A stretch of 64,000 nt of DNA, from positions 32,001 through 96,000 of IMG/VR virus record IMGVR_UViG_3300010158_000028. One strand, given 5' to 3'. A program made the translations under genes and the position numbers. This stretch comes from a virus. Below are positions 1-64,000 of this stretch, one piece after another (position 1 is the first letter of the stretch; each line of letters opens with the position of its first letter). A model generated the notes under the pieces. That model saw only the letters and a list, made by a program, of their open reading frames with translations, had not been told where the DNA came from and made no database searches.

Positions 1-437
1 CCACCAGATTCTAATCTTTTATCTGAGGTTGTTATATTCAAATTATTATATTCTTTTGTTTCAGGCCAAGTGGTGCCTCCTCTTGGATCTAAAAGAATTA
101 AGTCACCACATAGAGGTGCTGAATTGATATAGTATATACCATTGACTACACATGACATATGATTATGTGTGCCCATTCCTTCTAGAAAGTTATTAGAGGT
201 TACCCAGCATGCTTTTATATTGACTGAACTAAATTCATAGTATGGTTTAAAGTATTCGGTAACACATTCAAAGATCATTTTTTTAAATGTTATTAGAACC
301 GTATCATCTGTATGAAAATTTCTAACTCTTTTTTGTGGATCTAAAGTATCAATAAATGATTGAACTTCATCCAAAACTCCTAGATTATGAAAGACCATAA
401 TAGGTGTTGGGAATATATCAAATCTCTGTGAATTCAC
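1..437 (-). CDS. Putative 2OG-Fe(II) oxygenase (TIGR02466-like), runs off the left edge
   Basis: Hand translation from GTG at 437 (SD GGAG at 447-450): MNSQRFDIFPTPI...CWV...HNH...VNGIYYI...GDLILLDPR, typical of phage 2OG-Fe(II) oxygenases. Confidence 0.75.
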   Translation of the reverse strand, partial: MNSQRFDIFPTPIMVFHNLGVLDEVQSFIDTLDPQKRVRNFHTDDTVLITFKKMIFECVTEYFKPYYEFSSVNIKACWVTSNNFLEGMGTHNHMSCVVNGIYYINSAPLCGDLILLDPRGGTTWPETKEYNNLNITTSDKRLESG

Positions 438-475
438 TATAATTAACTCCTTGGCATAAAATTATATATATTGTC

Positions 476-1327
476 ATGATTATACTATTAATATTGATAT
501 TGATCGGCAGTAACACATATGCACAAACACTAGTCACTAGATCAAGTCCGGGTGGTACTGTTGATACTATCTCTAGAGAATTGATTAAAAATACTCCTAT
601 TGTTATAGAAAATAGACCTGGTGCTGATGGTGATATTGCTTTAGAAAATGTAATTAATTCTAAAGGAAATACATATTACATCGGTCAACTCAATGCATAT
701 CTAAAGTATTATATGAATATTGATGATGGTAATAAGAGTATTAATGTCCAAAAAGAATTTGATTATGTTGCCCATGTTGGAAATGTATTAAGTGTGATAA
801 TTATCCATCCAAATGTTCCAGTTAAAACTATTAACCAATTAATTCAAATTGCAAATACTAATCCAAATACTATAAATTTTGGCACTACAGGCAAAGGAAG
901 TACCTCAGATATTGTCTATAGATTACTAGGTAATAAATTCTATAACATACCATATAAATCTTCTATAGGTTCACATATTGATCTTATCAGTGGTCAAATA
1001 GATGTTACATCATCAACTGTATTATTATCAAGACCACTACATAAAATAGGTAAAATTAGAATAATACTCAAATTATTTGATGAACCTCTTGATGATATTA
1101 AAGGATCAAAGAATTTAATTGTCCATACCAATGTAATGATACTAAGTAAAAAAGGTAGGATTGATAATAAATTTAAAGATAATATCGTTAGTATAATAGA
1201 ATCTGATAAATTTAAATTAAAAATGCAAGAGAATGGAATATCAGTAAAATCATTGAATAATATTGAATATGATATGCTCCTGACTAATCAAATAAATCAG
1301 TGGAAATCTCTACGGTTGATTAGATAA
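476..1327 (+). CDS. Bug/TctC family tripartite tricarboxylate transporter substrate-binding protein (divergent)
   Basis: Signal peptide; PGGTVD..R, IENRPGADG, G.G..S, IPYK and GQID motifs. Confidence 0.8.
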   Translation: MIILLILILIGSNTYAQTLVTRSSPGGTVDTISRELIKNTPIVIENRPGADGDIALENVINSKGNTYYIGQLNAYLKYYMNIDDGNKSINVQKEFDYVAHVGNVLSVIIIHPNVPVKTINQLIQIANTNPNTINFGTTGKGSTSDIVYRLLGNKFYNIPYKSSIGSHIDLISGQIDVTSSTVLLSRPLHKIGKIRIILKLFDEPLDDIKGSKNLIVHTNVMILSKKGRIDNKFKDNIVSIIESDKFKLKMQENGISVKSLNNIEYDMLLTNQINQWKSLRLIR

Positions 1328-2359
1328 TACAGACCGCACTTGGTCTATAGTTGGAGATATTGATTCAGGTACCATTTGGCCATCACTATCTGCCCAACAT
1401 ATTTTCCAAGTAACATTGTTGGAATAATATCTCACAACATTAGATGATTTTAATTCAATATCCTGACCAATAAAATCAGAAAATACTTTTCTTGATTTTG
1501 TATAATGATTGGCTATTGACCAAGATTGAAAATCTGGTGTATCAAAGAAAGATTCAGTATTAACAAAATTGCCAGTTATACCTATAAACCGATATCTTAT
1601 AGAATACCATTTCATTACAAAAGATATCCACCAATAAAAATCATACTTAGTTTTTATCTCTATTGGTGATCTACTCATTAAACCCTGTAGATATTCTTCT
1701 ATATTTCTAAATGCAACCTTTTTATCAGAATAATATTTTGCCATGGCACTACTCTTAAATCTATTTTTATACCAAATGCCCATATTCATTGCATTAAAAA
1801 CTATTACCGATAAATTAAAAGGAATAACATTTTTACCCATATCAATACCTGGAAAATTGGATAACCAATAATTGTTTGATACATTATAAAGATATTTTCC
1901 ACCACTTCCGGTAATAACTTTAGTTTTTAATATATTACCATTCATTAACTCACTTAAAGGTACAATATCATGAGACAGATGTTTTATTCTCTCATATACT
2001 TCGGGTAAAGTCTGTATATCATTATCTGTTATTATAACATGAGGTCTTGCACCAACATCCTCTAATGCTTTAACAACAACTAATGATGATAGACCGGATA
2101 CCAATACATCTTGATAACCTTGGTTCTTTAAGTCTGTTGCCCTCTCATATACGATATCAGAGAAACTCTTTGTTGTTAAATAACTAGGTATAGGACATGG
2201 TGTTAGATTGAAAATACTTGGCACTGTTCTATCAATACCCATACCTGTGTTGCCTAAAAATCCTATTTGATATGCGGTTAGTGTGTCTGTGTAATCAATA
2301 CCCAATTCATCTAACCGATCAAATGTAGATGGATTCTTATATATTAATAAATTACTCAC
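1310..2359 (-). CDS. Degenerate PP-loop/asparagine-synthase-like protein (paralog 3)
   Basis: Shares DRT, F.D...RA, ITGSGG, PIEIKT..D..WW..F..KW and FFDT.DFQ.W blocks with its two neighbours; PP-loop decayed to VSGLSS. Confidence 0.6.
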   Translation of the reverse strand: MSNLLIYKNPSTFDRLDELGIDYTDTLTAYQIGFLGNTGMGIDRTVPSIFNLTPCPIPSYLTTKSFSDIVYERATDLKNQGYQDVLVSGLSSLVVVKALEDVGARPHVIITDNDIQTLPEVYERIKHLSHDIVPLSELMNGNILKTKVITGSGGKYLYNVSNNYWLSNFPGIDMGKNVIPFNLSVIVFNAMNMGIWYKNRFKSSAMAKYYSDKKVAFRNIEEYLQGLMSRSPIEIKTKYDFYWWISFVMKWYSIRYRFIGITGNFVNTESFFDTPDFQSWSIANHYTKSRKVFSDFIGQDIELKSSNVVRYYSNNVTWKICWADSDGQMVPESISPTIDQVRSVLSNQP

Positions 2360-3480
2360 TTCAGTAACTTTTCAATAGTATCTTTTGGTATTGTTTCAGA
2401 ACTTTTAAATACATTACCAACATCATCAATTAATCTAAAATACTGAGGAGGATTAGACGCACCACCAGATGCGGATGTTGATGCCAATGGCTCTTTATTC
2501 AAATAATAATCTTCATCATTGGTATAATCATAAATTATTTTCTTAATTGGTCCTTTTATTTCTTGTGTCTTTAATACACCATTATATGTAAGAGCATAAT
2601 TGATAAAATCTTCAGTATCGTAAAATCCTTTTATTGTATCAAATATATTTGGATTTTCTCCTCTTGTTACACATACGTTATATGCTTTACCCCAGCGTGA
2701 AAGCCAAATAAACCACTGCAGATCCAATAAATTATTAATTTCAACAGGACATTTATTCTTATACTGATTAAGTTGATCAATAACAGCATCTTTATTAAAA
2801 AATAAACTTAATGCATTAATTTCACCACGATCAATTGTAATTTTATCTTTAATTGTATTGAAAGACATAGTACCATCATCATCAAGCATTGAATAGATTT
2901 TAATTCTTTTTCTCCATGTATCACTTGTATGCCGAGGAAATGGACTACCATGTATACCCAATAAATTATATCTATCAGTATTTGCCATAAAAATAGAATA
3001 AACGTCACATATATCTTTTACTAATATATTCTTATCTTTAAGGTGTGTTTCATAGAACAATGGATATTCTTTTGTGATTGATGCTCGTGTAGTTATAATT
3101 TGTATTTTTTCATGCCACTTAGAATCTGCCTTCATAAAACTAATTAACATTCCAGTAGAGTCAATACCACCAGACCAAAATATTCTAAGTGGCGTTTTGG
3201 TTTCTAATAATTCATTAGCTCTTTTATCGCATAATTCTTCAAAAACTTTATTGCAATCACCTGTCATTTCATTGACATTAAGGGATAACGTGGGTAAATA
3301 ATTTTGTATAGGTAAATTTACAGAACCTGTTCTATCCAATGTATTATGACAGGAAAATATTCTATTAATATATTCATTTGATGCTAAATTAATGTTATCA
3401 TCTTTATTTTTTAATATAGGTAATAATTGATGTAATAAATCATCATTAAAAATTTTAATTTTGTTCATTTGGTGTAACAC
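2356..3480 (-). CDS. PP-loop (adenine nucleotide alpha-hydrolase/Asn-synthase-like) protein (paralog 2)
   Basis: FWSGGIDST PP-loop; EYPLFY; K.IY.YT.D..Y..NK. Confidence 0.7.
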   Translation of the reverse strand: MLHQMNKIKIFNDDLLHQLLPILKNKDDNINLASNEYINRIFSCHNTLDRTGSVNLPIQNYLPTLSLNVNEMTGDCNKVFEELCDKRANELLETKTPLRIFWSGGIDSTGMLISFMKADSKWHEKIQIITTRASITKEYPLFYETHLKDKNILVKDICDVYSIFMANTDRYNLLGIHGSPFPRHTSDTWRKRIKIYSMLDDDGTMSFNTIKDKITIDRGEINALSLFFNKDAVIDQLNQYKNKCPVEINNLLDLQWFIWLSRWGKAYNVCVTRGENPNIFDTIKGFYDTEDFINYALTYNGVLKTQEIKGPIKKIIYDYTNDEDYYLNKEPLASTSASGGASNPPQYFRLIDDVGNVFKSSETIPKDTIEKLLK

Positions 3481-4562
3481 TCCCTTAGTAATTGTTCACA
3501 TTTAGATTCATCCATATTAATTAAATGTCCGTTGGTTGTAACTAACCGCATACCTCTGATTAAATGCTTAACTGGTTCAACTGATCTACCCATTGACTCA
3601 TGTTGTAACTTGTTCACTCTATACTCATTATCACCAGTGAATTCATAGATAAAATCTTTTGCTGGTTGTTTATATGTGTTCCATGTATCACCCAACTTAA
3701 CATCTAAATTGGACATTGCCCATCGTTGGTAATATAAACTATTAAAGAAACTTATCTTGTTATCAAATATAGTTATATCATTGACTGCTGCTATGGCACG
3801 ACTCTTAACATGATCCCATTTGTGTGTGAAGGTTAACATCCAATATAAATCTGCAACTGTTTTAATAGGCACAGGAAACTTCTCTATCTGTTGTTCAATA
3901 TAATCTATTGTAATATACAACCGTTTATGTTTTTCGGTATGCAAATAGAATTCATTATGATTATATAACTTAGAGTAGTGTTGTTTCCTCATCTCACCCA
4001 TATCTCTCATAATGTTACACCCCCATATCTGATCACCACATGTACCATCAATAGGTAACACATCAAGATCAAATAGCTTCTTATCAAAGAATTCTAGATT
4101 CTTTAACATGACCACATCGGCATTCTTTAAGTAAGTATCATAGAATAGTGGATACTCTTCTTTGATGGCATACTCTGAGGTATAGATTCTAACTCTATTC
4201 AACCAATCACTATTTGTCATCATTAGAGCAACCAATGCAACTGTTGAATCAATACCACCTGACCAGAATACGCAAACTTTTCTATTACCTGCAACTGACC
4301 ATATATCTTCTGCAGTCTTTAATGATGTTTCAGTGAATGTATCTGAAGTATTAAACTCTGTAGGTATAGGTGTGCCATCAAAATTAAATACAAACTCATG
4401 GTTTCTATTAATTGGTCCTGATATGTTTAATAGATTACCAACACAGAACAATGCCATTAAATCAAAGACTCTTTCTTTTTGTGTGAGGTAATAGTCTTTG
4501 ATTGCTATTTGTATTATTTGTTCTCTGACTACATCATCAATATAATATTTTATCTTATGCAT
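3465..4562 (-). CDS. PP-loop (Asn-synthase C-terminal-like) protein (paralog 1)
   Basis: FWSGGIDST and DGTCGDQIWG (compare AsnB SGGLDS and GEGADELFG); no N-terminal glutaminase Cys. Confidence 0.75.
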   Translation of the reverse strand: MHKIKYYIDDVVREQIIQIAIKDYYLTQKERVFDLMALFCVGNLLNISGPINRNHEFVFNFDGTPIPTEFNTSDTFTETSLKTAEDIWSVAGNRKVCVFWSGGIDSTVALVALMMTNSDWLNRVRIYTSEYAIKEEYPLFYDTYLKNADVVMLKNLEFFDKKLFDLDVLPIDGTCGDQIWGCNIMRDMGEMRKQHYSKLYNHNEFYLHTEKHKRLYITIDYIEQQIEKFPVPIKTVADLYWMLTFTHKWDHVKSRAIAAVNDITIFDNKISFFNSLYYQRWAMSNLDVKLGDTWNTYKQPAKDFIYEFTGDNEYRVNKLQHESMGRSVEPVKHLIRGMRLVTTNGHLINMDESKCEQLLRECYTK

Positions 4563-5482
4563 TACTTCTTCATTATTGCTTTAGACCATTGTTTATCATC
4601 AATAACCAAAAACTCATGGAATTCTTTTGGTCCGTATGCCCATATGGTCACATTCTCTTGTTTAACTTTATCTTTCACATCCTGTTTATCTAATGCCGAT
4701 AATACTGCACTGGTTACTTCATCGGCAATTTTTCTATCATAATTCTTTGGTGCAACAATACCAAACCAACCAGGATAATTGAATGATTGTTTAGTCATCT
4801 CTTGAACTGTAGGTATAGTATTCATTAAAATATCACGATGGGTTGTTGTAATAGCAACTGCTCGCAACTTACCAGAATCAATATGTGCTTTTGTTCCTTG
4901 AATACCACTGACTAATAGAGGTGTTGAACCAGACATTACAGTCAGCAGTCCATCACTAGTGCCTCTATGTGGAATAGCCTCAACTTTAAAATTGAATTTG
5001 ATACCTAACTGTTCAATGATTAGATTATTGGCACCTGCAGTACCAGCAGAGGCAATATTAATAATACCATATTTCTTTGATAGAGTGGGCAACTCTAATA
5101 GATTCTTCATTACAAAATTAGGATGTGCAGATATCAAATAAGGATATGCACCAACACCAACAACTGCTTTGAATTCTTCTAGAGGTATGTAACTCAGGTT
5201 GTTTAGATATGCGGTGATCAATAAACTATTTGGTGTGAACAACAATACATTATCTCTGATTGCTTTTTGACGACCAACATCACCACCTGCGCCGCCAACA
5301 TTTTCAATAATAATAGTTTTATTTAAAGTCTTTGATGCTTCTTTGGCTAGAATTCTAGCAACTAAATCTGTACCACCACCGGGTGGAAATGGTACAATCA
5401 TTTTTATATCTGCGGCACTAACATTTAATGATAAAATCATGCCAATTAAAATACTAAACCAATTCATAATACTTCCTTTCAA
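4562..5482 (-). CDS. Bug/TctC family substrate-binding protein
   Basis: Signal peptide; IVPFPPGGGTDLVAR, IIENVGGAGG, GKLRAVA and WFGIVAPK motifs. Confidence 0.9.
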   Translation of the reverse strand: MKGSIMNWFSILIGMILSLNVSAADIKMIVPFPPGGGTDLVARILAKEASKTLNKTIIIENVGGAGGDVGRQKAIRDNVLLFTPNSLLITAYLNNLSYIPLEEFKAVVGVGAYPYLISAHPNFVMKNLLELPTLSKKYGIINIASAGTAGANNLIIEQLGIKFNFKVEAIPHRGTSDGLLTVMSGSTPLLVSGIQGTKAHIDSGKLRAVAITTTHRDILMNTIPTVQEMTKQSFNYPGWFGIVAPKNYDRKIADEVTSAVLSALDKQDVKDKVKQENVTIWAYGPKEFHEFLVIDDKQWSKAIMKK

Positions 5483-5976
5483 TTCAATAATGTGTTTAGA
5501 ACTACAACCTGTTCATTTACCTCTTCTGTTGTTGTTGCTGATTGTATATTGTTTGCAACATTTAATATATTTTGTTTTAGTGTTACATTATCTATAAGAG
5601 TAACAATGTTTTGAATGACCAAATGATTATTACCTATTGTATCAAGTGCATCAATAAAATGTTCCGTAATTAATTGTTCTTTTATAACAACTATTTTGGA
5701 TTGATCAAATGACCATTTATTCTTTTCAATATCAAATACAACATCGTTGATTTCTGGCTTTTCTCTAGTAACAATACTATATTCTGTAGTTGAACCTTTC
5801 TCAATTGGTTTACCATCCTCATCAATATAGTATGCACGAATCCATGTTTCTAATTCATCGGACCAAATAGAATCATATGGTAAATCAACATGATAAGGTA
5901 CATACTTATGGATTCTTACATCATTATCTTCAACTACACCTAAGTATTCACCCTTTGAATTTATAGCATAACTCAT
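5479..5976 (-). CDS. Putative tail fibre/adhesin assembly protein
   Basis: G.YLG start, W....W repeats, C-terminal IQSATTTEEV typical of fibre chaperones; adjacent to adhesin-like gene. Confidence 0.45.
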   Translation of the reverse strand: MSYAINSKGEYLGVVEDNDVRIHKYVPYHVDLPYDSIWSDELETWIRAYYIDEDGKPIEKGSTTEYSIVTREKPEINDVVFDIEKNKWSFDQSKIVVIKEQLITEHFIDALDTIGNNHLVIQNIVTLIDNVTLKQNILNVANNIQSATTTEEVNEQVVVLNTLLN

Positions 5977-6356
5977 TCTATTTTACCTATCAATTCGTTT
6001 TTGAGATTGTTAATGGTTTCAATTTCAGTAACATTGGTACTATCATTGATTACTGTAATACCAGTGGTTAATACTTGAACTTTAAAATCACTATTCACTG
6101 TAGTTAGAATTTTATTAATCTCACTGTAGTTATTAATCTTTTTAGAAACATCAACAATTAGATTCTTTAAAGCAGTTTGTTTATAATCTTCAAATACATT
6201 AAATGTTGATGTTGAACCATCTTCATATACTATTGATACACCATCTTCTTCAAAGGTTACTTTCTCACCATCATAGATAAATGTACCAATATTATATGTA
6301 TTGGCATTTTTATACATGTTGTATATAACTTTTGCTTCGTTTTGTATTTTAGCCAT
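5973..6356 (-). CDS. Putative tail fibre-associated protein
   Basis: C-terminal INDSTNVTEIETI resembles its neighbour; genomic context. Confidence 0.35.
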   Translation of the reverse strand: MAKIQNEAKVIYNMYKNANTYNIGTFIYDGEKVTFEEDGVSIVYEDGSTSTFNVFEDYKQTALKNLIVDVSKKINNYSEINKILTTVNSDFKVQVLTTGITVINDSTNVTEIETINNLKNELIGKIE

Positions 6357-6362
6357 TTGTTA

Positions 6363-7106
6363 TTACCATGTTAATGTAAACCAACCAAGATATCCATTTG
6401 CTTCTGTGTTGTTACCTGTTGCGTTATTGAAACCACTCCACCAATTTGATACAGTAACATTATTACCTGCATCACCAGTATTCCAAGCACTAGGATATGT
6501 TCTCAATTCAACTGAATTTGTTGATATCTTAGTAATTCGATAGGTGTAAGCGACATTTCCTTGAGCATAAAAACCACCTTCACCACCACTAGAAGCACCA
6601 ACATCAGTGTTAGTACTAACACCCAATGCAACAACATCTATACTTTGCCACCAATGGAATCTTGTATATGTATTAGTTGTATCATACCTATATTTTTGTC
6701 CATCAGCATTACCATTGTATCCTGCCGTGTTATCTGCTCCTCTTGCACGATATTGTAACCATACAGCACGAAGATCCGAACTTGGAGCTTGTTGATTTAT
6801 TTCTGGTCTACCACCCATTGCGGCAACTGTAAGCCAAACACTACCATCTACCCGATCTAATGAATATGCACTAGCAGCAAAATACTGTCCAACAGAAATA
6901 AGAGACTGAGAAATTCCAGATGGTTTTGATGTGCCATAAAAATTACTAAATGCAATTGCGCCTGATCCAGGTATATTGGTATTTGATGAATCATTAGCCA
7001 CATATGAACCACCTCTATAGTATTCACTCATACTAACAGGATTGGTTCCACCAAATTCCGTTTGTATTTCAGTTAATGCTAATGCACCAGAACTTTGAAT
7101 AGTCAT
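6363..7106 (-). CDS. Tail fibre tip/adhesin-like protein
   Basis: N-terminal MTIQSSGALALTEIQTEFGGTNPVSMSEYYRGG...IP.SG.I.FSNFYG, a common phage adhesin attachment domain; Gly/Asn/Trp-rich C-terminus. Confidence 0.65.
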   Translation of the reverse strand: MTIQSSGALALTEIQTEFGGTNPVSMSEYYRGGSYVANDSSNTNIPGSGAIAFSNFYGTSKPSGISQSLISVGQYFAASAYSLDRVDGSVWLTVAAMGGRPEINQQAPSSDLRAVWLQYRARGADNTAGYNGNADGQKYRYDTTNTYTRFHWWQSIDVVALGVSTNTDVGASSGGEGGFYAQGNVAYTYRITKISTNSVELRTYPSAWNTGDAGNNVTVSNWWSGFNNATGNNTEANGYLGWFTLTW

Positions 7107-7115
7107 TTAATGCCT

Positions 7116-7403
7116 TTACCAATTAATTTTTTCTTCTTCATCATCGTCTAATGATGGTATATTTATCGCAAAATCTTCAGGCTTTAACATATACTCGCCT
7201 GCTCTTCTGCGATTAAGGTTTTCTATAGCATATTTATTCATCCTGGAAGTGGCAATTCCTTCAGGTGTTCTATAGTATTCAGTCAATTTAAGACTGCGTT
7301 TTAGTTTGCCCTCTTGACTGTGTTTTCGAGCATTACCACAACTTTGACTACAATATGGTCCTCGTTTGTTGTGTTCTTTGCCACATCTTGGGCACTCTTT
7401 CAT
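7116..7403 (-). CDS. Hypothetical zinc-finger protein
   Basis: CPRC..H....YCSQSC followed by a NUMOD3-like HSQEGK.K.S. Confidence 0.55.
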   Translation of the reverse strand: MKECPRCGKEHNKRGPYCSQSCGNARKHSQEGKLKRSLKLTEYYRTPEGIATSRMNKYAIENLNRRRAGEYMLKPEDFAINIPSLDDDEEEKINW

Positions 7404-7621
7404 GCCAATAAATTATTGATATAATAAACTGCTTCAGCCTCGCTAGTGAAATATCGTATTAGAACTTCATCACTAGCAATAGACTGAAACAGTATCAATA
7501 CATTATCACCACATATTGAGAACTTAATGATCCATCCATTCCTAATAACAGGAATAAAACTTTTTGTATTACTTCTTATTGCCTGAAAAGGCGTAATTTC
7601 CTTGGATGATTTGTTTTGCAT
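7400..7621 (-). CDS. Hypothetical protein
   Basis: 73-aa ORF overlapping both neighbours. Confidence 0.5.
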   Translation of the reverse strand: MQNKSSKEITPFQAIRSNTKSFIPVIRNGWIIKFSICGDNVLILFQSIASDEVLIRYFTSEAEAVYYINNLLA

Positions 7622-7781
7622 TTTCTGTACCAGTTTCCATAAATTTTACCATACTATCTAAGTATGTATTCTTTTCAGAACCTGTGAATTTACTAAATGC
7701 ATCTACATATGATTTAACTGCACCAACCTGAACATCAATCAAATCTACTGCCAACTCTTGTGTTTTCTTTGTATCAAACAT
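7569..7781 (-). CDS. Hypothetical helical protein, phasin-like
   Basis: SD AAGGA; amphipathic helical pattern (LIDVQ...VDAF..FT). Confidence 0.4.
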   Translation of the reverse strand: MFDTKKTQELAVDLIDVQVGAVKSYVDAFSKFTGSEKNTYLDSMVKFMETGTENAKQIIQGNYAFSGNKK

Positions 7782-7860
7782 GATTCTTTTTCCTTAATGA
7801 ACGTGCTTCAATTAATGTTTCTACCATAATTTTAATGAAATTTTTAATCTTTTCTAACAT
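7774..7860 (-). CDS. Small hypothetical protein (28 aa)
   Basis: MLEKIKNFIKIMVETLIEARSLRKKNHV; SD GAGGA; promoter upstream. Confidence 0.45.
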   Translation of the reverse strand: MLEKIKNFIKIMVETLIEARSLRKKNHV

Positions 7861-7902
7861 TTTTGTCCTCTTTAGTAAAGGCCTCACAATGAAGCCTCTA
7901 CT

Positions 7903-7931
7903 ATTATATATCAAAAAATGACACAATGCAA
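7903..7931 (-). promoter_or_regulatory. Sigma70-type promoter
   Basis: TTGCAT-17-TATAAT in an intergenic gap. Confidence 0.6.
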
Positions 7932-7938
7932 CAATAAT

Positions 7939-8718
7939 TTAAGATGATATATTTACAACCTTCGCATTAGATATTTTCACTTGGGCATCTTCTTGTTGTA
8001 TCCGTGCTAAGATATAATCTTTTACCAATGATGACCTAACTATATCTTCAACGGTAAATTCAATCCGTGTAAATGCTGCCATATGCATAGCAATATCAAA
8101 GAACTTTAATATGCCACTCATATCATTCTTACGTTTGGTTAAATCTGTTTGCCTATAATCACCGCACCATATAATTTTAGACCTATAACCTACCCGTGTC
8201 ATAACAGTATCAATCTCTTCAAAATTTAAATTCTGCATCTCATCCACAATAATGATTGCATCATCAAAAGACATCCCACGGATAAATGAGGTTGATATGA
8301 ACTGAACATAACCTTGTTCTTCTAATCGGTCCCATGCATCTTTCCGATCAAATAAGGTATGACAGATTTGTTTGTATGGTTGCTGGTAAATATCCATCTT
8401 TTCATCTACATCACCAGGCAAGTGTCCCATCTCTCTTGACTGAACTGCAGACCTAACTACAATGATTTTCTTGAATGGATTTGATTTGTCTAAAACTTCT
8501 TCTAGTGCTTTGTATAATGCACAGAATGTTTTACCTGTACCTGCAACACCGTGTAATGCTATAAAATAATCACCGTGTCTATATGCTTCAAAGAATGACT
8601 TTTGGTTCTCTGTTAATGGTTGAAATGTTTTTAGGTCATCAATTCTGATTTTAAGTGTTTGATGAGTCTTGGTTGTTTGTCTTTCAACGACATTATTTGC
8701 AGATTGTTTTCTGGACAT
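7939..8718 (-). CDS. phoH: PhoH-family ATPase
   Basis: GVAGTGKT, GHLPG, FIRGMSF, DEMQN, GD..Q, DIVRS. Confidence 0.95.
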   Translation of the reverse strand: MSRKQSANNVVERQTTKTHQTLKIRIDDLKTFQPLTENQKSFFEAYRHGDYFIALHGVAGTGKTFCALYKALEEVLDKSNPFKKIIVVRSAVQSREMGHLPGDVDEKMDIYQQPYKQICHTLFDRKDAWDRLEEQGYVQFISTSFIRGMSFDDAIIIVDEMQNLNFEEIDTVMTRVGYRSKIIWCGDYRQTDLTKRKNDMSGILKFFDIAMHMAAFTRIEFTVEDIVRSSLVKDYILARIQQEDAQVKISNAKVVNISS

Positions 8719-9119
8719 ATTATTCCCTTTAAATGGGCTCTGTGTATTTTACACGATACCCAACTGTTATAGTATTCTTCAGATAACAAAGCATTTCTTG
8801 TAAATATTTCATATGTTTCCCAATAAGAACAAGGTGCTCTTGTTTTGCATAAATGTAATATTGTGCGTTTGAAATTCTCCTTTCCGTATTGTTGAACATC
8901 TTTCTTTACTTCATCAGAGGAAGACCAATAGGTCAACCAATCAGATTGTTTTCTGATTTTCTTTTTCTTACCTTTGATTTGTTGTGTACCAGATTTGGTA
9001 AAGAACTTACGACCGATATACTTTTTACCAGTCGTAAGATTCTCTATGAGATAAACGAAACCGTAATAGGTTTCTACATCTTCTTGTGTGAATTCAATAT
9101 TATTATAAAACCATGTCAT
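8631..9119 (-). CDS. denA: GIY-YIG nuclease, endonuclease II (DenA)-like
   Basis: YGFVYLI.N...KKYIGRK; SDW..YW.S; F.R.IL.LC; YYN. Confidence 0.7.
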   Translation of the reverse strand: MTWFYNNIEFTQEDVETYYGFVYLIENLTTGKKYIGRKFFTKSGTQQIKGKKKKIRKQSDWLTYWSSSDEVKKDVQQYGKENFKRTILHLCKTRAPCSYWETYEIFTRNALLSEEYYNSWVSCKIHRAHLKGIICPENNLQIMSLKDKQPRLIKHLKSELMT

Positions 9120-9135
9120 AATAATATATAGTCAA

Positions 9136-9282
9136 TTAGATATCTTCGTTTTGATATTCTTTATTTACTATCAGATATTCAGCACAGAACGGACAATATG
9201 TGGGACTATCTTCACAATCATCCTCATCGTAAATTATTTTATACTTTGAGTCACAATTGTCACAGTGATGTTTTAAAATCAT
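9136..9282 (-). CDS. Small zinc-ribbon protein (48 aa)
   Basis: Hand translation: MILKHHCDNCDSKY...YCPFCAEY; SD AAGGA. Confidence 0.65.
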   Translation of the reverse strand: MILKHHCDNCDSKYKIIYDEDDCEDSPTYCPFCAEYLIVNKEYQNEDI

Positions 9283-9292
9283 TTTCTATTCC

Positions 9293-10288
9293 TTATGATG
9301 CTTTCCCCCATACATCTCCCCATGAACCTCCTAATGCACCCTTTGCGTAATCTGTAGCACGATTCTCAAAAAAGTTTGTATGAACTGGTGCATTGATCAT
9401 CTCTTCAACCCATGGTAAGGGATTGCGTTTAACTTTATAAATGCCTTTAAGACCCAATGATATCAGTCTACGATCAGCAATATATCTTATATATGTTTTA
9501 ACATCTTTGGGTGTTAAACCTTCAATTGCACCTAGATTGAAACACAAATCGATGAACTTATCTTCCAACTCAACCATTCTCTCTGCAATACTATAGATTC
9601 TTTCTTTCAAATCATCATTCCATATCTCTTTGTTCTCTTCAATAAAGGTTCTAAACAACTTAATCATAGACTCAGCGTGCATTGTTTCATCTACAATAGA
9701 CCATGTAATAATCTGTCCCATACCCCTCATCTTACCATGTCGAGGAAAGTTTAATAACATAATGAATGAACTAAACAACTGCATACCTTCAGTAAATGCA
9801 CTGAATACAGCGATATGCGTAGCAGTATTATCTATTGTAGAATTCTGTCCTGATATATCTGTTACATAATCATGTTTCTCTACCATCTCTTTGTATTTCA
9901 TGAATTCATTATAGGTAGACTCTGGCATACCTAATGTTTCAATAAGATGACTATATGCTGCAATGTGTAATGCTTCTCTTGCTGCAAATCCCATCAACAT
10001 CATACGAACTTCTGGTTGAGGAAAATGGGGTAGATAGTTATTAACATAACCACCTGCAACATCAATATCACCTTGAGTAAAGAATCTAAAAATGTTTGTA
10101 AGAAATTTCTTTTCTTCGTCTGTTAGTTTCTTTTTCCAATCTTTAACATCTTCTAGCATTGGTACTTCACTATGAATCCAATGAGATTGTTCATGTTTCA
10201 ACCATGCATCATAGGCCCATGGATAGTTAAACGGTTTGAATGATACTCTCGTGTCTGTCAGTTTTGATTTTGTTTTTGCGGCGTTCAT
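9293..10288 (-). CDS. nrdB: Ribonucleotide reductase class Ia beta subunit
   Basis: Di-iron motifs EALH and DETMH, EGMQLFSSF, NFFENR..Y; likely start at the second Met. Confidence 0.97.
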   Translation of the reverse strand: MNAAKTKSKLTDTRVSFKPFNYPWAYDAWLKHEQSHWIHSEVPMLEDVKDWKKKLTDEEKKFLTNIFRFFTQGDIDVAGGYVNNYLPHFPQPEVRMMLMGFAAREALHIAAYSHLIETLGMPESTYNEFMKYKEMVEKHDYVTDISGQNSTIDNTATHIAVFSAFTEGMQLFSSFIMLLNFPRHGKMRGMGQIITWSIVDETMHAESMIKLFRTFIEENKEIWNDDLKERIYSIAERMVELEDKFIDLCFNLGAIEGLTPKDVKTYIRYIADRRLISLGLKGIYKVKRNPLPWVEEMINAPVHTNFFENRATDYAKGALGGSWGDVWGKAS

Positions 10289-10517
10289 ATTTCTTTGCTC
10301 CAATAATTGTTACATTGCTTTCTGTTTCTATCCATACTCTTGCACCACAAGATAATGGTTTATCTGGACTATACACTATTTTTGAAGGACCGTCAATAGA
10401 TACTTCATGACCATAAGTGTTTGTCTTTCCTTGTTTAACTGTAAGAACTGGTTCATTTTCTTTGTGTATTCTGTTACTCTTTATTATGTGTTGATTAACA
10501 TGAATAATAGTTTTCAT
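10227..10517 (-). CDS. Conserved hypothetical phage protein
   Basis: IHVNQH...PVLTVK...LSCGARVWIET. Confidence 0.7.
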   Translation of the reverse strand: MKTIIHVNQHIIKSNRIHKENEPVLTVKQGKTNTYGHEVSIDGPSKIVYSPDKPLSCGARVWIETESNVTIIGAKKYERRKNKIKTDRHESIIQTV

Positions 10518-10520
10518 TTT

Positions 10521-12329
10521 TTATCCTTCGCAAGCTAGACACTCGTTACCCTGAGCAATGGCAGTCATGTCTAATTCTTTAATTATGTTTCGTTCAATTC
10601 GTTTTGATATCTTATCTGCTTTACCAATCTTTTCACTACGGCAATAGTATAGTGTTTTCAGTCCACGTTTCCATGCTAAGAAGTGACAAGCATGTATGTA
10701 TTTGATATTTGCATCTGGTCTAAAGAATAGATTTAATGATTGTGATTGGTCAATATACAATTGTCTATCTGCAGCATGTTCAATTACCCACCGTTGATCT
10801 ATCTCCATTGATGTTTTGAATATATCTTTTTGATATGCATCTAAAATATCTAAATGTTGAACTGAACCATCATTAGCAATAATACTAGACCAGATATCAT
10901 TATAATCATTTTGATTAACTAAACCAGAATCATCTGCTAATTTAGTTTGAATGAATCTATCTAACCATTTGTTCTTTGCTAATGACGATCCAGATAATGT
11001 ATCCTGACGATAAGCATTAGCACGATAAGGCTCAATAGAAGGACTAGTGTTTCCCATAATGATAGAACTGGAAGCATTTGGTGCAATAGCCATAAGATGG
11101 GAGAAACGCAAACCACTGCCAACAGCATCTGGAGCTTCTCCTCTAAGTTGCCCCAACTCTTTATTGGCTTCATCTAGTTTACTCCTTATATTTTTAAACA
11201 TTCTAATGTTAGCTGATTTAGCAGAGGCACTTTCAAATGCAATTAGGTTCTTTTGTAGATACGCATGAAAACCGAGAGCGCCAACACCAATAGACCGTTC
11301 ACGCATAGCAGAATATCGTGCCCTTGATATGCTGTCAGGAGCATTATCAATGAAATACTGAAGAACATTATCGAGCATCTCTGCGGTGTCTCTAAGAAAT
11401 AATTTATCATCTTTCCAATCATCATAATACTCCAAGTTAAGTGAAGATAAACAACATACTGCTGTTCTATCTTTATTAGTCGGTAGAATAATCTCACTAC
11501 ACAAATTGCTTTGTTGAATCTTTAATCCTAATTTCTTTTGAAACTCTGGCATCTTAGCATTACTTGTATCAATATAATGAACATATGGTTCACCAGTCAA
11601 CATTCTATTCTCTAATAGTTTTTGCCATAACTCTCTTGCAGATACAACTTCACGAACAACACCTGAATTAGGATCTTTTAATTCCCATGAATCATCTGCT
11701 TGTGTATCATACATTGACTTCTCAACTAATCGCATGAAGTCATCTGTTACATTAACACCATGATGGAGATTCAATGCACGAAGATTTTGATCACCAGTAG
11801 GTTTTCTCATATCAAGAAACAATAAAATATCTGGATGTGATATATCTAAGTATGCTGCATAACTACCTCTACGTGTTCTGCCTTGACGATATGCTAAACA
11901 ACTTGCATCATATGTTTTTAGATGTGGCATGATGCCTACTGATTTATCATCTGAACTACGAATACCTAGACCAATACCTACACCACCACCTAACATTGAT
12001 AACCAGTTAACCTCCGATAAGCAATCGACCAGACCTTCAGCACTATCATGCAGATAAGGTAGAAAACAAGAAATAGGCAACCCACGCCTACTCCTCCCAA
12101 AAGAAAGAATAGGAGTAGAATATGACAACCAATGCTTACTGGAATAATCATAAAGACGTTGACCATGAGCTGAATCAGTTGCGAACATTTTTGATACATA
12201 AGCAAATCTCTCTTGTGGTAAAACTTCATCATCTTTCATGTAACTTTCTTTTAGTCTTTTCAAACCTAACTCATCAAACAAACTATCTCTACTGTAATCT
12301 ATTACTATCTCCGACATTTCATACTCCAT
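10521..12329 (-). CDS. nrdA: Ribonucleotide reductase class Ia alpha subunit (no ATP cone)
   Basis: SNLCSEI, IAPNASSS, KTLYY, C-terminal CLACEG. Confidence 0.97.
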   Translation of the reverse strand: MEYEMSEIVIDYSRDSLFDELGLKRLKESYMKDDEVLPQERFAYVSKMFATDSAHGQRLYDYSSKHWLSYSTPILSFGRSRRGLPISCFLPYLHDSAEGLVDCLSEVNWLSMLGGGVGIGLGIRSSDDKSVGIMPHLKTYDASCLAYRQGRTRRGSYAAYLDISHPDILLFLDMRKPTGDQNLRALNLHHGVNVTDDFMRLVEKSMYDTQADDSWELKDPNSGVVREVVSARELWQKLLENRMLTGEPYVHYIDTSNAKMPEFQKKLGLKIQQSNLCSEIILPTNKDRTAVCCLSSLNLEYYDDWKDDKLFLRDTAEMLDNVLQYFIDNAPDSISRARYSAMRERSIGVGALGFHAYLQKNLIAFESASAKSANIRMFKNIRSKLDEANKELGQLRGEAPDAVGSGLRFSHLMAIAPNASSSIIMGNTSPSIEPYRANAYRQDTLSGSSLAKNKWLDRFIQTKLADDSGLVNQNDYNDIWSSIIANDGSVQHLDILDAYQKDIFKTSMEIDQRWVIEHAADRQLYIDQSQSLNLFFRPDANIKYIHACHFLAWKRGLKTLYYCRSEKIGKADKISKRIERNIIKELDMTAIAQGNECLACEG

Positions 12330-12331
12330 TT

Positions 12332-12982
12332 TTATTGTTCTATAAATTCTTTTATCATAGGAAAAATTGGTTCAATTATATTTGCACATTCTATTGCAAT
12401 CTCTCTGTGTTCTTTTTGTGTACCGTTGCCACTTCGTAATTGTATATAATGTATCCAACTTCTCACTGTGCCATTCATGTATAACTTAGACATGGTCATA
12501 CCTTCTGGCATTACTGCTCTTGCTTGTTCTTTCGCAATACCATTATCTATTGCCCATTGATAAGCATTCATTGCATGATTAGATACTACTACTTGTTGCA
12601 TACGCCATTGATTCTCTAATTCTTCATTATCAGTTTCAATACTATTTTGACGATTCTTTGTATCTTGGAGTCTTGCTTCTTTGTATTCAACACCTAATAT
12701 TGTTGCATTAGCATATCGTTGACTAAACTCTTGAAAACTAAAACTACGGTGTCTTAAAATCTGTCGTGCAATATCTCTTGTTGTTGATATCTCTAAACAA
12801 ATATTGACAACCTCAAATGGTGACCAATGATTGTTTTTAATCAAATATTGAATTAACTTTTGAGAATTCAACATATTGTTTTGATTATCAGGATTGGATA
12901 CTCTTGCACAGTGCGCCACTTGTGTTTCTATATCACCGTCTAATTCATGAAACTTACTATAACTGATTAACTTTACTTGCAT
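12332..12982 (-). CDS. thyX: Flavin-dependent thymidylate synthase
   Basis: RHRSFSFQEFSQRY, HWSPFE, KEQAR. Confidence 0.95.
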   Translation of the reverse strand: MQVKLISYSKFHELDGDIETQVAHCARVSNPDNQNNMLNSQKLIQYLIKNNHWSPFEVVNICLEISTTRDIARQILRHRSFSFQEFSQRYANATILGVEYKEARLQDTKNRQNSIETDNEELENQWRMQQVVVSNHAMNAYQWAIDNGIAKEQARAVMPEGMTMSKLYMNGTVRSWIHYIQLRSGNGTQKEHREIAIECANIIEPIFPMIKEFIEQ

Positions 12983-12985
12983 AAT

Positions 12986-14017
12986 CTATACTTTCTTCCA
13001 AAATGTAAATTTAGTCTGTGCCCTGAGTCCCTCAAATGTATTACTACTTATAATATCCTGTAACTCACTTTGTGACATTCCATTCATAATCATCTCATTA
13101 ATATCCTTACCTTTGATTGTATCTGGCCAAATTACTACATTATGACCTAACTTGATTGCATTTTGCATTAACTTCATCACTTCTTTATTACGTGGTTCAT
13201 TATCATAAATCAAAATTATTTTTTTTGCATCAACATTTTTTGATGTCAATGCAAGATTGGAATCACCTGATGCTAGGCAGTTATTTAGAAACAAAGAATC
13301 AATCGGACCTTCCACAATATATACTGGTTCGTCTAGATTAACTCTATCCATACCATACACTAGTTTTTCTTTACTCTCATTTGTTCGTAGAGTAACATAC
13401 CTTAACTTCTCACTGGCATTTTCTAATGCACGACCAGATATTGCAATTAAACTGTTGTTTTTATCATAGAAGGGTATGACTAGTCGTTTATCTGCGGTTA
13501 TCTCTTTTCCATGCGATGGATATATTTCATCACAGAACTTCTTGTAATTATCAGTATAATACAACATACCAAGAATATCTTTAGTCATCTTACGTGATTC
13601 ACAATACTTAATACAGAAATGTTCTTTTGATAGTTTATCACATCTTTCTGCATTTTCATATTGCACATCGGTCTTTAATTTACCAAATGTAAATGATGGT
13701 ATATCTACTGCAATCTTAATCTTTTTATCTTTGAATACTTCACCAGATTTGTATCGTTCCATTAAATATTCTTTGAATAGACTACCATCTAATGTTTTAA
13801 TAAGATTGCCAATACTCATACTCTGTCCACAATTGTGACAGCGATAGAATAGATTGTTTACTTTACGGTAGATATAACCCCGCATCTTGTTGGGATTCTT
13901 TTTAGAATCACCACACAAAGGACAACGGCAAGAAAATAGGTAATCTTGCTTGCGTTGAAACTTTTCAAACCGTGGAGTTAATAGGAGAGTATACTTAAGA
14001 TCAATTGACAATGACAT
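12986..14017 (-). CDS. 61: DNA primase (T4 gp61)
   Basis: CPLCGDS zinc finger, CHNC, TOPRIM EGPIDS and DNEPR. Confidence 0.95.
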   Translation of the reverse strand: MSLSIDLKYTLLLTPRFEKFQRKQDYLFSCRCPLCGDSKKNPNKMRGYIYRKVNNLFYRCHNCGQSMSIGNLIKTLDGSLFKEYLMERYKSGEVFKDKKIKIAVDIPSFTFGKLKTDVQYENAERCDKLSKEHFCIKYCESRKMTKDILGMLYYTDNYKKFCDEIYPSHGKEITADKRLVIPFYDKNNSLIAISGRALENASEKLRYVTLRTNESKEKLVYGMDRVNLDEPVYIVEGPIDSLFLNNCLASGDSNLALTSKNVDAKKIILIYDNEPRNKEVMKLMQNAIKLGHNVVIWPDTIKGKDINEMIMNGMSQSELQDIISSNTFEGLRAQTKFTFWKKV

Positions 14018-14038
14018 GATTCACCATAATAAAGAAAC

Positions 14039-14067
14039 ATTATAACACAAACTACTCAATACAACAA
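14039..14067 (-). promoter_or_regulatory. Sigma70-type promoter for primase
   Basis: TTGTTG-17-TATAAT with extended -10 TG. Confidence 0.55.
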
Positions 14068-14086
14068 GGTTAAATTAGATGATTAC

Positions 14087-14326
14087 CTAAAATAACTTAT
14101 CTAGTTTAATGTGCGCCAATATATACCCAATAACAACTGCACCACCAAATATCATGAACCGCCACTTCTCAAGGATAGAAATTCTATCTGAGACAGAATC
14201 AAACTTTTCCATTAAACACCGGTGTTGTTCTTTTTGTTCTGCTCTAATCTCTTTTAATTCATCAACAACGAATTGAACTTTATTTTCCAAGACGGCTATC
14301 CTTGATTGAGTGTCTATCATTTCCAT
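14087..14326 (-). CDS. Coiled-coil plus C-terminal TM protein (XhlA-like/holin-associated)
   Basis: RIAVLE coiled coil; LEKWR followed by a hydrophobic helix. Confidence 0.55.
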   Translation of the reverse strand: MEMIDTQSRIAVLENKVQFVVDELKEIRAEQKEQHRCLMEKFDSVSDRISILEKWRFMIFGGAVVIGYILAHIKLDKLF

Positions 14327-14327
14327 T

Positions 14328-14537
14328 TTATTTCTTAGATGCCTTCTCTGGTACTTTGGTGCCTTCTAACTTTTTATGCACTTTGATTTTCTTGCAGTCT
14401 TGTGCAGTCTTACCAGTTTTCTTATCTACAACGGGTTTACCATCTTTACCTACACGGTCATGGCATACTTCTTTTACTTCTGCAGCATTAACATTATACA
14501 CGAATAACATCAAAAGTGTGGCAATTATGTTTTTCAT
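14328..14537 (-). CDS. Small secreted Lys-rich protein
   Basis: Signal peptide (VNA/A), two Cys. Confidence 0.6.
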   Translation of the reverse strand: MKNIIATLLMLFVYNVNAAEVKEVCHDRVGKDGKPVVDKKTGKTAQDCKKIKVHKKLEGTKVPEKASKK

Positions 14538-14545
14538 GATAGTCC

Positions 14546-14980
14546 TTATAGTGGTGGTTCTGCGGCAGGCGCAGGTGCAAGTTTACCTGTTGATGAATAT
14601 GATACTGGTGCTGATGTTGGAACAACTGCAGGTGCGGGTGTATATGTTGGAACTGGTGTTGGAGTAGGTGTTACAACTGGTGTAACTGGCGGTGGATTTA
14701 CTGCTGCACCAGCAACCTTCTCTTGTGTTCTACCATAAGCAGATACACCTAATACTGCACCCATTGCAACATGAAACAATCCACCACCTTGCAGTGTAAT
14801 TGGTACCCATTGTCTAAATGCATCATTAGCTGCTTGAACTTCCCAGAACTGAACGATAGTAAACATTATTGGAAACAATGCAAAGTCACACAAACAACAA
14901 AACATATACATAAATGCCATCATGGGACGCCACTTCTTTTGCATCCAATCTTCTTCTTTTTTCTCTACGATATCAGCCAT
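14546..14980 (-). CDS. Holin, GTA 3TM-holin-like
   Basis: KWRP.M...Y, TM helices, LG..AYGRT.EK; Pro/Thr-rich tail. Confidence 0.7.
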   Translation of the reverse strand: MADIVEKKEEDWMQKKWRPMMAFMYMFCCLCDFALFPIMFTIVQFWEVQAANDAFRQWVPITLQGGGLFHVAMGAVLGVSAYGRTQEKVAGAAVNPPPVTPVVTPTPTPVPTYTPAPAVVPTSAPVSYSSTGKLAPAPAAEPPL

Positions 14981-14991
14981 ATTATTTTCCT

Positions 14992-15297
14992 TTAATTACT
15001 TACTAAAACTGTTCTATAACAATTACAATTTGCATCTAAAATTTGTTCGTAATGATAACCTATTGGTGCACCTGGTTGAATATATGTAACGGGTGGTGGA
15101 TTATATATCATTGGAGGTTGATTATATATCACAGTTGGTCGTGACATAATATATCCTGCAGTAGCACCAAGTAACAATGGTGCTACCCATGAACTGCGAT
15201 TTGGTTCTCTGTAGTATCCACCGTGATGACCGTGATGATGTTGTGCTAATACATTACTTGATACCAATAATGTAATAACTAACAATATCTTTTTCAT
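14992..15297 (-). CDS. Secreted Pro/His-rich protein
   Basis: Signal peptide from MKKILL; HHHGHHGGYY, WVAPLLLG, PPPV. Confidence 0.6.
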   Translation of the reverse strand: MKKILLVITLLVSSNVLAQHHHGHHGGYYREPNRSSWVAPLLLGATAGYIMSRPTVIYNQPPMIYNPPPVTYIQPGAPIGYHYEQILDANCNCYRTVLVSN

Positions 15298-15298
15298 G

Positions 15299-15934
15299 TT
15301 ACCCTCCAAATACGTGAAGTGCATGATCGTAATGTTTTTGTCTATCTGCTAAACCTAATGTACCACCATTGATTCGTTTAGTCATTGTTAAGATATCACC
15401 CTTATCAGCAAAGGTATTTAAATTGTTTGTTTCCCAAAACCAACATGCAGATTGTGCAGCACCTTCAAATGTTCCAAGATACTCTGGCACATCATCAATT
15501 GACATTTCTAAACTATCTGCGAATGCCTGATAGTTATTCTTACCTGTTAATTGAATTAGTCCACGACCACAATACTTCCAACCATCACCAGATGCTTCAT
15601 CACCATTACCCATACGACTACCATAGGCACGATTAGCAATCTTTGGTTGATTGTGTGCGTATTGTGCTGCGATTGATGGCATATCAGGTGGAAACAATCT
15701 TGGCCATACTCTTGATAGTGATGCAGCTGTGTAGTTTAAATTCTCTTTCAATGCTCTAAAGTTACCACTCTCGTGAGCACACTGAGCAATAAATGCTGCG
15801 GCACGTTTAGGTGTGTTAATCTCATAATCAGGTAATAGAATGTTTAATGCATCAAACCAATGGTCAACATATGGATTACCCTGAATACATTGTCCTAGTT
15901 TTTGTGCTGTAAAATCAAATGTAAATTCACTCAT
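15299..15934 (-). CDS. Endolysin, glycoside hydrolase family 19
   Basis: AAFIAQCAHES, ENLNY, GRGLIQLTGK.NY, TKRINGG..GL.DR. Confidence 0.92.
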   Translation of the reverse strand: MSEFTFDFTAQKLGQCIQGNPYVDHWFDALNILLPDYEINTPKRAAAFIAQCAHESGNFRALKENLNYTAASLSRVWPRLFPPDMPSIAAQYAHNQPKIANRAYGSRMGNGDEASGDGWKYCGRGLIQLTGKNNYQAFADSLEMSIDDVPEYLGTFEGAAQSACWFWETNNLNTFADKGDILTMTKRINGGTLGLADRQKHYDHALHVFGG

Positions 15935-15942
15935 AAAATCTC

Positions 15943-16149
15943 CTAGGCAACTGCCCTTGCAATGTTAATAATATTTACCAGTATTTCTCTATACATAATG
16001 TTTTCATCTAGATATGCAGTTTGATCTTCTATTGATTGCATAACATTCATACTTTCAATTAACTCTTTAAATTCATCTGCAGAGATAGTACCTGCAGAGT
16101 ATGCTTCTTTAATATCTGATGCTTGTTGTGCTAGTGCTTGTAAACTCAT
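15943..16149 (-). CDS. Hypothetical protein
   Basis: ORF coupled to neighbours. Confidence 0.55.
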   Translation of the reverse strand: MSLQALAQQASDIKEAYSAGTISADEFKELIESMNVMQSIEDQTAYLDENIMYREILVNIINIARAVA

Positions 16150-16571
16150 GATCGTGGCCTCTTAGCAATTACTTTCTGAATTTCTTCTGCGGATGATGCT
16201 ATAGATTTTAATTTTAACTCACAATATGTTTTATTAATTTCTTTTGATGTGTTATATCGTTTCTGTAAATCTGTAGTAAGCACATGAAGTAAATCTACAG
16301 GTTTAAATGTTTGTTCGTTTCTTGGTAGATACTGACTGTAATTCTTTAATTCATGTGCCATATCGTTTAGATTTTCTGATATAACTTTGATTGTGGCACT
16401 ATCATTACAGTATGGTTGTGCTAATTCTGCAGTTGATCTTACTTTATTGATTAAATTATATTCGCCTGGATCATATTGTGCAATCATGAATCTATCAATA
16501 GAAGAACATCCTGACAAGTATACTAAAGGCAAACCAGATACAAATAATAACACACATAATAGGTTTTTCAT
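16146..16571 (-). CDS. Putative lipoprotein
   Basis: Signal peptide with lipobox LSGC. Confidence 0.6.
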   Translation of the reverse strand: MKNLLCVLLFVSGLPLVYLSGCSSIDRFMIAQYDPGEYNLINKVRSTAELAQPYCNDSATIKVISENLNDMAHELKNYSQYLPRNEQTFKPVDLLHVLTTDLQKRYNTSKEINKTYCELKLKSIASSAEEIQKVIAKRPRS

Positions 16572-17158
16572 TTCAATTTTTCCTCATATATTTTCTTTTG
16601 TTCTTTATACCACTGTTGCCAACCTATTACTTGTTCTCTGGTTTGGTAGTAGGTTGCGTAGTTGTCTGTGACAGTTCGTAGGACATCACTAATTTTAACT
16701 TTGGAGGTTCCTTCAACAGTGCTTCCGGTACTTGGGGAAACGGTATTTTGACTGGCACTGTCGTGGAGCACGATTGCAGCATTAGACAACTCACACTTAT
16801 TGTCATACTTAGTAACAATGGTTTCAATAACTTTAACATTTTCATTGGCATTCTCTCTTACTATTTTAACTCTATCAACATATTTAGTCTGAATAACAGT
16901 ATTAACTTTTTCAGATTCTACTTTAACTTCTTCTACTTTTGTTTCTATCTCTGCAATTCTGGCACGATAATCTTTTGTGCCGTAATAATTACCTTCATAG
17001 AATACACCAAATAGAATAATTACTAATGCAAATGGTATTACTAATATCTTATATGGTCCTGCAAAATAACTACCAATGAATACTACAAAACCAAACAATA
17101 CAATACCATGAATTGCCCATAGTAATGATTCAGTTGGTATTAGACTCATCAAAAACAT
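16568..17158 (-). CDS. Inner-membrane spanin (Rz-like)
   Basis: N-terminal TM helices, coiled coil, late Cys; carries an embedded lipoprotein ORF. Confidence 0.7.
   Translation of the reverse strand: MFLMSLIPTESLLWAIHGIVLFGFVVFIGSYFAGPYKILVIPFALVIILFGVFYEGNYYGTKDYRARIAEIETKVEEVKVESEKVNTVIQTKYVDRVKIVRENANENVKVIETIVTKYDNKCELSNAAIVLHDSASQNTVSPSTGSTVEGTSKVKISDVLRTVTDNYATYYQTREQVIGWQQWYKEQKKIYEEKLK
16627..16851 (-). CDS. Outer-membrane spanin lipoprotein (Rz1-like), embedded in the i-spanin
   Basis: Signal peptide, lipobox LQSC, Pro-rich mature part (PVKIPFPQVP..LL..PP.L), alternate frame. Confidence 0.75.
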   Translation of the reverse strand: MPMKMLKLLKPLLLSMTISVSCLMLQSCSTTVPVKIPFPQVPEALLKEPPKLKLVMSYELSQTTTQPTTKPENK

Positions 17159-17622
17159 TAGTTACCTTTACCATATCTCAGATACATCATTGCACCAGTT
17201 TGTTCATCTTCAAGAACAATACCTTCTTTCCAATTTCTATTTGCAAATTCAGCAATCTCTTTACTTATCTCTGCATCACCTAGATATGCTTCAAATCTCA
17301 TACCTTTACGTTTTAACATTCGTGCCATTACAAAATTCTTTGTTGGAACTTTAAATACTTGTGAACCAGCAAACTTCTTTCTCTTTTCTATACCAGGTTC
17401 TGCAAATCTACCTGTACCTAGACCCGCAATCTGACCACCACCAACATTATTGGTGATTGCGCCTTCTCCATCTTCACCTAGATGTTTGAAGTATTGAACT
17501 TGACGTTCTCTTTTTTCTGCACCTTCTTTAGAAGGATAAGTACCTAGATTCTTACCTGTTTTCTTTGAAACAAGTCTATAACCACCATCTACTTTTACAA
17601 TATGTTCTTTGAATGATATCAT
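17158..17622 (-). CDS. Hypothetical, putative head-internal protein
   Basis: N-terminal MISFKE resembles the T4 capsid-targeting sequence. Confidence 0.55.
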   Translation of the reverse strand: MISFKEHIVKVDGGYRLVSKKTGKNLGTYPSKEGAEKRERQVQYFKHLGEDGEGAITNNVGGGQIAGLGTGRFAEPGIEKRKKFAGSQVFKVPTKNFVMARMLKRKGMRFEAYLGDAEISKEIAEFANRNWKEGIVLEDEQTGAMMYLRYGKGN

Positions 17623-18011
17623 TTAATTTGCCTTAATACTTCTGCAATTTCCATATCAACAGGAATATCTGCAGAGATAATATTCTTGTCTCTAATACCT
17701 TTTACAACTGATGGCATATAATTCAAATATAACAAATACGTTTTCAATGCAGGGTAATCATCAAGAGTCATCTTATAAAATAGAATTCTCGTTGATGCTT
17801 CTACACCAAAAACATTATATATTACTACTAGATGATTAATAACTAATCGTTCTCTTAACTCACCATACTTGCGATACCGAAGCAATAGTCTCTTAATGTA
17901 ATTAAACTTTTTCATGTCTTGAGTAAATTCACTCATAATGCAGTTAGGTTTGTCATAGGCCTTTGCTGCATACAATAATATATTGTTACTGTTTAACGAA
18001 TCAAAAGTCAT
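17619..18011 (-). CDS. Conserved T4-like phage hypothetical protein
   Basis: YDKPNC..EF..D.K...YIKRL; ERL..NH....YNVFG. Confidence 0.7.
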   Translation of the reverse strand: MTFDSLNSNNILLYAAKAYDKPNCIMSEFTQDMKKFNYIKRLLLRYRKYGELRERLVINHLVVIYNVFGVEASTRILFYKMTLDDYPALKTYLLYLNYMPSVVKGIRDKNIISADIPVDMEIAEVLRQIK

Positions 18012-18331
18012 TAAGTTTCTTCGGTATCTTCCTCATCTGATAGTAATTCTTCTATACGTTCACTGTTACCCATCTCAGCATAGAATTCATAATAACCATC
18101 ATCTGTTTTGCCATATATTACATATACAAGTCCTGCAACTTCTTCAGTTTCAATCTTCTTTGCACTTAATACAAATTCATCATCATCTGGATTTAACCCA
18201 TAGATTACAGGCATATCCAGACGATGATTGTATAAAATGCTTCTGATTCTTTGTATGCCAGATTCTGGTGTTAAGATATTCTTATCCAGATTTTCAGACA
18301 AAGAATCATTTACTTCATCAAAATTATCCAT
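18011..18331 (-). CDS. Acidic hypothetical protein
   Basis: ORF coupled to neighbours. Confidence 0.55.
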   Translation of the reverse strand: MDNFDEVNDSLSENLDKNILTPESGIQRIRSILYNHRLDMPVIYGLNPDDDEFVLSAKKIETEEVAGLVYVIYGKTDDGYYEFYAEMGNSERIEELLSDEEDTEET

Positions 18332-18888
18332 TAAGTATCAGGGAAGATTGTATCTTCATCATCAGCAACACTATTACTCATAGAACCCATTGCAACTAAA
18401 GTTTCTACCTGAGCCCGACCAGCACGACCGCCTACGGTAACTGTAAATGCTGCATTACCTGATGGAGGAACTGCAGTAGGTGCAGATGTGAAAGAACCAG
18501 GATTAGTGATTGCAAAACTATTAACTGATCCATTGGCATTAACTATTACAGTTGCAACCGCTGGTGTAGCACCTGTGCCACCGCCCGAAAATGTAACAGA
18601 ACCATTTGTTGTATAAGCATTTGTATTAGCAGTAATAGAAATAATACCACCTGTACCAGCTTTACGTAAATTCCATCCAGCATGTTGTGGATGTGATGCT
18701 GATGATTCTGATACTTTTTGTTCGGTAGGATCTACACCAAAAACACCTAATGCTTGACCAGTCCGAAATTGTCCAATTTTTGTGTTACTTAAAGTTGTTG
18801 TAGTAGTTACTGCATTTGCAGTAGACCGAGCAAAACCTGGAAATTTCAGGTTACCCGCTGCATTGTCTGTGTTTCCCCATAAAGCCAT
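18331..18888 (-). CDS. Virion structural protein
   Basis: MALWG..D...HAGW...GR...ETLVAM..DD.. pattern; late promoter and SD AAGGAG upstream. Confidence 0.6.
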   Translation of the reverse strand: MALWGNTDNAAGNLKFPGFARSTANAVTTTTTLSNTKIGQFRTGQALGVFGVDPTEQKVSESSASHPQHAGWNLRKAGTGGIISITANTNAYTTNGSVTFSGGGTGATPAVATVIVNANGSVNSFAITNPGSFTSAPTAVPPSGNAAFTVTVGGRAGRAQVETLVAMGSMSNSVADDEDTIFPDT

Positions 18889-18910
18889 TTGAATCTCCTT
18901 TGTTATTTGT

Positions 18911-18918
18911 TATTTATT
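18911..18918 (-). promoter_or_regulatory. T4-type late promoter variant
   Basis: AATAAATA upstream of the start at 18888. Confidence 0.5.
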
Positions 18919-20740
18919 AGAAATTATTACGAATAATTTGTGTTGACAACTCTGGTTCCGGTTCAAATTTATCTTTTGATGCCTTTTGGTCTTTTGATTT
19001 TTTAGCAATATCTTTGACCATCATTGTTGTTTTACTCACTGTTCTTTTTGCTGGTGTATTTGTTCTTTCAACATCCATCTCACTATCTTCTTTCATTTGT
19101 TTCTTTATTGCCTGTTTAGCTAGATGTTTAACTCTTGACATTGGAGAATGAACTGCACCAGATTTATCTATTTTCCCATGTGGACCATTGAATGGAATCT
19201 TTGGATCATCTTTCTTCCATCCTGTATCTTTTGACCATGAACCTTCCGCTTCATCAATTTGCACATCTTCTTTCATGTGACCATATTTCTTTTTGTACCA
19301 AGTAGGCATTCCACTTGTCTTACGGAAATGTCTAACTGTTGCTGAATCATTTGCTTGGTCACGGTATTTGTTTTCTGCATCTGTATTATGACTCTTCATT
19401 GCTTCTGCGGCAGCATGTGCATCTTTAGCAATATGAATCAGTGCTTCATCAGATTTTTTATGATACTCATGACCTTCTAAAGGATGTCTTTGTGATGGAC
19501 GACCTTCTTCAAGTGTATCTTCTTTTACTGGACCATGTTCTGATTTGGTTGTTGGTTGTTTCTTTTTTAATAGAGAACTAAGAGAATCGTAATTCTTATC
19601 AGTTTTTACATTATATTCTTTGTTACCAGGACCAATATCAGCAACTCTAGTACCAATAGGTGCTTTGTGACTGATAACAACTGCTTCATTAATCTCTTCA
19701 TCCATACGACCATTGGAAGAAAGTCTCTCTTTGCGTCTTTGAGCAGCAAAGTCAGAACCCTGTGGTTGTTTCTTCTTTTCTCTACTCAACATAGAAACAA
19801 TTGAGGACAACTTAGATTTATCTGCACCACTAATATTACTCATCTTACGTTTTTCTTCTTTTGCTCTAAGAGAAGCACCATATGCAGCATCAGATTCAGT
19901 TACATTAGATTCAACTTCTTCTTTGGCATATTTTTTCTTCAAGTATTTGTCAACCCTGCGTTCATAATCACTTTTTGGTTCTCTTGGTTGTTTTTCAACC
20001 CATGCCTTATTGGTTTTTACATTATATTCTTTATTACCAGGACCAATATCAGCAACTCTAGTACCAATAGGTGCTTTGTGACTGATAACAACTGCTTCTT
20101 GAACTGGTTTCACTGGACCATGTTGAGGAATAGTTGTTGGTGATGATCCATCTCTACGTTCTTGTGGAGTAGGAATCTTAGGTGGATTCTTAATCAACTG
20201 TTTGCTTTTCAACATAGTCATCAATCTACTACTGGCAGATTCTTTAACTGTTTTTACAATACCATTACCACCTTTAGATTTTACTGAATCTAAAAATTTA
20301 TGTGCAGTTTCTTTTGAATCATAGTGTGCTACTGATATTTTTGGTTCTGATTTATTTGTTTTGAAAAGAACTGAATGTTTTTCTTCATCAATTTTTTCTA
20401 CTGACTCATCAACTTCACTCATCAAGTAATTTGAAACGGTAGAGATATAATCTTCTGCAAGAGTAATCTTAGATTGTACCCACTCAGGAAGATTATCATT
20501 ATCTTCTAACATATCATGAACTCTTTGAGCATTGTTGATAATACTCTGTAATTGTCCACGTGCCATATCACCTTCATAATCGTATTCTGTTTTTTCTTTT
20601 GCTTCTGAAACAGGTACACAATTAGGAACCTTCTTACCATTTTTCATTTTCATACCAACTGCAGTATAACCTGTCCAACAAGCATCTTTTAACTGACCTG
20701 TTGGTTCTTTAATTTCTCTTAACTTAGAGAATCTTTTCAT
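18917..20740 (-). CDS. Charged modular protein, putative head-internal polyprotein
   Basis: CW.GY...GMKMKNGKKVPNCVP and EG.MA..QL...LPEWVQSKIT modules; many hydrophobic-X-E sites; internal duplication. Confidence 0.6.
   Translation of the reverse strand: MKRFSKLREIKEPTGQLKDACWTGYTAVGMKMKNGKKVPNCVPVSEAKEKTEYDYEGDMARGQLQSIINNAQRVHDMLEDNDNLPEWVQSKITLAEDYISTVSNYLMSEVDESVEKIDEEKHSVLFKTNKSEPKISVAHYDSKETAHKFLDSVKSKGGNGIVKTVKESASSRLMTMLKSKQLIKNPPKIPTPQERRDGSSPTTIPQHGPVKPVQEAVVISHKAPIGTRVADIGPGNKEYNVKTNKAWVEKQPREPKSDYERRVDKYLKKKYAKEEVESNVTESDAAYGASLRAKEEKRKMSNISGADKSKLSSIVSMLSREKKKQPQGSDFAAQRRKERLSSNGRMDEEINEAVVISHKAPIGTRVADIGPGNKEYNVKTDKNYDSLSSLLKKKQPTTKSEHGPVKEDTLEEGRPSQRHPLEGHEYHKKSDEALIHIAKDAHAAAEAMKSHNTDAENKYRDQANDSATVRHFRKTSGMPTWYKKKYGHMKEDVQIDEAEGSWSKDTGWKKDDPKIPFNGPHGKIDKSGAVHSPMSRVKHLAKQAIKKQMKEDSEMDVERTNTPAKRTVSKTTMMVKDIAKKSKDQKASKDKFEPEPELSTQIIRNNF
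19602..19687. repeat. 86-bp direct repeat, copy 1 (copy 2 at 20013-20098)
   Basis: Copies differ at one synonymous position; both encode EAVVISHKAPIGTRVADIGPGNKEYNVKT. Confidence 0.95.
20013..20098. repeat. 86-bp direct repeat, copy 2
   Basis: See 19602-19687. Confidence 0.95.
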
Positions 20741-20742
20741 GA

Positions 20743-21693
20743 TCAGTCCTTTTTTGCTTGTTTGGTTGCTGTTGCATACATTACTTCTTTTGCACGATCA
20801 CCATAACGCTCTTTGAAACCGGCTAAACCTTTTTTCATTGATTTAACAATTTCTTCTTTCTTATCTGTTTCAGCACCAGTTAATGTGCGCTCTTCAATCT
20901 GTTCAACTTCCACTTCAACTGATTCACTCTTTACTGCTTGAACAGAACCTTTTGATAAATCTGGTTGTGTTTTTTTACCTTCAGATTTTGCTTGTGCATC
21001 ATCTAATTGTTTTTTAACTTCTTCAGTTGAATCTTCTTCAATTTTTTCAAGACTCTCAAACAAACCTTTGATACCATTTTCTTGATAACTATTCAATAAA
21101 TTAGTAAATGATTCTCCACGCATTGCCAATTTAGCATCTCTTTTAGCTTTAGAAGCGGGTGTTTCAAAACCTCTTGTTGCTCGTGAAGCATATGTACCTT
21201 TAGATACTTTTTTCTTGGATTTCATGTCAGCTGCATCATCTGCACCTTCTGGATCAACATAGTTTTTACCATATGATTTACCTTCAATCTTACGAACAGG
21301 CAAATCTGCTAACTTAACTTCATTTAATTGTTGAACTTCTTCTTTAACTACTTCTTCTTTATTAAATGCTTTCTTTAATATTTCAGAGGTATCCTTCTTT
21401 ACTTTATTTGAAGTGATTGGTTTAACCATGTTTACATCTTTATTTTTAAGACCCAAAGGATAATCACCGCCTCGTTCCTGTGATTTTTGACTTTTATCCA
21501 TTTCATTTACTTCAACTTCTTTCTTTTGACCTTTAAGAATCTTAAAATCTTGTGCATCAATTTTATTATTGTGATTCTTATCAATATTCTTTTGAGCACC
21601 AATTAGTGCTTCTTCAACTTTTTTCTGTGCATCTGCTTCCATAATCTTTTTTACTGCATCTGCTACTGACTGCGTAGTTTTATCTGTAAACAT
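20743..21693 (-). CDS. Charged hypothetical (putative head-internal/core) protein
   Basis: EF-hand-like IDKNHNNKIDAQDF; C-terminal F..RYG....VMYATATK.A module. Confidence 0.55.
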   Translation of the reverse strand: MFTDKTTQSVADAVKKIMEADAQKKVEEALIGAQKNIDKNHNNKIDAQDFKILKGQKKEVEVNEMDKSQKSQERGGDYPLGLKNKDVNMVKPITSNKVKKDTSEILKKAFNKEEVVKEEVQQLNEVKLADLPVRKIEGKSYGKNYVDPEGADDAADMKSKKKVSKGTYASRATRGFETPASKAKRDAKLAMRGESFTNLLNSYQENGIKGLFESLEKIEEDSTEEVKKQLDDAQAKSEGKKTQPDLSKGSVQAVKSESVEVEVEQIEERTLTGAETDKKEEIVKSMKKGLAGFKERYGDRAKEVMYATATKQAKKD

Positions 21694-21736
21694 CTTTGAT
21701 TCTCCCTTTTGTTTTTATTAATTATGATTCATTTAG

Positions 21737-22852
21737 TTAAGTGTTAGACACTAACAGTATCTCGTAATTTACAGCAGTTTTTCCTGCTCCAACTTCTATT
21801 ACAGTATACATATCGGTTTTTTGTGGTAATACTAATGGAAACGGAAAGTCATATATGTAAGTGCTGTTGTCTACAATAGCTACGTGAAGAACCATAAACG
21901 CTTTACCAAAATATCTACCCATAAAATTTACCACTGTGGCACCTGTTGATGAAGCATCACCTTTAAACAAGTAACCAGTATAACCTGCGGGCACAGTATA
22001 AATGCCTGCTTTTGCTGCGCCTCTGCCTGATGTTATTTTAGATACTATAGTACCAGTGCCAGATGTAACATGTGTAGTAATGTCACCATCATTAGTATTT
22101 GCTCCATAACACATGACCTTATGAATACGTAAAAAATGGTTAGATGTAGCTACGGGGGTTCTTGAATCTGCCGCATCTAGAGTTATTACTTCACTTTGAT
22201 TAACATAATTGGCATCTAGCCCATCAATAAGAATTGGCATACTTCTATCAGTAGCATTATTAGTTGAACTCTTTACATATAATGTCTGTGCTGTGGCAAA
22301 ACTACTCCACGGATATGATGTGCCGCCTGACCATACAGCATCACCAGCTGAAGTAGAGGGATTGTATCCTGTAATTTGTTCTGTAGTGTGTCCTGCAATT
22401 AATCCCTGTGTTATCTGCATAGTCCACAACTTGCCCTGAGCGCTACCGCCAATGGTTGATACATTCCATGTACCACTCTGTGTAACTGCAACTGTTGAAT
22501 TTGAAATACTAACAGAACCATTAACTGTTTGTGTTGATGGAAAATTATTCACACTCACTGTACCGTTAGCAGTTACATTACCCTGTATAGGAACAAATGT
22601 AGTTAAATTGCCATATGTACCAACTTCAGTTAAATGAATATGAACTGGATTGGAAGGTGAACTTGTGACATTCACAGTTGTTCCAACATTAACATCACCA
22701 GTAATAGTGATGTTATTTGATCCTAATGTAACAGGTAATGGATTACCTATAGTAACCAAATTACCAGCAGCACCATTAGCCAGATATATCACTTCATACC
22801 GTGACGATATCTTTGGGTCTAACGATGTTGTTTCAGTATTATATTGCGCCAT
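21737..22852 (-). CDS. Putative virion structural protein
   Basis: Beta-rich Thr/Asn/Val repeats; NPLPV; I.GLD.NY....E; YTVPAG. Confidence 0.55.
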   Translation of the reverse strand: MAQYNTETTSLDPKISSRYEVIYLANGAAGNLVTIGNPLPVTLGSNNITITGDVNVGTTVNVTSSPSNPVHIHLTEVGTYGNLTTFVPIQGNVTANGTVSVNNFPSTQTVNGSVSISNSTVAVTQSGTWNVSTIGGSAQGKLWTMQITQGLIAGHTTEQITGYNPSTSAGDAVWSGGTSYPWSSFATAQTLYVKSSTNNATDRSMPILIDGLDANYVNQSEVITLDAADSRTPVATSNHFLRIHKVMCYGANTNDGDITTHVTSGTGTIVSKITSGRGAAKAGIYTVPAGYTGYLFKGDASSTGATVVNFMGRYFGKAFMVLHVAIVDNSTYIYDFPFPLVLPQKTDMYTVIEVGAGKTAVNYEILLVSNT

Positions 22853-23155
22853 CTAGCAGTTCCACTTCCTCAATGATTTATTAATACGACTATCTGGATC
22901 TCGTGCAGTCTTAGCAGATGTTAATTTTGCTTTCATACCAGACATTCTAGCACAAAATGATTTTCTACGATTTGCAGATTTACTACCTGCCTTCAATTTA
23001 CTAGGTTTAGTAGTAACGGCTAATGATAAATGTGAACCAGGATGTTCTCTACGATAAGATTCAATACCTTTACGATTGAGACCACCCTCAGGGTTCTTAC
23101 CTTCTTTTCTCTGCCATGCTGCAACTTCAGCAATAAATTCTTTAAGTGTTATCAT
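22853..23155 (-). CDS. Basic conserved phage protein (DUF6321-like)
   Basis: MITLKEFIAE; AAWQRKEGKNPEGGLN; RRKSFCARM; SRINKSLRKWNC. Confidence 0.7.
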   Translation of the reverse strand: MITLKEFIAEVAAWQRKEGKNPEGGLNRKGIESYRREHPGSHLSLAVTTKPSKLKAGSKSANRRKSFCARMSGMKAKLTSAKTARDPDSRINKSLRKWNC

Positions 23156-25566
23156 AGATAGTTTTTCTTTTTAAATGAAGCAAGACTAATGCCTTGTTTT
23201 TTTAATTCATCTTCTTTTTGATCCCCGATAGATGCAGTAGTTTCATCACCAGTTAATTCACTTAATTTATCTTTCATCTTTGGTTTTGCTTTACCGTCTT
23301 TACCAATAATCTCTTGGTTCCAACCAGACATGGCCATACCAGGTTCTATGCCCATGTCAATCTCATTTATTTTTTCTTTGAGCTTCTTCTTCGCTTGGGT
23401 GAAGGAGATTTTTGTTCTTGGACTGGTGCTGGTGCTTCCACAACCGCAGTCACAACTGGCGCCACCTCCACAACTACTTCCTTCGGTGACTCTACTGGTA
23501 CTGATACTTCTACTTTGACTTCTTCCTTCTTCTTGAATATATTCTTTATGAAATTCAACATCATTACTCTCCTTAAGTTTAACTACATAAAAATTGCCTT
23601 GTTTTTCAACTTCACCATTTTTGAGATGTGCATCTTTGGCAGCGGCACGCCTCATCATGTATTTTCTAGTGTTACCTTTACCATCTTTAAGATAATTCTT
23701 TTTCTCTACACTTTCTATAAGCATTGGTGTTCCCAATGTCAATGCATTAAAGGCACTTCTATCTGAAAATTGATAATGCTCTTCAACTTCTTCTTCTGGT
23801 TCTTCATCAGATTTTAATAGTTTGATTGCCTTTGCAACTTCTTCTGGTGTATCTCCACTGAATGTAACTGTAACTGTTTCATTTATAAATTCTAAGAACT
23901 GTTCATTAACAGATTCTTTTTTTAATTTAGCAATTTTTGATGTCTCTTTAGTTTTCTGAATAGTTTCTTTTGTTTTTGCTGGTATCTGTGTATTTGATGC
24001 ACCACCTCTTGGTGTTCCAGAGGACATTGATGAACTTGATGTAGGAATATCAGGTGTTTTCAATTTAATCTTACCAACAGCAACTAACTTATCGTTGATG
24101 GAGTGATGTGTTGTTGTTCCGTTTTTACCATATCTACCAAAACCATAGTATTGTAAACCAAGTTTCATTGCTTCTTTATATGCACCAGACTCGGTAGGCG
24201 GTGTTTGATTCAAACCTTTTTCACTTGGTTTTGTTGTATCTTTCTTATTTAATTCTGTTGCCATCCATTGTTGTGCTTGTTCATGATCTGGTTGTTTTGA
24301 TGTAAATTCTTTTACTTTCTTAAAAATCTGCATCATCTCTTCTTTTTTTGCTTTCACTACTTCTGGATCTGCAGAGCGTAAATCTTCAGAGTTATCAAAT
24401 TCAATATAGTTTTGTCCAAATAGTTTAGCAAACTCGGCTCTATTCTTTTGAACTGCATCCCATTTCTCTTTACGAATATTCTCTGGTACTGTTCTACCAC
24501 CACGTTGACCACGTTCAATGTTTCTTTGTTGTGATACTTCATCTTTAGTTTGAACTGCAACCATAGATGTTGCATAACCAATCTCTTCTAACTTCTCTTT
24601 AATCTTCTTAATCTTTTCAAAATCATCACCCGTACCATTAATGATTAAACCATTGCGACCAGACAATGCCAATCTTTGGCGCAACTCAGTGACATTCTTT
24701 GCACGACCACGAACTAAATCTCTTTTGCTTTGTTCACCAGCAGGCATCTTCATATCAAGATTTTCTTTGTCCATCAAGTATTCAAATGCTTTATCTGAAT
24801 TCAATTCTGTTAATCCATGACCTGCAAGTGTATTATCTAATACATAATCTTTACCTGAACCTGGACCGCCAGATAAGAATACTGCTTTGAAGATACTCTT
24901 ATCATGCACACCTTCATCTAACTGTTGTTCAAATAAAAAATCTAATGATAGATTGAATCCTTCTTTAACACCCATACCTTTTCTTACATCATGATATAAT
25001 TCTTTGGCATGTTTATCTTGCACACGACCAGGAATGCCTTGTTTGAATTCTTTATAGTTACCAGATGTTGCATGACCTCTCATCTTAGATGCAGACATAC
25101 CTTCTGCACCCTCTGCATCAGGATCACGTTGACCAGCAGAATGAACTGTAATCTTCTTAAAATTGAAGTGTCCATGCGGTCCTTTTACATTATTGTATTT
25201 GTGTAACAACTTATGATATTCGTCTGTGCGGTCTGAACCAGCAACCATATGCAGATGTGTTGCACCTGCTTTATGTAACTTTGCCGCTTGACTTAGAAAA
25301 TTAGGATGTTCTTTATCTGATACTGTTAGATTAGTATCTGGAAAGAATCGTTTAGCATGTTTTAGTTTTTGTTGAGAAGTGAGAGGATTCTTACCTGGGT
25401 CTTGACTATGTGAGAGAACAACATGGTGTGTTCCACCAACATTTTTAGCAATCTCTTTGACTTTATTGACTAGTTTTTCGTGACCTACTGTAGGTGGATT
25501 GACTCTACCAAATGCCAAAACGGCATGCTTTTCTTTTTCTTCTTTAATAAAATCTTTAAATTTCAT
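23152..25566 (-). CDS. Cytidyltransferase-like (HxGH) domain fused to a P-loop kinase (zeta-toxin/AAA_33-like) domain
   Basis: FGRVNPPTVGH, AGSDR, GMSASKMR; second domain GGPGSGKD, NSD, IINGTG, RN..R...R.VP. Confidence 0.8.
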   Translation of the reverse strand: MKFKDFIKEEKEKHAVLAFGRVNPPTVGHEKLVNKVKEIAKNVGGTHHVVLSHSQDPGKNPLTSQQKLKHAKRFFPDTNLTVSDKEHPNFLSQAAKLHKAGATHLHMVAGSDRTDEYHKLLHKYNNVKGPHGHFNFKKITVHSAGQRDPDAEGAEGMSASKMRGHATSGNYKEFKQGIPGRVQDKHAKELYHDVRKGMGVKEGFNLSLDFLFEQQLDEGVHDKSIFKAVFLSGGPGSGKDYVLDNTLAGHGLTELNSDKAFEYLMDKENLDMKMPAGEQSKRDLVRGRAKNVTELRQRLALSGRNGLIINGTGDDFEKIKKIKEKLEEIGYATSMVAVQTKDEVSQQRNIERGQRGGRTVPENIRKEKWDAVQKNRAEFAKLFGQNYIEFDNSEDLRSADPEVVKAKKEEMMQIFKKVKEFTSKQPDHEQAQQWMATELNKKDTTKPSEKGLNQTPPTESGAYKEAMKLGLQYYGFGRYGKNGTTTHHSINDKLVAVGKIKLKTPDIPTSSSSMSSGTPRGGASNTQIPAKTKETIQKTKETSKIAKLKKESVNEQFLEFINETVTVTFSGDTPEEVAKAIKLLKSDEEPEEEVEEHYQFSDRSAFNALTLGTPMLIESVEKKNYLKDGKGNTRKYMMRRAAAKDAHLKNGEVEKQGNFYVVKLKESNDVEFHKEYIQEEGRSQSRSISTSRVTEGSSCGGGASCDCGCGSTSTSPRTKISFTQAKKKLKEKINEIDMGIEPGMAMSGWNQEIIGKDGKAKPKMKDKLSELTGDETTASIGDQKEDELKKQGISLASFKKKNYL
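23367..23564 (-). CDS. Candidate overprinted small protein inside the 804-aa gene
   Basis: Strong SD AAGGAG (23569-23574) before ATGATG; amphipathic N-terminus, Val/Glu/Pro linker, basic tail. Confidence 0.55.
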   Translation of the reverse strand: MMLNFIKNIFKKKEEVKVEVSVPVESPKEVVVEVAPVVTAVVEAPAPVQEQKSPSPKRRRSSKKK

Positions 25567-25596
25567 GTTCTCCCGCCTCTATAGCAAGTTATACTG

Positions 25597-25604
25597 TATT
25601 TATA
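25597..25604 (-). promoter_or_regulatory. T4 late promoter
   Basis: Exact TATAAATA upstream of the start at 25566. Confidence 0.75.
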
Positions 25605-26052
25605 CTTTTAACATCTTCACATAATCAGAACAAACACCTATTGGGTTAATTTGTTTAATTTCTTCATAGTTCCAATGTTTTTCTGGCATTACCATAATCG
25701 TCATATCATTAACAACTTCTTTACCCGGATATGCCCATGTATACCCAAAATTAGTCATTGTATAGTCATCATTTTCATGCCAAAAATAATGTAGTTTTGG
25801 ATGATTAAAACAATATGCCATTGCACGAACATCTTTACAATGAATCCATAGATGGTCCACTCTATCAATTAAGTAATTCTCTTTTACTTTGTATTGTTCA
25901 CAATCATGGCCAAAGTATAAATCATTCTTAATCATTCGTAAATCTACTTCAACACAATAACCACGTTCTATGGCATCATCCAAATAATAAGGATTGTTTT
26001 CTTCTGCAATATTAGGTCCGTTAATATTACCTCTGTGTGCAATCAGTATCAT
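25600..26052 (-). CDS. Glycerophosphodiester phosphodiesterase-like protein
   Basis: IAHRG, EVD, GHD, HCK, G.CSD. Confidence 0.75.
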   Translation of the reverse strand: MILIAHRGNINGPNIAEENNPYYLDDAIERGYCVEVDLRMIKNDLYFGHDCEQYKVKENYLIDRVDHLWIHCKDVRAMAYCFNHPKLHYFWHENDDYTMTNFGYTWAYPGKEVVNDMTIMVMPEKHWNYEEIKQINPIGVCSDYVKMLKV

Positions 26053-26729
26053 AGGTTTATAACAACTCCTAAGTTTTCTCCACGACCAGAAGGAATCATA
26101 ATCTCAACTTTTTTACCTATCTTCTCAAATAAATGATCATGTACCTTTTGTGTAAAACTCCATTCATATACATCGTGAAATGCTAATACATACTTATCTG
26201 CCAATAATGGTAAAAATGCATCAATATCTTTAATCATTTGTTCTTCAAAATGACCAGCATCAATAAAGACAAAATCTAATTTCTCACGAAAATGATTCTT
26301 AATGCATCTAAACGTATCATCTGGACTCCAACCAATCTCAGGAAATAACGTATTCTGTAATTCAAACTTCTCAATAAGATATTTTACAGATTTATAACCA
26401 TCAGATGTTTCATATACTGTTCTTTCAAAATCTTTGTATGCACCAGGATTCTGACATTTCTCTTCAATGTATGCATCCATAGTAACTATCTTACCACCAG
26501 TTTGTTTGAAACCTAATCCAATTGCACAACTACTCACACCAAATGCAGTAGCACATTCATATCCTCTCTGCAAATTATGTTCAATAATCAAATCTCTAAG
26601 AAAATTAAATTCTTCTTCTTTTATAGAATATGGATATGGATGTTGTTTCATCTTAATATGACCACTACCCGTATTCTCATACTGAACTGGTCCATCTTCA
26701 AACTTTACTATTTCTTCAAATTGACTCAT
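26049..26729 (-). CDS. Class I SAM-dependent methyltransferase (Methyltransf_24-like)
   Basis: E.ATAFG.S, DFVFIDAGH, AFHD. Confidence 0.75.
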   Translation of the reverse strand: MSQFEEIVKFEDGPVQYENTGSGHIKMKQHPYPYSIKEEEFNFLRDLIIEHNLQRGYECATAFGVSSCAIGLGFKQTGGKIVTMDAYIEEKCQNPGAYKDFERTVYETSDGYKSVKYLIEKFELQNTLFPEIGWSPDDTFRCIKNHFREKLDFVFIDAGHFEEQMIKDIDAFLPLLADKYVLAFHDVYEWSFTQKVHDHLFEKIGKKVEIMIPSGRGENLGVVINL

Positions 26730-27442
26730 TTATCCATCTCCACGTATTCACCTTTAGGTGTATGTTGTAATGTTTTATGTATGCTAAATTCTTTCCATGG
26801 TAATCTCATATCAGATATCCATTGTGTAGATAAAACATGTGGACACAATAAATCAGTTTTCATATACAAATGCGTTAAGAAACATGATGCCTTAGAAAAC
26901 AACATCATATTAAACATATTACCCGCTTGAATCATATCACCTGTACCTTGACCGAGATGATTACGATGTGCCATAGTATAGAACTTATCAGTTTCAAATT
27001 CTGGCAAATCTTCATGTAGAATCATATCTGGTCTCATACGTATAACTAAATCATAAAACATACCAGTATGTGATACAAAGTTTTCTACTAAACTAATACC
27101 CGCATGTAACTTATGAAACATTGATAAGATATTCTTTGGTCTATGTGCAAAATTCTTATAAAGATTGCCACGATACTCAAACAACTCATTGTAATTATTC
27201 CAATCTTCAATTACTAATGATGTTGGTTTGTATGCCTCAATAATCTCTTCTCTATCAATCTTTGGGGTATCTTCAAAATACCCTTTCTCATTTTGTTTAT
27301 CCCCAGGTATCCACCATCCCTCTTCATTCCATGTATGAATAAAAATATCAGGATTGTATCTATCAATTACCTTCTCTTTAAAATTAGGTAATACATCACG
27401 CCAACACCTAAGATGTCCAGTTAATACTATAGCAACTTTCAT
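26726..27442 (-). CDS. Putative glycosyltransferase
   Basis: KVAIVLTGHLR, DIFIHTW, YDLVIRMRPD, GD. Confidence 0.65.
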   Translation of the reverse strand: MKVAIVLTGHLRCWRDVLPNFKEKVIDRYNPDIFIHTWNEEGWWIPGDKQNEKGYFEDTPKIDREEIIEAYKPTSLVIEDWNNYNELFEYRGNLYKNFAHRPKNILSMFHKLHAGISLVENFVSHTGMFYDLVIRMRPDMILHEDLPEFETDKFYTMAHRNHLGQGTGDMIQAGNMFNMMLFSKASCFLTHLYMKTDLLCPHVLSTQWISDMRLPWKEFSIHKTLQHTPKGEYVEMDK

Positions 27443-28269
27443 CTGTCTGTATGCACTTTCAAAAAAGTATTATTCATTGTGTTTATTTCATTTTTAATCC
27501 ACATAGGATTATATGAAGAATAAACATGTTGAAAAATATGTTCATCAATCAATTCCTGACTTTCTATAAAACTTGTTTTACAATAAATTGCATCGTCATT
27601 AAAATTTAATATTTTTAATTTAGCAGATTTGTGCAATAGTAAATAAAACCCATATATGATGTAATCAAAATCTTGTGAATTAACTTTAATCCAATTCTCT
27701 TCATAGTTTATATATTCTAAAAAATCTGTGAAGTTTAATTTGCTATAAACCGGTATATCATTAAACCAAAAGAAAACATTCATTGTAGTGCCATTAACTT
27801 CAGAATTAAACATACCATATGAAAGAATATCACTTAACTTCTGTTTTTCAAAATCTGTAAAAAACTTCAATGGTTCAGTTTGATAATAATACTTTTGTTG
27901 TATTAAATTTGAATATAATGTATTCTCTTTTATTTTATGGTAAAATAGTGTATCATAATCCATATTTTTAAGAAATAACGTATCAACATCAATTACCCCA
28001 ACTTTATCAAATTCATCTTGTGTAAAAATCTCAATCAATCCACTGTATTTTTTTTGAGTAATAACACCATAATTTACGGGTCTTTGATTAACAATTGAAC
28101 GATATTTTAACTTTTTGTTTTTTGTTTTGAATTCTTTTGCATCTTCTTCAGATGAAAATATTAAGTAAATATGATCATCATTAAAGTGTTTATTATAACT
28201 CTCTATTAATTTACTACCTTCATCAAATTTTGGTGGATGTATTGGTGCAAGAAAACAAGATTTGTTCAC
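27439..28269 (-). CDS. Putative GT-A fold glycosyltransferase
   Basis: KK..GL, DVD (DxD), FWFNDIP; context. Confidence 0.5.
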   Translation of the reverse strand: MNKSCFLAPIHPPKFDEGSKLIESYNKHFNDDHIYLIFSSEEDAKEFKTKNKKLKYRSIVNQRPVNYGVITQKKYSGLIEIFTQDEFDKVGVIDVDTLFLKNMDYDTLFYHKIKENTLYSNLIQQKYYYQTEPLKFFTDFEKQKLSDILSYGMFNSEVNGTTMNVFFWFNDIPVYSKLNFTDFLEYINYEENWIKVNSQDFDYIIYGFYLLLHKSAKLKILNFNDDAIYCKTSFIESQELIDEHIFQHVYSSYNPMWIKNEINTMNNTFLKVHTDR

Positions 28270-29636
28270 TTGTAATTCTCTAAAAAGTAATTCAAATCTT
28301 CAGGTGTACCTAATCCCCACATCTTGTCAATGTTCTTTACACGAATCTTTTTACCATCACCAATTGCTTCATTGAATACTGGACAAACATAAAACTCATT
28401 GTTTGTTCTGATATTCTTCTCAATCATCTGTTCTGTATACTTAACATAATCAGAACCTTTCTTCCAGTAATAGATACCTACAGTAGCAATATTTGAAATA
28501 GGATTCTTCTCTGCAACTTCAGATACAAACCCATCATCACCTAACTTAGCAAATGACCACTTAGGATGTGTTGCTTCAAATGTAACAATACCACCATCTA
28601 CTGTATCTGCAGTAAATGCATAGAGACATTCATTTGAATTCCATTCTGCAAACTGATCTGAGTTTGCCATCAATAATGGTTGATCATTATCAATAAATTC
28701 TTTTGCAAGTAATGTAGTGCAAGCCGCACCTTCTGTAATACCATCTACTTGAACAATATCACAACCTGGTGCAATTAGATTCAATAACTGCTTTAGATTG
28801 TATTTCTCGTAGTGATCTTTTTGTACCAAGAAGATAAAGTGTGCATCAACATTTAAGTTTTCAACAACAACTTGAATCATTGGTTTGCCATTAACTTCAA
28901 TTAATGGTTTAGGAAATGTGTATCCTGCTTGAGCAAATCTACTACCAGCACCTGCCATTGGTATTAATACATTCATCTTATTATCTCTCCATGGTATCTT
29001 TTTTCTCGTCACGCCATCAAGTATATCTTTTGCTTCATCAATCTTTTCTTTGGTCAAATCTGTTGTATCTTTTACGGGTACTAGATGAGCACCAGAATTC
29101 AATGCACCTTCACGACCAATATGACTATCTTCAATGATTACTGTATTCTTAGGCAATACATCTAACTCAGTCATACATTTCCAATACATTTCGGGAAATG
29201 GTTTTGTTCTCTTTACATCTTCATTACTGATATAGTAATCAACAAACTCTAACACACCAATACTTAGTAATGCAATCTTTACAGTTTCACGAATTGAATT
29301 ACTAGCAACTGCAATCTTAATACCTTGTAACTTAAGTAACTGAAATGTATCAATTAGAAATTGATTCTTTGGAAACTGTTTGATAAGTGTAAAAGTAATC
29401 TCTTGTTTATCGGACCATACTTTAGTATAATGACTTGGACTCAAACCTTTATCATCTGTCAACATCTTAAGTTTCTTTGTAGTATTTAATCCATCATACT
29501 TACTTAAGTGTTCTTCACGACTGATTACGTATTGTTCACCAAATTGACTTAATGCAACATTCAGTGCTTCATAGTGTAATTCACGACTATCAATCAATAC
29601 ACCATCAAGATCAAAAATAATTAACTTATTGTGCAT
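28266..29636 (-). CDS. HAD phosphatase fused to sugar-phosphate nucleotidyltransferase
   Basis: FDLDGVL, ASN, KP.P, EDS..G; then IPMAGAGSRF...PKPL, EK, GIYY, NEFY, GLGTPEDL. Confidence 0.88.
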   Translation of the reverse strand: MHNKLIIFDLDGVLIDSRELHYEALNVALSQFGEQYVISREEHLSKYDGLNTTKKLKMLTDDKGLSPSHYTKVWSDKQEITFTLIKQFPKNQFLIDTFQLLKLQGIKIAVASNSIRETVKIALLSIGVLEFVDYYISNEDVKRTKPFPEMYWKCMTELDVLPKNTVIIEDSHIGREGALNSGAHLVPVKDTTDLTKEKIDEAKDILDGVTRKKIPWRDNKMNVLIPMAGAGSRFAQAGYTFPKPLIEVNGKPMIQVVVENLNVDAHFIFLVQKDHYEKYNLKQLLNLIAPGCDIVQVDGITEGAACTTLLAKEFIDNDQPLLMANSDQFAEWNSNECLYAFTADTVDGGIVTFEATHPKWSFAKLGDDGFVSEVAEKNPISNIATVGIYYWKKGSDYVKYTEQMIEKNIRTNNEFYVCPVFNEAIGDGKKIRVKNIDKMWGLGTPEDLNYFLENYK

Positions 29637-30249
29637 CACGATGTACCTTGTTGTGACGAACAATACTCTTGCCATTACATACCCATTTGCATTGTGTTCT
29701 CATGCGTAATGACCATTCTACATCTTCTGCTTGATGATGAACTAATTCTTCATTGAAAGGTATTTTAGTTGCTAACTCTTTCTTAACAATCATAAACCCA
29801 CCAGATTGATACATGCATAATGTCTGTGACCAATCATCATATGGTAATGATGCATACTGTGGAAAGAATGGTGAATCCCAGATAACCCAATCAGTGAAAT
29901 GTCTTTTACCATTAATCAATAACTGTTGGCACGATGCAACATCCCAATCATCACCAAACTCAAGAAAGTTTGTATACCAATCTTTATCAAATACATAATA
30001 ATCATGCATCAATACTACATTCTCATACTTTGCAGATTGAACTAATGTATTTTTCTTTCGTGTGATCCAACCTTCTTTTTCAGATTCATCAAAGTAAATG
30101 TATTTTACAGTATCAGTATCTTCATGTTTGGTTGGTCCAATACATAAAATTTCATAGTTAGGTATGTTTAGTGCTTCAATAGATTGAAAAACTTCATTCA
30201 ACTGATCCATATTTTTATAGGTAGTTGTTATTCCAAATGTAAAATTCAT
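29626..30249 (-). CDS. Glycosyltransferase family 2-like
   Basis: FGI.T, IT.KKN, HDY, FNE.L....EDVEWS. Confidence 0.7.
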   Translation of the reverse strand: MNFTFGITTTYKNMDQLNEVFQSIEALNIPNYEILCIGPTKHEDTDTVKYIYFDESEKEGWITRKKNTLVQSAKYENVVLMHDYYVFDKDWYTNFLEFGDDWDVASCQQLLINGKRHFTDWVIWDSPFFPQYASLPYDDWSQTLCMYQSGGFMIVKKELATKIPFNEELVHHQAEDVEWSLRMRTQCKWVCNGKSIVRHNKVHRDAQ

Positions 30250-31202
30250 ACAAGCCTCATTATATCGTCAACGGTGTTTTTAATTAAATGGTTTAGCGTT
30301 ACAAACTCGTGTGCATCATCTATCTGTTTCTTTCTGACACCTTTAAACTTCTGCATATACTCTACCAACTCATCATCATTGGTATAAGTAAATCCAAATT
30401 CTTTTAATACCTTTGCACCAGCAATCTCTCTTGATGCCCATGGTGTTCTATTCAACATAGATTCCAATAACACAAGACCAAACCCTTCTTTGTGTGAGTG
30501 CATAATATATAGATCGGCTTCACTGAGTGCAGATAATACTTCATTTCTATCTTCAATCATTAATGCCTTAACATTATCAGTATCATTAGGTTTGATTTGA
30601 TGTCTATTATCATAACCTGTTAATACTAATGTTACATCTTTTCTATCTACTTTACCAAATGCTTCTACTAACTCATTCATTGCTTTGTTGGGCCAGTATC
30701 CACCACATGACAGAAACATATACTTAGTAGTGATTTCATACTTCTCACGAAAACCTTTTTGTCCTACTGATACTTTATCATCTATGCCATGTCTAATCTG
30801 AACTGATTTTCTCATTACAGATTTACGTTTAACATACTCCCAATCTTCTTGTGTTGAACAACCAAGATACTTAACATTTTGAATTGCTCTTTGATATACA
30901 TTACTTTCAGATGGAACAATAAGCATAAACACAATTGGTGATGGTATCTTATTACAATTATTCAATACAAAATCTTGTAATCCAACATCACCACCATGAA
31001 CAACAATTAAGTCCCACTTTTCTAATAGTATAGATGCTTCATTAGATACACGAACACCATTTAAATTACCTTGATGTTCACCTGCAAATACTGCAACTTC
31101 ATGTCCACGACTTAATGTTTCATCTGCCATATCACGAACATAGTTTTCAGAACCACCAGGATATGGTGCATATCTATGAACAACATATAAAATCTTACTC
31201 AT
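30246..31202 (-). CDS. Glycosyltransferase family 4 (GT-B)
   Basis: GGSE, GHEV.V, K....L, EGFGLVLLESM. Confidence 0.88.
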   Translation of the reverse strand: MSKILYVVHRYAPYPGGSENYVRDMADETLSRGHEVAVFAGEHQGNLNGVRVSNEASILLEKWDLIVVHGGDVGLQDFVLNNCNKIPSPIVFMLIVPSESNVYQRAIQNVKYLGCSTQEDWEYVKRKSVMRKSVQIRHGIDDKVSVGQKGFREKYEITTKYMFLSCGGYWPNKAMNELVEAFGKVDRKDVTLVLTGYDNRHQIKPNDTDNVKALMIEDRNEVLSALSEADLYIMHSHKEGFGLVLLESMLNRTPWASREIAGAKVLKEFGFTYTNDDELVEYMQKFKGVRKKQIDDAHEFVTLNHLIKNTVDDIMRLV

Positions 31203-32034
31203 ACTGTGCCTCTATTTCTCTACGCCATTCTGTTCTATCATATTGATGAACAATACAGAATTCTTTACCTGTGCTAGTTAAAACTTTACCGTTCTCAAAC
31301 TTAGGACTTGGTTCTAATAGTTTAGGTCTAAATTCATCAATCTTTGATGGGTCTGCAGTAGTACCTAATTGACATGCCCATCCATCTTCAGATTTCATAT
31401 AACGACTATATGAATTATCTTTGTATGGTAATTGTGATATCATAAAATTGAATGTTGATTGGTCACAAATAGGAATAGGTCTATTGATTGCGGCAGTAAA
31501 GATATTGATTGCAAGTGATTTCATTGCTTCATGTCTACCACCCAATACACCTACATTATAGATTTCATTATCTCTAAACTTCTCATGGATATATGGTCCA
31601 TAAGTTTCTAATAGATTGTTATCGCCCCAAGGTTCATCTTTATACAAAATACTTTCAGATGCAAACAATAGATGTTGGCGTTGACCTAATTGTTCTTCTA
31701 AGAACTTTGATGGATTGGTTTGAAATATAACATCTTTAACATCGGTAGTAATTACATACCGATATTCATGTGTAGATAGATGTTCGTAGATGTGTAGGAA
31801 TCGTTCTACATGAACAGGTAATTTTGATTGGTAAACTAGATTACCATCTTTATCTTGATTGAATCCTATGATGTTTACACCACAACTTGCAACTTGATAT
31901 GCGGTTTTTGAATCACAATTCATTAAGATAAGGGCAATATCACCTTCAAATCCTGATCGTCTAATTGAAAGAACCCAATATTTAATTGTGTCCCATGTGT
32001 AATTGGTACTGCATCCTATAATCAAATCTTTCAT
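31195..32034 (-). CDS. Putative glycosyltransferase (GT-A)
   Basis: TDVKDVIFQ.NP, N.GV.GG, DQ..FN, VHQYDR; SD GAGGGAG supports this start. Confidence 0.7.
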   Translation of the reverse strand: MKDLIIGCSTNYTWDTIKYWVLSIRRSGFEGDIALILMNCDSKTAYQVASCGVNIIGFNQDKDGNLVYQSKLPVHVERFLHIYEHLSTHEYRYVITTDVKDVIFQTNPSKFLEEQLGQRQHLLFASESILYKDEPWGDNNLLETYGPYIHEKFRDNEIYNVGVLGGRHEAMKSLAINIFTAAINRPIPICDQSTFNFMISQLPYKDNSYSRYMKSEDGWACQLGTTADPSKIDEFRPKLLEPSPKFENGKVLTSTGKEFCIVHQYDRTEWRREIEAQYE

Positions 32035-32062
32035 TATAAACTCCCTCAAAAATTATGTAATA

Positions 32063-32182
32063 TTACTGTCCTGGTGTATCTTTCTGGTAATTCTTTTTCA
32101 ACTCATCTGACCCATCTTCACCCGCACCTGCTTTTGATTTAAACTCTTGCTTCTCTTTTATATATTCTTTAAAGGATAACAC
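32063..32182 (-). CDS. Small protein (39 aa) with capsid-targeting-like N-terminus
   Basis: Hand translation from GTG overlapping the upstream TAG: MLSFKEYIKE...NYQKDTPGQ. Confidence 0.6.
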   Translation of the reverse strand: MLSFKEYIKEKQEFKSKAGAGEDGSDELKKNYQKDTPGQ

Positions 32183-33414
32183 TATTTGCTCCAATTCTTT
32201 GCGGCAGTAAAGTTGTCATGTGAGAATTCTAATCTATCAATTAGTTTAACTGCACCACCTTTAAGTTTATCTACTGCAACAAAACCTTCAGGATTGGATA
32301 TCTTGAATCCATCATCGGTACGAATAAATGTACCTGCAACTTGTTTAATCTCTCTTAACTTACGAACAATCATATTCTTTGCATCAACTAGTTTGTTCTG
32401 TAAATCAAATATTAATTTTAATTGTGCAATATTGGAACGATAGAATCTAAGCACCTCATTCTTCTCTGCAATCTTTCTTGTTTTAGTCTTTTCTAACTTT
32501 GCGGCAAGAATTTCTTTATTCTGTCTATCTTCTACCCATTTAATTAAATCTCTAGTATGTTGTGTTGTGTTTTTTATTTCTTGACCTTCACGAACTTTAG
32601 TATTATTAAATGTTTTGATTTGCATTAAGAATGTTTCACTGGTAGATATTCTATTCAATGTCAATGAATTAATTTGACTGAGTATTCTTTGTGCTTCAGA
32701 TATATGTCCTGCTAATTCTAATGATTCTTGTTTAGTAAATGTTGCAGTACCAGAAGCATCAATGAAAGATGCATCACGATACCAAACATCTTTAGATGCC
32801 TTTAAGTTACCAATATCAATATTGAAAGATGATTTCATATCTGCTAGTGTATCACCACCAGAATATGCAGTATGAAATACAATTCCCATCTGTGATGCAA
32901 GAACTGTCTTTGCTAATTTAGAATCTTCAGGTATTGCATAGACTAAAGTATTAGGTTGAAATGTAATATACTTTTCACCATTGATAGTTTCTTTTTTGAT
33001 ATCATCTTTGGTAAACATCATATCACCTTGAAGAATACCATCAATGTTTAATTTCTTGAGGTATTTCAATGCAATCTTTAATTTTATATTGAGACCTTCA
33101 CCCGGATGATTTTTATCTATATCTGCATTTGTATAGTTTAGTTTAGGATTGTTTGCGAATACACCTTTAGTACCAACAAAGAACTTATTGTTTTCTGGAT
33201 TGACACCACAGATGATTGCGGGTGCACCATCCCATTTAGTAGTTACATTCACTTTACTTTCTGAACTACTAGCAAGCATATCTTTAAGAGAACGAAGAAA
33301 GTTAATGGCTGCTTTAGAACCAGCAACACCATTATTTAATACTTCATCTTCTAAATGTTCTAGGTGAACATTTTTACCTTCTTTTGATTCGTTTATAAAT
33401 TCTATGAATTTCAT
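32182..33414 (-). CDS. Conserved T4-like protein (DUF6267-like)
   Basis: MKFIEFINE, KN.HLEHLED, TTKWDGAPA, QGD..F, EGFV, KL.DRLEFS; KxDG/EGFV/K recall nucleotidyltransferase (ligase) motifs. Confidence 0.7.
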   Translation of the reverse strand: MKFIEFINESKEGKNVHLEHLEDEVLNNGVAGSKAAINFLRSLKDMLASSSESKVNVTTKWDGAPAIICGVNPENNKFFVGTKGVFANNPKLNYTNADIDKNHPGEGLNIKLKIALKYLKKLNIDGILQGDMMFTKDDIKKETINGEKYITFQPNTLVYAIPEDSKLAKTVLASQMGIVFHTAYSGGDTLADMKSSFNIDIGNLKASKDVWYRDASFIDASGTATFTKQESLELAGHISEAQRILSQINSLTLNRISTSETFLMQIKTFNNTKVREGQEIKNTTQHTRDLIKWVEDRQNKEILAAKLEKTKTRKIAEKNEVLRFYRSNIAQLKLIFDLQNKLVDAKNMIVRKLREIKQVAGTFIRTDDGFKISNPEGFVAVDKLKGGAVKLIDRLEFSHDNFTAAKNWSK

Positions 33415-33416
33415 TT

Positions 33417-34697
33417 TTATTCTACTTTTACAAAAGGACCAGATAAATCGGATGATGATGATGCATACGAAATACATTCTGTAACAAAATCATCTTGAAC
33501 TTTTTTAGTTACAATTATATTAATTAATTGACAACCTAAAAATTTACTGAAACACCAAGAGACACCTTTTTCATTACATTGTTTTATAAAATCTTTAATT
33601 GAAAGATTATTATCTCTAGAATATTTTTTATAATTGTTGTAAAACTCTTCATATATTTTCATATCTATTTTTTCTAAACCAGAACGTAATACTTTAATAT
33701 CCATTAATTGTGGTAATTTCATTTTTCTCAATATACCTTGAATTGGTCCATATGATAATTTACCTTGATTTGCATTTTTACCTTTTATCTCACCTTGAAA
33801 TGTTTCTGGAAAAGTTCTAAATTGTATTTTTCCATCTACTGTAAAATATATGTATACATCTTTTCCACCAAAGAAACTTTGAGTGCCTGTGGTGTAACTT
33901 TCAAATTTTATAACTTTCTTTTTACTACCCACATTATAATATGAAAGATGAGCCGAACCTTTCATTAATTTTAAAGACACACCAATAATATCTTTTGATT
34001 TTATATTCTGTAACATTATATTATTTAATTCTACCATATTTGTTGCTTTAGTGATATCTATTCTCTCACCTTTTGGAGAAACCATATAGATATCAGCTGG
34101 ACTCCATTTGTTTATATTTGAAAATATTTTTTCTTGTTGATTTAATTTTTTCCAATGATCTTGTAATTTATTTACCCAATTAGAACCTCGATGAAAAGTA
34201 TATTGTTTTCCTTTAAATTCTTTATACAACTCTTCTGCACCTAATATGGAAGAACTTCTCCAATCTGCAGTTAATTTATTTTCAATGTTTGAAAGTGATT
34301 CATCAGTATCAGATTTAGAATAAGCTTTCTTAATGTCATCTCTGTTATAACTTTTTGACGCTGCCCATTTTGCTTGAGCATACACTGCTTGAGCAGATTC
34401 TCCTAATTTAGTAACATCAGCGCCAGCACCAGAACCACCTCCACCACCAAATTCTTTGTTTTTCTTTAAATCCGTTAATTTGTATGTTGCAACAAGTTTT
34501 TTACCTTTAGAAACAATAAGTATTGTTCCTTTTAAATCTTTCTTACCTTGAATTTTTTTAATTAACTGATTGTCAATATCAAACACAACTTTACTACCAT
34601 CATTCAATTCAAAAAGTTCCTCATTTGTCATTTTGAAAACAAAAAGTTCTCTTCTAGAATCATATTTGTATAATTCGGATTGAGATAAAGATGACAT
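33417..34697 (-). CDS. Putative PD-(D/E)XK-like nuclease
   Basis: E..Q, KWSPADIY, IGVSLK; Gly linker after the N-terminal domain. Confidence 0.45.
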   Translation of the reverse strand: MSSLSQSELYKYDSRRELFVFKMTNEELFELNDGSKVVFDIDNQLIKKIQGKKDLKGTILIVSKGKKLVATYKLTDLKKNKEFGGGGGSGAGADVTKLGESAQAVYAQAKWAASKSYNRDDIKKAYSKSDTDESLSNIENKLTADWRSSSILGAEELYKEFKGKQYTFHRGSNWVNKLQDHWKKLNQQEKIFSNINKWSPADIYMVSPKGERIDITKATNMVELNNIMLQNIKSKDIIGVSLKLMKGSAHLSYYNVGSKKKVIKFESYTTGTQSFFGGKDVYIYFTVDGKIQFRTFPETFQGEIKGKNANQGKLSYGPIQGILRKMKLPQLMDIKVLRSGLEKIDMKIYEEFYNNYKKYSRDNNLSIKDFIKQCNEKGVSWCFSKFLGCQLINIIVTKKVQDDFVTECISYASSSSDLSGPFVKVE

Positions 34698-34720
34698 TTA
34701 AATACTCCAGTGTTTTAGAG

Positions 34721-34728
34721 TATTTATA
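34721..34728 (-). promoter_or_regulatory. T4 late promoter
   Basis: Exact TATAAATA, followed by SD GGAG and the start at 34697. Confidence 0.75.
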
Positions 34729-34737
34729 ATAACATTA

Positions 34738-35853
34738 TTACCTTATAATGTCAATATCTTTCTTGCTTGTCCACACTTCAATCTCAGTTCGTATTCTAGA
34801 CTCTTGTTTTAGAGTGTTGAAACGATTAGTTGCTTTCTTTTTCCACCATTCTACTATGTTCTTCATGTGATGTTTCTCATAATTCTCATCATATTCATAC
34901 TTATCAGTCTTACCTAAGACCATATCTTTGTAATTCTTAATACCATAATTACAGTAATAATATCGCTTCTTCTCAGTTAATAACTTTGCTTTATCAATGA
35001 TTGTCATAAACATGTTATAAGAATCTTTATGACTCTTCAATGATGATTTAGTGATTGAAACTATGGCAGAACTAATTCTCAATTTTCTATTGGATGCATC
35101 TTCTGGAACAAAAGGACCACCATTTATATTTTCTAGATAGTCTCTTAAATCTTCATATGGTTTACCATGCATCATTGGTAAAAAATCAGACTCAGTTATA
35201 CCACCAAATCTAAGATAAGGTTTCATTCCATCATATTGTGAAACTGATTTCGTTGTTCCATATAAACTCGTAGTTTCAAATAGACAAGTATTCATTCCAT
35301 ATTTCTTGTCCATTATATCACGAATCTCATGTGAACAGCAAATTGCTGCTAAAAGTTTACCACCTAGATAATTATATCCAAATGGTTGAGCAGGAACAAT
35401 GACAAATCCCATTGCACATGCTTTATTAAATGATTTAGTGGTTTCTGTTTCATTAGTGATTACACATTCCAATAAATTATTACGAGGTTTCATCATTATA
35501 GTAGGTGAGCCAAGTCTTATAAATCCTACCCATTTACCAGAATTTTTTTCTTTAACTGCTAATTTAACATTTCTACCAGGACTCTCATTATTAATATGGG
35601 ATGATATGATATTGAGATATTGTTGCCAAGTTGAACCAGGCAATTCAACTATCTGAAATTCCATATCTTCTGGTAACATACTAAAATCAGAAAACAAATC
35701 TTCTTCAAGTCCACATCCAGGTAAACTAGTAGGTAGTTCCATCAAAGAATTTAATTTTTGATCTCGCATGTATTCGTCAATGCGATTAAAATTGCCAAAG
35801 TAATCTTCATATACTTTAGCAACGTGTAATGCTTGTTCATGATTTAATATCAT
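34738..35853 (-). CDS. DUF4338/DruA-like protein conserved downstream of gp41
   Basis: PGR, G.I.LGSP, VP.QPFGYNYLGGKLLA, TTSLYG...QY. Confidence 0.6.
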   Translation of the reverse strand: MILNHEQALHVAKVYEDYFGNFNRIDEYMRDQKLNSLMELPTSLPGCGLEEDLFSDFSMLPEDMEFQIVELPGSTWQQYLNIISSHINNESPGRNVKLAVKEKNSGKWVGFIRLGSPTIMMKPRNNLLECVITNETETTKSFNKACAMGFVIVPAQPFGYNYLGGKLLAAICCSHEIRDIMDKKYGMNTCLFETTSLYGTTKSVSQYDGMKPYLRFGGITESDFLPMMHGKPYEDLRDYLENINGGPFVPEDASNRKLRISSAIVSITKSSLKSHKDSYNMFMTIIDKAKLLTEKKRYYYCNYGIKNYKDMVLGKTDKYEYDENYEKHHMKNIVEWWKKKATNRFNTLKQESRIRTEIEVWTSKKDIDIIR

Positions 35854-37247
35854 ACTTTAAGACCACCAAACCTCTGTTTGAAATTGTGTCTTGAATTAGA
35901 ATCAAACTTATTAATTGGTGGATCATCTTGACCAGAATCAGATAGTTGTTGTGCATTAGATTCAACATCATATAGTCTCATCTTTGCTTTATCTACACCA
36001 ACAACAAACTTCTTATTAGTACCAGGGTCACCATATCGATTCTTCAATTGTTTTACCATAATCTGATTCAACTGTTCTAATTCTTCAGTTGATATCAATG
36101 CAAACATAAAGTCTGCAGTTGCAGGTAAACCAAAACTCTCACTTGTATCAGTCAAATCTACATCACTATTACTAAAACCACTTCTTGTTGTTTGTGTTGC
36201 AGATACAATAGGCACATTAAACTCTACTGCAAGTCCTCTTAACTCTTCTGCAATAGCTTTAATATACGTATAAGAATTAACAGATGAACCCATCTTCATT
36301 CTTGATGAACAACAGATATTCAAATAATCAATAAAGATAATATCTGGAAAGAAACTCTTCTTCAATCTCAACTCATTCAATAAAGACCTAAAGTGTCCAG
36401 CATGTGCAGATGCAGTTGGATATTCTTTAATGATTAATTTGCCTTGAGTCTTGTTTCTCAATACAGAAAACTTTCTTTCATAATCATCTTTAGAGATTAC
36501 ATGCAATTCATCCATCGTTACATTCAATAGATTAGCATCAATTCGTTCTGCAATCTTTTCTTCTGCCATTTCCATAGTGATATACAAAACATTATTACCT
36601 TGAGATATACATGCAGAGGACATATGACACATAAACAAAGATTTACCTACACCAGTACCAGCAAGTGCAATGTTCAATGTCTTTTGTGGCAAACCACCTT
36701 TAGTAATCTTATTAAAGTATTCAAGATCAAACTTAATCTTTTGTTCTTTCCGATGATAGAAATCAAATCGTGAATCGGCATCATTGATATAATCATGACC
36801 GACATGTGAATCAAACGATACACCTAGTGCATTGGATAATAACTCAGGTATTTGTCCTTTACTTAATGTTTTAGATTTGTTATCTAGAATCTGGACTGAT
36901 TCCATGATTGCATTATAGATTGCTTTATCTTGGCAAAACTTTTCAGTTTGTTCAATCAACCAATCTGTAGGTGTTACTTCTTCTTTTGATTGTTGAATAT
37001 CATTAAGAAGTTCTAGTGCAGATTTAACTTGTTCTTCGGTAAGTGTTTTCTTTTCAGTAAAGTTAATTACTAGTGCTTCATAGGTAGGAAGATTCTTATA
37101 CTTGTTTACATAATCATGTATTTCTTTGAATACATTCTTTTCATTGTTATCTGAGAAATAGTCATGGAATATAAATGGTAATACTTTTCTTGTATAGTCC
37201 TCGTTATAAACTAAATTCTTCAGTATTGTTTGTTCTAGTCTGTTCAT
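35850..37247 (-). CDS. 41: Replicative DNA helicase (T4 gp41)
   Basis: AGTGVGKS, TMEM, IDYL, ATQ..R, ESFGLPATAD, KQLKNRY. Confidence 0.97.
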   Translation of the reverse strand: MNRLEQTILKNLVYNEDYTRKVLPFIFHDYFSDNNEKNVFKEIHDYVNKYKNLPTYEALVINFTEKKTLTEEQVKSALELLNDIQQSKEEVTPTDWLIEQTEKFCQDKAIYNAIMESVQILDNKSKTLSKGQIPELLSNALGVSFDSHVGHDYINDADSRFDFYHRKEQKIKFDLEYFNKITKGGLPQKTLNIALAGTGVGKSLFMCHMSSACISQGNNVLYITMEMAEEKIAERIDANLLNVTMDELHVISKDDYERKFSVLRNKTQGKLIIKEYPTASAHAGHFRSLLNELRLKKSFFPDIIFIDYLNICCSSRMKMGSSVNSYTYIKAIAEELRGLAVEFNVPIVSATQTTRSGFSNSDVDLTDTSESFGLPATADFMFALISTEELEQLNQIMVKQLKNRYGDPGTNKKFVVGVDKAKMRLYDVESNAQQLSDSGQDDPPINKFDSNSRHNFKQRFGGLKV

Positions 37248-37563
37248 TTGTTTCCAATAGTTCTGTTAGTATGTCACCCATAATTATAACAAAATTCTGA
37301 TCATTACGCAAGGTTTCTTCGTCATGATTACCAGAATATTCTATACCATAGGTAAACTTTAATCTTGCGAAAGTACCTTCTTCTACAACTTGTGCCGTCT
37401 TATAATAATAAATCACTCCCTGATATACACCCTTTAACAGATGTATACCAGTGAGATCAGAATCGGGAAAGTTATAGAGTTGGTAATCAATACCTTCTTT
37501 AGGCTTCTTCGGTTTTTTCCAGAACAGGAGTCGGTCCCATAATGTTGCCATATGCAATCCCAT
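37204..37563 (-). CDS. Head vertex assembly chaperone-like (gp40 position)
   Basis: Between uvsX and 41; G.Y.G.IY.Y..., GDIL..L; start uncertain. Confidence 0.45.
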   Translation of the reverse strand: MGLHMATLWDRLLFWKKPKKPKEGIDYQLYNFPDSDLTGIHLLKGVYQGVIYYYKTAQVVEEGTFARLKFTYGIEYSGNHDEETLRNDQNFVIIMGDILTELLETNEQTRTNNTEEFSL

Positions 37564-38554
37564 ATTTTTGTTTTACAAATTCTCTGAATTTTTTATGAGA
37601 TAAAATATCATCCCAAAACTCTGCATTTTGTGTTGCTGCCAATCTATGTTTATCACCAACTTCACCAGTTTCATGATTGACTTTTGCATACCAACCATTA
37701 GAAGGTTTTGTTACGTGACCACTTTCAAGTGCAATATCAAGGAGACCAGACCAACGACTGATACCACCATCAAAAGATACATTAATTGGAATTTTAGATT
37801 TTTCTTTGACATATCTACTTTTCTCTACGTTAATAATAAAATTGTACCCAATTACTTCAGTTCCTTCTTTTTCTTGCTGACGACCAATGATGTATATATT
37901 GTCGGCAGAATAATATGAACCTGTACCACCACCAACAATATCTTTAGGAAACAAACCAATCTCTTTGTAAGTATGATTAACGACAACCATTGGAATATCT
38001 TTTAGATTTAAATGTGGTGTAATCATTCTAAACAAACTCTTAACTTGTTTTGCACGACTCATATCTGCAACTGATTTACCTTCAAGTGCATCTTCAACTT
38101 CTTTCTTTGATGCAAGATTACCAATCGAATCTAATATGATGATTAGTTTATCACCACGATTTATATCTTGTAACTGTTGCATAATATTAAACTTCAATTG
38201 TTCAATATCAGTTAAAGGTGTATGTAATACTCTTGATTGGTCAATCTCAAATGTTTCAAAGTATTTAATTGGAGTACCAAACTCTGAATCATAGAACAAC
38301 AATACTGCTTCTGGATACTTGTCCATGTATGCTTTTGCCATCAATAGACTAAATGCAGTCTTAAAATGTTTTGATGGACCTGCCCACATAGTAAGACCAG
38401 GAATTAAACCACCATCAAGTGAACCAGATAATGCTACATTAATCATTGGTACTCTTGTTGGTACAAAATCTTTTTCAGTAAAGAATTTTGATTTGTCTAG
38501 AATAGCACTATCTTTAATTGTGGTATTCTTTTTTAATTTATCAAGTAAACTCAT
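37499..38554 (-). CDS. uvsX: RecA-like recombinase
   Basis: GPSKHFKT, DSEFG, DSIGNLASKKE, ADMSRAK, NHTY, GGTG..YSAD. Confidence 0.97.
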   Translation of the reverse strand: MSLLDKLKKNTTIKDSAILDKSKFFTEKDFVPTRVPMINVALSGSLDGGLIPGLTMWAGPSKHFKTAFSLLMAKAYMDKYPEAVLLFYDSEFGTPIKYFETFEIDQSRVLHTPLTDIEQLKFNIMQQLQDINRGDKLIIILDSIGNLASKKEVEDALEGKSVADMSRAKQVKSLFRMITPHLNLKDIPMVVVNHTYKEIGLFPKDIVGGGTGSYYSADNIYIIGRQQEKEGTEVIGYNFIINVEKSRYVKEKSKIPINVSFDGGISRWSGLLDIALESGHVTKPSNGWYAKVNHETGEVGDKHRLAATQNAEFWDDILSHKKFREFVKQKYGIAYGNIMGPTPVLEKTEEA

Positions 38555-38565
38555 ATCATCCTCAT

Positions 38566-41100
38566 TTATAAAAAGAAACTATCAAGTGAATTTGTTTTTT
38601 CTGCTTCCCAGTTAAGGCAATTCAAAATAATCTTAACGGGATCTAGGTATGCTTTTTCAAATTGTGTGTCATAATCTATGTAGTTGTCCAACTTGAATTC
38701 TGACGGCAATCTTGATGGATAAGATATAACAGTATCTTTAAATGGATTAGGTTGTTTAAGATAGGTAAACTTTATCTTCTCACCTTCTTGTATTAATGGA
38801 TACTTCTTTGTTAAACCAAACTTCTCTAGATTATGATTATAGATTATTGCACCTTTAACATGAATTGGTGTACCTTTCTTATACATCGTAGTTTTATCAG
38901 AATAATCTTTAAGACCATTCATACCTCTTGGAAAAGATATTTCTTCAGGTGGTAATAATTTGAAATCTTTTCTAAATTGAGCAATGAAATCTTGCACATC
39001 TGATTCAGTACCATTAATCATTAGTTTAATAGTATCAGACATTTTACCACGGATAGATTGAGGTGTTGAAGATTTAACCATTTCAAGTCCCATAACTTTC
39101 ATGTGAGGTTCATTATACTGAACACCCTCATTATTATAGACATTCATAATATATCTTTTCTTTGCAGTCCAGATACCTTTGTTTGCAAGTGCTTCACGTT
39201 TCATTTGCATTTTTTGTTCGAAGGCGTGGACATAATCAGCAAGCTCTTTATAACTTTCATCAATAAAAGGTTGTATCTTATCTTCACAGACACGGTCCAT
39301 GAAGGCAATGACATTCTTAATATCACTTGTTTCAGGATGCACTTTCTCAACAAGCTCACTAAGACGGAGATATATCGAATCTGTATCCGAAGCAATAACA
39401 TAATCTTTATCCGTTTTCAAAAGTTTATTCATGTATTGATTTAACTTGTTCTCAATCCATCTTATACTTAGTTGACCTGCAGATGTAACTCCTAATGCCA
39501 TCCGTAGGTCATAAAAACGAAAATACTGACTTCCCAAAGCACCATATGCTGAATTGAGACCAACTTTCTTAGCCAGTTGTAGATTGTTGTATCTTGCAAT
39601 TTGTTTTTCAATTTCGTATTTTTTAGATTCATCTTTTTCATTCTCATAATCTTGTTGGGCTTTCAACATCATATTCTTAAACTTCTTTCTATCCTCATAC
39701 ATATCTTGCAACATATTAGGTAAGAAACCACGAATCTTTGTATTAAAGAATTGACCATTAGGCGTTAGTGTTACGCCTTCAATATCAGTCAAATCAATTT
39801 CTTTATTCAACATCTTATTGACAGTTACACCTTTAGATATAACATCTTGCATTTTTAAAGTATAATCTTTAGGATCAATTACTGTTTCAGGTGAAATGTT
39901 AAATTGCATCATCAAATGTGGATAGAGTGAATTCAAGTCAAATGATGCAACCCATTCATGCATACCAACCTGTGGGTCTTTAACATATGCACCTTCAAAT
40001 CTTCCATCTTTACTTGTATGTAGATTGGGTGGAACAATAATATCTCTATTCAATAGATAACCATATGTCATTGCATCCCACATACGAGTCTGTGCAAAGA
40101 TATCACTATAATTTGTTTTAGTATCATATGCAATAGTAAGACCCAATTCAATTAACTTTAATTTGTCTTCCAGTTTAAGAATCAAATCAACGTCTTTGAT
40201 GTTATACTCAATAAACTTTTGATAGTTTAACCGATATAGTTGATGTAGATTTTCAAATTCATCATATGATATCTTACCTTCACCCAATTCAACCTGTGCA
40301 ATATTATCTAAACGATATGACTCTTGTGATTTACCACCAGGTGCATACCATCTATACAATTCAATATAATCAAGTATTGCAACACCACTAATCTCATATG
40401 CAACATTCTTTTTATTCATTGCATATACTTCACGTTCATTAATCATGTACCATGGTGATAGTTTTCTATCAGTATCATCACCAAGTATTTTTCTAAATCT
40501 ATTAACAAGATATGGGATATCAAAGAATTTAATATTCCAACCAGTTACAACATCGGGATAATTTACTTGCCAATCTTCAAGAAATGTTTTACATAAAGTG
40601 TATTCATCACGACACTTAATATATTTTACATTCTCATCATTATTGATGTAATTACCACAACCATATACTTTACTTTTACCACCAATGTATTTAATACAAA
40701 TTGCGGTGATAGGTTCAGATGCAATATATGGATCAGGAAATCCATTCTCTGATCCAACTTCAATATCAATAACAGCAATCTTTATCTTATCTTGATCCCA
40801 TTCAATATCACCTTTGAAATTCTCTGCAATGAAAGCATATTCAAATCGTGAGTTACCATATACTTTGAAATTTTCTACTTGTTCGTAATTCTTAATGAAA
40901 TCACGAGCATCTTTCATTGTCTCAAATTTTAAAGGTTCAAGTGTCTCACCGTTGAGTGATTTAAATTTAGTTTGTTTATTAGATTGTAAATACAAAGTAG
41001 GAGTATATGCTACTTTGAGACATACACTCCTACCATTCTTTACACCACGATACAGGATGTTGTTGCCAACAGCCAATACACTAGTATAAAAATCTGCCAT
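38566..41100 (-). CDS. 43: Family B DNA polymerase (T4 gp43)
   Basis: DIE exonuclease, SFDLNSLYPH, K..LNSAYG, DTDS, KKRY, KSSTP. Confidence 0.98.
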   Translation of the reverse strand: MADFYTSVLAVGNNILYRGVKNGRSVCLKVAYTPTLYLQSNKQTKFKSLNGETLEPLKFETMKDARDFIKNYEQVENFKVYGNSRFEYAFIAENFKGDIEWDQDKIKIAVIDIEVGSENGFPDPYIASEPITAICIKYIGGKSKVYGCGNYINNDENVKYIKCRDEYTLCKTFLEDWQVNYPDVVTGWNIKFFDIPYLVNRFRKILGDDTDRKLSPWYMINEREVYAMNKKNVAYEISGVAILDYIELYRWYAPGGKSQESYRLDNIAQVELGEGKISYDEFENLHQLYRLNYQKFIEYNIKDVDLILKLEDKLKLIELGLTIAYDTKTNYSDIFAQTRMWDAMTYGYLLNRDIIVPPNLHTSKDGRFEGAYVKDPQVGMHEWVASFDLNSLYPHLMMQFNISPETVIDPKDYTLKMQDVISKGVTVNKMLNKEIDLTDIEGVTLTPNGQFFNTKIRGFLPNMLQDMYEDRKKFKNMMLKAQQDYENEKDESKKYEIEKQIARYNNLQLAKKVGLNSAYGALGSQYFRFYDLRMALGVTSAGQLSIRWIENKLNQYMNKLLKTDKDYVIASDTDSIYLRLSELVEKVHPETSDIKNVIAFMDRVCEDKIQPFIDESYKELADYVHAFEQKMQMKREALANKGIWTAKKRYIMNVYNNEGVQYNEPHMKVMGLEMVKSSTPQSIRGKMSDTIKLMINGTESDVQDFIAQFRKDFKLLPPEEISFPRGMNGLKDYSDKTTMYKKGTPIHVKGAIIYNHNLEKFGLTKKYPLIQEGEKIKFTYLKQPNPFKDTVISYPSRLPSEFKLDNYIDYDTQFEKAYLDPVKIILNCLNWEAEKTNSLDSFFL

Positions 41101-41399
41101 TATAATTTAAGAATACTTGGATCTGCGATTTGAATTCCTGAACCAAAATACTTATTATAAGCATTTAGAAGTTCGGTTGCAGGTGTTGCTAAAGTTAGAA
41201 AATTTTGATTGTCAATTATAATACCTGTATCAAACTCTTGTGCATAAAGTAAGAAAGGTGAGAACCCAATCATAGCTTCGCCACTAGGAGAATTTTGCAT
41301 AACAATTGCTGCAGGTTTAATAATCTTAATATAACTTGTACCTATTTCAGTTTCAGCAATCAAGTTCATACTGTTTTTCAATGCAATAATTTTAATCAT
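41100..41399 (-). CDS. Small beta-barrel (Sm-like) hypothetical protein
   Basis: IK...L....LI, P...V, P....LN.Y...FGSGI, a pattern common in T4-like phages. Confidence 0.55.
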   Translation of the reverse strand: MIKIIALKNSMNLIAETEIGTSYIKIIKPAAIVMQNSPSGEAMIGFSPFLLYAQEFDTGIIIDNQNFLTLATPATELLNAYNKYFGSGIQIADPSILKL

Positions 41400-41622
41400 A
41401 TACTTGTACCTTATAGGAAGGATCCAATACTGCTAATGTGACCCATTTTTTTGGAAACAACATCTCACGACCACGAAAATCGTTCATGCTATAGTTAGGA
41501 TCGTCAACTAGACCAACCAATTCAACCTTATCATCAAAATCACGATAATGAAGATCATACTTAATTGCTTTAGTCAAATTCTCTTTGATTGCAATTGTTT
41601 TTGCCAATGTTCTAATATTCAT
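41392..41622 (-). CDS. Hypothetical protein
   Basis: ORF behind a consensus promoter. Confidence 0.6.
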   Translation of the reverse strand: MNIRTLAKTIAIKENLTKAIKYDLHYRDFDDKVELVGLVDDPNYSMNDFRGREMLFPKKWVTLAVLDPSYKVQVYD

Positions 41623-41651
41623 AAATTTTATTTCTAAATGTTTAAAATACT

Positions 41652-41680
41652 ATTATATAACGAATAGGTCTGTATGTCAA
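41652..41680 (-). promoter_or_regulatory. Sigma70 consensus promoter (gp43 operon)
   Basis: TTGACA-17-TATAAT. Confidence 0.85.
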
Positions 41681-42195
41681 GACTTATTCACATGTTTACC
41701 AAAATTAGGTTCTTGCCATCCTTCTGGTTTCAAAACTTTACCATCTTCTCTCTTTAATACTTTACCAGACTTCTGGTCAATCTTTGCCAAATTACTATTG
41801 GCAACTTCTGACCATGCACCATCTACATTAAAACCTTTCATCTTACAATAACCAAGTATTACCCAAATCATATCCATACAGGCATCTAATTGTTCTACAT
41901 CATCATTGTTCCAAAATGCTTCCATAAATTCTGCATATTCTTCAGATATGAGTTTAGAATATAATTCAGCATTTTCTTTTGAAGGTATTTGACCACATGC
42001 CTCTAAGAATGTAGTTACAGAGTTATGCAGCATTTCTCTACCAATTTTTTTGATGACAATTTCACCATCATCATTTTTACTGATATCTAGAACATCACCT
42101 GTAGACCAACCAACATCAGTTAAAAGTTGTTCATTTAATTCTATGATTGCATCACCATTATCACATACTTCTAATACTTTACTTTCGTAAATCAT
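41677..42195 (-). CDS. AbrB-like domain fused to MazG/PRA-PH-type NTP pyrophosphohydrolase
   Basis: N-terminal I.L...L...GW..GD.L; C-terminal LI.EE..E, D...D..WV, V..SN..K, REDGKVLKPEGW. Confidence 0.75.
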   Translation of the reverse strand: MIYESKVLEVCDNGDAIIELNEQLLTDVGWSTGDVLDISKNDDGEIVIKKIGREMLHNSVTTFLEACGQIPSKENAELYSKLISEEYAEFMEAFWNNDDVEQLDACMDMIWVILGYCKMKGFNVDGAWSEVANSNLAKIDQKSGKVLKREDGKVLKPEGWQEPNFGKHVNKS

Positions 42196-42359
42196 TCTTC
42201 ACTCACTTTTTCTTTTTTGGTTGAGAACCGTGCTCGTTCTTTAGCAATTTGACTTTCAATTGCAAACTTCTTATACATTGTGTATTCATCTTTATTAAGG
42301 ATAGTTGCCAATACACGTTTAGCAGGTTTATTCAACCTGAAATTTTTATCTGCTTTCAT
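42192..42359 (-). CDS. Small basic protein (55 aa)
   Basis: MKADKNFRLNKPAKRVLA...; SD GGAG; ATGA coupling to the next gene. Confidence 0.6.
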   Translation of the reverse strand: MKADKNFRLNKPAKRVLATILNKDEYTMYKKFAIESQIAKERARFSTKKEKVSEE

Positions 42360-42427
42360 AATATCTCCATGTTGTAAAGAGAACTCGAGCGTATGATAAT
42401 CAACTCACAGAGGCCCGAGCCGTGTTG

Positions 42428-42883
42428 TTACTCAGTCAAAAGTTGTGGTTTACTAAATGTGATTTCTTTAGTACCAACATCAATTCTACGAGGTTTCTTT
42501 GATTCAGGAATAATATTCTCTAAACCAATTCTAAGAATACCATCTCTGTATTGTGAACCACATACTTCAATGGTATCTGCCAATTGAAAATTCTTAGTAA
42601 ATGATCTTGTACCAATACCACGATACAGATATTCACCAGAATCTACAGCAGGTTTCTTTTGACCTTTGATTGTTAAAACATTTTCGGTAACAACAACATC
42701 AATTTCATCTTGAGAAAAACCAGCAATAGCCATCTCAATTAGATATTGATTGTCATTGATTCTACTAATGTTGTGAGGTGGGAACTTATCAATAGAGGTT
42801 GCATCTGTCATTGTTTGCAATTGTTCAAACAATTTTTCAAATCCAACATACCGATGAAGCATAGGTGTAAAAGTATAAGTCAT
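42428..42883 (-). CDS. hsp20: Small heat-shock protein (IbpA/Hsp20)
   Basis: FPPHNI, IEMAIAGF, YLYRGI..RSF, DGIL.I.L..IPE..KPR.I. Confidence 0.93.
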   Translation of the reverse strand: MTYTFTPMLHRYVGFEKLFEQLQTMTDATSIDKFPPHNISRINDNQYLIEMAIAGFSQDEIDVVVTENVLTIKGQKKPAVDSGEYLYRGIGTRSFTKNFQLADTIEVCGSQYRDGILRIGLENIIPESKKPRRIDVGTKEITFSKPQLLTE

Positions 42884-42888
42884 AATAG

Positions 42889-42936
42889 ACTCCTTGTTAA
42901 GCGAGTTAAAAAAATATGTAACCCCGAAGGCATTAC
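42889..42936 (-). promoter_or_regulatory. Structured hsp20 leader with ROSE-like SD hairpin
   Basis: UUCG-capped hairpin, then ACUCGCU-UAACA-AGGAGU pairing the SD with a bulged G. Confidence 0.65.
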
Positions 42937-42940
42937 AATC

Positions 42941-43117
42941 TTATTTATTCAAAATTTTATAGGCAGCACGATTTACCAGAAAAAATCTTTCAATATTTTC
43001 CTGAGTAAATACTTTAATAAAATTTAAACCTTCAACGATTTTAATATCTTCTATGTTTTCACAAAAGACAATTTCACCATTGAAGATGTTCTCTAGTTTT
43101 ATTGGTTGTTTGTTCAT
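42941..43117 (-). CDS. Small hypothetical protein (58 aa)
   Basis: Hand translation MNKQPIKLEN...; SD GGTGA. Confidence 0.6.
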   Translation of the reverse strand: MNKQPIKLENIFNGEIVFCENIEDIKIVEGLNFIKVFTQENIERFFLVNRAAYKILNK

Positions 43118-43131
43118 AATAAATCACCATG

Positions 43132-43530
43132 TTAAATACGTTTTTTGCCAATATTATACTTACTTACTAATTCCCAATCATCTTTTTCTTTGTATGCAAT
43201 GATCTTGATTTGATGAATAGGCGCAATATTGTTTTCCATAATCTTAGGATTAACAATCTTTACCAATCCCCAATCTTGCAGTAACTTAGCGATTGCATTC
43301 CGTCTTTGAATATCATTATCTGATAGGTTAGAAGGTTTGCCATCTAAATCAAACAACTCTTTGAAATGAACAATGTAGTATTGTCCTTGTTTATGTAGAA
43401 TGTGACAAGACTGGTACAAAATCTTATCTTTCCGTGAAGATACGCCAATACGTGTTAAAGTTTCTTTTACTTTTAAGAAGTCATCACTCTTTTCAAGTTT
43501 AACCTCAACGAAATCTAAAATATTTACCAT
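43132..43530 (-). CDS. regA: Translational repressor RegA
   Basis: DDFLKVKETLTRIG, LYQSCHILHKQG.YYIVHFKELF. Confidence 0.97.
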   Translation of the reverse strand: MVNILDFVEVKLEKSDDFLKVKETLTRIGVSSRKDKILYQSCHILHKQGQYYIVHFKELFDLDGKPSNLSDNDIQRRNAIAKLLQDWGLVKIVNPKIMENNIAPIHQIKIIAYKEKDDWELVSKYNIGKKRI

Positions 43531-43531
43531 G

Positions 43532-43915
43532 CTATTTCCTCAATCCACCGATATCGGTTTTTTCTTTTAATTGTTGGATTTGTTCATCACTAAGTAGGCG
43601 AAGCGCCTCAATAGCCTTGGCATCTGAAAAACCATAATATTTCTTTAAACATTCTATATCTTCAACTTTCTCAGGTTTAATCCACTTAGCAAATGGTCTT
43701 TTTCTGGACCTAATTGTATTTATAAGAAAATCATTTTGTAACTTCTTATCTAAGTGGTGCCTACGATTCATCTCATTAGCATAGGCAATACAGTCCATAT
43801 GATAGGAAAGACTACGGTTTACTAGAAAAGGAACATATTCACTTTCAGTAACTTCATCGACAATAAGTTGTTTTTTACCTTTCAATATTTCGTTAACATA
43901 ATCAAATGGATTCAT
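43532..43915 (-). CDS. 62: Clamp loader small subunit (gp62)
   Basis: Y.PFLVNRSLS, ANEMN, YYG.S..KA; synteny. Confidence 0.9.
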   Translation of the reverse strand: MNPFDYVNEILKGKKQLIVDEVTESEYVPFLVNRSLSYHMDCIAYANEMNRRHHLDKKLQNDFLINTIRSRKRPFAKWIKPEKVEDIECLKKYYGFSDAKAIEALRLLSDEQIQQLKEKTDIGGLRK

Positions 43916-44844
43916 TATTTGAATTCCAAATTAACCATCAATTCAGTTAAACATGCAACAATATTAATCTCTGCATCGGCAACAAATGCTTGTTTATATT
44001 GATAGTCAGCAAGAATAATTACTGCTTGCGGTATACTGCCCGGTTGTAATACTTCATATAAACTATCGTATAACTTACGATAAATTGTCTGTGGATCAAC
44101 ATCATTACTTGCAACCCATTTACGAATTGAACCAAAGTCTTTGTCTTTAATGAAACCAACAATCTGTGATAATGATACATCGGTAATATGTGCTAGAACA
44201 CCAGTATCAATCTTACCGAATTGTGAGAATCGTTGTAGTTCATTTATTACACGCCGAAAATCAGGAAAGTGTTTCTTGATTAATTCTGCAATAACTTTAG
44301 GTTCAAACTCAATCTTTTCTGTCTTAAGAATAGTTTGTATGCGTTTAAAGAATTGACCTGCCATCTCAGTCTTTTCATCATTCTTTAATGCAAAATCAAT
44401 GACTGCACACCGAGAATGGAGTGGTTCAATCATCTTACTTTTGTAATTGCAAGTAAAGATAAAGGAACAATTCTTTGAAAATTCTTCAATAGAATTTCTA
44501 AATGCTGCTTGAGCATTTGCAGATAGATAATCTGCTTCATCAATAATGATTACTCTACGATGTCCAGAAAATGACATTGCAGATGCATAGTTTTTAATCT
44601 TATGCCGAACAACATCAACACCATTCTCATCAGAACCATTGATGATCATGTAATCACAACCAATTTGTTCACACATGGCTTTTGCAACTGTAGTCTTACC
44701 TACGCCTGCACCGCCAGATAGAAGTAAATTAGGAATACTATTTTGATTAACATACTCCTGAAACGGTGTTTTTAACCGTTCAGGTAGTATGCAATCTTCA
44801 ATCGTCTTAGGCCGATATGCTTCTGTCCATAATAAATGTTTCAT
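43915..44844 (-). CDS. 44: Clamp loader large subunit (gp44)
   Basis: W.E.YRP, GVGKTT, DEAD, HSRC, FPDFR. Confidence 0.96.
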   Translation of the reverse strand: MKHLLWTEAYRPKTIEDCILPERLKTPFQEYVNQNSIPNLLLSGGAGVGKTTVAKAMCEQIGCDYMIINGSDENGVDVVRHKIKNYASAMSFSGHRRVIIIDEADYLSANAQAAFRNSIEEFSKNCSFIFTCNYKSKMIEPLHSRCAVIDFALKNDEKTEMAGQFFKRIQTILKTEKIEFEPKVIAELIKKHFPDFRRVINELQRFSQFGKIDTGVLAHITDVSLSQIVGFIKDKDFGSIRKWVASNDVDPQTIYRKLYDSLYEVLQPGSIPQAVIILADYQYKQAFVADAEINIVACLTELMVNLEFK

Positions 44845-44869
44845 TCACATACTCCATAATATAATTAAA

Positions 44870-45046
44870 CTACTTCAATTCACCATTCAATCTACCAATT
44901 ACTTCCATATAATTACCCGTAACTTTAGTAGTACCGCCATCTGCCATAACAATATTAGCACCTGCCATTGTTGCTTCTACTAACATAACAAAATTTGGAT
45001 TGATTGCAACACTACCAGCATCAGGTCGTTCAAAATAAATTAACAT
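44870..45046 (-). CDS. Small hypothetical protein (58 aa)
   Basis: Hand translation MLIYFERPDAGSVAINP..V..VE...V.GRLN. Confidence 0.6.
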   Translation of the reverse strand: MLIYFERPDAGSVAINPNFVMLVEATMAGANIVMADGGTTKVTGNYMEVIGRLNGELK

Positions 45047-45047
45047 A

Positions 45048-45725
45048 TTAACCCTTTGTAAATGTTGAACCTGGTTCAGATGTAATCCAATAATTCAATT
45101 CTAATTCTGCATGTTTAAAATTTGATACACCTTTAGATGAAATGTTTACAATGTAATTACCAGGATACATTACAAAGTTTTGCATTTTAAATAGAATGTT
45201 ATAAACATCACCATTGCCATCACACATAACTAATTCATTAGTTGCAGATGCATCATTCTTAGTATCAAATGCAAGAATAGATACTTTTGATCCATCAGAT
45301 TTAACTGCAACATCACTGGTACCCAATACATTTGTAATACGCTTTAGATGATTGTAATCTTCTTTTGTGAATGTAAATTGAATCTCAGCTTCAGGCATTG
45401 CAATTGGCTTTGATGGTGCAAGAGTAATCATCTCTGGATCACAGTAATAATATTTCAATTTATTTCTGCCATCAGCACTTATAAGTTTACATGCATTTTC
45501 TTCAAGTTCAATTTCAGTGCCATTGAACATAGTCAAAACTGCCAAAAAGTTATTCAAATCATATACACTAAAATCTTTTGTAACTTCATCTTCAGATTTA
45601 AATTCAGCAAGGATGTTTTTTGTTTTACTAACTGTGCGAATAACTTTACCAGTTTGAAACATAATGCTTTCATTAATTGTTCCAAAGTTCTTTAAGATTT
45701 CAATTGTTTGTTCAGATAATTTCAT
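45048..45725 (-). CDS. 45: Sliding clamp (gp45)
   Basis: MKLS..T..ILKNF..IN, YDLN.FL; synteny. Confidence 0.92.
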   Translation of the reverse strand: MKLSEQTIEILKNFGTINESIMFQTGKVIRTVSKTKNILAEFKSEDEVTKDFSVYDLNNFLAVLTMFNGTEIELEENACKLISADGRNKLKYYYCDPEMITLAPSKPIAMPEAEIQFTFTKEDYNHLKRITNVLGTSDVAVKSDGSKVSILAFDTKNDASATNELVMCDGNGDVYNILFKMQNFVMYPGNYIVNISSKGVSNFKHAELELNYWITSEPGSTFTKG

Positions 45726-45739
45726 AATATACTCCATAA

Positions 45740-46033
45740 TTAAATTTTTGTTTTAGAACCATATAACTCATCGTGATTGTGTAAAGCCATTATACTATAA
45801 TGAATCACTTTTAGCAAGTCTTTTCTGTTACGACCTTCTTTCTTACCGTATCTTTGTGCATATTTCATAATGTTACCGATACAGAAACCCTCACCGTGAC
45901 CACTATCCATTATAAACTCAGTTGCCTGAAATTTATTTTGTGAATAGTGTTCACCGTAAGTGTTATCAATATAGACTTTTAATTCATCGAGTATTCTACC
46001 TTCACTATACTTGTAATCTATATCACATCTCAT
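45740..46033 (-). CDS. DUF3310-like protein
   Basis: TY..HY, GFCIGNIMKYAQRYGKK. Confidence 0.7.
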   Translation of the reverse strand: MRCDIDYKYSEGRILDELKVYIDNTYGEHYSQNKFQATEFIMDSGHGEGFCIGNIMKYAQRYGKKEGRNRKDLLKVIHYSIMALHNHDELYGSKTKI

Positions 46034-46035
46034 GA

Positions 46036-46851
46036 TTATAGTTTACCAGTCAATTCAGCAACTTTAGGCATGTTACCAGTGAATGGATATGTACCAATAT
46101 GTTGTGTTTTCATCCATGGACACAAGTAGATTTCTCCACCAATCTTGCGCCACATCTGGCAAAACATATAATCTTCAGATAGATACCGATCAGAACCACC
46201 ACCAACAATAGAATCTTTAGTATCAATTACTGTATCAAAGTATGCATGAATATATCTTGAACCGTCAAAGTTTGCTTGACCAACATGATCAGGCTTATAC
46301 CGAATAGTAGGATATGCATCTCGCATCTTATCAAATACTTCACGTTTAACCATCATGAAACCTGTACCAATTTCTAATACTTGAAGTGGTTCAGTTACAG
46401 AAAAGTTTTTGGTACCATGAACAACATTAAACACATAATCACCAACAACATATTCTAAATCTTGTGGTGGTAAATCAGGATGTTTTCTTGCTGCTTCTGC
46501 TACATTGTTCCAATTGATAGATTTCTTAGGATAAGGTCCACCAACTACTTCTTTATCTAATGCCATCAATGCAATTACATCTTGCGGATTAAAATGAACA
46601 TCAGAATCAATGAAGAGTAGATGAGTGCATTCCGAACGGAGAAATTCATCTACAAGATAATTACGTGCCCGAGTGATAAGAGATTCATTAAACAAAAATG
46701 AAAACTTAACATCAACACCATATTTCATCATCATTACTTGCAAATCAAGGCATGATTTCATATACATGCCATATGACATACCACCATACATCGGTGTTGC
46801 CACAAACAACTTAAACTGTTTTAAATCTTCTAATTTAACTTTTATTTCCAT
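46036..46851 (-). CDS. GT-A fold glycosyltransferase-like protein
   Basis: ATPMYGG, ESLITRARN, FIDSD, GTGFM, SEDY.FC. Confidence 0.7.
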   Translation of the reverse strand: MEIKVKLEDLKQFKLFVATPMYGGMSYGMYMKSCLDLQVMMMKYGVDVKFSFLFNESLITRARNYLVDEFLRSECTHLLFIDSDVHFNPQDVIALMALDKEVVGGPYPKKSINWNNVAEAARKHPDLPPQDLEYVVGDYVFNVVHGTKNFSVTEPLQVLEIGTGFMMVKREVFDKMRDAYPTIRYKPDHVGQANFDGSRYIHAYFDTVIDTKDSIVGGGSDRYLSEDYMFCQMWRKIGGEIYLCPWMKTQHIGTYPFTGNMPKVAELTGKL

Positions 46852-46865
46852 AGTATATCCATTCT

Positions 46866-46902
46866 AAAAAAAGAGGTGACACAAATATATATGCATCACC
46901 TC
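46866..46902 (-). terminator. Rho-independent terminator
   Basis: GAGGTGA...TCACCTC stem followed by a T tract. Confidence 0.75.
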
Positions 46903-46921
46903 ATATAATTACACTACAGAT

Positions 46922-47188
46922 TTAGGCAAATGCAGCAGCACCCAACTCCTTATAAGCTGCAGCAACCATCTGACGATTAGGCGTACCTAAACGATAAACA
47001 GTGATAGTTTCACCGTTGGTTGTCTTTTTGCTATTGCGGTAGATACTATAACCCTCAGCACGTAATTCAGCAATGCGAGCAGAGAATCGCTCAATACCAT
47101 AACGGCTTTTAGCAACATTCTCAGTAATATCTTTACCAGTTTTGAAAAAGTCAAGTAGTTTTTCGTTTTGTGAACTATTTGATTTCAT
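46922..47188 (-). CDS. Winged HTH DNA-binding protein
   Basis: Q..K.L......IT...A...YGI....ARIAELR..GY.I. Confidence 0.7.
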   Translation of the reverse strand: MKSNSSQNEKLLDFFKTGKDITENVAKSRYGIERFSARIAELRAEGYSIYRNSKKTTNGETITVYRLGTPNRQMVAAAYKELGAAAFA

Positions 47189-47210
47189 AATAATACTCCA
47201 ATTTAGTTTT

Positions 47211-47253
47211 GTGTCGCAATTAAATTAAATTTACAGAGGCGACACTTCTCTGT
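47211..47253 (-). promoter_or_regulatory. H-type pseudoknot in the 5' UTR
   Basis: S1 ACAGAG/CUCUGU; loop GUGUCGC pairs with downstream GCGACAC. Confidence 0.65.
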
Positions 47254-47264
47254 TAATTTCAACT

Positions 47265-47293
47265 ATTATACTATAATTATATAACAGTGTCAA
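47265..47293 (-). promoter_or_regulatory. Sigma70 consensus promoter
   Basis: TTGACA-17-TATAAT. Confidence 0.85.
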
Positions 47294-47311
47294 CACTTTA
47301 ACAGGTAAATG

Positions 47312-48643
47312 TTATTGATTGCCATTAGTCCAAAGGTAATTGCTCTTGTTTATTACCAATCCAGAACTTAAAGTTTCAGCAACACTATCTGGTATAGTTG
47401 TCATAGTATTTGGTATAGTTGTCATAGTATTAGGTATTCCGGCAGGAGTTTGTTGAGCCGAATTCACTGCATTTGACATCTCTTCAGCCAAACTACTTTC
47501 AGGCACAACTGTTTCAATAGTAGGTTTTGCATCTTCATCAATCTTAGTATATAAATCTAAGAATGATCTTTTTGTATCTTCATCAAAACGATTCAAGCAT
47601 AATTCAATTGCCTTCATCTTATCATTAAAGACACCAAACGATTTAACAATATGTACCAAACGGCGAGTAGAGATAACTTCATCAGCACCACCTTCGGCAA
47701 ATGTTTTACGAATAATATCTGCCCATGTTACCAATTTATCTACAAATTCATTATCATCTTTACCAACAGATGACATTTCCTTAACTAAAATTTTCTTCTC
47801 TACTGAAACAGATGGCCACTCTTGTTCGATTGTAATCAAGAATCGTTCTAAAAATGCCTCATTCAATACATTAGTAAACATATAACGACCATCTTCAGAA
47901 CCTTTACCTTTAGTATTTGCAGTAGCAATTACAGTAAAACCTTCTGCAGGTGTTACTACTTCATTTTTCTTTTTCAATAAGAATGGTTTGCCTTCAAATA
48001 CACGCTGTAAACATGATAGATTAGCTGCACCATAATCAATCTCATCAATACACAAGACTGCACCTTGTCGTGCCGCAACTGTTACTGGACCATCACGCCA
48101 TTCCATCTGTCCATTAATCAATACATAGTTACCTAACAAATCACTTTCATCGGTTTCTGGTGTCATTGAAATACAAACAAACTTGCGACCAATCTTGGCA
48201 CATGCCTGTTCTGCCGACATTGTTTTACCATTACCCGATTGACCAGTAATCAATAACGGAAAGAATTGATTGGAACTTACAATATTTAATAAATCATTGA
48301 AGTGACCAAATGGTACAAAATTCTTATAAATTGAAGGTACTAAATTATTACTTTCCAAATCGGTAATAACATTAGTAATCCGATTGCCTTGTTTAACTTC
48401 TGTTACTGGTTCTTTTTTCATATTAACGACCTGTGCGACCATTTGCACTGTAGAATTATCGGTTGGTATTTTATATAGTCCACGCCCGATACGATAATCA
48501 TTACCTTTAATTAACCATTGTGGGAATTTGATATCGTTTTTTTGGCAAATCTCATGTATTTCAGGATGCGTTAATGCGGTCTTACCTGTTGCTAATGCCA
48601 ACTTAACAAACTTCTCACGTGCCTCAATTTTAATCTTACTCAT
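47312..48643 (-). CDS. CobS/MoxR-like AAA+ ATPase
   Basis: GQSGNGKT, ETDE.DL.G, GPV, DEID, ATANTKG.G, LNEAFLERF, ISTRRL. Confidence 0.88.
   Translation of the reverse strand: MSKIKIEAREKFVKLALATGKTALTHPEIHEICQKNDIKFPQWLIKGNDYRIGRGLYKIPTDNSTVQMVAQVVNMKKEPVTEVKQGNRITNVITDLESNNLVPSIYKNFVPFGHFNDLLNIVSSNQFFPLLITGQSGNGKTMSAEQACAKIGRKFVCISMTPETDESDLLGNYVLINGQMEWRDGPVTVAARQGAVLCIDEIDYGAANLSCLQRVFEGKPFLLKKKNEVVTPAEGFTVIATANTKGKGSEDGRYMFTNVLNEAFLERFLITIEQEWPSVSVEKKILVKEMSSVGKDDNEFVDKLVTWADIIRKTFAEGGADEVISTRRLVHIVKSFGVFNDKMKAIELCLNRFDEDTKRSFLDLYTKIDEDAKPTIETVVPESSLAEEMSNAVNSAQQTPAGIPNTMTTIPNTMTTIPDSVAETLSSGLVINKSNYLWTNGNQ
47390..47437. repeat. 21-bp in-frame tandem repeat (about 2.3 copies)
   Basis: tggtatagttgtcatagtatt twice, encoding IPNTMTT twice. 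Confidence 0.85.
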
Positions 48644-48675
48644 AATGTAAACTCCTTATCATTTAATATACAACT

Positions 48676-48704
48676 ATTATACTACGAATGATACCCAATG
48701 TCAA
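48676..48704 (-). promoter_or_regulatory. Sigma70 consensus promoter
   Basis: TTGACA-17-TATAAT. Confidence 0.85.
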
Positions 48705-48733
48705 CCACTATTTTTACCATAAAAATCAACAAC

Positions 48734-50962
48734 TTATGCAGCGATTCTCTCAATAAACCGTGTTGCCAAGACTCTATTAGACTGTTTTGCCTTATTTAAC
48801 TTAGAAAATGCAGTCTTTAACTTACCGGCAGTAAAATCACCCTCAACTTTTAATTCTTCATTACCAATCAAAGCATCATTACCACCACGAATAATATAGA
48901 AAGCATCATAACCAGTATTGTAAGATATAACAAAATTATCTTTTTTCATATCTTTTACTAGTTTATCTAACATTTCTTCACGTTGACGGTATTGTGATTC
49001 TGGATTTAATTTTTTTGCCATATCATCAACATCAAGACCACCTTCATATCTGTAATCACTTAAGAAAAAACTACGACTAGGTTTCTTTGTGATATAGAAT
49101 CCAAAGATTTTAGTATTAGTGGTTTTTGAAAACCAATCAAATATAACAGCACGTAATGAATGATTATTATCCATCTTCTTTTGATATTTTGTTTTCTTAT
49201 CTTGAATAATTACATTTTGTGTAATTGCACAGAATCTTTTAGAACTATCTTCTTGAACATATCTATTAGTCCAATCGGCATCACCATCATGCACAATACA
49301 TAAATTTACTAAATCTAAATTGTGTCTTTTACGAAATTCATTAACTGGATCACGTAATGCAACCATTGATTCTGTTAAAGGTGTATTAGATAATCCTTCA
49401 GATTTTGGAAGAAAATATTCTTTATCATTTTGATATACTTTCTTTAACATCAAAATATTCTTAACACATTTTAAATATTCAGAACTACTCATACTAGAAT
49501 TCAAATATTCACGTAAAAATACTTCTTCAAATGCTATATCATTATCATTTTTAATAAATGATTTTTCTTTACATGATGCATCGTTTAATCTGAAACTATT
49601 ACCAGTATCATACATACGACCAGTAATGTCATTACCAAATCCATATACAACAAATGGAATGTTTACTTTCTTACAGAACATACTTAAAATTAAAATCTGT
49701 TCTAATGATGCTGCCATATTATAACTCATACTACCAGAACGGTCTAATAATAATACTAAACCATGTGATTTACCTTTAGGCAATTGCATCATCTTACGGA
49801 AAATATTATCATCTAATTTGTATTTGTAGATACTGTTAATATCAATATCACCAGTATTAGATATTTTCTTTTTAGCAAATGATTTGGCAGCTTTACGCAT
49901 TTCAAATTCTTTTGCTAACAATGAGATATATCGGTCATTCTTATTCTTGAATTCTCTCAATTCAGTCTCAGGATTATAATTAAGAGGTTCAAAAACTTTT
50001 GGTGTTAAGAATTCATGAACACGTTTTGCTGATGTAAAGATACCTTTAGGATTTGCAGTAGGAATATTCACATAGATATATTCTTTACATTTTTCATCTA
50101 ATAATGATGCTTCATTATTGCGAAAGTTTTGGTCAGTTTCACATATAGGTTCAAAATCGGGATCATATTGGTCTGCCATTGAACCTTTAGATTCTTTGAA
50201 ACGATTAGGTGTATTGCCATCTTCTTCGCTTTCACCATCTTCTTCAGATTGTTCATTAGAAGGTATTGTAGTAGTTCTTTCTTTACCATCTTCAACATCA
50301 TCAAATTCTAGATCATCTGAAAAATCAGAATCAAATCCTTCATGACTACCAAATTCATTGGTAAAATTACTAAAAGTATTTTCTTGTTTATCTTGTTGTT
50401 CTTTTTTAGAATAACCAAATAATTCTTCAGCAACACGGACAACATCTTCCCATGTTTCACACTTTTCTACTTTATTTAATAATTCAGTTTCAGTTTCAGT
50501 AAAAGTAATACCCAAAAATGTACCACCTTTTGTATAAAGATTAATCTTATCAATAAAAGGTAATGTATTAACATCTTGATTTTTAATACCAAAAAAATCT
50601 TTATCAATTAATTGTTTATAAGCATTGATAAATGATTTTTTAAGACCAGGATAACGCCGTTTGATTTTCTTTTCAATACGAGCATCTTCAACAACATTCA
50701 AAAATGTTTTAAAGTTTTTAGATTGACTCTCAATAATTGCATCATGCCAACCTTCTTCAGGTGTTTCCAATGCATGACCAACTTCATGACCCATCAATAA
50801 ATCATAAAGATCACCACTCATATCAGTCCAAATAGGACAATTCAATACACGGGTTTTCAGATTAAACGATGCAGTTTGAATTTTAGCATGTTGAACCGTG
50901 ATGTTTTCAGTGGCAAGTAACTTTGCTAATTGTGATTTTGATTCGGTAGAATAGTTTTCCAT
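48734..50962 (-). CDS. CobT-like metallopeptidase-motif plus VWA domain protein
   Basis: HEVGH, N.VED.RIE, acidic linker, MIDAS DRSGSM, TPL, DG. Confidence 0.82.
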   Translation of the reverse strand: MENYSTESKSQLAKLLATENITVQHAKIQTASFNLKTRVLNCPIWTDMSGDLYDLLMGHEVGHALETPEEGWHDAIIESQSKNFKTFLNVVEDARIEKKIKRRYPGLKKSFINAYKQLIDKDFFGIKNQDVNTLPFIDKINLYTKGGTFLGITFTETETELLNKVEKCETWEDVVRVAEELFGYSKKEQQDKQENTFSNFTNEFGSHEGFDSDFSDDLEFDDVEDGKERTTTIPSNEQSEEDGESEEDGNTPNRFKESKGSMADQYDPDFEPICETDQNFRNNEASLLDEKCKEYIYVNIPTANPKGIFTSAKRVHEFLTPKVFEPLNYNPETELREFKNKNDRYISLLAKEFEMRKAAKSFAKKKISNTGDIDINSIYKYKLDDNIFRKMMQLPKGKSHGLVLLLDRSGSMSYNMAASLEQILILSMFCKKVNIPFVVYGFGNDITGRMYDTGNSFRLNDASCKEKSFIKNDNDIAFEEVFLREYLNSSMSSSEYLKCVKNILMLKKVYQNDKEYFLPKSEGLSNTPLTESMVALRDPVNEFRKRHNLDLVNLCIVHDGDADWTNRYVQEDSSKRFCAITQNVIIQDKKTKYQKKMDNNHSLRAVIFDWFSKTTNTKIFGFYITKKPSRSFFLSDYRYEGGLDVDDMAKKLNPESQYRQREEMLDKLVKDMKKDNFVISYNTGYDAFYIIRGGNDALIGNEELKVEGDFTAGKLKTAFSKLNKAKQSNRVLATRFIERIAA

Positions 50963-50988
50963 ATGACTCTCTCTATTAATATACAATC

Positions 50989-51016
50989 ATTATACACTAA
51001 CCGAATCAAATGTCAA
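50989..51016 (-). promoter_or_regulatory. Sigma70 promoter
   Basis: TTGACA-16-TATAAT. Confidence 0.75.
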
Positions 51017-51036
51017 GCGTTTTATAAGTTATTGAT

Positions 51037-51864
51037 TTAAAAGAACTTTTCCAATCCAGAACTTTTCTTCCAATAGTTTGGCCTATTGTTCCAGCATGAT
51101 GTATGCACTTTTTCATACCCATAAACTCGCAAAGTTTCATTAAATAACCGACTCATATCTTTACCAGTATATGTTATGTTCTTATAGTAATACTCATTAA
51201 AGTGACCGATAGCTCTGGCAGTAAATGCGTTTGCTATCAAAAAGTATTTAGGATCACAATGTTTAATAATATCTAACAGATGTTCAATTGGTCTTTGGAA
51301 ATGTTCAAAGTATTCGGATGCAAATATTAGATCGGCTTTTGTATTGGTGTAATCTTGTATTATTGAAAAGTCATATTGATTACCTAATTCTGTTGCCATC
51401 TTATATTGACTACTTCCTTCGATGTTTGTTCCATATACTTTACATTCAGGAAAAGTCTCTTTAAATCCAACAGTTGTATATCCAAAACCACAACCTAAAT
51501 CCATTATAGTAGATATTCCTCTAATATCATCTACTATACTTTTATCAAATAAAGAATCTTTCTTACTGATATCTTTTATATATCTTCTGGAATATTTTAC
51601 CCAACACAACCAAACTTCACAAAAATAATAAGGACTTGAATAAACAGAATATGCAGGATCATTTGTTTCAAGAGAATCATACCAAATTTTTTGTAAATCT
51701 AACATCTCTTGAATATCTGGATCATTAACTTCTGCACCATCGTGTTTTTTTATAAAGTTTAAAGTAATATTATATGCACGATTAATATCAATCTCTGCAT
51801 ACTTTGCACAGTTTTGTAGATATGTATTTAATGAACTCTTTGATATCTCATTAAGAATACTCAT
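51037..51864 (-). CDS. Class I SAM-dependent methyltransferase
   Basis: MDLGCGFG; DLIFASEYFEH..RP..HL. Confidence 0.8.
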   Translation of the reverse strand: MSILNEISKSSLNTYLQNCAKYAEIDINRAYNITLNFIKKHDGAEVNDPDIQEMLDLQKIWYDSLETNDPAYSVYSSPYYFCEVWLCWVKYSRRYIKDISKKDSLFDKSIVDDIRGISTIMDLGCGFGYTTVGFKETFPECKVYGTNIEGSSQYKMATELGNQYDFSIIQDYTNTKADLIFASEYFEHFQRPIEHLLDIIKHCDPKYFLIANAFTARAIGHFNEYYYKNITYTGKDMSRLFNETLRVYGYEKVHTSCWNNRPNYWKKSSGLEKFF

Positions 51865-52697
51865 GGTTTATAATTCTTTATTAATTTCATACCGTAGTTG
51901 TTTACTTTATCTTGTAATTCAATACCATGTTTAAATCTTAATTTGTTTTTCTTGAATGGATTGTAATCAACAAAATGATGCCAACGATCAAATCTCCAAA
52001 CTAATTTTGTAACATCTGGATGCATATCAACAAGCATCTGTGATTTCTTTAGTGTACCTTCTTTGGCATAAAACTCTTCAGTATTACCACCACCTAATGT
52101 TTGTGTTGCGGCTTTACCTTGTAGAAAAGCATTGAACTGAACTGTGCAATCACCATCTTTCAATACACGTAAACAAATATCAGTATCTTCATTATATCTA
52201 CCACGCCATCTATGTTTACATTCATTATCAATTAACAATACAGAATAAATTCTGGTATTTGTAACGAATGGTGGATATTTAGAATTTGGTGCTATAAAAA
52301 ATCTATATTGAAAGCCTGAGATAGGAACATTCTCATATCTATCAACAAAATCTTCTGCAGCTTTAAATATGGCACCAGTCTCTACACGAACTCGTTCATT
52401 TTTCTGCAAACGATAAAAATCTGATATATTATCATCTAATACCCAATGTCTCTTTGCACCCAATTTAATTGCATGATCCCAACACCAATTTCTAGCACGA
52501 CCAGGACCATCACCATGATTACTGAATGGCAATACTAATACTTTTGCCGGATCAATCACTGCACAATATGCATCATAGTCTTGTGGTTCAACTGCAATGT
52601 AATATGGAACTTTCATCCGTTCTAATGACCTGCTTGTCAGTCTACTATCGGCTCTTCCTTTAGAAACAATATAGACTGGATAACTCGGATTATGCAT
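51861..52697 (-). CDS. GREB1/TET-associated glycosyltransferase (TAGT)-like
   Basis: YIVSKGRA, VEP.D...Y, G...ARN, WVLDDNI, WRG.YNED.D. Confidence 0.75.
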   Translation of the reverse strand: MHNPSYPVYIVSKGRADSRLTSRSLERMKVPYYIAVEPQDYDAYCAVIDPAKVLVLPFSNHGDGPGRARNWCWDHAIKLGAKRHWVLDDNISDFYRLQKNERVRVETGAIFKAAEDFVDRYENVPISGFQYRFFIAPNSKYPPFVTNTRIYSVLLIDNECKHRWRGRYNEDTDICLRVLKDGDCTVQFNAFLQGKAATQTLGGGNTEEFYAKEGTLKKSQMLVDMHPDVTKLVWRFDRWHHFVDYNPFKKNKLRFKHGIELQDKVNNYGMKLIKNYKP

Positions 52698-52702
52698 ATC
52701 AA

Positions 52703-53059
52703 TTACTCCTCAATCCATCTCTTTAATGAATTAGCATCTCTATCTAATTTAGGATACCATATACTTTTAGTTTTCTCTGATAGATTTTGTTCAACCAATT
52801 TAGCAAATTCTTTATAATCTTCTTCATCTCTAAAGTGTAGATAGATTGTTTTGTATGGTGGATTATTATCTTGGTCAAATTCCGGCATACCTTTCCAGTG
52901 TTTTTTCCATGAATTGGGATTCTCATATACTTGTTCAACTGTAGTCTCTTCTTCTAGACCTAAAATACCAGTAACACCTTTTGATACATTACTCTTACCA
53001 ATAAAATTATCATACTCACCAGATTCTTCAACTTCTACTTTTAATTCATTCTCACTCAT
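52703..53059 (-). CDS. Acidic partner protein of the TAGT-like glycosyltransferase
   Basis: W.GMPEF.Q...HF....D...F...V.Q....KTKSIWYP. Confidence 0.55.
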   Translation of the reverse strand: MSENELKVEVEESGEYDNFIGKSNVSKGVTGILGLEEETTVEQVYENPNSWKKHWKGMPEFDQDNNPPYKTIYLHFRDEEDYKEFAKLVEQNLSEKTKSIWYPKLDRDANSLKRWIEE

Positions 53060-53637
53060 AACATTTTCTCCATCTTCTTAAACTTTCGGATCAATTTCTT
53101 TTGTTTATCTTGTGCCATCTTTAATGCCAATGAACCAACATGTTTAGTAAACAACATACCTTCCATGTGATCCATTTCATGTTGGAAACATTGAGCAGTA
53201 ACACCATCAAAATCTACTGACTTTTGCTCACCCAATTCTGTATAGTATACTACTTTTATTGATTCGTGTCTAGCAACATTTAAAGTTAAACCAGGAAAAC
53301 TTAAACATCCTTCTCTCATTCTATTAACTTTACCAGTTTCAACAATTTTTGGGTTAATGCAAACTATCTGGAAATTTTCATTACCAATAATAAAAACTCT
53401 TTCTTTAATACCACATTGATTGGCAGAAATACCGATACCACCATATAGTTTCATTGTCATCTTCAATCGTTTAATTAAAGTGGACATATAATGATTTGGT
53501 AATGATGTTTCATCATATTCCGGTATCGGTGCATTTAATACTTTATGTGCGGTATCAACTAATGGTAATGGAAGAATCTCTTCTTCTTTTTGTGTTTGTA
53601 TTCCTGAACCAGTATCAATCGTTAAAAATTCACTCAT
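53056..53637 (-). CDS. def: Peptide deformylase
   Basis: GIGISANQ, EGCLS, QHEMDH. Confidence 0.95.
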   Translation of the reverse strand: MSEFLTIDTGSGIQTQKEEEILPLPLVDTAHKVLNAPIPEYDETSLPNHYMSTLIKRLKMTMKLYGGIGISANQCGIKERVFIIGNENFQIVCINPKIVETGKVNRMREGCLSFPGLTLNVARHESIKVVYYTELGEQKSVDFDGVTAQCFQHEMDHMEGMLFTKHVGSLALKMAQDKQKKLIRKFKKMEKML

Positions 53638-55346
53638 TTTGCTATCCTTGAAAAATTATTTACCTTCTCAAATTTAATTACTGACCTAAACTTATCTTGT
53701 AATATATCGCCTTTATGACTGATTACAAATAAATTTACATCTTCTAACATATGTAGGATGTTCATTAAATACTCTGTGCCATTTGCATCTAAACTAGAAT
53801 CAAATATTTCATCTAATATTAACAGATTAGTATTTGCAGAATTCTTTAACTTTGCAATTGTTCTCCATGTTAACATCAATGCCATATCAATTCTTTGTTT
53901 CTCACCTTCACTAAATGATTCATAACTAAATGCATCACGGTGTCTTGATTTAATTGTTTCTTTGAATGATTCATCTAAATTAAAATTAACAAAGAAGTCA
54001 AATGTGGCAAGATGTTTGTTTACAACTTTATTAATAACGGGTAGATATTGTTTGATAATTTTAGTTTTAATACCAGTATCTTTTAGTAGACCTGAAGCGG
54101 CTTCATAATATGTTTTTTCATCAATCAATTCTTTCTTCTTTTGTAGAATTATTTCTAATTCATTATTCAATTCATTTAACTTAGTATTCTCTGCATCCAA
54201 ATTATCATGATTAATTTTCAATGATTCAATCTGTGATTTTAGTTTTGCAATATACTTGTTTGTTTCTGTAATAGAAGTTGTGTTGGTGGCATTATTAATT
54301 TGTAATTTCTGTATTTCTTTTTGTTTTACTGTAATCTCATTTAGTCGTTCTTGTTCTGCCAATAGTTTTTCTTCTAATACTTTCAATCCAGATTCTATTT
54401 CGGTAACTCTATCATTATTCTCTTTGATTTGTTGTTCTTTAAACCCCAAGGCAATTTCTTGCTTACAGGTTGGACAATTATCATTCTGTTCAAAGAAACT
54501 GATATCAGTCTTATATTTGGATAAGTTGTTCTCAATCTGCGATTCAATTTTAGTAAATTTCTTGAGTCTAGTCTCGACTTCAATTTTGTTTTCCACGTCG
54601 GTTTGTAATATGTTGATTGAGTTGGATGTTTGTTGTATTTTTTCTTGTAACTCAAGTATGTCAGTATTATACAATTTGATTTGATTATCATATTCTTCTA
54701 CCTTCTCATCATTAGTTTTTTGTATACTCTTAATATGAGTATTCTGGATTTCAATCTTTGCTTCTACAATTTGTAACTTAGAATTGTTTTCAACAACATG
54801 ATCTTTGTTACCAGACATCTTCTCTTTCAATACAGTATTCATTGTAGAAAAGATTTGTATGTCTAGTAAATCTTCAATGATAGACCTACGATCAGATGCA
54901 GATAACTGCATGAATGGCACGAATGATGCAGAACCTAATATAACAATCTGTGTAAATGATTTATAATTTAATTTTAGAATAAACTTCTCTAAGTATTCTT
55001 GATAATCTCTACTTGCGGCATCCTGATTCAGTAAATCGCCATCTTGATATATTTCAAAGATGTTAGGTTTTATGCCACGAATAATTTTATATTTTTTATT
55101 ACCAATATCAAATTCACATTCAGTAACACAATCTTTTTGATTGATGGCATTAATCAGTTGTGGTTTGTTAATACTTCTAAATGCTTTACCAAATAGAGTA
55201 AAACACAATGCATCAAGCATCGTGGATTTACCCGCACCATTAGAACCAATAATTAATGTATTAGACGATCTTTGAAAATCAATCTCGGTATAATAATTAC
55301 CAGTGCTAATAAAGTTCTTATATCTAACTTTTTTAAATACAATCAT
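53634..55346 (-). CDS. 46: Rad50/SbcC-like recombination ATPase (gp46)
   Basis: G.NGAGKST, CPTC zinc hook, FSEGEK, LDE.FD, ISH. Confidence 0.96.
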   Translation of the reverse strand: MIVFKKVRYKNFISTGNYYTEIDFQRSSNTLIIGSNGAGKSTMLDALCFTLFGKAFRSINKPQLINAINQKDCVTECEFDIGNKKYKIIRGIKPNIFEIYQDGDLLNQDAASRDYQEYLEKFILKLNYKSFTQIVILGSASFVPFMQLSASDRRSIIEDLLDIQIFSTMNTVLKEKMSGNKDHVVENNSKLQIVEAKIEIQNTHIKSIQKTNDEKVEEYDNQIKLYNTDILELQEKIQQTSNSINILQTDVENKIEVETRLKKFTKIESQIENNLSKYKTDISFFEQNDNCPTCKQEIALGFKEQQIKENNDRVTEIESGLKVLEEKLLAEQERLNEITVKQKEIQKLQINNATNTTSITETNKYIAKLKSQIESLKINHDNLDAENTKLNELNNELEIILQKKKELIDEKTYYEAASGLLKDTGIKTKIIKQYLPVINKVVNKHLATFDFFVNFNLDESFKETIKSRHRDAFSYESFSEGEKQRIDMALMLTWRTIAKLKNSANTNLLILDEIFDSSLDANGTEYLMNILHMLEDVNLFVISHKGDILQDKFRSVIKFEKVNNFSRIAK

Positions 55347-56416
55347 TAATCAACTCTCTCTACATTTACCGCTTCAACGTATAGTTCTTTCATTAGACCT
55401 TTAAGTATATCAGGTTTTACATTCAATGTCAACCCATCAATATACTTATTTAAGATAGTCATAGTATCTTCCGCTTGATTTACCAATTCTTCATCATCGG
55501 TAACTGAATTATCGGTAAAATCTTCAACTATACCTATATCAGCAACACCAGTTTTATATAAGTTATCCATCACACTATCAAACAGATATGGATTTTGTTT
55601 GTTGACTACCACAATCTTAACGTAAGTATCTTTCAAATTATCATAATCAAATGCTTTCCAGTATGTAAAGTCTTGGACAGTATCATCATAACTTAATCTA
55701 TGAAACATTTTATATGGATTAGGTATAAATTCTAGTTCTCTTGTGTCTGTATCAAATACATGAAATCCTCTTTGGTCATCATAGTCTGCCCATGTAATTT
55801 CGTATTGATTGCCTAGATATGTTATATTACCATTAGTTGATTTATGATGAAAGTGACCAGATAATACAGTATCAAATCGTTTGAATAGAGAAGAATCTAA
55901 ACCACCTTGACAAACATTACCACGATCCATTTCAAATCCAGATATTTCAAAATGACCAAATACAATTTGACTCTGTGTATTATTTAAAAATTCTAAACTA
56001 CTTTGATAGTTACTTGAATTTATCCATGGTACCAATGCAACATTAATACCATCATATACTCTTTCAACGGGATCAATATACACATTTACATTATTGTAAT
56101 GCTCAAATAATTCATTCATGGCATTGATTTCATTTGTATTCTTGTAAGTAACATCATGATTACCTACAATAACATCCATTTGAATATTGTTCTTTAATAA
56201 TCTATCAAAGAATCTTTTACGCCAAGAATTCAATGTAACATAATTAATAAATTTTCTACGATCAACAACATCACCTAAATGACAAATCTGTGTGATGTTA
56301 TTTTCTTCTAAGTATGGAAAGAATACATTTTCCCAAAACTTAAAAAAGAATTCATTGAATATTGCACTGTCACCTCTTGCACCGGCATGGGTGTCATTTA
56401 TTAGGGCTAACTTCAT
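55346..56416 (-). CDS. 47: Mre11/SbcD-like nuclease (gp47)
   Basis: DTH.G, LGD..D, GNHD, GHFE, SGHFH. Confidence 0.96.
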   Translation of the reverse strand: MKLALINDTHAGARGDSAIFNEFFFKFWENVFFPYLEENNITQICHLGDVVDRRKFINYVTLNSWRKRFFDRLLKNNIQMDVIVGNHDVTYKNTNEINAMNELFEHYNNVNVYIDPVERVYDGINVALVPWINSSNYQSSLEFLNNTQSQIVFGHFEISGFEMDRGNVCQGGLDSSLFKRFDTVLSGHFHHKSTNGNITYLGNQYEITWADYDDQRGFHVFDTDTRELEFIPNPYKMFHRLSYDDTVQDFTYWKAFDYDNLKDTYVKIVVVNKQNPYLFDSVMDNLYKTGVADIGIVEDFTDNSVTDDEELVNQAEDTMTILNKYIDGLTLNVKPDILKGLMKELYVEAVNVERVD

Positions 56417-56846
56417 CAAACTCACCTTTTTTCTGATATTCTATTCTATAAGTTCTGTTACGTAATTCACTACTGCTAAAGTGATGATCTCTCCGATTAA
56501 AATAGATTTCAATACCTCTACCAGCACAGATATCTTTTGCAGTGAATTGTTTTTCTTTATATTCATCACCAATAATTCTAACTGAAATTGGGAATGAACG
56601 GAATATTTCCTCTAAGTCACTTTCATATGTGTATGGTATAATCTGATCAACATATGTAACTGCCTTGAGTTGAATATATCTTTCAACTACACTTTGGATA
56701 GGTTTATTTTTTTCTTTCCGATCAATTGTTGGATCAGTTTGTAATCCAACAATTAAAAAGTCACATTGAGTCTTTGCTTCTTCTAACATCAATATGTGAC
56801 CAGCATGAAGTAAATCAAATGCACTACATGTAAATCCAACTCTCAT
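56394..56846 (-). CDS. Glycerol-3-phosphate cytidylyltransferase-like (TagD family)
   Basis: FDLLHAGH, LIVGLQ.DP, ER, R.H.FSSS.LR. Confidence 0.85.
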   Translation of the reverse strand: MRVGFTCSAFDLLHAGHILMLEEAKTQCDFLIVGLQTDPTIDRKEKNKPIQSVVERYIQLKAVTYVDQIIPYTYESDLEEIFRSFPISVRIIGDEYKEKQFTAKDICAGRGIEIYFNRRDHHFSSSELRNRTYRIEYQKKGEFDEVSPNK

Positions 56847-56856
56847 AATAATCTCC

Positions 56857-57414
56857 TTAAATTTCTGGTAGTTCTTTCACATCCAATTCAATAAAGTTTT
56901 CAATACCTTTAATCTTTACTTTCTTTTTATTCTTTTTAGTTTCTTCAAATGTATGAATGAATTCTGATATGTTATCATACATTTTAAATTGTTGCATATG
57001 CCCATTCTCATCTTCAAACATTTCACCTTCATCTAATAAACCAAACTGTTCTGTTGCTTTGTATTTTACATATAGTTGTTTCTTCTCTTTGGCAATTCTT
57101 CGTAGAAATGCAAAGTAAATAATCTGTGTAAAATAGGCAAATGGATTAGATGATTTGGCAGGATCAAAGTTTCTGAAATACATTATACAATTTTCAATAC
57201 CATCTGCAATCATTTCATCTCTAAATGAATATGATACGAAGTTTGGTTTTCTAGATAGATGTTCTGCAATTTTAATAAAACATTCACCGATATAGTTTGG
57301 TACTATAGGTTCTGGTTTATCATTTTTTTTGGCTTCAACACACTTTTCGGTATAATCGGTTAGTGCTTTTAAGAAGTCGGCATTGTTAATGTAATGTGCT
57401 TTTTTCTTACTCAT
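56857..57414 (-). CDS. 55: Late transcription sigma factor (gp55)
   Basis: HYINN, IGECF.KIA, NF..Y...DEMI.DG.EN, NPFAYFTQI...AFLRRI.KEK. Confidence 0.96.
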   Translation of the reverse strand: MSKKKAHYINNADFLKALTDYTEKCVEAKKNDKPEPIVPNYIGECFIKIAEHLSRKPNFVSYSFRDEMIADGIENCIMYFRNFDPAKSSNPFAYFTQIIYFAFLRRIAKEKKQLYVKYKATEQFGLLDEGEMFEDENGHMQQFKMYDNISEFIHTFEETKKNKKKVKIKGIENFIELDVKELPEI

Positions 57415-57435
57415 AATATTTACCTTATATTTCGC

Positions 57436-57464
57436 TTGACAGGTTAGTGATACATTGTTATAAT
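57436..57464 (+). promoter_or_regulatory. Consensus sigma70 promoter, antisense to the surrounding operon
   Basis: TTGACA-17-TATAAT with extended TG on the plus strand. Confidence 0.75.
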
Positions 57465-57478
57465 GGTTTTGTCGTTCT

Positions 57479-57910
57479 TTAATGTAATATTCTTTTCTTA
57501 TTACTTAATACTTCTTTAATGGTTTCAATACTATCTACATACTCTGAGAACTCTTCTTCTGAAACATCTTCTTCATCACCATCTTCGTTTAATGATTGTT
57601 CAATGTGGTCTGACTCTTCAATGATACATTCATTCAAATCAATCACTGCCTTATTATAATAATTAACAAGAGATTCTTTAGGTTGAAATACAGTTAATAC
57701 GTCTTGTGAATAAACTGTAGCCATATTATATTGAATAATCTCTACAGGTAACCAAGGTACCATCATCATAACTGATTTACCAGTAATCTGTCTTTTAAAT
57801 AATACTGTCATAGGATTGTTAAGTGTAACGATACCTTCTTCTTTATCTTCTATCATAGAAGCAATGATATCTTCACCCGATTGCATCCTTATTATTTTTA
57901 TGTTATCCAT
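57479..57910 (-). CDS. Conserved T4-like protein upstream of gp55 (Sm-like fold)
   Basis: IK..R..SGEDI, NPM, PW.P; acidic tail ending ILH. Confidence 0.65.
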   Translation of the reverse strand: MDNIKIIRMQSGEDIIASMIEDKEEGIVTLNNPMTVLFKRQITGKSVMMMVPWLPVEIIQYNMATVYSQDVLTVFQPKESLVNYYNKAVIDLNECIIEESDHIEQSLNEDGDEEDVSEEEFSEYVDSIETIKEVLSNKKRILH

Positions 57911-57940
57911 GTCAAAAATACCCTTTTAGGTAAAAAAAAT

Positions 57941-57948
57941 TATAAATA
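57941..57948 (+). promoter_or_regulatory. T4 late promoter for the GIY-YIG endonuclease
   Basis: Exact TATAAATA. Confidence 0.75.
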
Positions 57949-58006
57949 AGTGTAGATCGCCGAGTTGCAGCTCGCACCTACTCTAATACGAAAGGACCGT
58001 ATCAGT

Positions 58007-58507
58007 ATGACTATTTATTCTTCTAAAAACAGACCTAATCATTTTTATGTATATGCTTATCTAAGAGATAATAATTTACCTTATTATATAGGTAAAGGTT
58101 GCAGAGATAGAGCATGGAACAAAAATCATTCAATAAACATACCTAATGATAACACAAAAATAATAATAATGCAAGCTAATTTAACGGAAATTGGAGCATT
58201 TGCCATAGAAAGAAGAATGATTCAATGGTATGGAAGAATTGATAATGGTACAGGTATACTTAGAAATTTAACTGATGGTGGTGATGGAACATCCGGTTAT
58301 AAACAATCAGAAATACACATACAAAAACGAAAAAAAGCTAGACTTTTAAGTGGATATAATCATACACCAGAATCTAAAAATAAATTATCAATTAATAAAA
58401 CAGGTAAACTTAGACCAGATCATAGTCAAAAAATGAAACAGTATTGGGATAAAAAAACAAAAGAAGAAAAATTACAACATTCCAAAAAAACTTTTAATAA
58501 AAATTAA
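58007..58507 (+). mobile_element. Free-standing GIY-YIG homing endonuclease with NUMOD3 repeats
   Basis: FYVY.Y....PYYIGKG..R, A..E..I..YGR, L.N.TDGG.G, HTPESK.K.S; ATG at 58007 follows SD AAGGA. Confidence 0.85.
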
Positions 58508-59199
58508 ATTTTTAATTCTATATTATAAAACTTATAATTAAATTTTTCATCGTCATACATCTTTACTCTGCCAACGAAGTGTGTCAAGGTATAATTAACA
58601 TGTTTGCCTATTCTAAAATCATCAGAGATATCATAAAGAACCGCTTCTTCTTTATTATCACCTAATCTAAGTCCACGACCAATTGATTGTAGATTACGAA
58701 TTTTTGATTTAGATGGTGATGCAAATATTACATTATGTAAATTACGTATATTAATACCAGTTGAGAATGTACCGTATGAAGCAACAATAATGGCATCTGT
58801 TTCACGTTCAGTTATATCTCTAATAGATTCTCTAACTTCGGTATCAGTACCACCATATACAAAAAATACTTTACGTTTACCTGCTTCTTCTTTTATAATA
58901 TTATGTAGAACTTTACCATGTTTATCTACAAATTGAAATAGTATTAATGAATTACCTTTCAACGACAAGGCAAGATTCTTTATAAATGCATTTCTTGCTG
59001 TGTTCAATACTATATATTCAATCTCTTCTTTGTAGTCCCACTTCTTAGATAACTTACAAACTTCTTCTGGATATTTAAGTATTAAACATTTAATCTTAAA
59101 TTTAGATAACTGTTTGTTATCCATTAATTCTTTTGTTGTTGTTGCTTTATATACTGGTCCAAATAAACCTTCTAATACTAATCTATGAACATTACTCAT
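58504..59199 (-). CDS. uvsW: UvsW helicase, C-terminal half
   Basis: HRLVLEGLFGP, HGK.L, ASYGTFSTGINI.NL, QSIGRGLR. Confidence 0.92.
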   Translation of the reverse strand: MSNVHRLVLEGLFGPVYKATTTKELMDNKQLSKFKIKCLILKYPEEVCKLSKKWDYKEEIEYIVLNTARNAFIKNLALSLKGNSLILFQFVDKHGKVLHNIIKEEAGKRKVFFVYGGTDTEVRESIRDITERETDAIIVASYGTFSTGINIRNLHNVIFASPSKSKIRNLQSIGRGLRLGDNKEEAVLYDISDDFRIGKHVNYTLTHFVGRVKMYDDEKFNYKFYNIELKI

Positions 59200-59854
59200 T
59201 TTTTTCCATAATATTTTTTAACATTTGTTGTCGTCTTTTTTCTATCAATAATAAAGATTTTTCTTTACCTAAAAGTTCTTCGTATGTTTTGCCTCTTGAC
59301 CAATCACCAATTTTTTTCTTAGATTCTTCTGTGTGTGGATATCTGCCACTATATGTTAATTGTTCAAAGGATATTTTTCCATCAATAAAAGAATACAACC
59401 TTCTTTTTGTTGTTTGTAATTTTTCCCAAGCTTCTTTTCTACTTTTATACTTTATTCCATTTATTTCTATTTCTTTAGCATTTGGATTATTTTCTGACAT
59501 TCTTTTCATTTCTTTATCAGAAAGAGTTTTACCTTTATGATGTAAACTTGCTGATAAAGAGTGTGCTTTTCTAGCTATTTCATAACCAATTGAAGTGTAG
59601 TACCTATTAGTAGAATCATGGTATCTCATCATGCCAAAAGCATGACCCATTTTAATTTTATCTTTTCCTTTTGAAAATTTCCATAATAACCAATGACACA
59701 CAAAGTGTTCTCTTGCTGTCAATTTTACTTTATTTTTTTTACCATTGTCACCACCTAAAGATTTAGGTATTATATGGTGCTCCTCAAAATACTCGGTCAA
59801 TGTCCGAGTATTAGCTTTTTCTATTATAGAGTAATATATTTTTTGATAGTCCAT
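59192..59854 (-). mobile_element. HNH (MobE-like) homing endonuclease inserted in uvsW
   Basis: MDY.KIY..II, E.HHIIPKS.GG....N.V.LTAREHF..H.LL; NUMOD-type tail. Confidence 0.9.
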
Positions 59855-59889
59855 ATTTCTATTTATGCGTTTTAGTTCCTTCTAATAGG

Positions 59890-60660
59890 TTAATTAGATA
59901 ATGTTCCGGTGCAACCTATTCTATATTTTGCATTAACCAATTGTGTCATGATTGTGGCGAGTGATTTGGCTTTAAATTGGTGTGCCTCATCACCTATAAC
60001 AAAATCAAATTGATTGAAGTATTCAGGTGGATTTTTGTAGATAGATTGCCATGTTGTGATGGTCAAAAACTTATCTGTGACCTTATCTTTACCTGCATAC
60101 TGTTTATGACAAAACTCTTCTGAGTTATATCCATAAGATTGAAAGTCGGTATACATCTGTTCAACGAGTGAAGTTGTTGGTACAACCAATAAACCTTTTC
60201 TTTGTGTTTGCTGAATATATCTCAACATCAAATAAATGATTAAAGATTTACCTGATGCAGTAGGTGAAAGAAGTAGAATTCTTTTATTACGGATTGCATG
60301 AACAAAAGAGTTAACTTGATAGTCACGAGGTTCAAATGGCAAACCAAGTGTCTGTATAAAGTCATTGGCTTCTTTTAGGGAGTAATTGTCTGTGACTGTT
60401 ATCTCAGAATCAATCTCAATTTTGTAATCTCTTTCTTTACAAAACTTTTCAATATAAGGTACCAAGCCATGGTATATTTCCATGGTTCTTAAATTTAGGA
60501 GCCTCACCTTCCCATCCCAAACTCTCGCTTTAAATTTGGGTGTGTATTGATAACCTGGAACATAAAATTCAAAATATTGAGAAAGTTCTTGTGCTACATT
60601 TCTTTCTGATACTACTCTGATAAAGGCTTCGTTGACCTTTTCTAATCTTAAATCATACAC
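59890..60660 (-). CDS. uvsW: UvsW helicase, N-terminal half
   Basis: WDGK.RL, PRDYQ, PTASGKS, VPT.SLV.Q, TWQS, DEAH; ends just after motif III (TGT). Confidence 0.92.
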   Translation of the reverse strand: MYDLRLEKVNEAFIRVVSERNVAQELSQYFEFYVPGYQYTPKFKARVWDGKVRLLNLRTMEIYHGLVPYIEKFCKERDYKIEIDSEITVTDNYSLKEANDFIQTLGLPFEPRDYQVNSFVHAIRNKRILLLSPTASGKSLIIYLMLRYIQQTQRKGLLVVPTTSLVEQMYTDFQSYGYNSEEFCHKQYAGKDKVTDKFLTITTWQSIYKNPPEYFNQFDFVIGDEAHQFKAKSLATIMTQLVNAKYRIGCTGTLSN

Positions 60661-61087
60661 CCTGTATAAACCTTTCCCATGTTATAAAGTCCCTCAGTTG
60701 AAATGTCCTACTATTTAGTTCTTTCATAATACTCTGACACACTTCAACAATTTCATCATGCATAACTTTAATTGCAACATACTTGTTTAGGTCATCATCA
60801 CTTTCAAGATATGATGCCACTTCAGATTTAAGAACAAAAGGAAATGGTTCCCAACCATACTTCTTAAGTTGGTCATCATCTAGTTTACCAGTATAGTATT
60901 CCCACTTTACTCTACGCATTTTGTTATACTTAAACTCTGCTTCTTTAGACAACAACCTATGTCTTGAAAGCATATTCAAGTATTTGCTATGTAATTGTGG
61001 TATATTAATTAATTCTCTGCCAGGTTCTGTTCTATCAATCACAGAATCTTTGCGCCACATTTCTAATAATTCATCAAGTTTATTCAT
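60653..61087 (-). CDS. uvsY: Recombination mediator UvsY
   Basis: W..D..ID, IP.LHSKY, YY.GK, YL..D, I.W..F..G. Confidence 0.9.
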   Translation of the reverse strand: MNKLDELLEMWRKDSVIDRTEPGRELINIPQLHSKYLNMLSRHRLLSKEAEFKYNKMRRVKWEYYTGKLDDDQLKKYGWEPFPFVLKSEVASYLESDDDLNKYVAIKVMHDEIVEVCQSIMKELNSRTFQLRDFITWERFIQGV

Positions 61088-61106
61088 AAAAAATCTCCTT
61101 AAAAGG

Positions 61107-61135
61107 AGTATACACTAGTTAAAACAGTTTGTCAA
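61107..61135 (-). promoter_or_regulatory. Sigma70-type uvsY promoter
   Basis: TTGACA-17-TATACT. Confidence 0.75.
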
Positions 61136-61652
61136 CATTATAATAGGAAAATCTGAAGGTACAATCGGCAGTAATAGGATTCTCGGGACTATCTGTAGAA
61201 GTTACAAAGAAGGTAGATAAAGAAGTTGGAAAACAATCATAGAATTTAAATCTAAAATATGGTATATTTGCAGATGAATATAATGTTAATACTGCATCTG
61301 AGTATTGTGGTGTTGCCGTATTGGAAATATTAGGACTTAAATTTCTGAGATTAACATACTCTGCAAAATCTGTAGGAAATGTCATACCTCTAATCCAGTC
61401 ATGTATTTCTAACCATGTTTTTAATTCTTCATCAATATAGAATGTAACATTTAACATATCATATATTGCTTTTTCACCTGGTGAATATAAATCAACAAAT
61501 GGATTTTGTCTAGGTACTTCAGACATTGATATACCAGGTAAACTTACGCCTTGGCAAAAGTATTCCATATTAGGAACACGTCCAAAAGACATAGTAAACT
61601 TATTTGGATGTAATAAATTTGTATTTGATGGTGATCTAGTGAGTGCTGTCAT
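61119..61652 (-). CDS. 3: Tail tube terminator/completion protein (gp3)
   Basis: N.L.P..F, PG..., Y..L...F..DE, SDA.L, F.D.FP.SL; position after gene 23. Confidence 0.8.
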   Translation of the reverse strand: MTALTRSPSNTNLLHPNKFTMSFGRVPNMEYFCQGVSLPGISMSEVPRQNPFVDLYSPGEKAIYDMLNVTFYIDEELKTWLEIHDWIRGMTFPTDFAEYVNLRNLSPNISNTATPQYSDAVLTLYSSANIPYFRFKFYDCFPTSLSTFFVTSTDSPENPITADCTFRFSYYNVDKLF

Positions 61653-61657
61653 ATGTG

Positions 61658-61665
61658 TATTTATA
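61658..61665 (-). promoter_or_regulatory. T4 late promoter
   Basis: TATAAATA 5 nt before the gp3 ATG. Confidence 0.8.
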
Positions 61666-61668
61666 AAG

Positions 61669-61700
61669 AAAAAAAAGAGGACTTCTTTTGAAAGTCCTCT
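61669..61700 (-). terminator. Rho-independent terminator after gene 23
   Basis: AGAGGACTT/AAGTCCTCT stem plus T tract. Confidence 0.85.
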
Positions 61701-61748
61701 TTGGAGATGGTACCCGTATTATTTTTGTTATTATTGGGTACCGTTTTA

Positions 61749-63083
61749 TTACATAATGTTTACGACTTTGAAACCACGATAGTAAACATTGCTTGTTACA
61801 TTGATAGCGCCGAGGTCTTGTGTTGTACCATTTGCGAATGGGTTTGCAACAATACCGTAACGAGTCTTGAAACCAATCTTTGGTTGGAAAGTATTGGTGT
61901 CAACAGCACGAACCATTTGGAGAGGAACGTATGGGCAGTAGAACAAACCTGCGTCATAAGCGTTACTACCTTTATAACCAACAACAGCAAACTCTGCAGT
62001 TGAAGAAGCGATAAAGTATGGATCAATGTAAACTTTCAAACGACCAAACATTGTACCAGCAAATGTGTTACCAGTGTCATCAACTGTTAGGTTAACTTGA
62101 CCTTGTAAAGCAGAATTGTAATCTAACAATCCAGCCATTGCAAATGCAGAAGCAACGTCTGAAGAACAAATTACAACATTACCTTTACCACGACGGGTTT
62201 GTTTAGCAATTGTATTTGCTTCACGTTCGATTTGGAATGCCAAACCTTTGATCTTTTCAACCATCCAACGACCATTAGAATCTGTGTCAAGGTCAAATGT
62301 ACCAGCACTTGTTGTACCAAGTTGAGCACCAACTTTAGCAGAGTAGTAAATTGTGCGGAGAACTTCACGATTGATCTCAGCAAGAATTTCTGCAGAAAGA
62401 ATGTTTGCTAATTCTGTTTCAGCGTCAAGACCGTGAACTGCTTTCAAGTCTTGTGCTAATTCCATTGAGTATTCAGCTTTCAATGCACGTGTCTTAGCAG
62501 ATACAGTTACTTTCTCGATTGTGAAACCCATTTCAGCAGGTGTCAAATCTTCAGCAACAGCAGTAGCCATTGCATAACCTGGAGTAGCGTTAGCAGTAAA
62601 CGTGTTACTGTTGTAAGCTGCATTGTATGTAACATTCAATGCTTGTTGTGCGCCTGTTGAAGCACCACCAAACATGGTATTGGCTTCATTGTAGAATGCT
62701 TCGATGCCTGAAGAAGCAACATTGCGGTTTGTACCGTATGTTGAACGCATTGCGAAGATCAAGCCAGTAGGACCAGTCATTGGTTGAACGCCACAGATAT
62801 CGTAAGCGATCAAGTTAGGCAATGAACGGCGTACCAAACTGATAAGGATTGGATCAAAACCAGCAACAGGACCTGCAGGTGATGCACCGCCACCAAAACC
62901 ACCTGTACCAGAAGCATTGGTGATTGTTTCATTCATGATGCCAGCTTCTTTGAGCATGGCTTGTTGTTGATTCTCAAGAACTAACGCTGTAACTGCTCTG
63001 CGATATGAATCCTTGATTGGGGCTAATTCTTGATGCTCAAGAACTGGTGCCCATTTTTTTTGTAGGTCTTCCGATAGATACAT
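61749..63083 (-). CDS. 23: Major capsid protein (gp23)
   Basis: KW.P.L, GVQPMTGPTGLIFAMR, RALKAEYS.ELAQDLKAVHGLDAE, CPYVPL, FQPKIGFKTRYG. Confidence 0.98.
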   Translation of the reverse strand: MYLSEDLQKKWAPVLEHQELAPIKDSYRRAVTALVLENQQQAMLKEAGIMNETITNASGTGGFGGGASPAGPVAGFDPILISLVRRSLPNLIAYDICGVQPMTGPTGLIFAMRSTYGTNRNVASSGIEAFYNEANTMFGGASTGAQQALNVTYNAAYNSNTFTANATPGYAMATAVAEDLTPAEMGFTIEKVTVSAKTRALKAEYSMELAQDLKAVHGLDAETELANILSAEILAEINREVLRTIYYSAKVGAQLGTTSAGTFDLDTDSNGRWMVEKIKGLAFQIEREANTIAKQTRRGKGNVVICSSDVASAFAMAGLLDYNSALQGQVNLTVDDTGNTFAGTMFGRLKVYIDPYFIASSTAEFAVVGYKGSNAYDAGLFYCPYVPLQMVRAVDTNTFQPKIGFKTRYGIVANPFANGTTQDLGAINVTSNVYYRGFKVVNIM

Positions 63084-63107
63084 TTAAATCTCCTTTGTTG
63101 TTATAAA

Positions 63108-64000
63108 TTATTTCTTACTTTTTGAAATTGCTTGCATGACGGAATTAACATAAGGATCTAATGATGCCTGGTGTTTTTCTGAACCGTCCTCTACTTGTTC
63201 ATGTAGTTGGTCAGCATCAGCTTTTTTAACATTGCCTGATGGGAAGTAGTTTTCACGGATAGTTTCAAGTTTGTTTTTGTATTCGTCCTCTGTGGAGAAT
63301 TCAACACCCTCTGCGAGTGATTTGATTTTTTCAACTTGAGTAGCGATCAACCCTTCGGTAACTGCATGGGTAATTTCTTGTTTACGTGATTCAACCAATG
63401 ACTTCTTGATTTCAATACCACGTTCGATTTCTTCGTTAAGTTGGCCTTCAAGTTCTTCAACTTTAGATGCTAACTCTTCTACCAAATCAACTTTGTCTGT
63501 AGGAACATCAATGTAATGTTCTACGAATAGATTTTTAAGACCAGCAATAAAATCTTCTGTTAATTCAGCACGTAGACCTTTTTCGATTGCGATTTCATTG
63601 TCGGCAATCCATTGTTCTACAACATATGACAGGTAATCATTTACTTTTTCTGTCAAATCTTCTTTAACTGATTCTACTGCTTCTTCTAACATAGAAGCAT
63701 AACGTGCTTCTGTTTCTTCTTCTAATTGTGAAATACGGTCTTGAACTCGTGCTTCAAAAATGGTTGAAACTTTTGATCTGAATTCTTCTGAAATTGCTGA
63801 GTCAGCAAACATTGCATCAATATCACTTGATACATCTAACAATTCGATTTCTACTTCCGTTTCTTCCATTTTAGAGGAAGCATCTGATGGTTTTGTTGTT
63901 GGTGCAGTTGCAGACTTTGATGATGGTGTAATCTTGTGTGAATCATCATCTGGTTTTGCATTTTGTGGTGTTGGACCACCTGCATCATGGATTTCTACGC
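63108..64000 (-). CDS. 22: Prohead core scaffold (gp22), 5' end beyond the window
   Basis: Frame stays open upstream of 63869 (GGPTPQNAKPDDDS); IFEA, YL.YVV..W, F.EHYIDVP, IRENYF. Confidence 0.9.
   Translation of the reverse strand, partial: VEIHDAGGPTPQNAKPDDDSHKITPSSKSATAPTTKPSDASSKMEETEVEIELLDVSSDIDAMFADSAISEEFRSKVSTIFEARVQDRISQLEEETEARYASMLEEAVESVKEDLTEKVNDYLSYVVEQWIADNEIAIEKGLRAELTEDFIAGLKNLFVEHYIDVPTDKVDLVEELASKVEELEGQLNEEIERGIEIKKSLVESRKQEITHAVTEGLIATQVEKIKSLAEGVEFSTEDEYKNKLETIRENYFPSGNVKKADADQLHEQVEDGSEKHQASLDPYVNSVMQAISKSKK

Follow-up and report, generated by a model that had tools for sequence, protein, structure and literature searches.

The first part of the analysed window, a stretch of 64,000 nucleotides from what is probably a SAR11-infecting giant phage (pelagimyophage), carries a block in which three paralogs of an unnamed protein family (the PP family, after its PP-loop) are encoded together with TctC-family solute-binding proteins and an adhesin-like protein. 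In the reading preferred here, to which we give a probability of about 0.4, the PP proteins would be glutaminase-less amide synthetases acting on a small carboxylate that phage TctC delivers through host TctAB, and their genes would be an accessory module that shares a transcript with the adhesin gene. Neither the family nor its gene partnerships appear to have been described before. The genes were located as follows:

1..437, minus strand: 2OG-Fe(II) oxygenase gene, 5' portion only; the full gene (191 aa) extends past the left edge of the window
476..1327, plus strand: TctC2, TctC-family protein
1310..2359, minus strand: paralog C, 349 aa, degenerate, PP-loop lost
2356..3480, minus strand: paralog B, 374 aa, PP-loop intact, acidic motif replaced
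3465..4562, minus strand: paralog A, 365 aa, predicted glutaminase-less AsnB-like PP-loop enzyme
4562..5482, minus strand: TctC1, Bug/TctC-family solute-binding protein
5479..5976, minus strand: 165-aa protein, its N-terminal ~95 residues defining a family
5973..6356, minus strand: 127-aa protein, no family assignment
6363..7106, minus strand: 247-aa adhesin-like modular protein, conserved N-terminal ~60 aa and near-unique C-terminal domain
7116..7403, minus strand: 95-aa Cys-rich small protein, directly upstream of the adhesin-like gene

The genes from the adhesin-like protein to paralog C form a single minus-strand run from 7106 to 1310, in which neighbouring genes overlap or are separated by 6 bp or less (junctions 6363/6356, 5976/5973, 5482/5479, 4562 shared, 3480/3465 and 2359/2356), confirming the packed operon described in an earlier note on this DNA. 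Both TctC genes named there were also confirmed, with PF03401 scores of 119.5 bits for TctC1 and 69.8 bits for TctC2, each above the Pfam cut-off. TctC2 lies on the plus strand and shares its last 18 bp with the 3' end of paralog C, so that it is convergent with the run. Gp38-like, 165-aa-family, PP and TctC genes were found in the same order in three loci of related phages (L009, L012 and L086), and the gene order of the block persists in relatives of only 46-60% identity.

The AF2 model of paralog A (pLDDT 94.7) was most similar to enzymes of the AsnB type. The top matches by structural alignment were beta-lactam synthetase, TsnB9 and human ASNS (Z 12.6-12.9), joined by carbapenam synthetase and AsnB in a set that spans Z 10.3-12.9, compared to 8.7 or less for all other PP-loop families (7.8, 4.9 and 4.5 for TilS, MnmA and QueC, respectively). 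Atlas Asn_synthase clusters aligned to paralog A at TM 0.60. The PP family had no match in any of four profile libraries, falls short of Pfam Asn_synthase in sequence and lacks the glutaminase domain. The earlier claim that the paralogs are glutaminase-less AsnB homologues holds at the level of the modelled fold, where they appear as an unnamed family nearest to beta-lactam synthetase, TsnB9 and asparagine synthetase. This fold grouping and the co-occurrence of the genes in related phages are the reasons why that claim stands, as does the suggestion that the system is undescribed.

A role in tRNA or nucleotide modification, of the TilS, MnmA or QueC type, is extremely improbable for the PP-loop proteins. 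A weak QueC-like match limited to the PP-loop (phrog_1550, 6.6e-5) and the label 'MnmA' carried by the homologues of Pseudomonas phage Cygsa01 in GenBank PP179332 would fit such a role, but QueC/MnmA-type matches span just the ~40-residue PP-loop region, the whole-model search favours the AsnB type (Z 10-13), no tRNA genes are present in the 64,000-nt window and no deazaguanine genes in the cassettes.

Beta-lactam synthetase, carbapenam synthetase and TsnB9, the best whole-model matches of paralog A (Z 12.9, 10.8 and 12.9, respectively), resemble the PP family in joining a PP-loop to a helical C-terminal domain. They are AsnB-derived with a dead or repurposed N-domain, which in the PP family is a stub of ~70 residues. 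These enzymes act on small carboxylates via an acyl-adenylate, and their pathways include Fe(II) oxygenases with a double-stranded beta-helix fold. In contrast, the PP family is only 8-12% identical to them, has no PF00733 match, is mainly phage-encoded with TctC or cupin partners, and has a motif set of its own (EYPxF, FQxW and YKxPAKDFI). Asparagine synthetase B (PF00733; Z 10.3-12.6) shares the fold and the SGGxDS PP-loop, and the PP-family motif GExGDQ parallels its downstream acidic motif SGEGSDE, but the Ntn glutaminase domain and the N-terminal Cys are missing from the PP family.

The three paralogs are related by sequence (with A as query, 2.6e-16 for B and 7.6e-8 for C), but the PP-loop that had been ascribed to all three is present, as SGGIDS, only in A and B, while C reads SGLSS. 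Paralog A retains WSGGIDST, EYPLF, GDQ, the Q-x-W core of FQxW (YQRW), YKQPAKDFI and the C-terminal motif, and is apparently catalytically competent. In the TctC-linked clade that holds paralog A the Glu of GExGDQ is lost (GTCGDQ), unlike in AsnB, so the chemistry may differ from that of AsnB. Paralog B, which clusters with PP709 of L086 in the tree, keeps WSGGIDST and EYPLF, with GDQ replaced by GSP and FQxW by FINY. In paralog C the PP-loop has become LVSGLSSL and GDQ has become GKY, and the remaining family motifs, those of the C-terminus included, are gone; to judge from these motifs it is probably a pseudoenzyme subunit. Orthologous degenerate copies of paralog C occur in L009 and L012 (clade support 1.0), and because the degenerate state is common to orthologues in two relatives, paralog C looks retained rather than decaying.

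The loss of catalytic motifs in paralogs B and C could also mean that the block is no functional unit at all, with the paralogs being decaying duplicates among unrelated accessory genes of a hypervariable island. Pelagimyophages do carry large, plastic islands in which fibre genes stand among unrelated ones (PMC7029224), and conservation of the block does not extend to the 2OG gene. Nevertheless, this explanation is very unlikely, as gene order is retained among such distant relatives, orthologues exist even for the degenerate paralog C, the gene overlaps resemble those of a coupled operon, and the pairing of PP with TctC and with cupin genes repeats across deep clades of the family in both search directions.

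The PP family is mostly viral, with 505 stretches in IMG/VR and 98 across about 185,000 species genomes. Among 46 dereplicated viral PP lineages, a metal-binding cupin partner was found in 15 and a TctC gene within 4 kb in 11; the cupin was also present at 42 of 75 bacterial loci. The TctC genes of the TctC-carrying PP loci directly adjoin a PP-family gene in 11 of 14 non-redundant cases, and some loci fetched with the TctC profile show an alternating PP-TctC-PP-TctC order. In this reverse search, in which 13 of the 14 fetched loci had a called TctC ORF, a PP-family ORF was present within 8 kb in 8 of the 14. The orphan TctC partnership is that of pelagimyophage-like phages. In Bacteroidota the PP-cupin pair forms self-contained three-gene cassettes with no phage genes nearby. 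The statistically specific partners of the PP family are the cupin and TctC, not adhesins.

A cluster of His residues is invariant in the partner cupin, and the nearest folds to its model (pLDDT 91; ureidoglycine aminohydrolase, BacB, gentisate dioxygenase and SbzM) are enzymes that all act on small molecules; CapF and phosphomannose isomerase were also among the matches. No partner-family cupin is encoded in this phage genome, so that the parallel with the cupin-linked cassettes is indirect. TctC being a solute binder, both partners are of a kind that goes with a small-molecule role.

TctC1 and TctC2 are only 22% identical to each other. Both have hydrophobic N-termini that end in small-x-small sites, and these signal-peptide-like features predict that both are secreted. 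Relatives of TctC1 formed nineteen clusters at 50-98% identity on phage-like metagenomic contigs, compared to 33% identity or less to cellular TctC, which places it, by sequence, in a phage-specific lineage; TctC2 has counterparts in L009 and L012. No TctA was found in the phage genome, which is estimated to be 96% complete, and both TctC genes are orphans. SAR11 hosts have core and flexible TctCBA systems (PMC11796062; PMC11485210). Cyanophage PstS is similarly an orphan secreted solute-binding protein of a marine myophage without its cognate permease, and, as in the PstS case, the matching transporter family (Tct) is present in the SAR11 host (PMC11796062). The phage TctC proteins differ from PstS in belonging to the TTT and not the ABC transporter family, and in being two divergent copies of a phage-specific lineage far from cellular TctC, each paired with an enzyme gene.

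In the mechanism that we propose, secreted TctC1 and TctC2 would bind one or two carboxylates in the infected cell's periplasm and pass them to the host's own TctAB permease; docking of TctC1 on host TctAB is an assumption, given its low identity to cellular TctC. In the cytoplasm, paralog A would adenylate the carboxylate and form an amide or lactam from it; lacking a glutaminase domain, it would take the nitrogen from free ammonia or an amine. Paralogs B and C would contribute as subunits that are in part or entirely non-catalytic, presumably in a heteromer with A. In other phages and in bacteria the PP family is paired with the cupin instead of TctC. We infer the substrate class and the amide-forming chemistry; within these bounds, the option of the earlier note in which Bug proteins import the substrate for a carboxylate-derived small molecule fits the evidence better than the modification of the receptor-binding tip that the note also proposed. 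The cassette is co-transcribed with the adhesin-like gene inside the host-recognition region.

The first ~60 residues of the 247-aa protein were 48% identical (E 9e-15) to a PF05268 (Gp38)-matching protein at the syntenic position in L009. The likeness to the Gp38-type adhesins of related phages is limited to this N-terminal module, which is found in 2816 cluster representatives whose C-termini vary; just one of them is a full-length homologue. The adhesin named by the earlier note is thus Gp38-like in its N-terminal module, but the protein has no Gp38 match of its own in Pfam. The proteins at this position in relatives match PF05268, the T2/S16-type Gp38 adhesin, and are Gly-rich, whereas the C-terminal domain of the 247-aa protein is unrelated and it contains 12% Gly, compared to 22-33% in Gp38-like neighbours of the PP family elsewhere, whose Gly-rich domain it lacks.

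The 95-aa protein has orthologues (E about 1e-52, jackhmmer) in L009 (7809-8123) and L012 (5710-6033), each immediately preceding the Gp38-like gene, and from this shared position its gene may be the first of the conserved block; a weak phrog_1271 HNH match was found in PHROGs. Homologues of the 165-aa protein were detected by jackhmmer in L009 (271 aa, 5e-30), L012 (262 aa), L086 (305 aa) and L084 (212 aa), and in all four architectures this family sits between the Gp38-like and PP genes. The two chaperones that had been read into the 165-aa and 127-aa proteins found no backing in Pfam or PHROGs; the former gave only weak Atlas leads to tail-assembly-chaperone families (0.80-0.83), and the latter had no homologue in any fetched locus and no Pfam or PHROGs family match. 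The 165-aa protein may be an adhesin assembly or adaptor factor.

This arrangement bears on an unlikely alternative, in which post-translational modification of the receptor-binding protein or fibre tip during virion assembly would be the work of the AsnB-like enzymes together with a cupin or 2OG oxygenase, the candidate changes being amidation (of a side chain or the C-terminus), an isopeptide or lactam cross-link, or hydroxylation. Lasso cyclases (McjC type), likewise AsnB homologues without a glutaminase domain, adenylate a carboxylate to make an amide bond and are able to act on peptides. PP genes lie directly 3' of Gp38-like or fibre genes, in the same orientation and frequently with an overlap, in several unrelated contexts: window-like myophages; L084; L062 and L071, both with a phrog_496 tail fibre; marine podovirus-like contigs (fibre, Gp38, Gp38, cupin, PP568); Mu-like prophages of Xanthomonas, Undibacterium and Comamonas (gp45, gp46, baseplate J, gp48, fibre, x, PP, cupin, 2OG oxygenase); and phage Cygsa01. 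The constant place of the 165-aa family between the Gp38-like and PP genes would also fit.

However, tail-fibre or Gp38-like genes just upstream of PP genes were found in about six unrelated phage lineages, only a few-fold above chance for small phage genomes, and Gp38 adjacency remained in only 7 of the 46 lineages after dereplication, so the association is suggestive only. Moreover, the specific partners resemble small-molecule proteins, no structural genes lie near the bacterial cassettes, T4-like contigs place the pair between gp15 and TerL, away from fibres, and the adhesin of the window is without the Gly-rich domain. The B-protease, PqqD-like RRE and short precursor gene of lasso systems were not found in any PP cassette, and no solved lasso cyclase was among the fold matches of paralog A. 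A purely metabolic role, for its part, is difficult to match with the tight co-transcription with the adhesin-like gene and with the fibre genes upstream in those six or so lineages.

That the genes travel with receptor-binding genes would be explained if the enzymes amidated a carboxylate of an envelope precursor (uronic, Kdo-type or peptidoglycan), the altered surface of the infected or lysogenic cell blocking superinfection or re-adsorption. AsnB-family enzymes are known to amidate envelope precursors (LtsA/AsnB1 for mDAP, and WbpS), and a site just 3' of tail-fibre genes, as in the Mu-like prophages, is where temperate phages classically carry surface-conversion morons. Nucleotide-sugar pathways often contain cupins, as the CapF and phosphomannose isomerase matches recall, and the host-recognition islands of pelagimyophages contain many envelope-synthesis genes (PMC7029224). 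This explanation is nonetheless decidedly unlikely: glycosyltransferase, flippase and polysaccharide genes are absent from the conserved cassettes, TctC is left without a role, and the fold search gives sugar-acting cupins no preference over others.

The membership of the 2OG-Fe(II) oxygenase in the module, as the earlier note had it, is doubtful. The gene is divergent from TctC2 across a 38-bp intergenic gap and forms a separate transcription unit, and no homologue was present at this position in the closest relatives, L009 and L012. The gene itself is genuine, the full-length sequence matching PF13759 at 41.8 bits and phrog_81 at 6e-13.

Seven successive genes were found on the minus strand from position 7106 to position 1310, either overlapping or separated by no more than 6 bp, and two further genes follow toward the left edge:

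6363-7106, minus strand: adhesin-like protein (247 aa)
5973-6356, minus strand: 127-aa protein
5479-5976, minus strand: 165-aa protein
4562-5482, minus strand: Bug/TctC solute-binding protein (TctC1)
3465-4562, minus strand: AsnB-like PP-loop enzyme, paralog A (365 aa)
2356-3480, minus strand: paralog B of the same family (374 aa)
1310-2359, minus strand: paralog C of the same family (349 aa)
476-1327, plus strand: second Bug/TctC protein (TctC2), overlapping the end of paralog C
1-437, minus strand: 2OG-Fe(II) oxygenase, divergent from TctC2 and extending past the left edge of the window

When the full 191-aa gene at the left edge was compared with PF13759, the score was 41.8 bits against a gathering cut-off of 27, and its assignment as a 2OG oxygenase was thereby confirmed. 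This gene forms its own transcription unit, and its position is not conserved in the nearest relatives. Downstream of it, beyond the left edge of the window, is a gene for a 478-aa protein whose C-terminal region is HNH/endonuclease VII-like (L092, positions 5403-6839; G000:C1, 29403-30839). The source record, of which the window covers bases 32001-96000, is 161 kb long with an estimated completeness of 96%. The window has a G+C content of approximately 32%, and the minus strand carries nearly every gene. PhoH, a class I ribonucleotide reductase, ThyX and a primase are encoded directly upstream of the module. The reductase showed 54% identity to those of several Pelagibacter phages, and SAR11 is the probable host, this resemblance being among the grounds. 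A promoter and terminator scan, including the T4 late-promoter motif, was uninformative in the AT-rich DNA of the window, and PADLOC gave no credible match to any defence system.

The three paralogs are related to each other, since a search with paralog A recovered B at 2.6e-16 and C at 7.6e-8. No match at E ≤0.01 was obtained for them in Pfam (including PF00733), NCBIfam or PADLOC. The weak matches in PHROGs were confined to the PP-loop, the match in a PDB profile search was restricted to the PP-loop segment, and all 156 relatives of paralog A in the protein collection were unnamed. A confident model of paralog A built from a 48-sequence alignment (pLDDT 94.7, pTM 0.93) was then compared with known folds by exhaustive structural search, supplemented by Foldseek and Atlas. 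The highest VIA-align Z scores were found for beta-lactam synthetase (12.9), TsnB9 (12.9), human asparagine synthetase (12.6), carbapenam synthetase (10.8) and E. coli AsnB (10.3), with 221-281 residues aligned in each of these top five structures (1jgt, 7ylz, 9b6c, 1q15 and 1ct9). The remaining PP-loop families (GMP, NAD, LarE and TilS types, and also MnmA and QueC) gave Z scores of 8.7 or less, and the Foldseek and Atlas results concurred, with Atlas Asn_synthase clusters reaching a TM of up to 0.60. In this model the whole-domain fold resembles AsnB-type enzymes more than it does any other PP-loop family, as the earlier note had suggested. The PP-loop itself is what the paralogs share with tRNA- or nucleotide-modifying enzymes, and such a role for them was judged very unlikely.

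There is no Cys at position 2 and only approximately 70 residues precede the PP-loop region, and therefore a glutaminase domain is absent. The N-terminal extension of the 560-aa forms was considered as a glutaminase and rejected, as it is unrelated and matches no neighbouring gene. In contrast to lasso-peptide clusters, which carry a leader protease, an RRE and a short precursor, the PP-family neighbours in the window and in 79 viral and 80 genome loci included none of these. The motif set of the family consists of WSGGIDST, EYPxF, GExGDQ, FQxW, YKxPAKDFI and a C-terminal TxDxxYRxNKxKxxS, and GExGDQ may be the counterpart of the AsnB acidic motif with its catalytic Glu and Mg-binding Asp. The description of all three paralogs as PP-loop proteins held for A and B, which carry WSGGIDST, but not for C, which reads LVSGLSSL. 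Paralog A retains every motif except the Glu of GExGDQ (GTCGDQ, with the Asp retained), a loss common to its whole TctC-linked clade. Paralog B keeps the PP-loop but not GDQ (GIHGSP), and paralog C has lost nearly all family motifs, its acidic motif reading GSGGKY. Because equally degenerate orthologues of C persist in two relatives (clade support 1.0), it appears to have been kept as a non-catalytic subunit rather than left as debris.

To count recurrent partners, ORFs were called in the 79 viral loci and clustered, and the commonest neighbours were annotated. The PP-family genes were collapsed at 60% identity into 46 lineages, and neighbours were counted within 4 kb. A further PP paralog was present in 25 of the 46 lineages, one specific Cupin_2 family in 15, TctC in 11, a Gly-rich Gp38-like protein in seven, and gp15 with TerL in six. 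The same Cupin_2 family lay beside the PP gene in 42 of 75 bacterial loci. Two self-contained PP-cupin cassettes occurred in Bacteroidota in unrelated genomic surroundings, one ordered cupin, 127-aa protein, PP, and the other 164-aa membrane-anchored protein (by an N-terminal helix), PP, cupin. Examples are L111 5823-7870 (Aquimarina longa), L143 727-3000 (a Bacteroidota MAG) and approximately 30 other genome loci. The small proteins of these cassettes have no known family, and a role as substrate, carrier or immunity factor is conceivable; they were also considered as counterparts of the 127-aa and 165-aa proteins of the window, a match rejected because the sizes are similar but there is no homology. 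The PP-cupin pairing is found throughout the deepest branches of the family tree and is therefore probably ancestral. Apparent PP-cupin fusions in high-GC genomes were discarded as artefacts of over-extended ORFs. The partner cupin has invariant His residues and a confident bicupin-like model (pLDDT 91), whose closest folds were (S)-ureidoglycine aminohydrolase and DUF861 proteins, BacB, gentisate/salicylate dioxygenases and SbzM. These are small-molecule enzymes throughout, with no clear front-runner.

Both genes assigned to the Bug/TctC family were verified against PF03401, with 119.5 bits for TctC1 and 69.8 bits for TctC2 (cut-off 27), the matches spanning profile positions 1-270 and 15-268, respectively, out of 274. 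A putative export signal was judged by eye: in 10 of 10 aligned phage TctC proteins the N-terminus is hydrophobic and leads into a small-x-small site. The TctC1 lineage comprises nineteen clusters at 50-98% identity; beyond these there is a sharp drop, with cellular proteins reaching no more than 33%. In pelagimyophage-like contigs, 11 of 14 non-redundant TctC genes abut a PP-family gene. When IMG/VR was searched from the TctC side with a close TctC alignment, whose search patterns set the reach of the search, 14 loci were fetched, 13 of them with a called TctC ORF, and eight of the 14 had a PP-family ORF within 8 kb, one alternating PP-TctC-PP-TctC. The most extreme pairing of enzyme and binder seen was on a 96-kb viral contig (L179, IMGVR_UViG_3300032242_001655, positions ~4650-14600), where PP, TctC, PP and TctC are joined by three PP-like ORFs, making five weak PP paralogs and two TctC genes. 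No match to TctA (PF01970) was found in the 161-kb genome, 96% complete by estimate, and by gene content the phage TctC proteins are orphans lacking an encoded TctA permease, as are many bacterial Bug proteins. TctCBA systems, both core and flexible, are present in SAR11 populations (PMC11796062; PMC11485210).

The cupin and TctC partnerships have essentially no chance background, and because of them and of the closest structural relatives of the enzyme, a small-molecule mechanism was considered the likeliest. In the mechanism that we favor, at a probability of roughly 40%, the orphan TctC proteins would import a carboxylate through the host TctAB, paralog A would use ATP to activate this carboxylate and form an amide, and paralogs B and C would act as assisting partners. 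An accessory cassette accompanying host-recognition genes would perform all of these steps.

Several unrelated architectures place PP-family genes immediately after receptor-binding genes. In marine contigs, the order was SU10-type adaptor, fibre, two Gp38-like genes, cupin and a 568-aa PP protein. PP genes also followed receptor-binding genes in the relatives of the window (L009, L012 and L086) and in another locus (L084), a phrog_496 tail fibre in L062 and L071, and, in Pseudomonas phage Cygsa01, baseplate genes and three hypothetical genes that are possibly fibres or spikes. In Mu-like prophages of Xanthomonas, Undibacterium and Comamonas, gp45, gp46, baseplate J, gp48, a fibre and one unknown gene precede PP and cupin, which are joined by a 2OG oxygenase of another family (PF13640). 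The fibre gene in the Mu-like loci (L157 2901-10490 in Undibacterium, L172, L131 in Xanthomonas, L165 in Comamonas) is short, and a DUF5675 protein follows the PF13640 oxygenase. In two very large viral contigs of 184 and 231 kb (L071/L077, 7042-7710), a 1690-aa tail-fibre gene is separated from PP by a gene for an NlpC/P60-family protein. The tail-fibre associations amount to roughly six independent events and are suggestive of a functional linkage, but the chance rate of such adjacency is substantial given small phage genomes, and in T4-like contigs the cupin-PP pair lies instead between gp15 and the terminase. That the cluster is accidental was judged unlikely.

Metabolism alone leaves the recurring tail-fibre context unexplained, and for this reason two alternatives stay alive: tailoring of the adhesin by the AsnB-like enzymes, which is a tentative possibility, and modification of an envelope precursor acting as the receptor, which is doubtful. 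In a broader form of the first, the AsnB-like family with its cupin or 2OG partners might be dedicated to tailoring phage receptor-binding proteins, and the tips of tail fibres would receive amide, isopeptide or hydroxyl groups across many phage lineages that are not related to one another. The TctC proteins of the window phage would then supply or sense a small-molecule co-substrate; we regard this too as a tentative possibility. When paralog A was modeled in complex with the 247-aa protein, the score was 0.00, below the mark, which with the 247-aa protein folded without an alignment speaks neither for nor against binding.

The adhesin assignment of the 247-aa protein was upheld only in part. 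A Gp38-like identity was not borne out: there was no Pfam match to PF05268 (Gp38) at E ≤1 and no match to an HMM built from Gp38-like neighbours, and the Gly content was 12%, compared to 22-33% in those neighbours. The N-terminal module is nevertheless shared with Gp38-hit proteins, as the first ~60 residues showed 48% identity to those of the Gp38-hit protein that occupies this position in a related phage. This module (6927-7106) starts 2816 cluster representatives ranging from 87 to more than 500 aa with unrelated C-termini, and a conserved N-terminal module with variable C-termini would be expected of receptor-binding proteins with a modular build. It consists of two short repeats ending in SEYYRGG and SNFYG. 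One 2460-aa protein contains fifteen repeats of a segment resembling residues 166-221 of the 247-aa protein. In the alignment (A3) of Gly-rich Gp38-like neighbours of PP genes (L023, L065, L070, L084 and others), a C-terminal tail of GKAI...NNSG..GATS is nearly invariant and two Cys are conserved across differing phage backbones. The chaperone role proposed for the 127-aa and 165-aa proteins was not substantiated. What speaks for it is their position behind the adhesin gene and, for the 165-aa protein, weak Atlas leads to tail-assembly-chaperone families (0.80-0.83), and Pfam and PHROG matches of both proteins were sub-threshold and to unrelated or unnamed families. The 165-aa family is always located between the Gp38-like gene and the PP gene.

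The superfamilies involved are already known. Neither the profile libraries nor the literature that could be searched contained the PP family, its arrays of paralogs, its pairing with cupin and TctC or its location within tail-fibre modules: Pfam, NCBIfam, PHROGs and PADLOC have no PP-family profile, and no paper on the family and nothing relevant on its position beside tail fibres or on phage-encoded TctC was found. There were 505 confirmed PP-family stretches in IMG/VR and 98 in approximately 185,000 species genomes. Of the 30 nearest Atlas clusters, 26 had no common Pfam family, and the three clusters listed were 78-100% viral, the largest with 804 members. The region, paralog A and the 568-aa form were used as queries against 50,697 GenBank phages at the DNA and protein levels, and no match was obtained. 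When a member from a T4-like context was used as the query, Cygsa01 was the sole match among these phages, at 24% identity. Its two PP paralogs (L091 7073-9222, PP179332.1) are annotated as 'tRNA-specific 2-thiouridylase MnmA', a label that probably reflects the PP-loop only.

These findings describe a large, overwhelmingly viral family whose paralog arrays reach five copies and whose two highly specific partners, the His-cluster cupin and the orphan TctC, point to a coherent chemistry that phages bring into cells. Should the enzymes act on an imported carboxylate, it would be the first case of a phage exploiting the TTT uptake route, and in the most abundant host group of the ocean; an adhesin or receptor as the target would add a new layer to host-range control. 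Cultured entry points are Cygsa01, the Mu-like prophages of Xanthomonas and Undibacterium, and the Aquimarina and Lewinella cassettes. Tandem arrays of five PP paralogs with differing motif decay were observed in T4-like contigs (L046 5059-11044, L026/L027 4668-12399), adjoining either gp15 and TerL or cupin, and a P-loop kinase family (phrog_10255) often lies directly upstream of PP arrays (L014, L015, L025).

Follow-up and report, generated by a model that had tools for sequence, protein, structure and literature searches.

The capsid targeting sequence (CTS) of phage T4 was described by Mullaney and Black in 1996, as cited in a review whose account of it assigns residues 4 and 7 to targeting and residues 8 and 10 to processing, and reports that the ten T4 residues alone are enough to package foreign proteins (PMC9026906). 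The T4 internal proteins IPII and IPIII start with MKTYQEFIAE|A, and IPI starts with MKTFKEF (NC_000866). The T4 capsid also carries the ADP-ribosyltransferase Alt, which is cut by gp21 and thought to be active at once after injection (PMC9026906; note in the T4 record). The N-terminus of Alt, MELITELFDE, is a propeptide different from the leaders described below (NC_000866), and the C-terminus of the protein is cut as well. In the giant phages phiKZ, 201phi2-1 and SPN3US, which are of a separate lineage, a gp21-related protease cuts many head-internal proteins on the C-terminal side of Glu (PMC9026906). For these ejection or inner-body proteins the review's account describes no short common decapeptide tag (PMC9026906).

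We analysed a stretch of 64,000 nucleotides (hereafter the window; positions 32,001 to 96,000 of virus record IMGVR_UViG_3300010158_000028) from the genome of an uncultured, marine, T4-like phage (161 kb, G+C 32%; 28-39% in the window). It is only distantly related to T4. Its genes include gp23, gp22 and a gp21-type S77 protease, the latter with 39% identity to T4 gp21 (E 5e-32). The relevant features, in window positions unless marked as genome positions, are:

17158..17622, minus strand: 154-aa basic protein, weak candidate, with the leader-like N-terminus MISFKEHIVK
18917..20740, minus strand: 607-aa Lys/Glu-rich basic protein, weak candidate, with the diverged leader MKRFSKLRE-IKE
22853..23155, minus strand: 100-aa basic DUF6321 protein (PF19846, 6.5e-20, domain from residue 19); leader MITLKEFIAE at 23126-23155
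23152..25566, minus strand: 804-aa protein with a leader, a HIGH-motif nucleotidyltransferase, a P-loop kinase and a variable C-terminal part; starts MKFKDFIKEE, leader MKFKDFIKE at 25540-25566
23869..23904, minus strand: leader-like motif NEQFLEFINETV inside the 804-aa protein (residues 555-566; PSSM score 5.0, not above noise)
25597..25604, minus strand: T4-type late-promoter motif TATAAATA, 37 nt upstream of the ATG of the 804-aa gene
32063..32182, minus strand: 39-aa ORF with a GTG start and the leader MLSFKEYIKE
32182..33414, minus strand: 410-aa DUF6267 protein (PF19782, 2.4e-109, domain from residue 15); starts MKFIEFINES, leader MKFIEFINE at 33388-33414
33417..34697, minus strand: 426-aa protein (phrog_1462), first gene behind a late-promoter motif and head of the DUF6267 operon
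34721..34728, minus strand: late-promoter motif TATAAATA, 30 nt upstream of the 426-aa gene
61749..63083, minus strand: gp23-like major head protein (phrog_138, 1.6e-156)
63108..63869, minus strand: gp22-like head scaffolding (core) protein (phrog_237, 6e-75)
genome 96123-96773, minus strand: gp21-type protease, just beyond the window (Peptidase_S77, 3.8e-35)
genome 19394-19999, minus strand: 201-aa protein starting MISFKEFIKED, outside the window, a strong match

The initial annotation had likened six N-termini in the window to those of T4 internal proteins. Reading the sequence directly, we found all six at their start codons on the minus strand; that of the 410-aa gene is an ATG inside a longer ORF, 3 nt past the stop of the upstream gene. 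The leaders follow the consensus M-x-(x)-[F/Y/L]-x-x-[F/Y]-[I/L]-x-E over 9-10 residues. The 804-, 410-, 100-, 39- and 201-aa proteins have hydrophobic or aromatic residues at both targeting positions (T4 residues 4 and 7) and an [I/L]-x-E processing motif (IKE, INE, IAE, IKE and IKE, respectively), i.e., the window leaders retain exactly the targeting and processing positions of the T4 CTS. As in IPI, IPII and IPIII, the leader is about ten residues long, has aromatics at positions 4 and 7, ends in I-x-E (8-10) and is followed by a small residue; two leaders, with M-K-F in place of M-K-T-Y, are shorter than the CTS by one residue. As for the T4 internal proteins, the leader is borne by unrelated, mostly basic proteins (pI of the mature cargo 9-11) of a phage that encodes a gp21-type protease, gp22 and gp23. 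Within this genome the leader occurs on members of five Pfam/PHROG families. The identification as T4-type capsid-targeting leaders held for the starts at 25566, 33414, 32182 and 23155, which are strong, and is weak for those at 17622 (no Glu) and 20740 (diverged), a division made from sequence alone because of the profile scores given below. It is well supported that unrelated, putatively late proteins of this gp21-protease phage, namely four of the six and the 201-aa protein, carry a T4-type capsid-targeting leader, which is probably homologous to the T4 sequence. We consider it likely that the leaders are functional equivalents of the CTS, by which cargo is loaded into the head, processed and kept there; the tagged proteins of this phage are thus probably carried inside the virus particle.

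The position of the motif within the genome was quantified in two ways. The core [FYL][KQSI][ED][FYH]I occurs nine times in the 51,701 residues of 235 ORFs, and six of these occurrences directly follow a start codon, at residue 3-4 (binomial 4.6e-11, for a motif defined post hoc). A position-specific scoring matrix (PSSM), built solely from the leaders that DUF6267 homologues carry in other contigs, was run over 49,351 positions. Its four best matches were N-termini, those of the 410-aa (26.9), 804-aa (26.8), 201-aa (19.9) and 39-aa (18.0) proteins, and the best internal positions scored around 11. Among the same positions, the leader of the 100-aa protein scored 8.5 (rank 7), that of the 154-aa protein 2.6, within noise, and that of the 607-aa protein was absent from the top 30.

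Common N-termini could in principle reflect A+T-rich codon bias or a selective preference for unstructured mRNA where translation begins, with no peptide signal, since the genome has only 32% G+C and the codons of the tag are A/T-rich (AAA, TTT, GAA, ATT). We find this very improbable. The exact tag MK.FKEFI.E was found in IMG/VR in 107 distinct ORFs at 122 loci, nearly all at the ORF start, which extrapolates to about 390 stretches, whereas two codon-permuted controls of identical composition gave 1 and 3 stretches and contradict the codon-bias reading. Only five of the 235 ORFs of the phage carry the tag, different codons encode it in the cyanophages S-CREM2 and S-SM1, and among leader codons we observed synonymous variation at every degenerate site, with F/Y and I/L exchanges varying freely. 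Even the two unconstrained positions of the exact tag have T4-like residues: residue 3 is T, S or N in 95 of 105 sequences and the residue after Glu is S or A in 62 of 105. The leader is constrained as a peptide. The mature parts behind it are diverse (51 BLAST clusters from 103 sequences) and include an S-AdoMet lyase and, in one contig, an ART-PolyVal ADP-ribosyltransferase, which recalls T4 Alt.

Leader contigs of at least 31 kb, mostly fragments, encoded Peptidase_S77 more often than controls (12/20 versus 3/19, Fisher p = 0.005). The eight leader contigs without it are fragments that are 12-55% complete, and are therefore uninformative rather than contrary; among contigs at least 90% complete the counts were 3/3 and 1/11.

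The leader is present in 118 of 119 close homologues of the DUF6267 protein and in 113 of 120 of the 804-aa protein. Among 150 diverse DUF6267 representatives, 56 have it and 17 begin directly at the domain. It is found on nucleotidyltransferase homologues of P-SSM2, S-CREM2, Melnitz and DLP_6, and is missing from those of MIJ3 and RCIP0023, jumbo phages of other families. The closest isolate by DUF6267 is Methylophilales phage Melnitz (48%), whose leader proteins share no homology with those encoded at the corresponding positions in our phage. The DUF6267 protein of S-PM2 has no leader, and neither have five of the 17 cyanophage T4-GC190 entries (P-HM1, P-HM2, Syn1, a second S-ShM2 entry of 90 aa and the fused form from S-PM2). 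In T4-like phages, then, members of these families can do without the leader. On these comparisons the leader is modular and detachable from its domain.

Published virion proteomes bear on whether leader proteins are packaged. Cyanophage T4-GC190 of S-SM1 and gp154 of S-CREM2 have a nucleotidyltransferase domain orthologous to that of the 804-aa protein (tblastn) and the same leader, and in the T4-GC190 neighbourhood, as here, DUF6267 lies upstream of the nucleotidyltransferase; the cyanophage proteins (286-424 aa) lack the kinase and C-terminal parts. The S-SM1 protein (leader MKKFSAFLNEA) was detected by mass spectrometry in purified virions, with 25 peptide counts (PMC3037559, Table S8 and sequence file). 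In S-CREM2 just two ORFs match MK.F..F[IL].E, the cytidylyltransferase gp154 and the SAM hydrolase gp6, and both are among the six "non-structural" virion proteins detected by mass spectrometry (PMC10665884). The passages of the two papers on these proteins give their presence in virions with no mention of a targeting leader (PMC3037559, PMC10665884), and the S-CREM2 authors caution that enzymes of high abundance may be carried along when virions are purified (PMC10665884). The Syn9 orthologue, the leader-bearing gp184, was undetected in the Syn9 proteome, and the leaderless S-PM2 form was likewise undetected (PMC3037559, Table S8); the Syn9 column also lacks gp13, gp15, gp3, gp22, gp48, gp21 and others, and is therefore less sensitive. 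Three of the four canonical-leader ORFs examined with proteome data occur in virions. This speaks, as does the packaging of foreign proteins by ten T4 residues (PMC9026906), against a non-capsid role of the leader, either as a docking peptide for a common cytoplasmic partner or as a propeptide that holds the enzymes inactive until the late prohead protease is made, with no packaging. Such a role has a small chance of being right: a processing motif adjoining the tag would suit timed activation, and T4 gp61.1 has a canonical leader yet is located among early replication genes, so the leader alone need not mean packaging. Head loading via the leader would account for the related enzymes in purified cyanophage particles.

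Two of the cargo proteins are large enzymes (410 and 804 aa), unlike the small restriction-inhibitor internal proteins of T4. Motif I of the RNA ligase and covalent nucleotidyltransferase superfamily is K-x-D-G, with a catalytic lysine. TTKWDGAP in the DUF6267 protein fits this motif, and in an alignment of 76 sequences D62 is invariant and K60 and G63 are each found in at least 90%. A Foldseek search with the AF2 model (pLDDT 89.5) returned no match at E <= 0.001. In a wide VIA-align search the best eight matches were all RNA ligases, with middling Z values of 7.1-8.9 (e.g., 5cot 8.9, T4 Rnl2 7.9, Trl1 7.8, T4 Rnl1 7.5), and DNA ligases scored 5.5-6.5. The conserved motif I residues and these top matches support the earlier reading of a ligase motif, and the protein is a putative RNA-ligase-like nucleotidyltransferase. 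Residues 1-11 are the only segment of the model with pLDDT below 50, with a free helix at 4-10.

The 804-aa protein matches phrog_3041 "cytidyltransferase" (5e-69), its Pfam and NCBIfam cytidylyltransferase-family matches fall under the family cut-offs, and its kinase part is of the Zeta_toxin/AAA_33 type. The nucleotidyltransferase spans about residues 12-200 and the kinase about 225-440. With the AF2 model (pLDDT 77), Foldseek matched NadR (6gyf, 3e-6 over about 450 columns) and equally ATP sulfurylase-APS kinase (1.8e-7); polynucleotide kinase also matched (1.3e-5). In structure comparisons of single domains, the kinase resembled polynucleotide kinase 4jt2 (TM 0.62), and the nucleotidyltransferase resembled NaMN adenylyltransferase (TM 0.5-0.56). 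Residues 1-450 have a NadR-like order, a HIGH-type nucleotidyltransferase followed by a P-loop kinase, the comparison being one of fold and domain order. By its model, the protein is a predicted nucleotidyltransferase-kinase of NadR-like two-domain build. The 201-aa protein is HAD/polynucleotide-kinase-phosphatase-like.

The nature of the cargo also bears on a purely assembly-related role, in which the leader brings proteins to the prohead core as accessory scaffold or core components which, like gp22, are lost at maturation by degradation or expulsion, and nothing functional is delivered. The T4 core proteins gp22, gp67 and gp68 are such gp21 substrates (PMC9026906; notes in the T4 record), and a leader-like 276-aa gene (MKSLQEFKSIVE) lies in the head module of our phage between gp67-like and gp68-like genes. 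Leader-like I-x-E motifs also occur inside the 804-aa protein. There, NEQFLEFINETV may be what is left of a fused cargo module, or a protease site within the chain, and a similar motif is found past residue 430 in 22 of the 120 close homologues. Against this, the cargo consists of conserved enzymes with intact catalytic motifs, e.g., GRVNPPTVGHEKL and GGPGSGKD are kept across the 804-aa homologues, and an orthologous nucleotidyltransferase and a SAM hydrolase were found in mature purified virions (PMC3037559, PMC10665884). The S-AdoMet lyase and ADP-ribosyltransferase with an exact leader elsewhere are sensible only if active in the cell, which further argues against it. We regard an assembly-only role as unlikely.

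For the preferred reading, delivery of functional cargo by a CTS-like leader, we propose the following course. The cargo genes would be expressed late: the motif TATAAATA precedes both cargo operons, 30-37 nt upstream, and the 426-aa protein heading one of them has no leader. These are candidate late promoters, called from an 8-mer only. The window contains fewer copies of the motif than expected (5 versus 12.7); four of the five lie on the coding strand, including one ahead of the tail-tube gene. The leader, a short free helix before the folded domain, would bind the gp22-based core, the gp22-like protein being the presumed docking partner, and the protein would enter the prohead. The gp21-type S77 protease would then cut after the Glu of [I/L]-x-E, freeing a basic mature protein to be kept in the head beside the DNA. 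The mature cargo, i.e., the DUF6267 protein, the nucleotidyltransferase-kinase, the very basic DUF6321 protein, the 39-residue peptide and the 201-aa protein encoded outside the window, would be ejected into the host, where the enzymes would act. It is conceivable that this cargo acts ahead of phage gene expression or has an anti-defence role.

Among the smaller and weaker candidates, the DUF6321 protein has a mature part of pI 10.9, its gene and the 804-aa gene overlap, start on stop, and its IMG/VR homologues bear the exact MK.FKEFI.E leader. The 154-aa protein has His for the second aromatic residue and HIVK, without Glu, at the processing position; if targeted, it is probably not cut at the usual place. 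It shows no homology to the 131-aa leader protein of Melnitz, and over residues 50-82 it is similar to an exact-leader protein of 58 aa from L063 (E 5.6e-6, in a small database). In the 607-aa protein the targeting positions are F4 and L7, the processing site reads LRE/IKE, and a repeat of 29 residues occurs at positions 215 and 352; residues 40-103 of its mature part match proteins of contigs L117 and L012 that start with an exact leader (E 2e-11). Like the T4 internal-protein genes, the cargo genes lie in variable, cassette-like spots. The 39-aa ORF sits on a 121-nt cassette, in place of which contigs L140, L143 and L146, with flanks 96-100% identical, have a 284-nt stretch with a 92-aa gene.

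The initial annotation had proposed that late proteins of this phage carry N-termini resembling the capsid targeting sequence (CTS) of T4 internal proteins, and that an enzyme kit is in this way packaged, injected and active before phage gene expression, possibly against host defences. We confirmed in the sequence all six of the N-termini, at the coordinates first assigned to them, and we identified a seventh leader protein outside the window. The corresponding genes, with their starts in window positions unless noted, are:

33414, minus strand, 410-aa DUF6267 protein
32182, minus strand, 39-aa ORF
25566, minus strand, 804-aa nucleotidyltransferase-kinase
23155, minus strand, 100-aa DUF6321 protein
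20740, minus strand, 607-aa protein
17622, minus strand, 154-aa protein
genome 19394-19999 (outside the window), minus strand, 201-aa protein starting with MISFKEFIKED

The leaders read MKFIEFINE in the DUF6267 protein, MKFKDFIKE in the 804-aa protein, MITLKEFIAE in the 100-aa protein and MISFKEHIVK, a weak case, in the 154-aa protein. The choice of starts is reasonable: the ATG at 33414 begins 3 nt past the upstream stop, the GTG at 32182 has one base in common with the DUF6267 stop, and the ATG at 23155 shares bases with the stop codon of the 804-aa gene. In the T4 record, IPII and IPIII begin with MKTYQEFIAEA and IPI with MKTFKEF; the leaders of the window retain the aromatic-x-x-aromatic-[I/L]-x-E of these proteins. 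According to the available part of PMC9026906, residues 1-10 of IPIII are enough for packaging, targeting depends on residues 4 and 7, processing depends on residues 8 and 10, and an Asp at residue 10 stops cutting while leaving targeting intact.

The leader observation is real. Across the whole genome, taken as 235 non-overlapping ORFs chosen greedily (51,701 residues), the core [FYL][KQSI][ED][FYH]I occurs nine times, and six of these occurrences lie at residue 3-4 behind the start codon (binomial 4.6e-11, for a motif defined post hoc). We then scored 49,351 positions with a PSSM whose training set was 82 leaders, all taken from DUF6267 homologues on other contigs. The four top scores were all N-termini, i.e., those of the DUF6267 protein (26.9), the 804-aa protein (26.8), the 201-aa protein (19.9) and the 39-aa ORF (18.0), and internal positions reached around 11 at best. 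The 100-aa DUF6321 protein scored 8.5 (rank 7), the 154-aa protein 2.6, which is noise, and the 607-aa protein was outside the top 30. Given these scores and ranks, the leader claim holds strongly for four of the six listed proteins and weakly for the 154-aa and 607-aa proteins. A looser leader pattern applied to all possible starts revealed no additional real gene start of the leader type. Among the matches listed, the mature parts of the 607-aa, 100-aa and 201-aa proteins matched IMG/VR proteins with the exact leader MK.FKEFI.E (E 2e-11, 1e-26 and 3e-45, respectively). Hence, the diverged MKRFSKLRE of the 607-aa protein occupies the place of the canonical tag in its relatives.

The tag is modular and widespread. 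DNA encoding the exact leader was found at at least 122 loci in IMG/VR (about 390 stretches by an extrapolated estimate), and two controls with the same codons permuted gave 1 and 3 stretches. Among the matches listed, nearly all of the 107 distinct exact-leader ORFs open with the tag itself, an in-frame stop lying a few codons before it; the sequences past residue 11 fall into 51 BLAST clusters out of 103 proteins; and every degenerate site shows synonymous codon variation across 105 distinct leader DNAs. The free positions of these listed leaders resemble T4, with T, S or N at residue 3 in 95 of 105 and S or A after the Glu in 62 of 105. A Pfam scan of 37 representative ORFs matched nine (S-AdoMet lyase, ART-PolyVal ADP-ribosyltransferase, two DUF6321, two DUF5661, a DPBB lytic-transglycosylase-like domain and two weak matches) and left 28 with none. 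If the tag acts as in T4, the proteins carried into the cell by T4-like marine phages, which are among the most abundant viruses of the sea, could be predicted by sequence alone. Enzymes possibly active within seconds of infection would include RNA-ligase-like, NadR/polynucleotide-kinase-like, S-AdoMet lyase and ADP-ribosyltransferase proteins. The leaders also suggest ready tags for loading foreign proteins into capsids of T4-like phages other than coliphages.

The canonical tag is also present in T4 outside the internal proteins: the 54-aa gp61.1 (gene 61.1, minus strand, T4 piece L138:667-831) begins with MKTFKEFIKE. The protein is Gly-rich in the middle and Lys-rich at the tail, and in these parts resembles a 58-aa exact-leader protein of the IMG/VR contig L063 and residues 50-82 of the 154-aa protein. 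The gene sits amid early replication genes, and to our knowledge gp61.1 is not known as an internal protein. In the exact-leader ORFs of several other contigs (L007, L016, L032, L033, L097 and others), the leader is followed by TPTNSVGTGG...GPVAGFD, which resembles the stretch TNASGTGGFGG...GPVAGFD of gp23 of the studied phage, located just past the presumed gp23 propeptide. A similar stretch, GPVAGYD, occurs in gp160, a protein of S-CREM2 virions.

The source record has 161,182 bases, of which the window covers bases 32001-96000, and is 96% complete by CheckV. Nearly all genes of the window are on the minus strand. PHROG scans class the phage as T4-type, with DNA polymerase gp43, clamp, clamp loader, RegA, UvsX/UvsY/UvsW, gp46/47, the late sigma factor gp55, the tail tube gp19, the major head protein gp23 and the scaffold gp22. 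A megablast of 17 kb matched no isolate phage at the DNA level. The best isolate match of the DUF6267 protein is in Methylophilales phage Melnitz (48%), and the remaining ones are mostly in T4-like cyanophages. The genome also encodes a protease of the T4 prohead type just past the window:

genome 96123-96773, minus strand, Peptidase_S77 (gp21-type) gene, 39% identity to T4 gp21 over 147 residues, E 5e-32

Beyond it lie gp20 and the gp67-like and gp68-like genes. Between the latter two, a 276-aa gene (genome 97573-98403, minus strand; L221:1574-2404) has the N-terminus MKSLQEFKSIVEEEK, which matches the leader in part (PSSM 5.6); in T4, this place is occupied solely by core proteins.

The leader comes and goes inside protein families, and goes with the S77 protease, not with the enzyme domain. 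Peptidase_S77 was encoded by 12 of the 20 leader contigs of greatest length (31-247 kb; completeness mostly 12-55%), including all three with at least 90% completeness. The control contigs, 19 of the first 20 that were at least 31 kb long and matched an arbitrary N-terminal pattern, encoded it in 3 of 19 cases, and in 1 of 11 at at least 90% completeness (Fisher one-sided p = 0.005). A search for PF07068 (Gp23) was blank in the eight leader contigs lacking S77 and in the controls too, and is thus uninformative. The leader is present in 118 of 119 close DUF6267 homologues. Among 150 diverse DUF6267 representatives, 56 have it and 17 begin directly at the motif K-N-x-H-L-E-H; the DUF6267 protein of S-PM2 has no leader. 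Close homologues of the 804-aa protein carry it in 113 of 120 cases. The nucleotidyltransferase has a leader in P-SSM2, S-CREM2, Melnitz and Stenotrophomonas phage DLP_6, and none in the jumbo phages MIJ3 and RCIP0023. In the AlphaFold2 model of DUF6267 (76-sequence alignment, pLDDT 89.5), residues 1-11 are the sole segment below 50, with a free helix at residues 4-10; for the 804-aa protein, the mean pLDDT over residues 1-10 is 50.

Published virion proteomes include leader proteins. In the available tables of Sullivan et al. 2010 (PMC3037559, Table S8), purified S-SM1 virions yielded 25 peptide counts for the "citidylyltransferase" T4-GC190, about as many as for gp6 (25) and gp22 (22). In the accompanying sequence file, S-SM1_190 begins with MKKFSAFLNEA, and 12 of the 17 T4-GC190 entries (16 cyanophages) have the leader. 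The same table lists T4-GC190 as undetected in Syn9 (with leader) and S-PM2 (leaderless, fused form); its Syn9 column also misses eleven known structural proteins. The S-CREM2 virions hold 52 proteins, including six "non-structural" ones on whose genuine packaging the authors are undecided in the available text (Liu et al. 2023, PMC10665884). Only two ORFs in the whole S-CREM2 record match MK.F..F[IL].E, i.e., the cytidylyltransferase gp154 (MKNFSSFLTEA) and the SAM hydrolase gp6 (MKDFDSFLEE), and both are among those six (chance of both around 6e-4). The single such ORF of S-SM1 is the virion-detected one. Hence, three of the four canonical-leader ORFs with proteome data examined are in virions. 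Among the matches listed, S-CREM2 gp6 falls in the largest exact-leader cluster of IMG/VR. The leader is a simple explanation for cytidylyltransferase and SAM hydrolase in purified cyanophage particles, a puzzle left by both papers. In the literature covered, which excluded subscription journals, we found no paper tying the CTS to enzymes of cyanophages or other marine phages, and none on DUF6267 or DUF6321.

The leader set is best explained by the packaging mechanism known from T4, operating in a marine phage distantly related to it and loading enzymes. The leader would bind to the scaffolding core and then be cut after the Glu, and the cargo would be ejected into the host, where it may have a counter-defence role.

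The motif TATAAATA, which we take to be the T4 late-promoter motif, lies 37 nt upstream of the 804-aa gene, 30 nt upstream of the 426-aa gene (33417..34697, minus strand) with which the DUF6267 operon opens, and 12 nt upstream of gp19. It is rarer than expected in the window (5 copies vs 12.7 +/- 3.4 in shuffles; all 100 shuffles had at least 5), a depletion consistent with selection against stray late promoters. The two leader operons are separated by:

25600-32049, minus strand, glycosyltransferase island of around 6.4 kb

This island encodes glycosyltransferases, a methyltransferase, a HAD-nucleotidyltransferase fusion (469 aa) and unknown genes; a possible role is to make sugar nucleotides with which DNA or virions are glycosylated. 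The spot behind DUF6267 is variable: in this genome the 39-aa leader ORF lies there on a 121-nt cassette, a 92-aa gene takes its place in contigs whose flanks are 96-100% identical, and more distant relatives have other leader genes. This variability is reminiscent of the IP loci, which are polymorphic among T-even phages, as described in the available parts of PMC12373910 and PMC9026906. We rejected the 39-aa ORF as a conserved gene, since close relatives have the 92-aa gene in its place. The 361-aa and 131-aa leader proteins of Melnitz were rejected as orthologues of the 426-aa and 154-aa proteins (E 2.1 and 0.37).

The DUF6267 protein has a K-x-D-G motif in which K60 and G63 are each conserved in at least 90% of sequences and D62 is invariant. 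VIA-align comparison of its model with the PDB gave ATP-dependent RNA ligases as the best eight matches, e.g., the Naegleria nick-sealing ligase (Z 8.9), T4 Rnl2 (7.9), Trl1 (7.8) and T4 Rnl1 (7.5). Foldseek against the PDB returned nothing at E <= 0.001, and a sequence search of the PDB nothing meaningful. Because of the VIA-align matches and the K-x-D-G motif, we regard DUF6267 with moderate confidence as RNA-ligase-like. Residues 1-450 of the 804-aa protein have a predicted fold (pLDDT 77) made of a HIGH-motif nucleotidyltransferase and a P-loop kinase, with two-domain structural matches to ATP sulfurylase-APS kinase (1.8e-7) and NadR (3e-6). Taken alone, the kinase domain is nearest to bacterial polynucleotide kinase (TM 0.62-0.64) and the transferase domain to NaMN adenylyltransferases and PPAT. 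The PDB sequence search of this protein gave weak adenylate-kinase matches only (E ~1e-3) and nothing meaningful for the nucleotidyltransferase domain, whose Pfam and NCBIfam matches were below cut-off. For the 201-aa protein, the PHROG match is phrog_415 "polynucleotide kinase" (3e-9), and its sequence includes D-x-D-x-T; in its atlas neighbour clusters just 10-15% of members are assigned to a HAD family, and Pfam gave nothing significant. The mature cargo forms are basic (pI 9-11).

T4 Pnkp/Rnl1 form a heal-and-seal set, which the ligase, kinase and phosphatase jointly resemble. One could imagine an injected repair kit made of the RNA-ligase-like enzyme, the polynucleotide-kinase/NadR-type P-loop kinase joined to a nucleotidyltransferase, and the HAD phosphatase-like protein. 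It would enter with the DNA and reseal cleaved host tRNA/RNA or rebuild NAD+ before phage gene expression, disarming anticodon-nuclease or NAD-depleting abortive-infection systems of abundant marine bacteria. We consider this scenario unlikely; were it true, the leader decapeptide would make the whole "injectome" of ocean T4-like phages readable from sequence. The NadR-like build predicted for the 804-aa protein would instead fit NAD salvage, and we favour neither heal-and-seal nor NAD salvage over the other.

Two leader-like motifs lie within the 804-aa protein, in its C-terminal part, which is variable: NEQFLEFINETV starting from residue 555 (23869-23904, minus strand) and EFHKEYIQEE near residue 655 (~23590-23610, minus strand). 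Such motifs occur past residue 430 in 22 of 120 close homologues, whose total lengths range from 459 to 948 aa, and are possibly fused former cargo genes. Immediately upstream of the late operon, a 371-aa protein (34738-35853, minus strand) matches Pfam DruA (Druantia protein) at residues 90-199 (E 7.6e-9, above cut-off) and phrog_19197 (1e-131), i.e., a defence-system-like domain in a phage. Finally, a 185-aa protein (18331-18888, minus strand) has the N-terminus MALWGNTDNAAG behind a AATAAATA motif, and its Melnitz counterpart is annotated as "putative S-layer protein". A protein described as "S-layer domain", T4-GC425, is among those that Table S8 of PMC3037559 records in S-SM1 virions; the likeness to the Melnitz counterpart is one of description.
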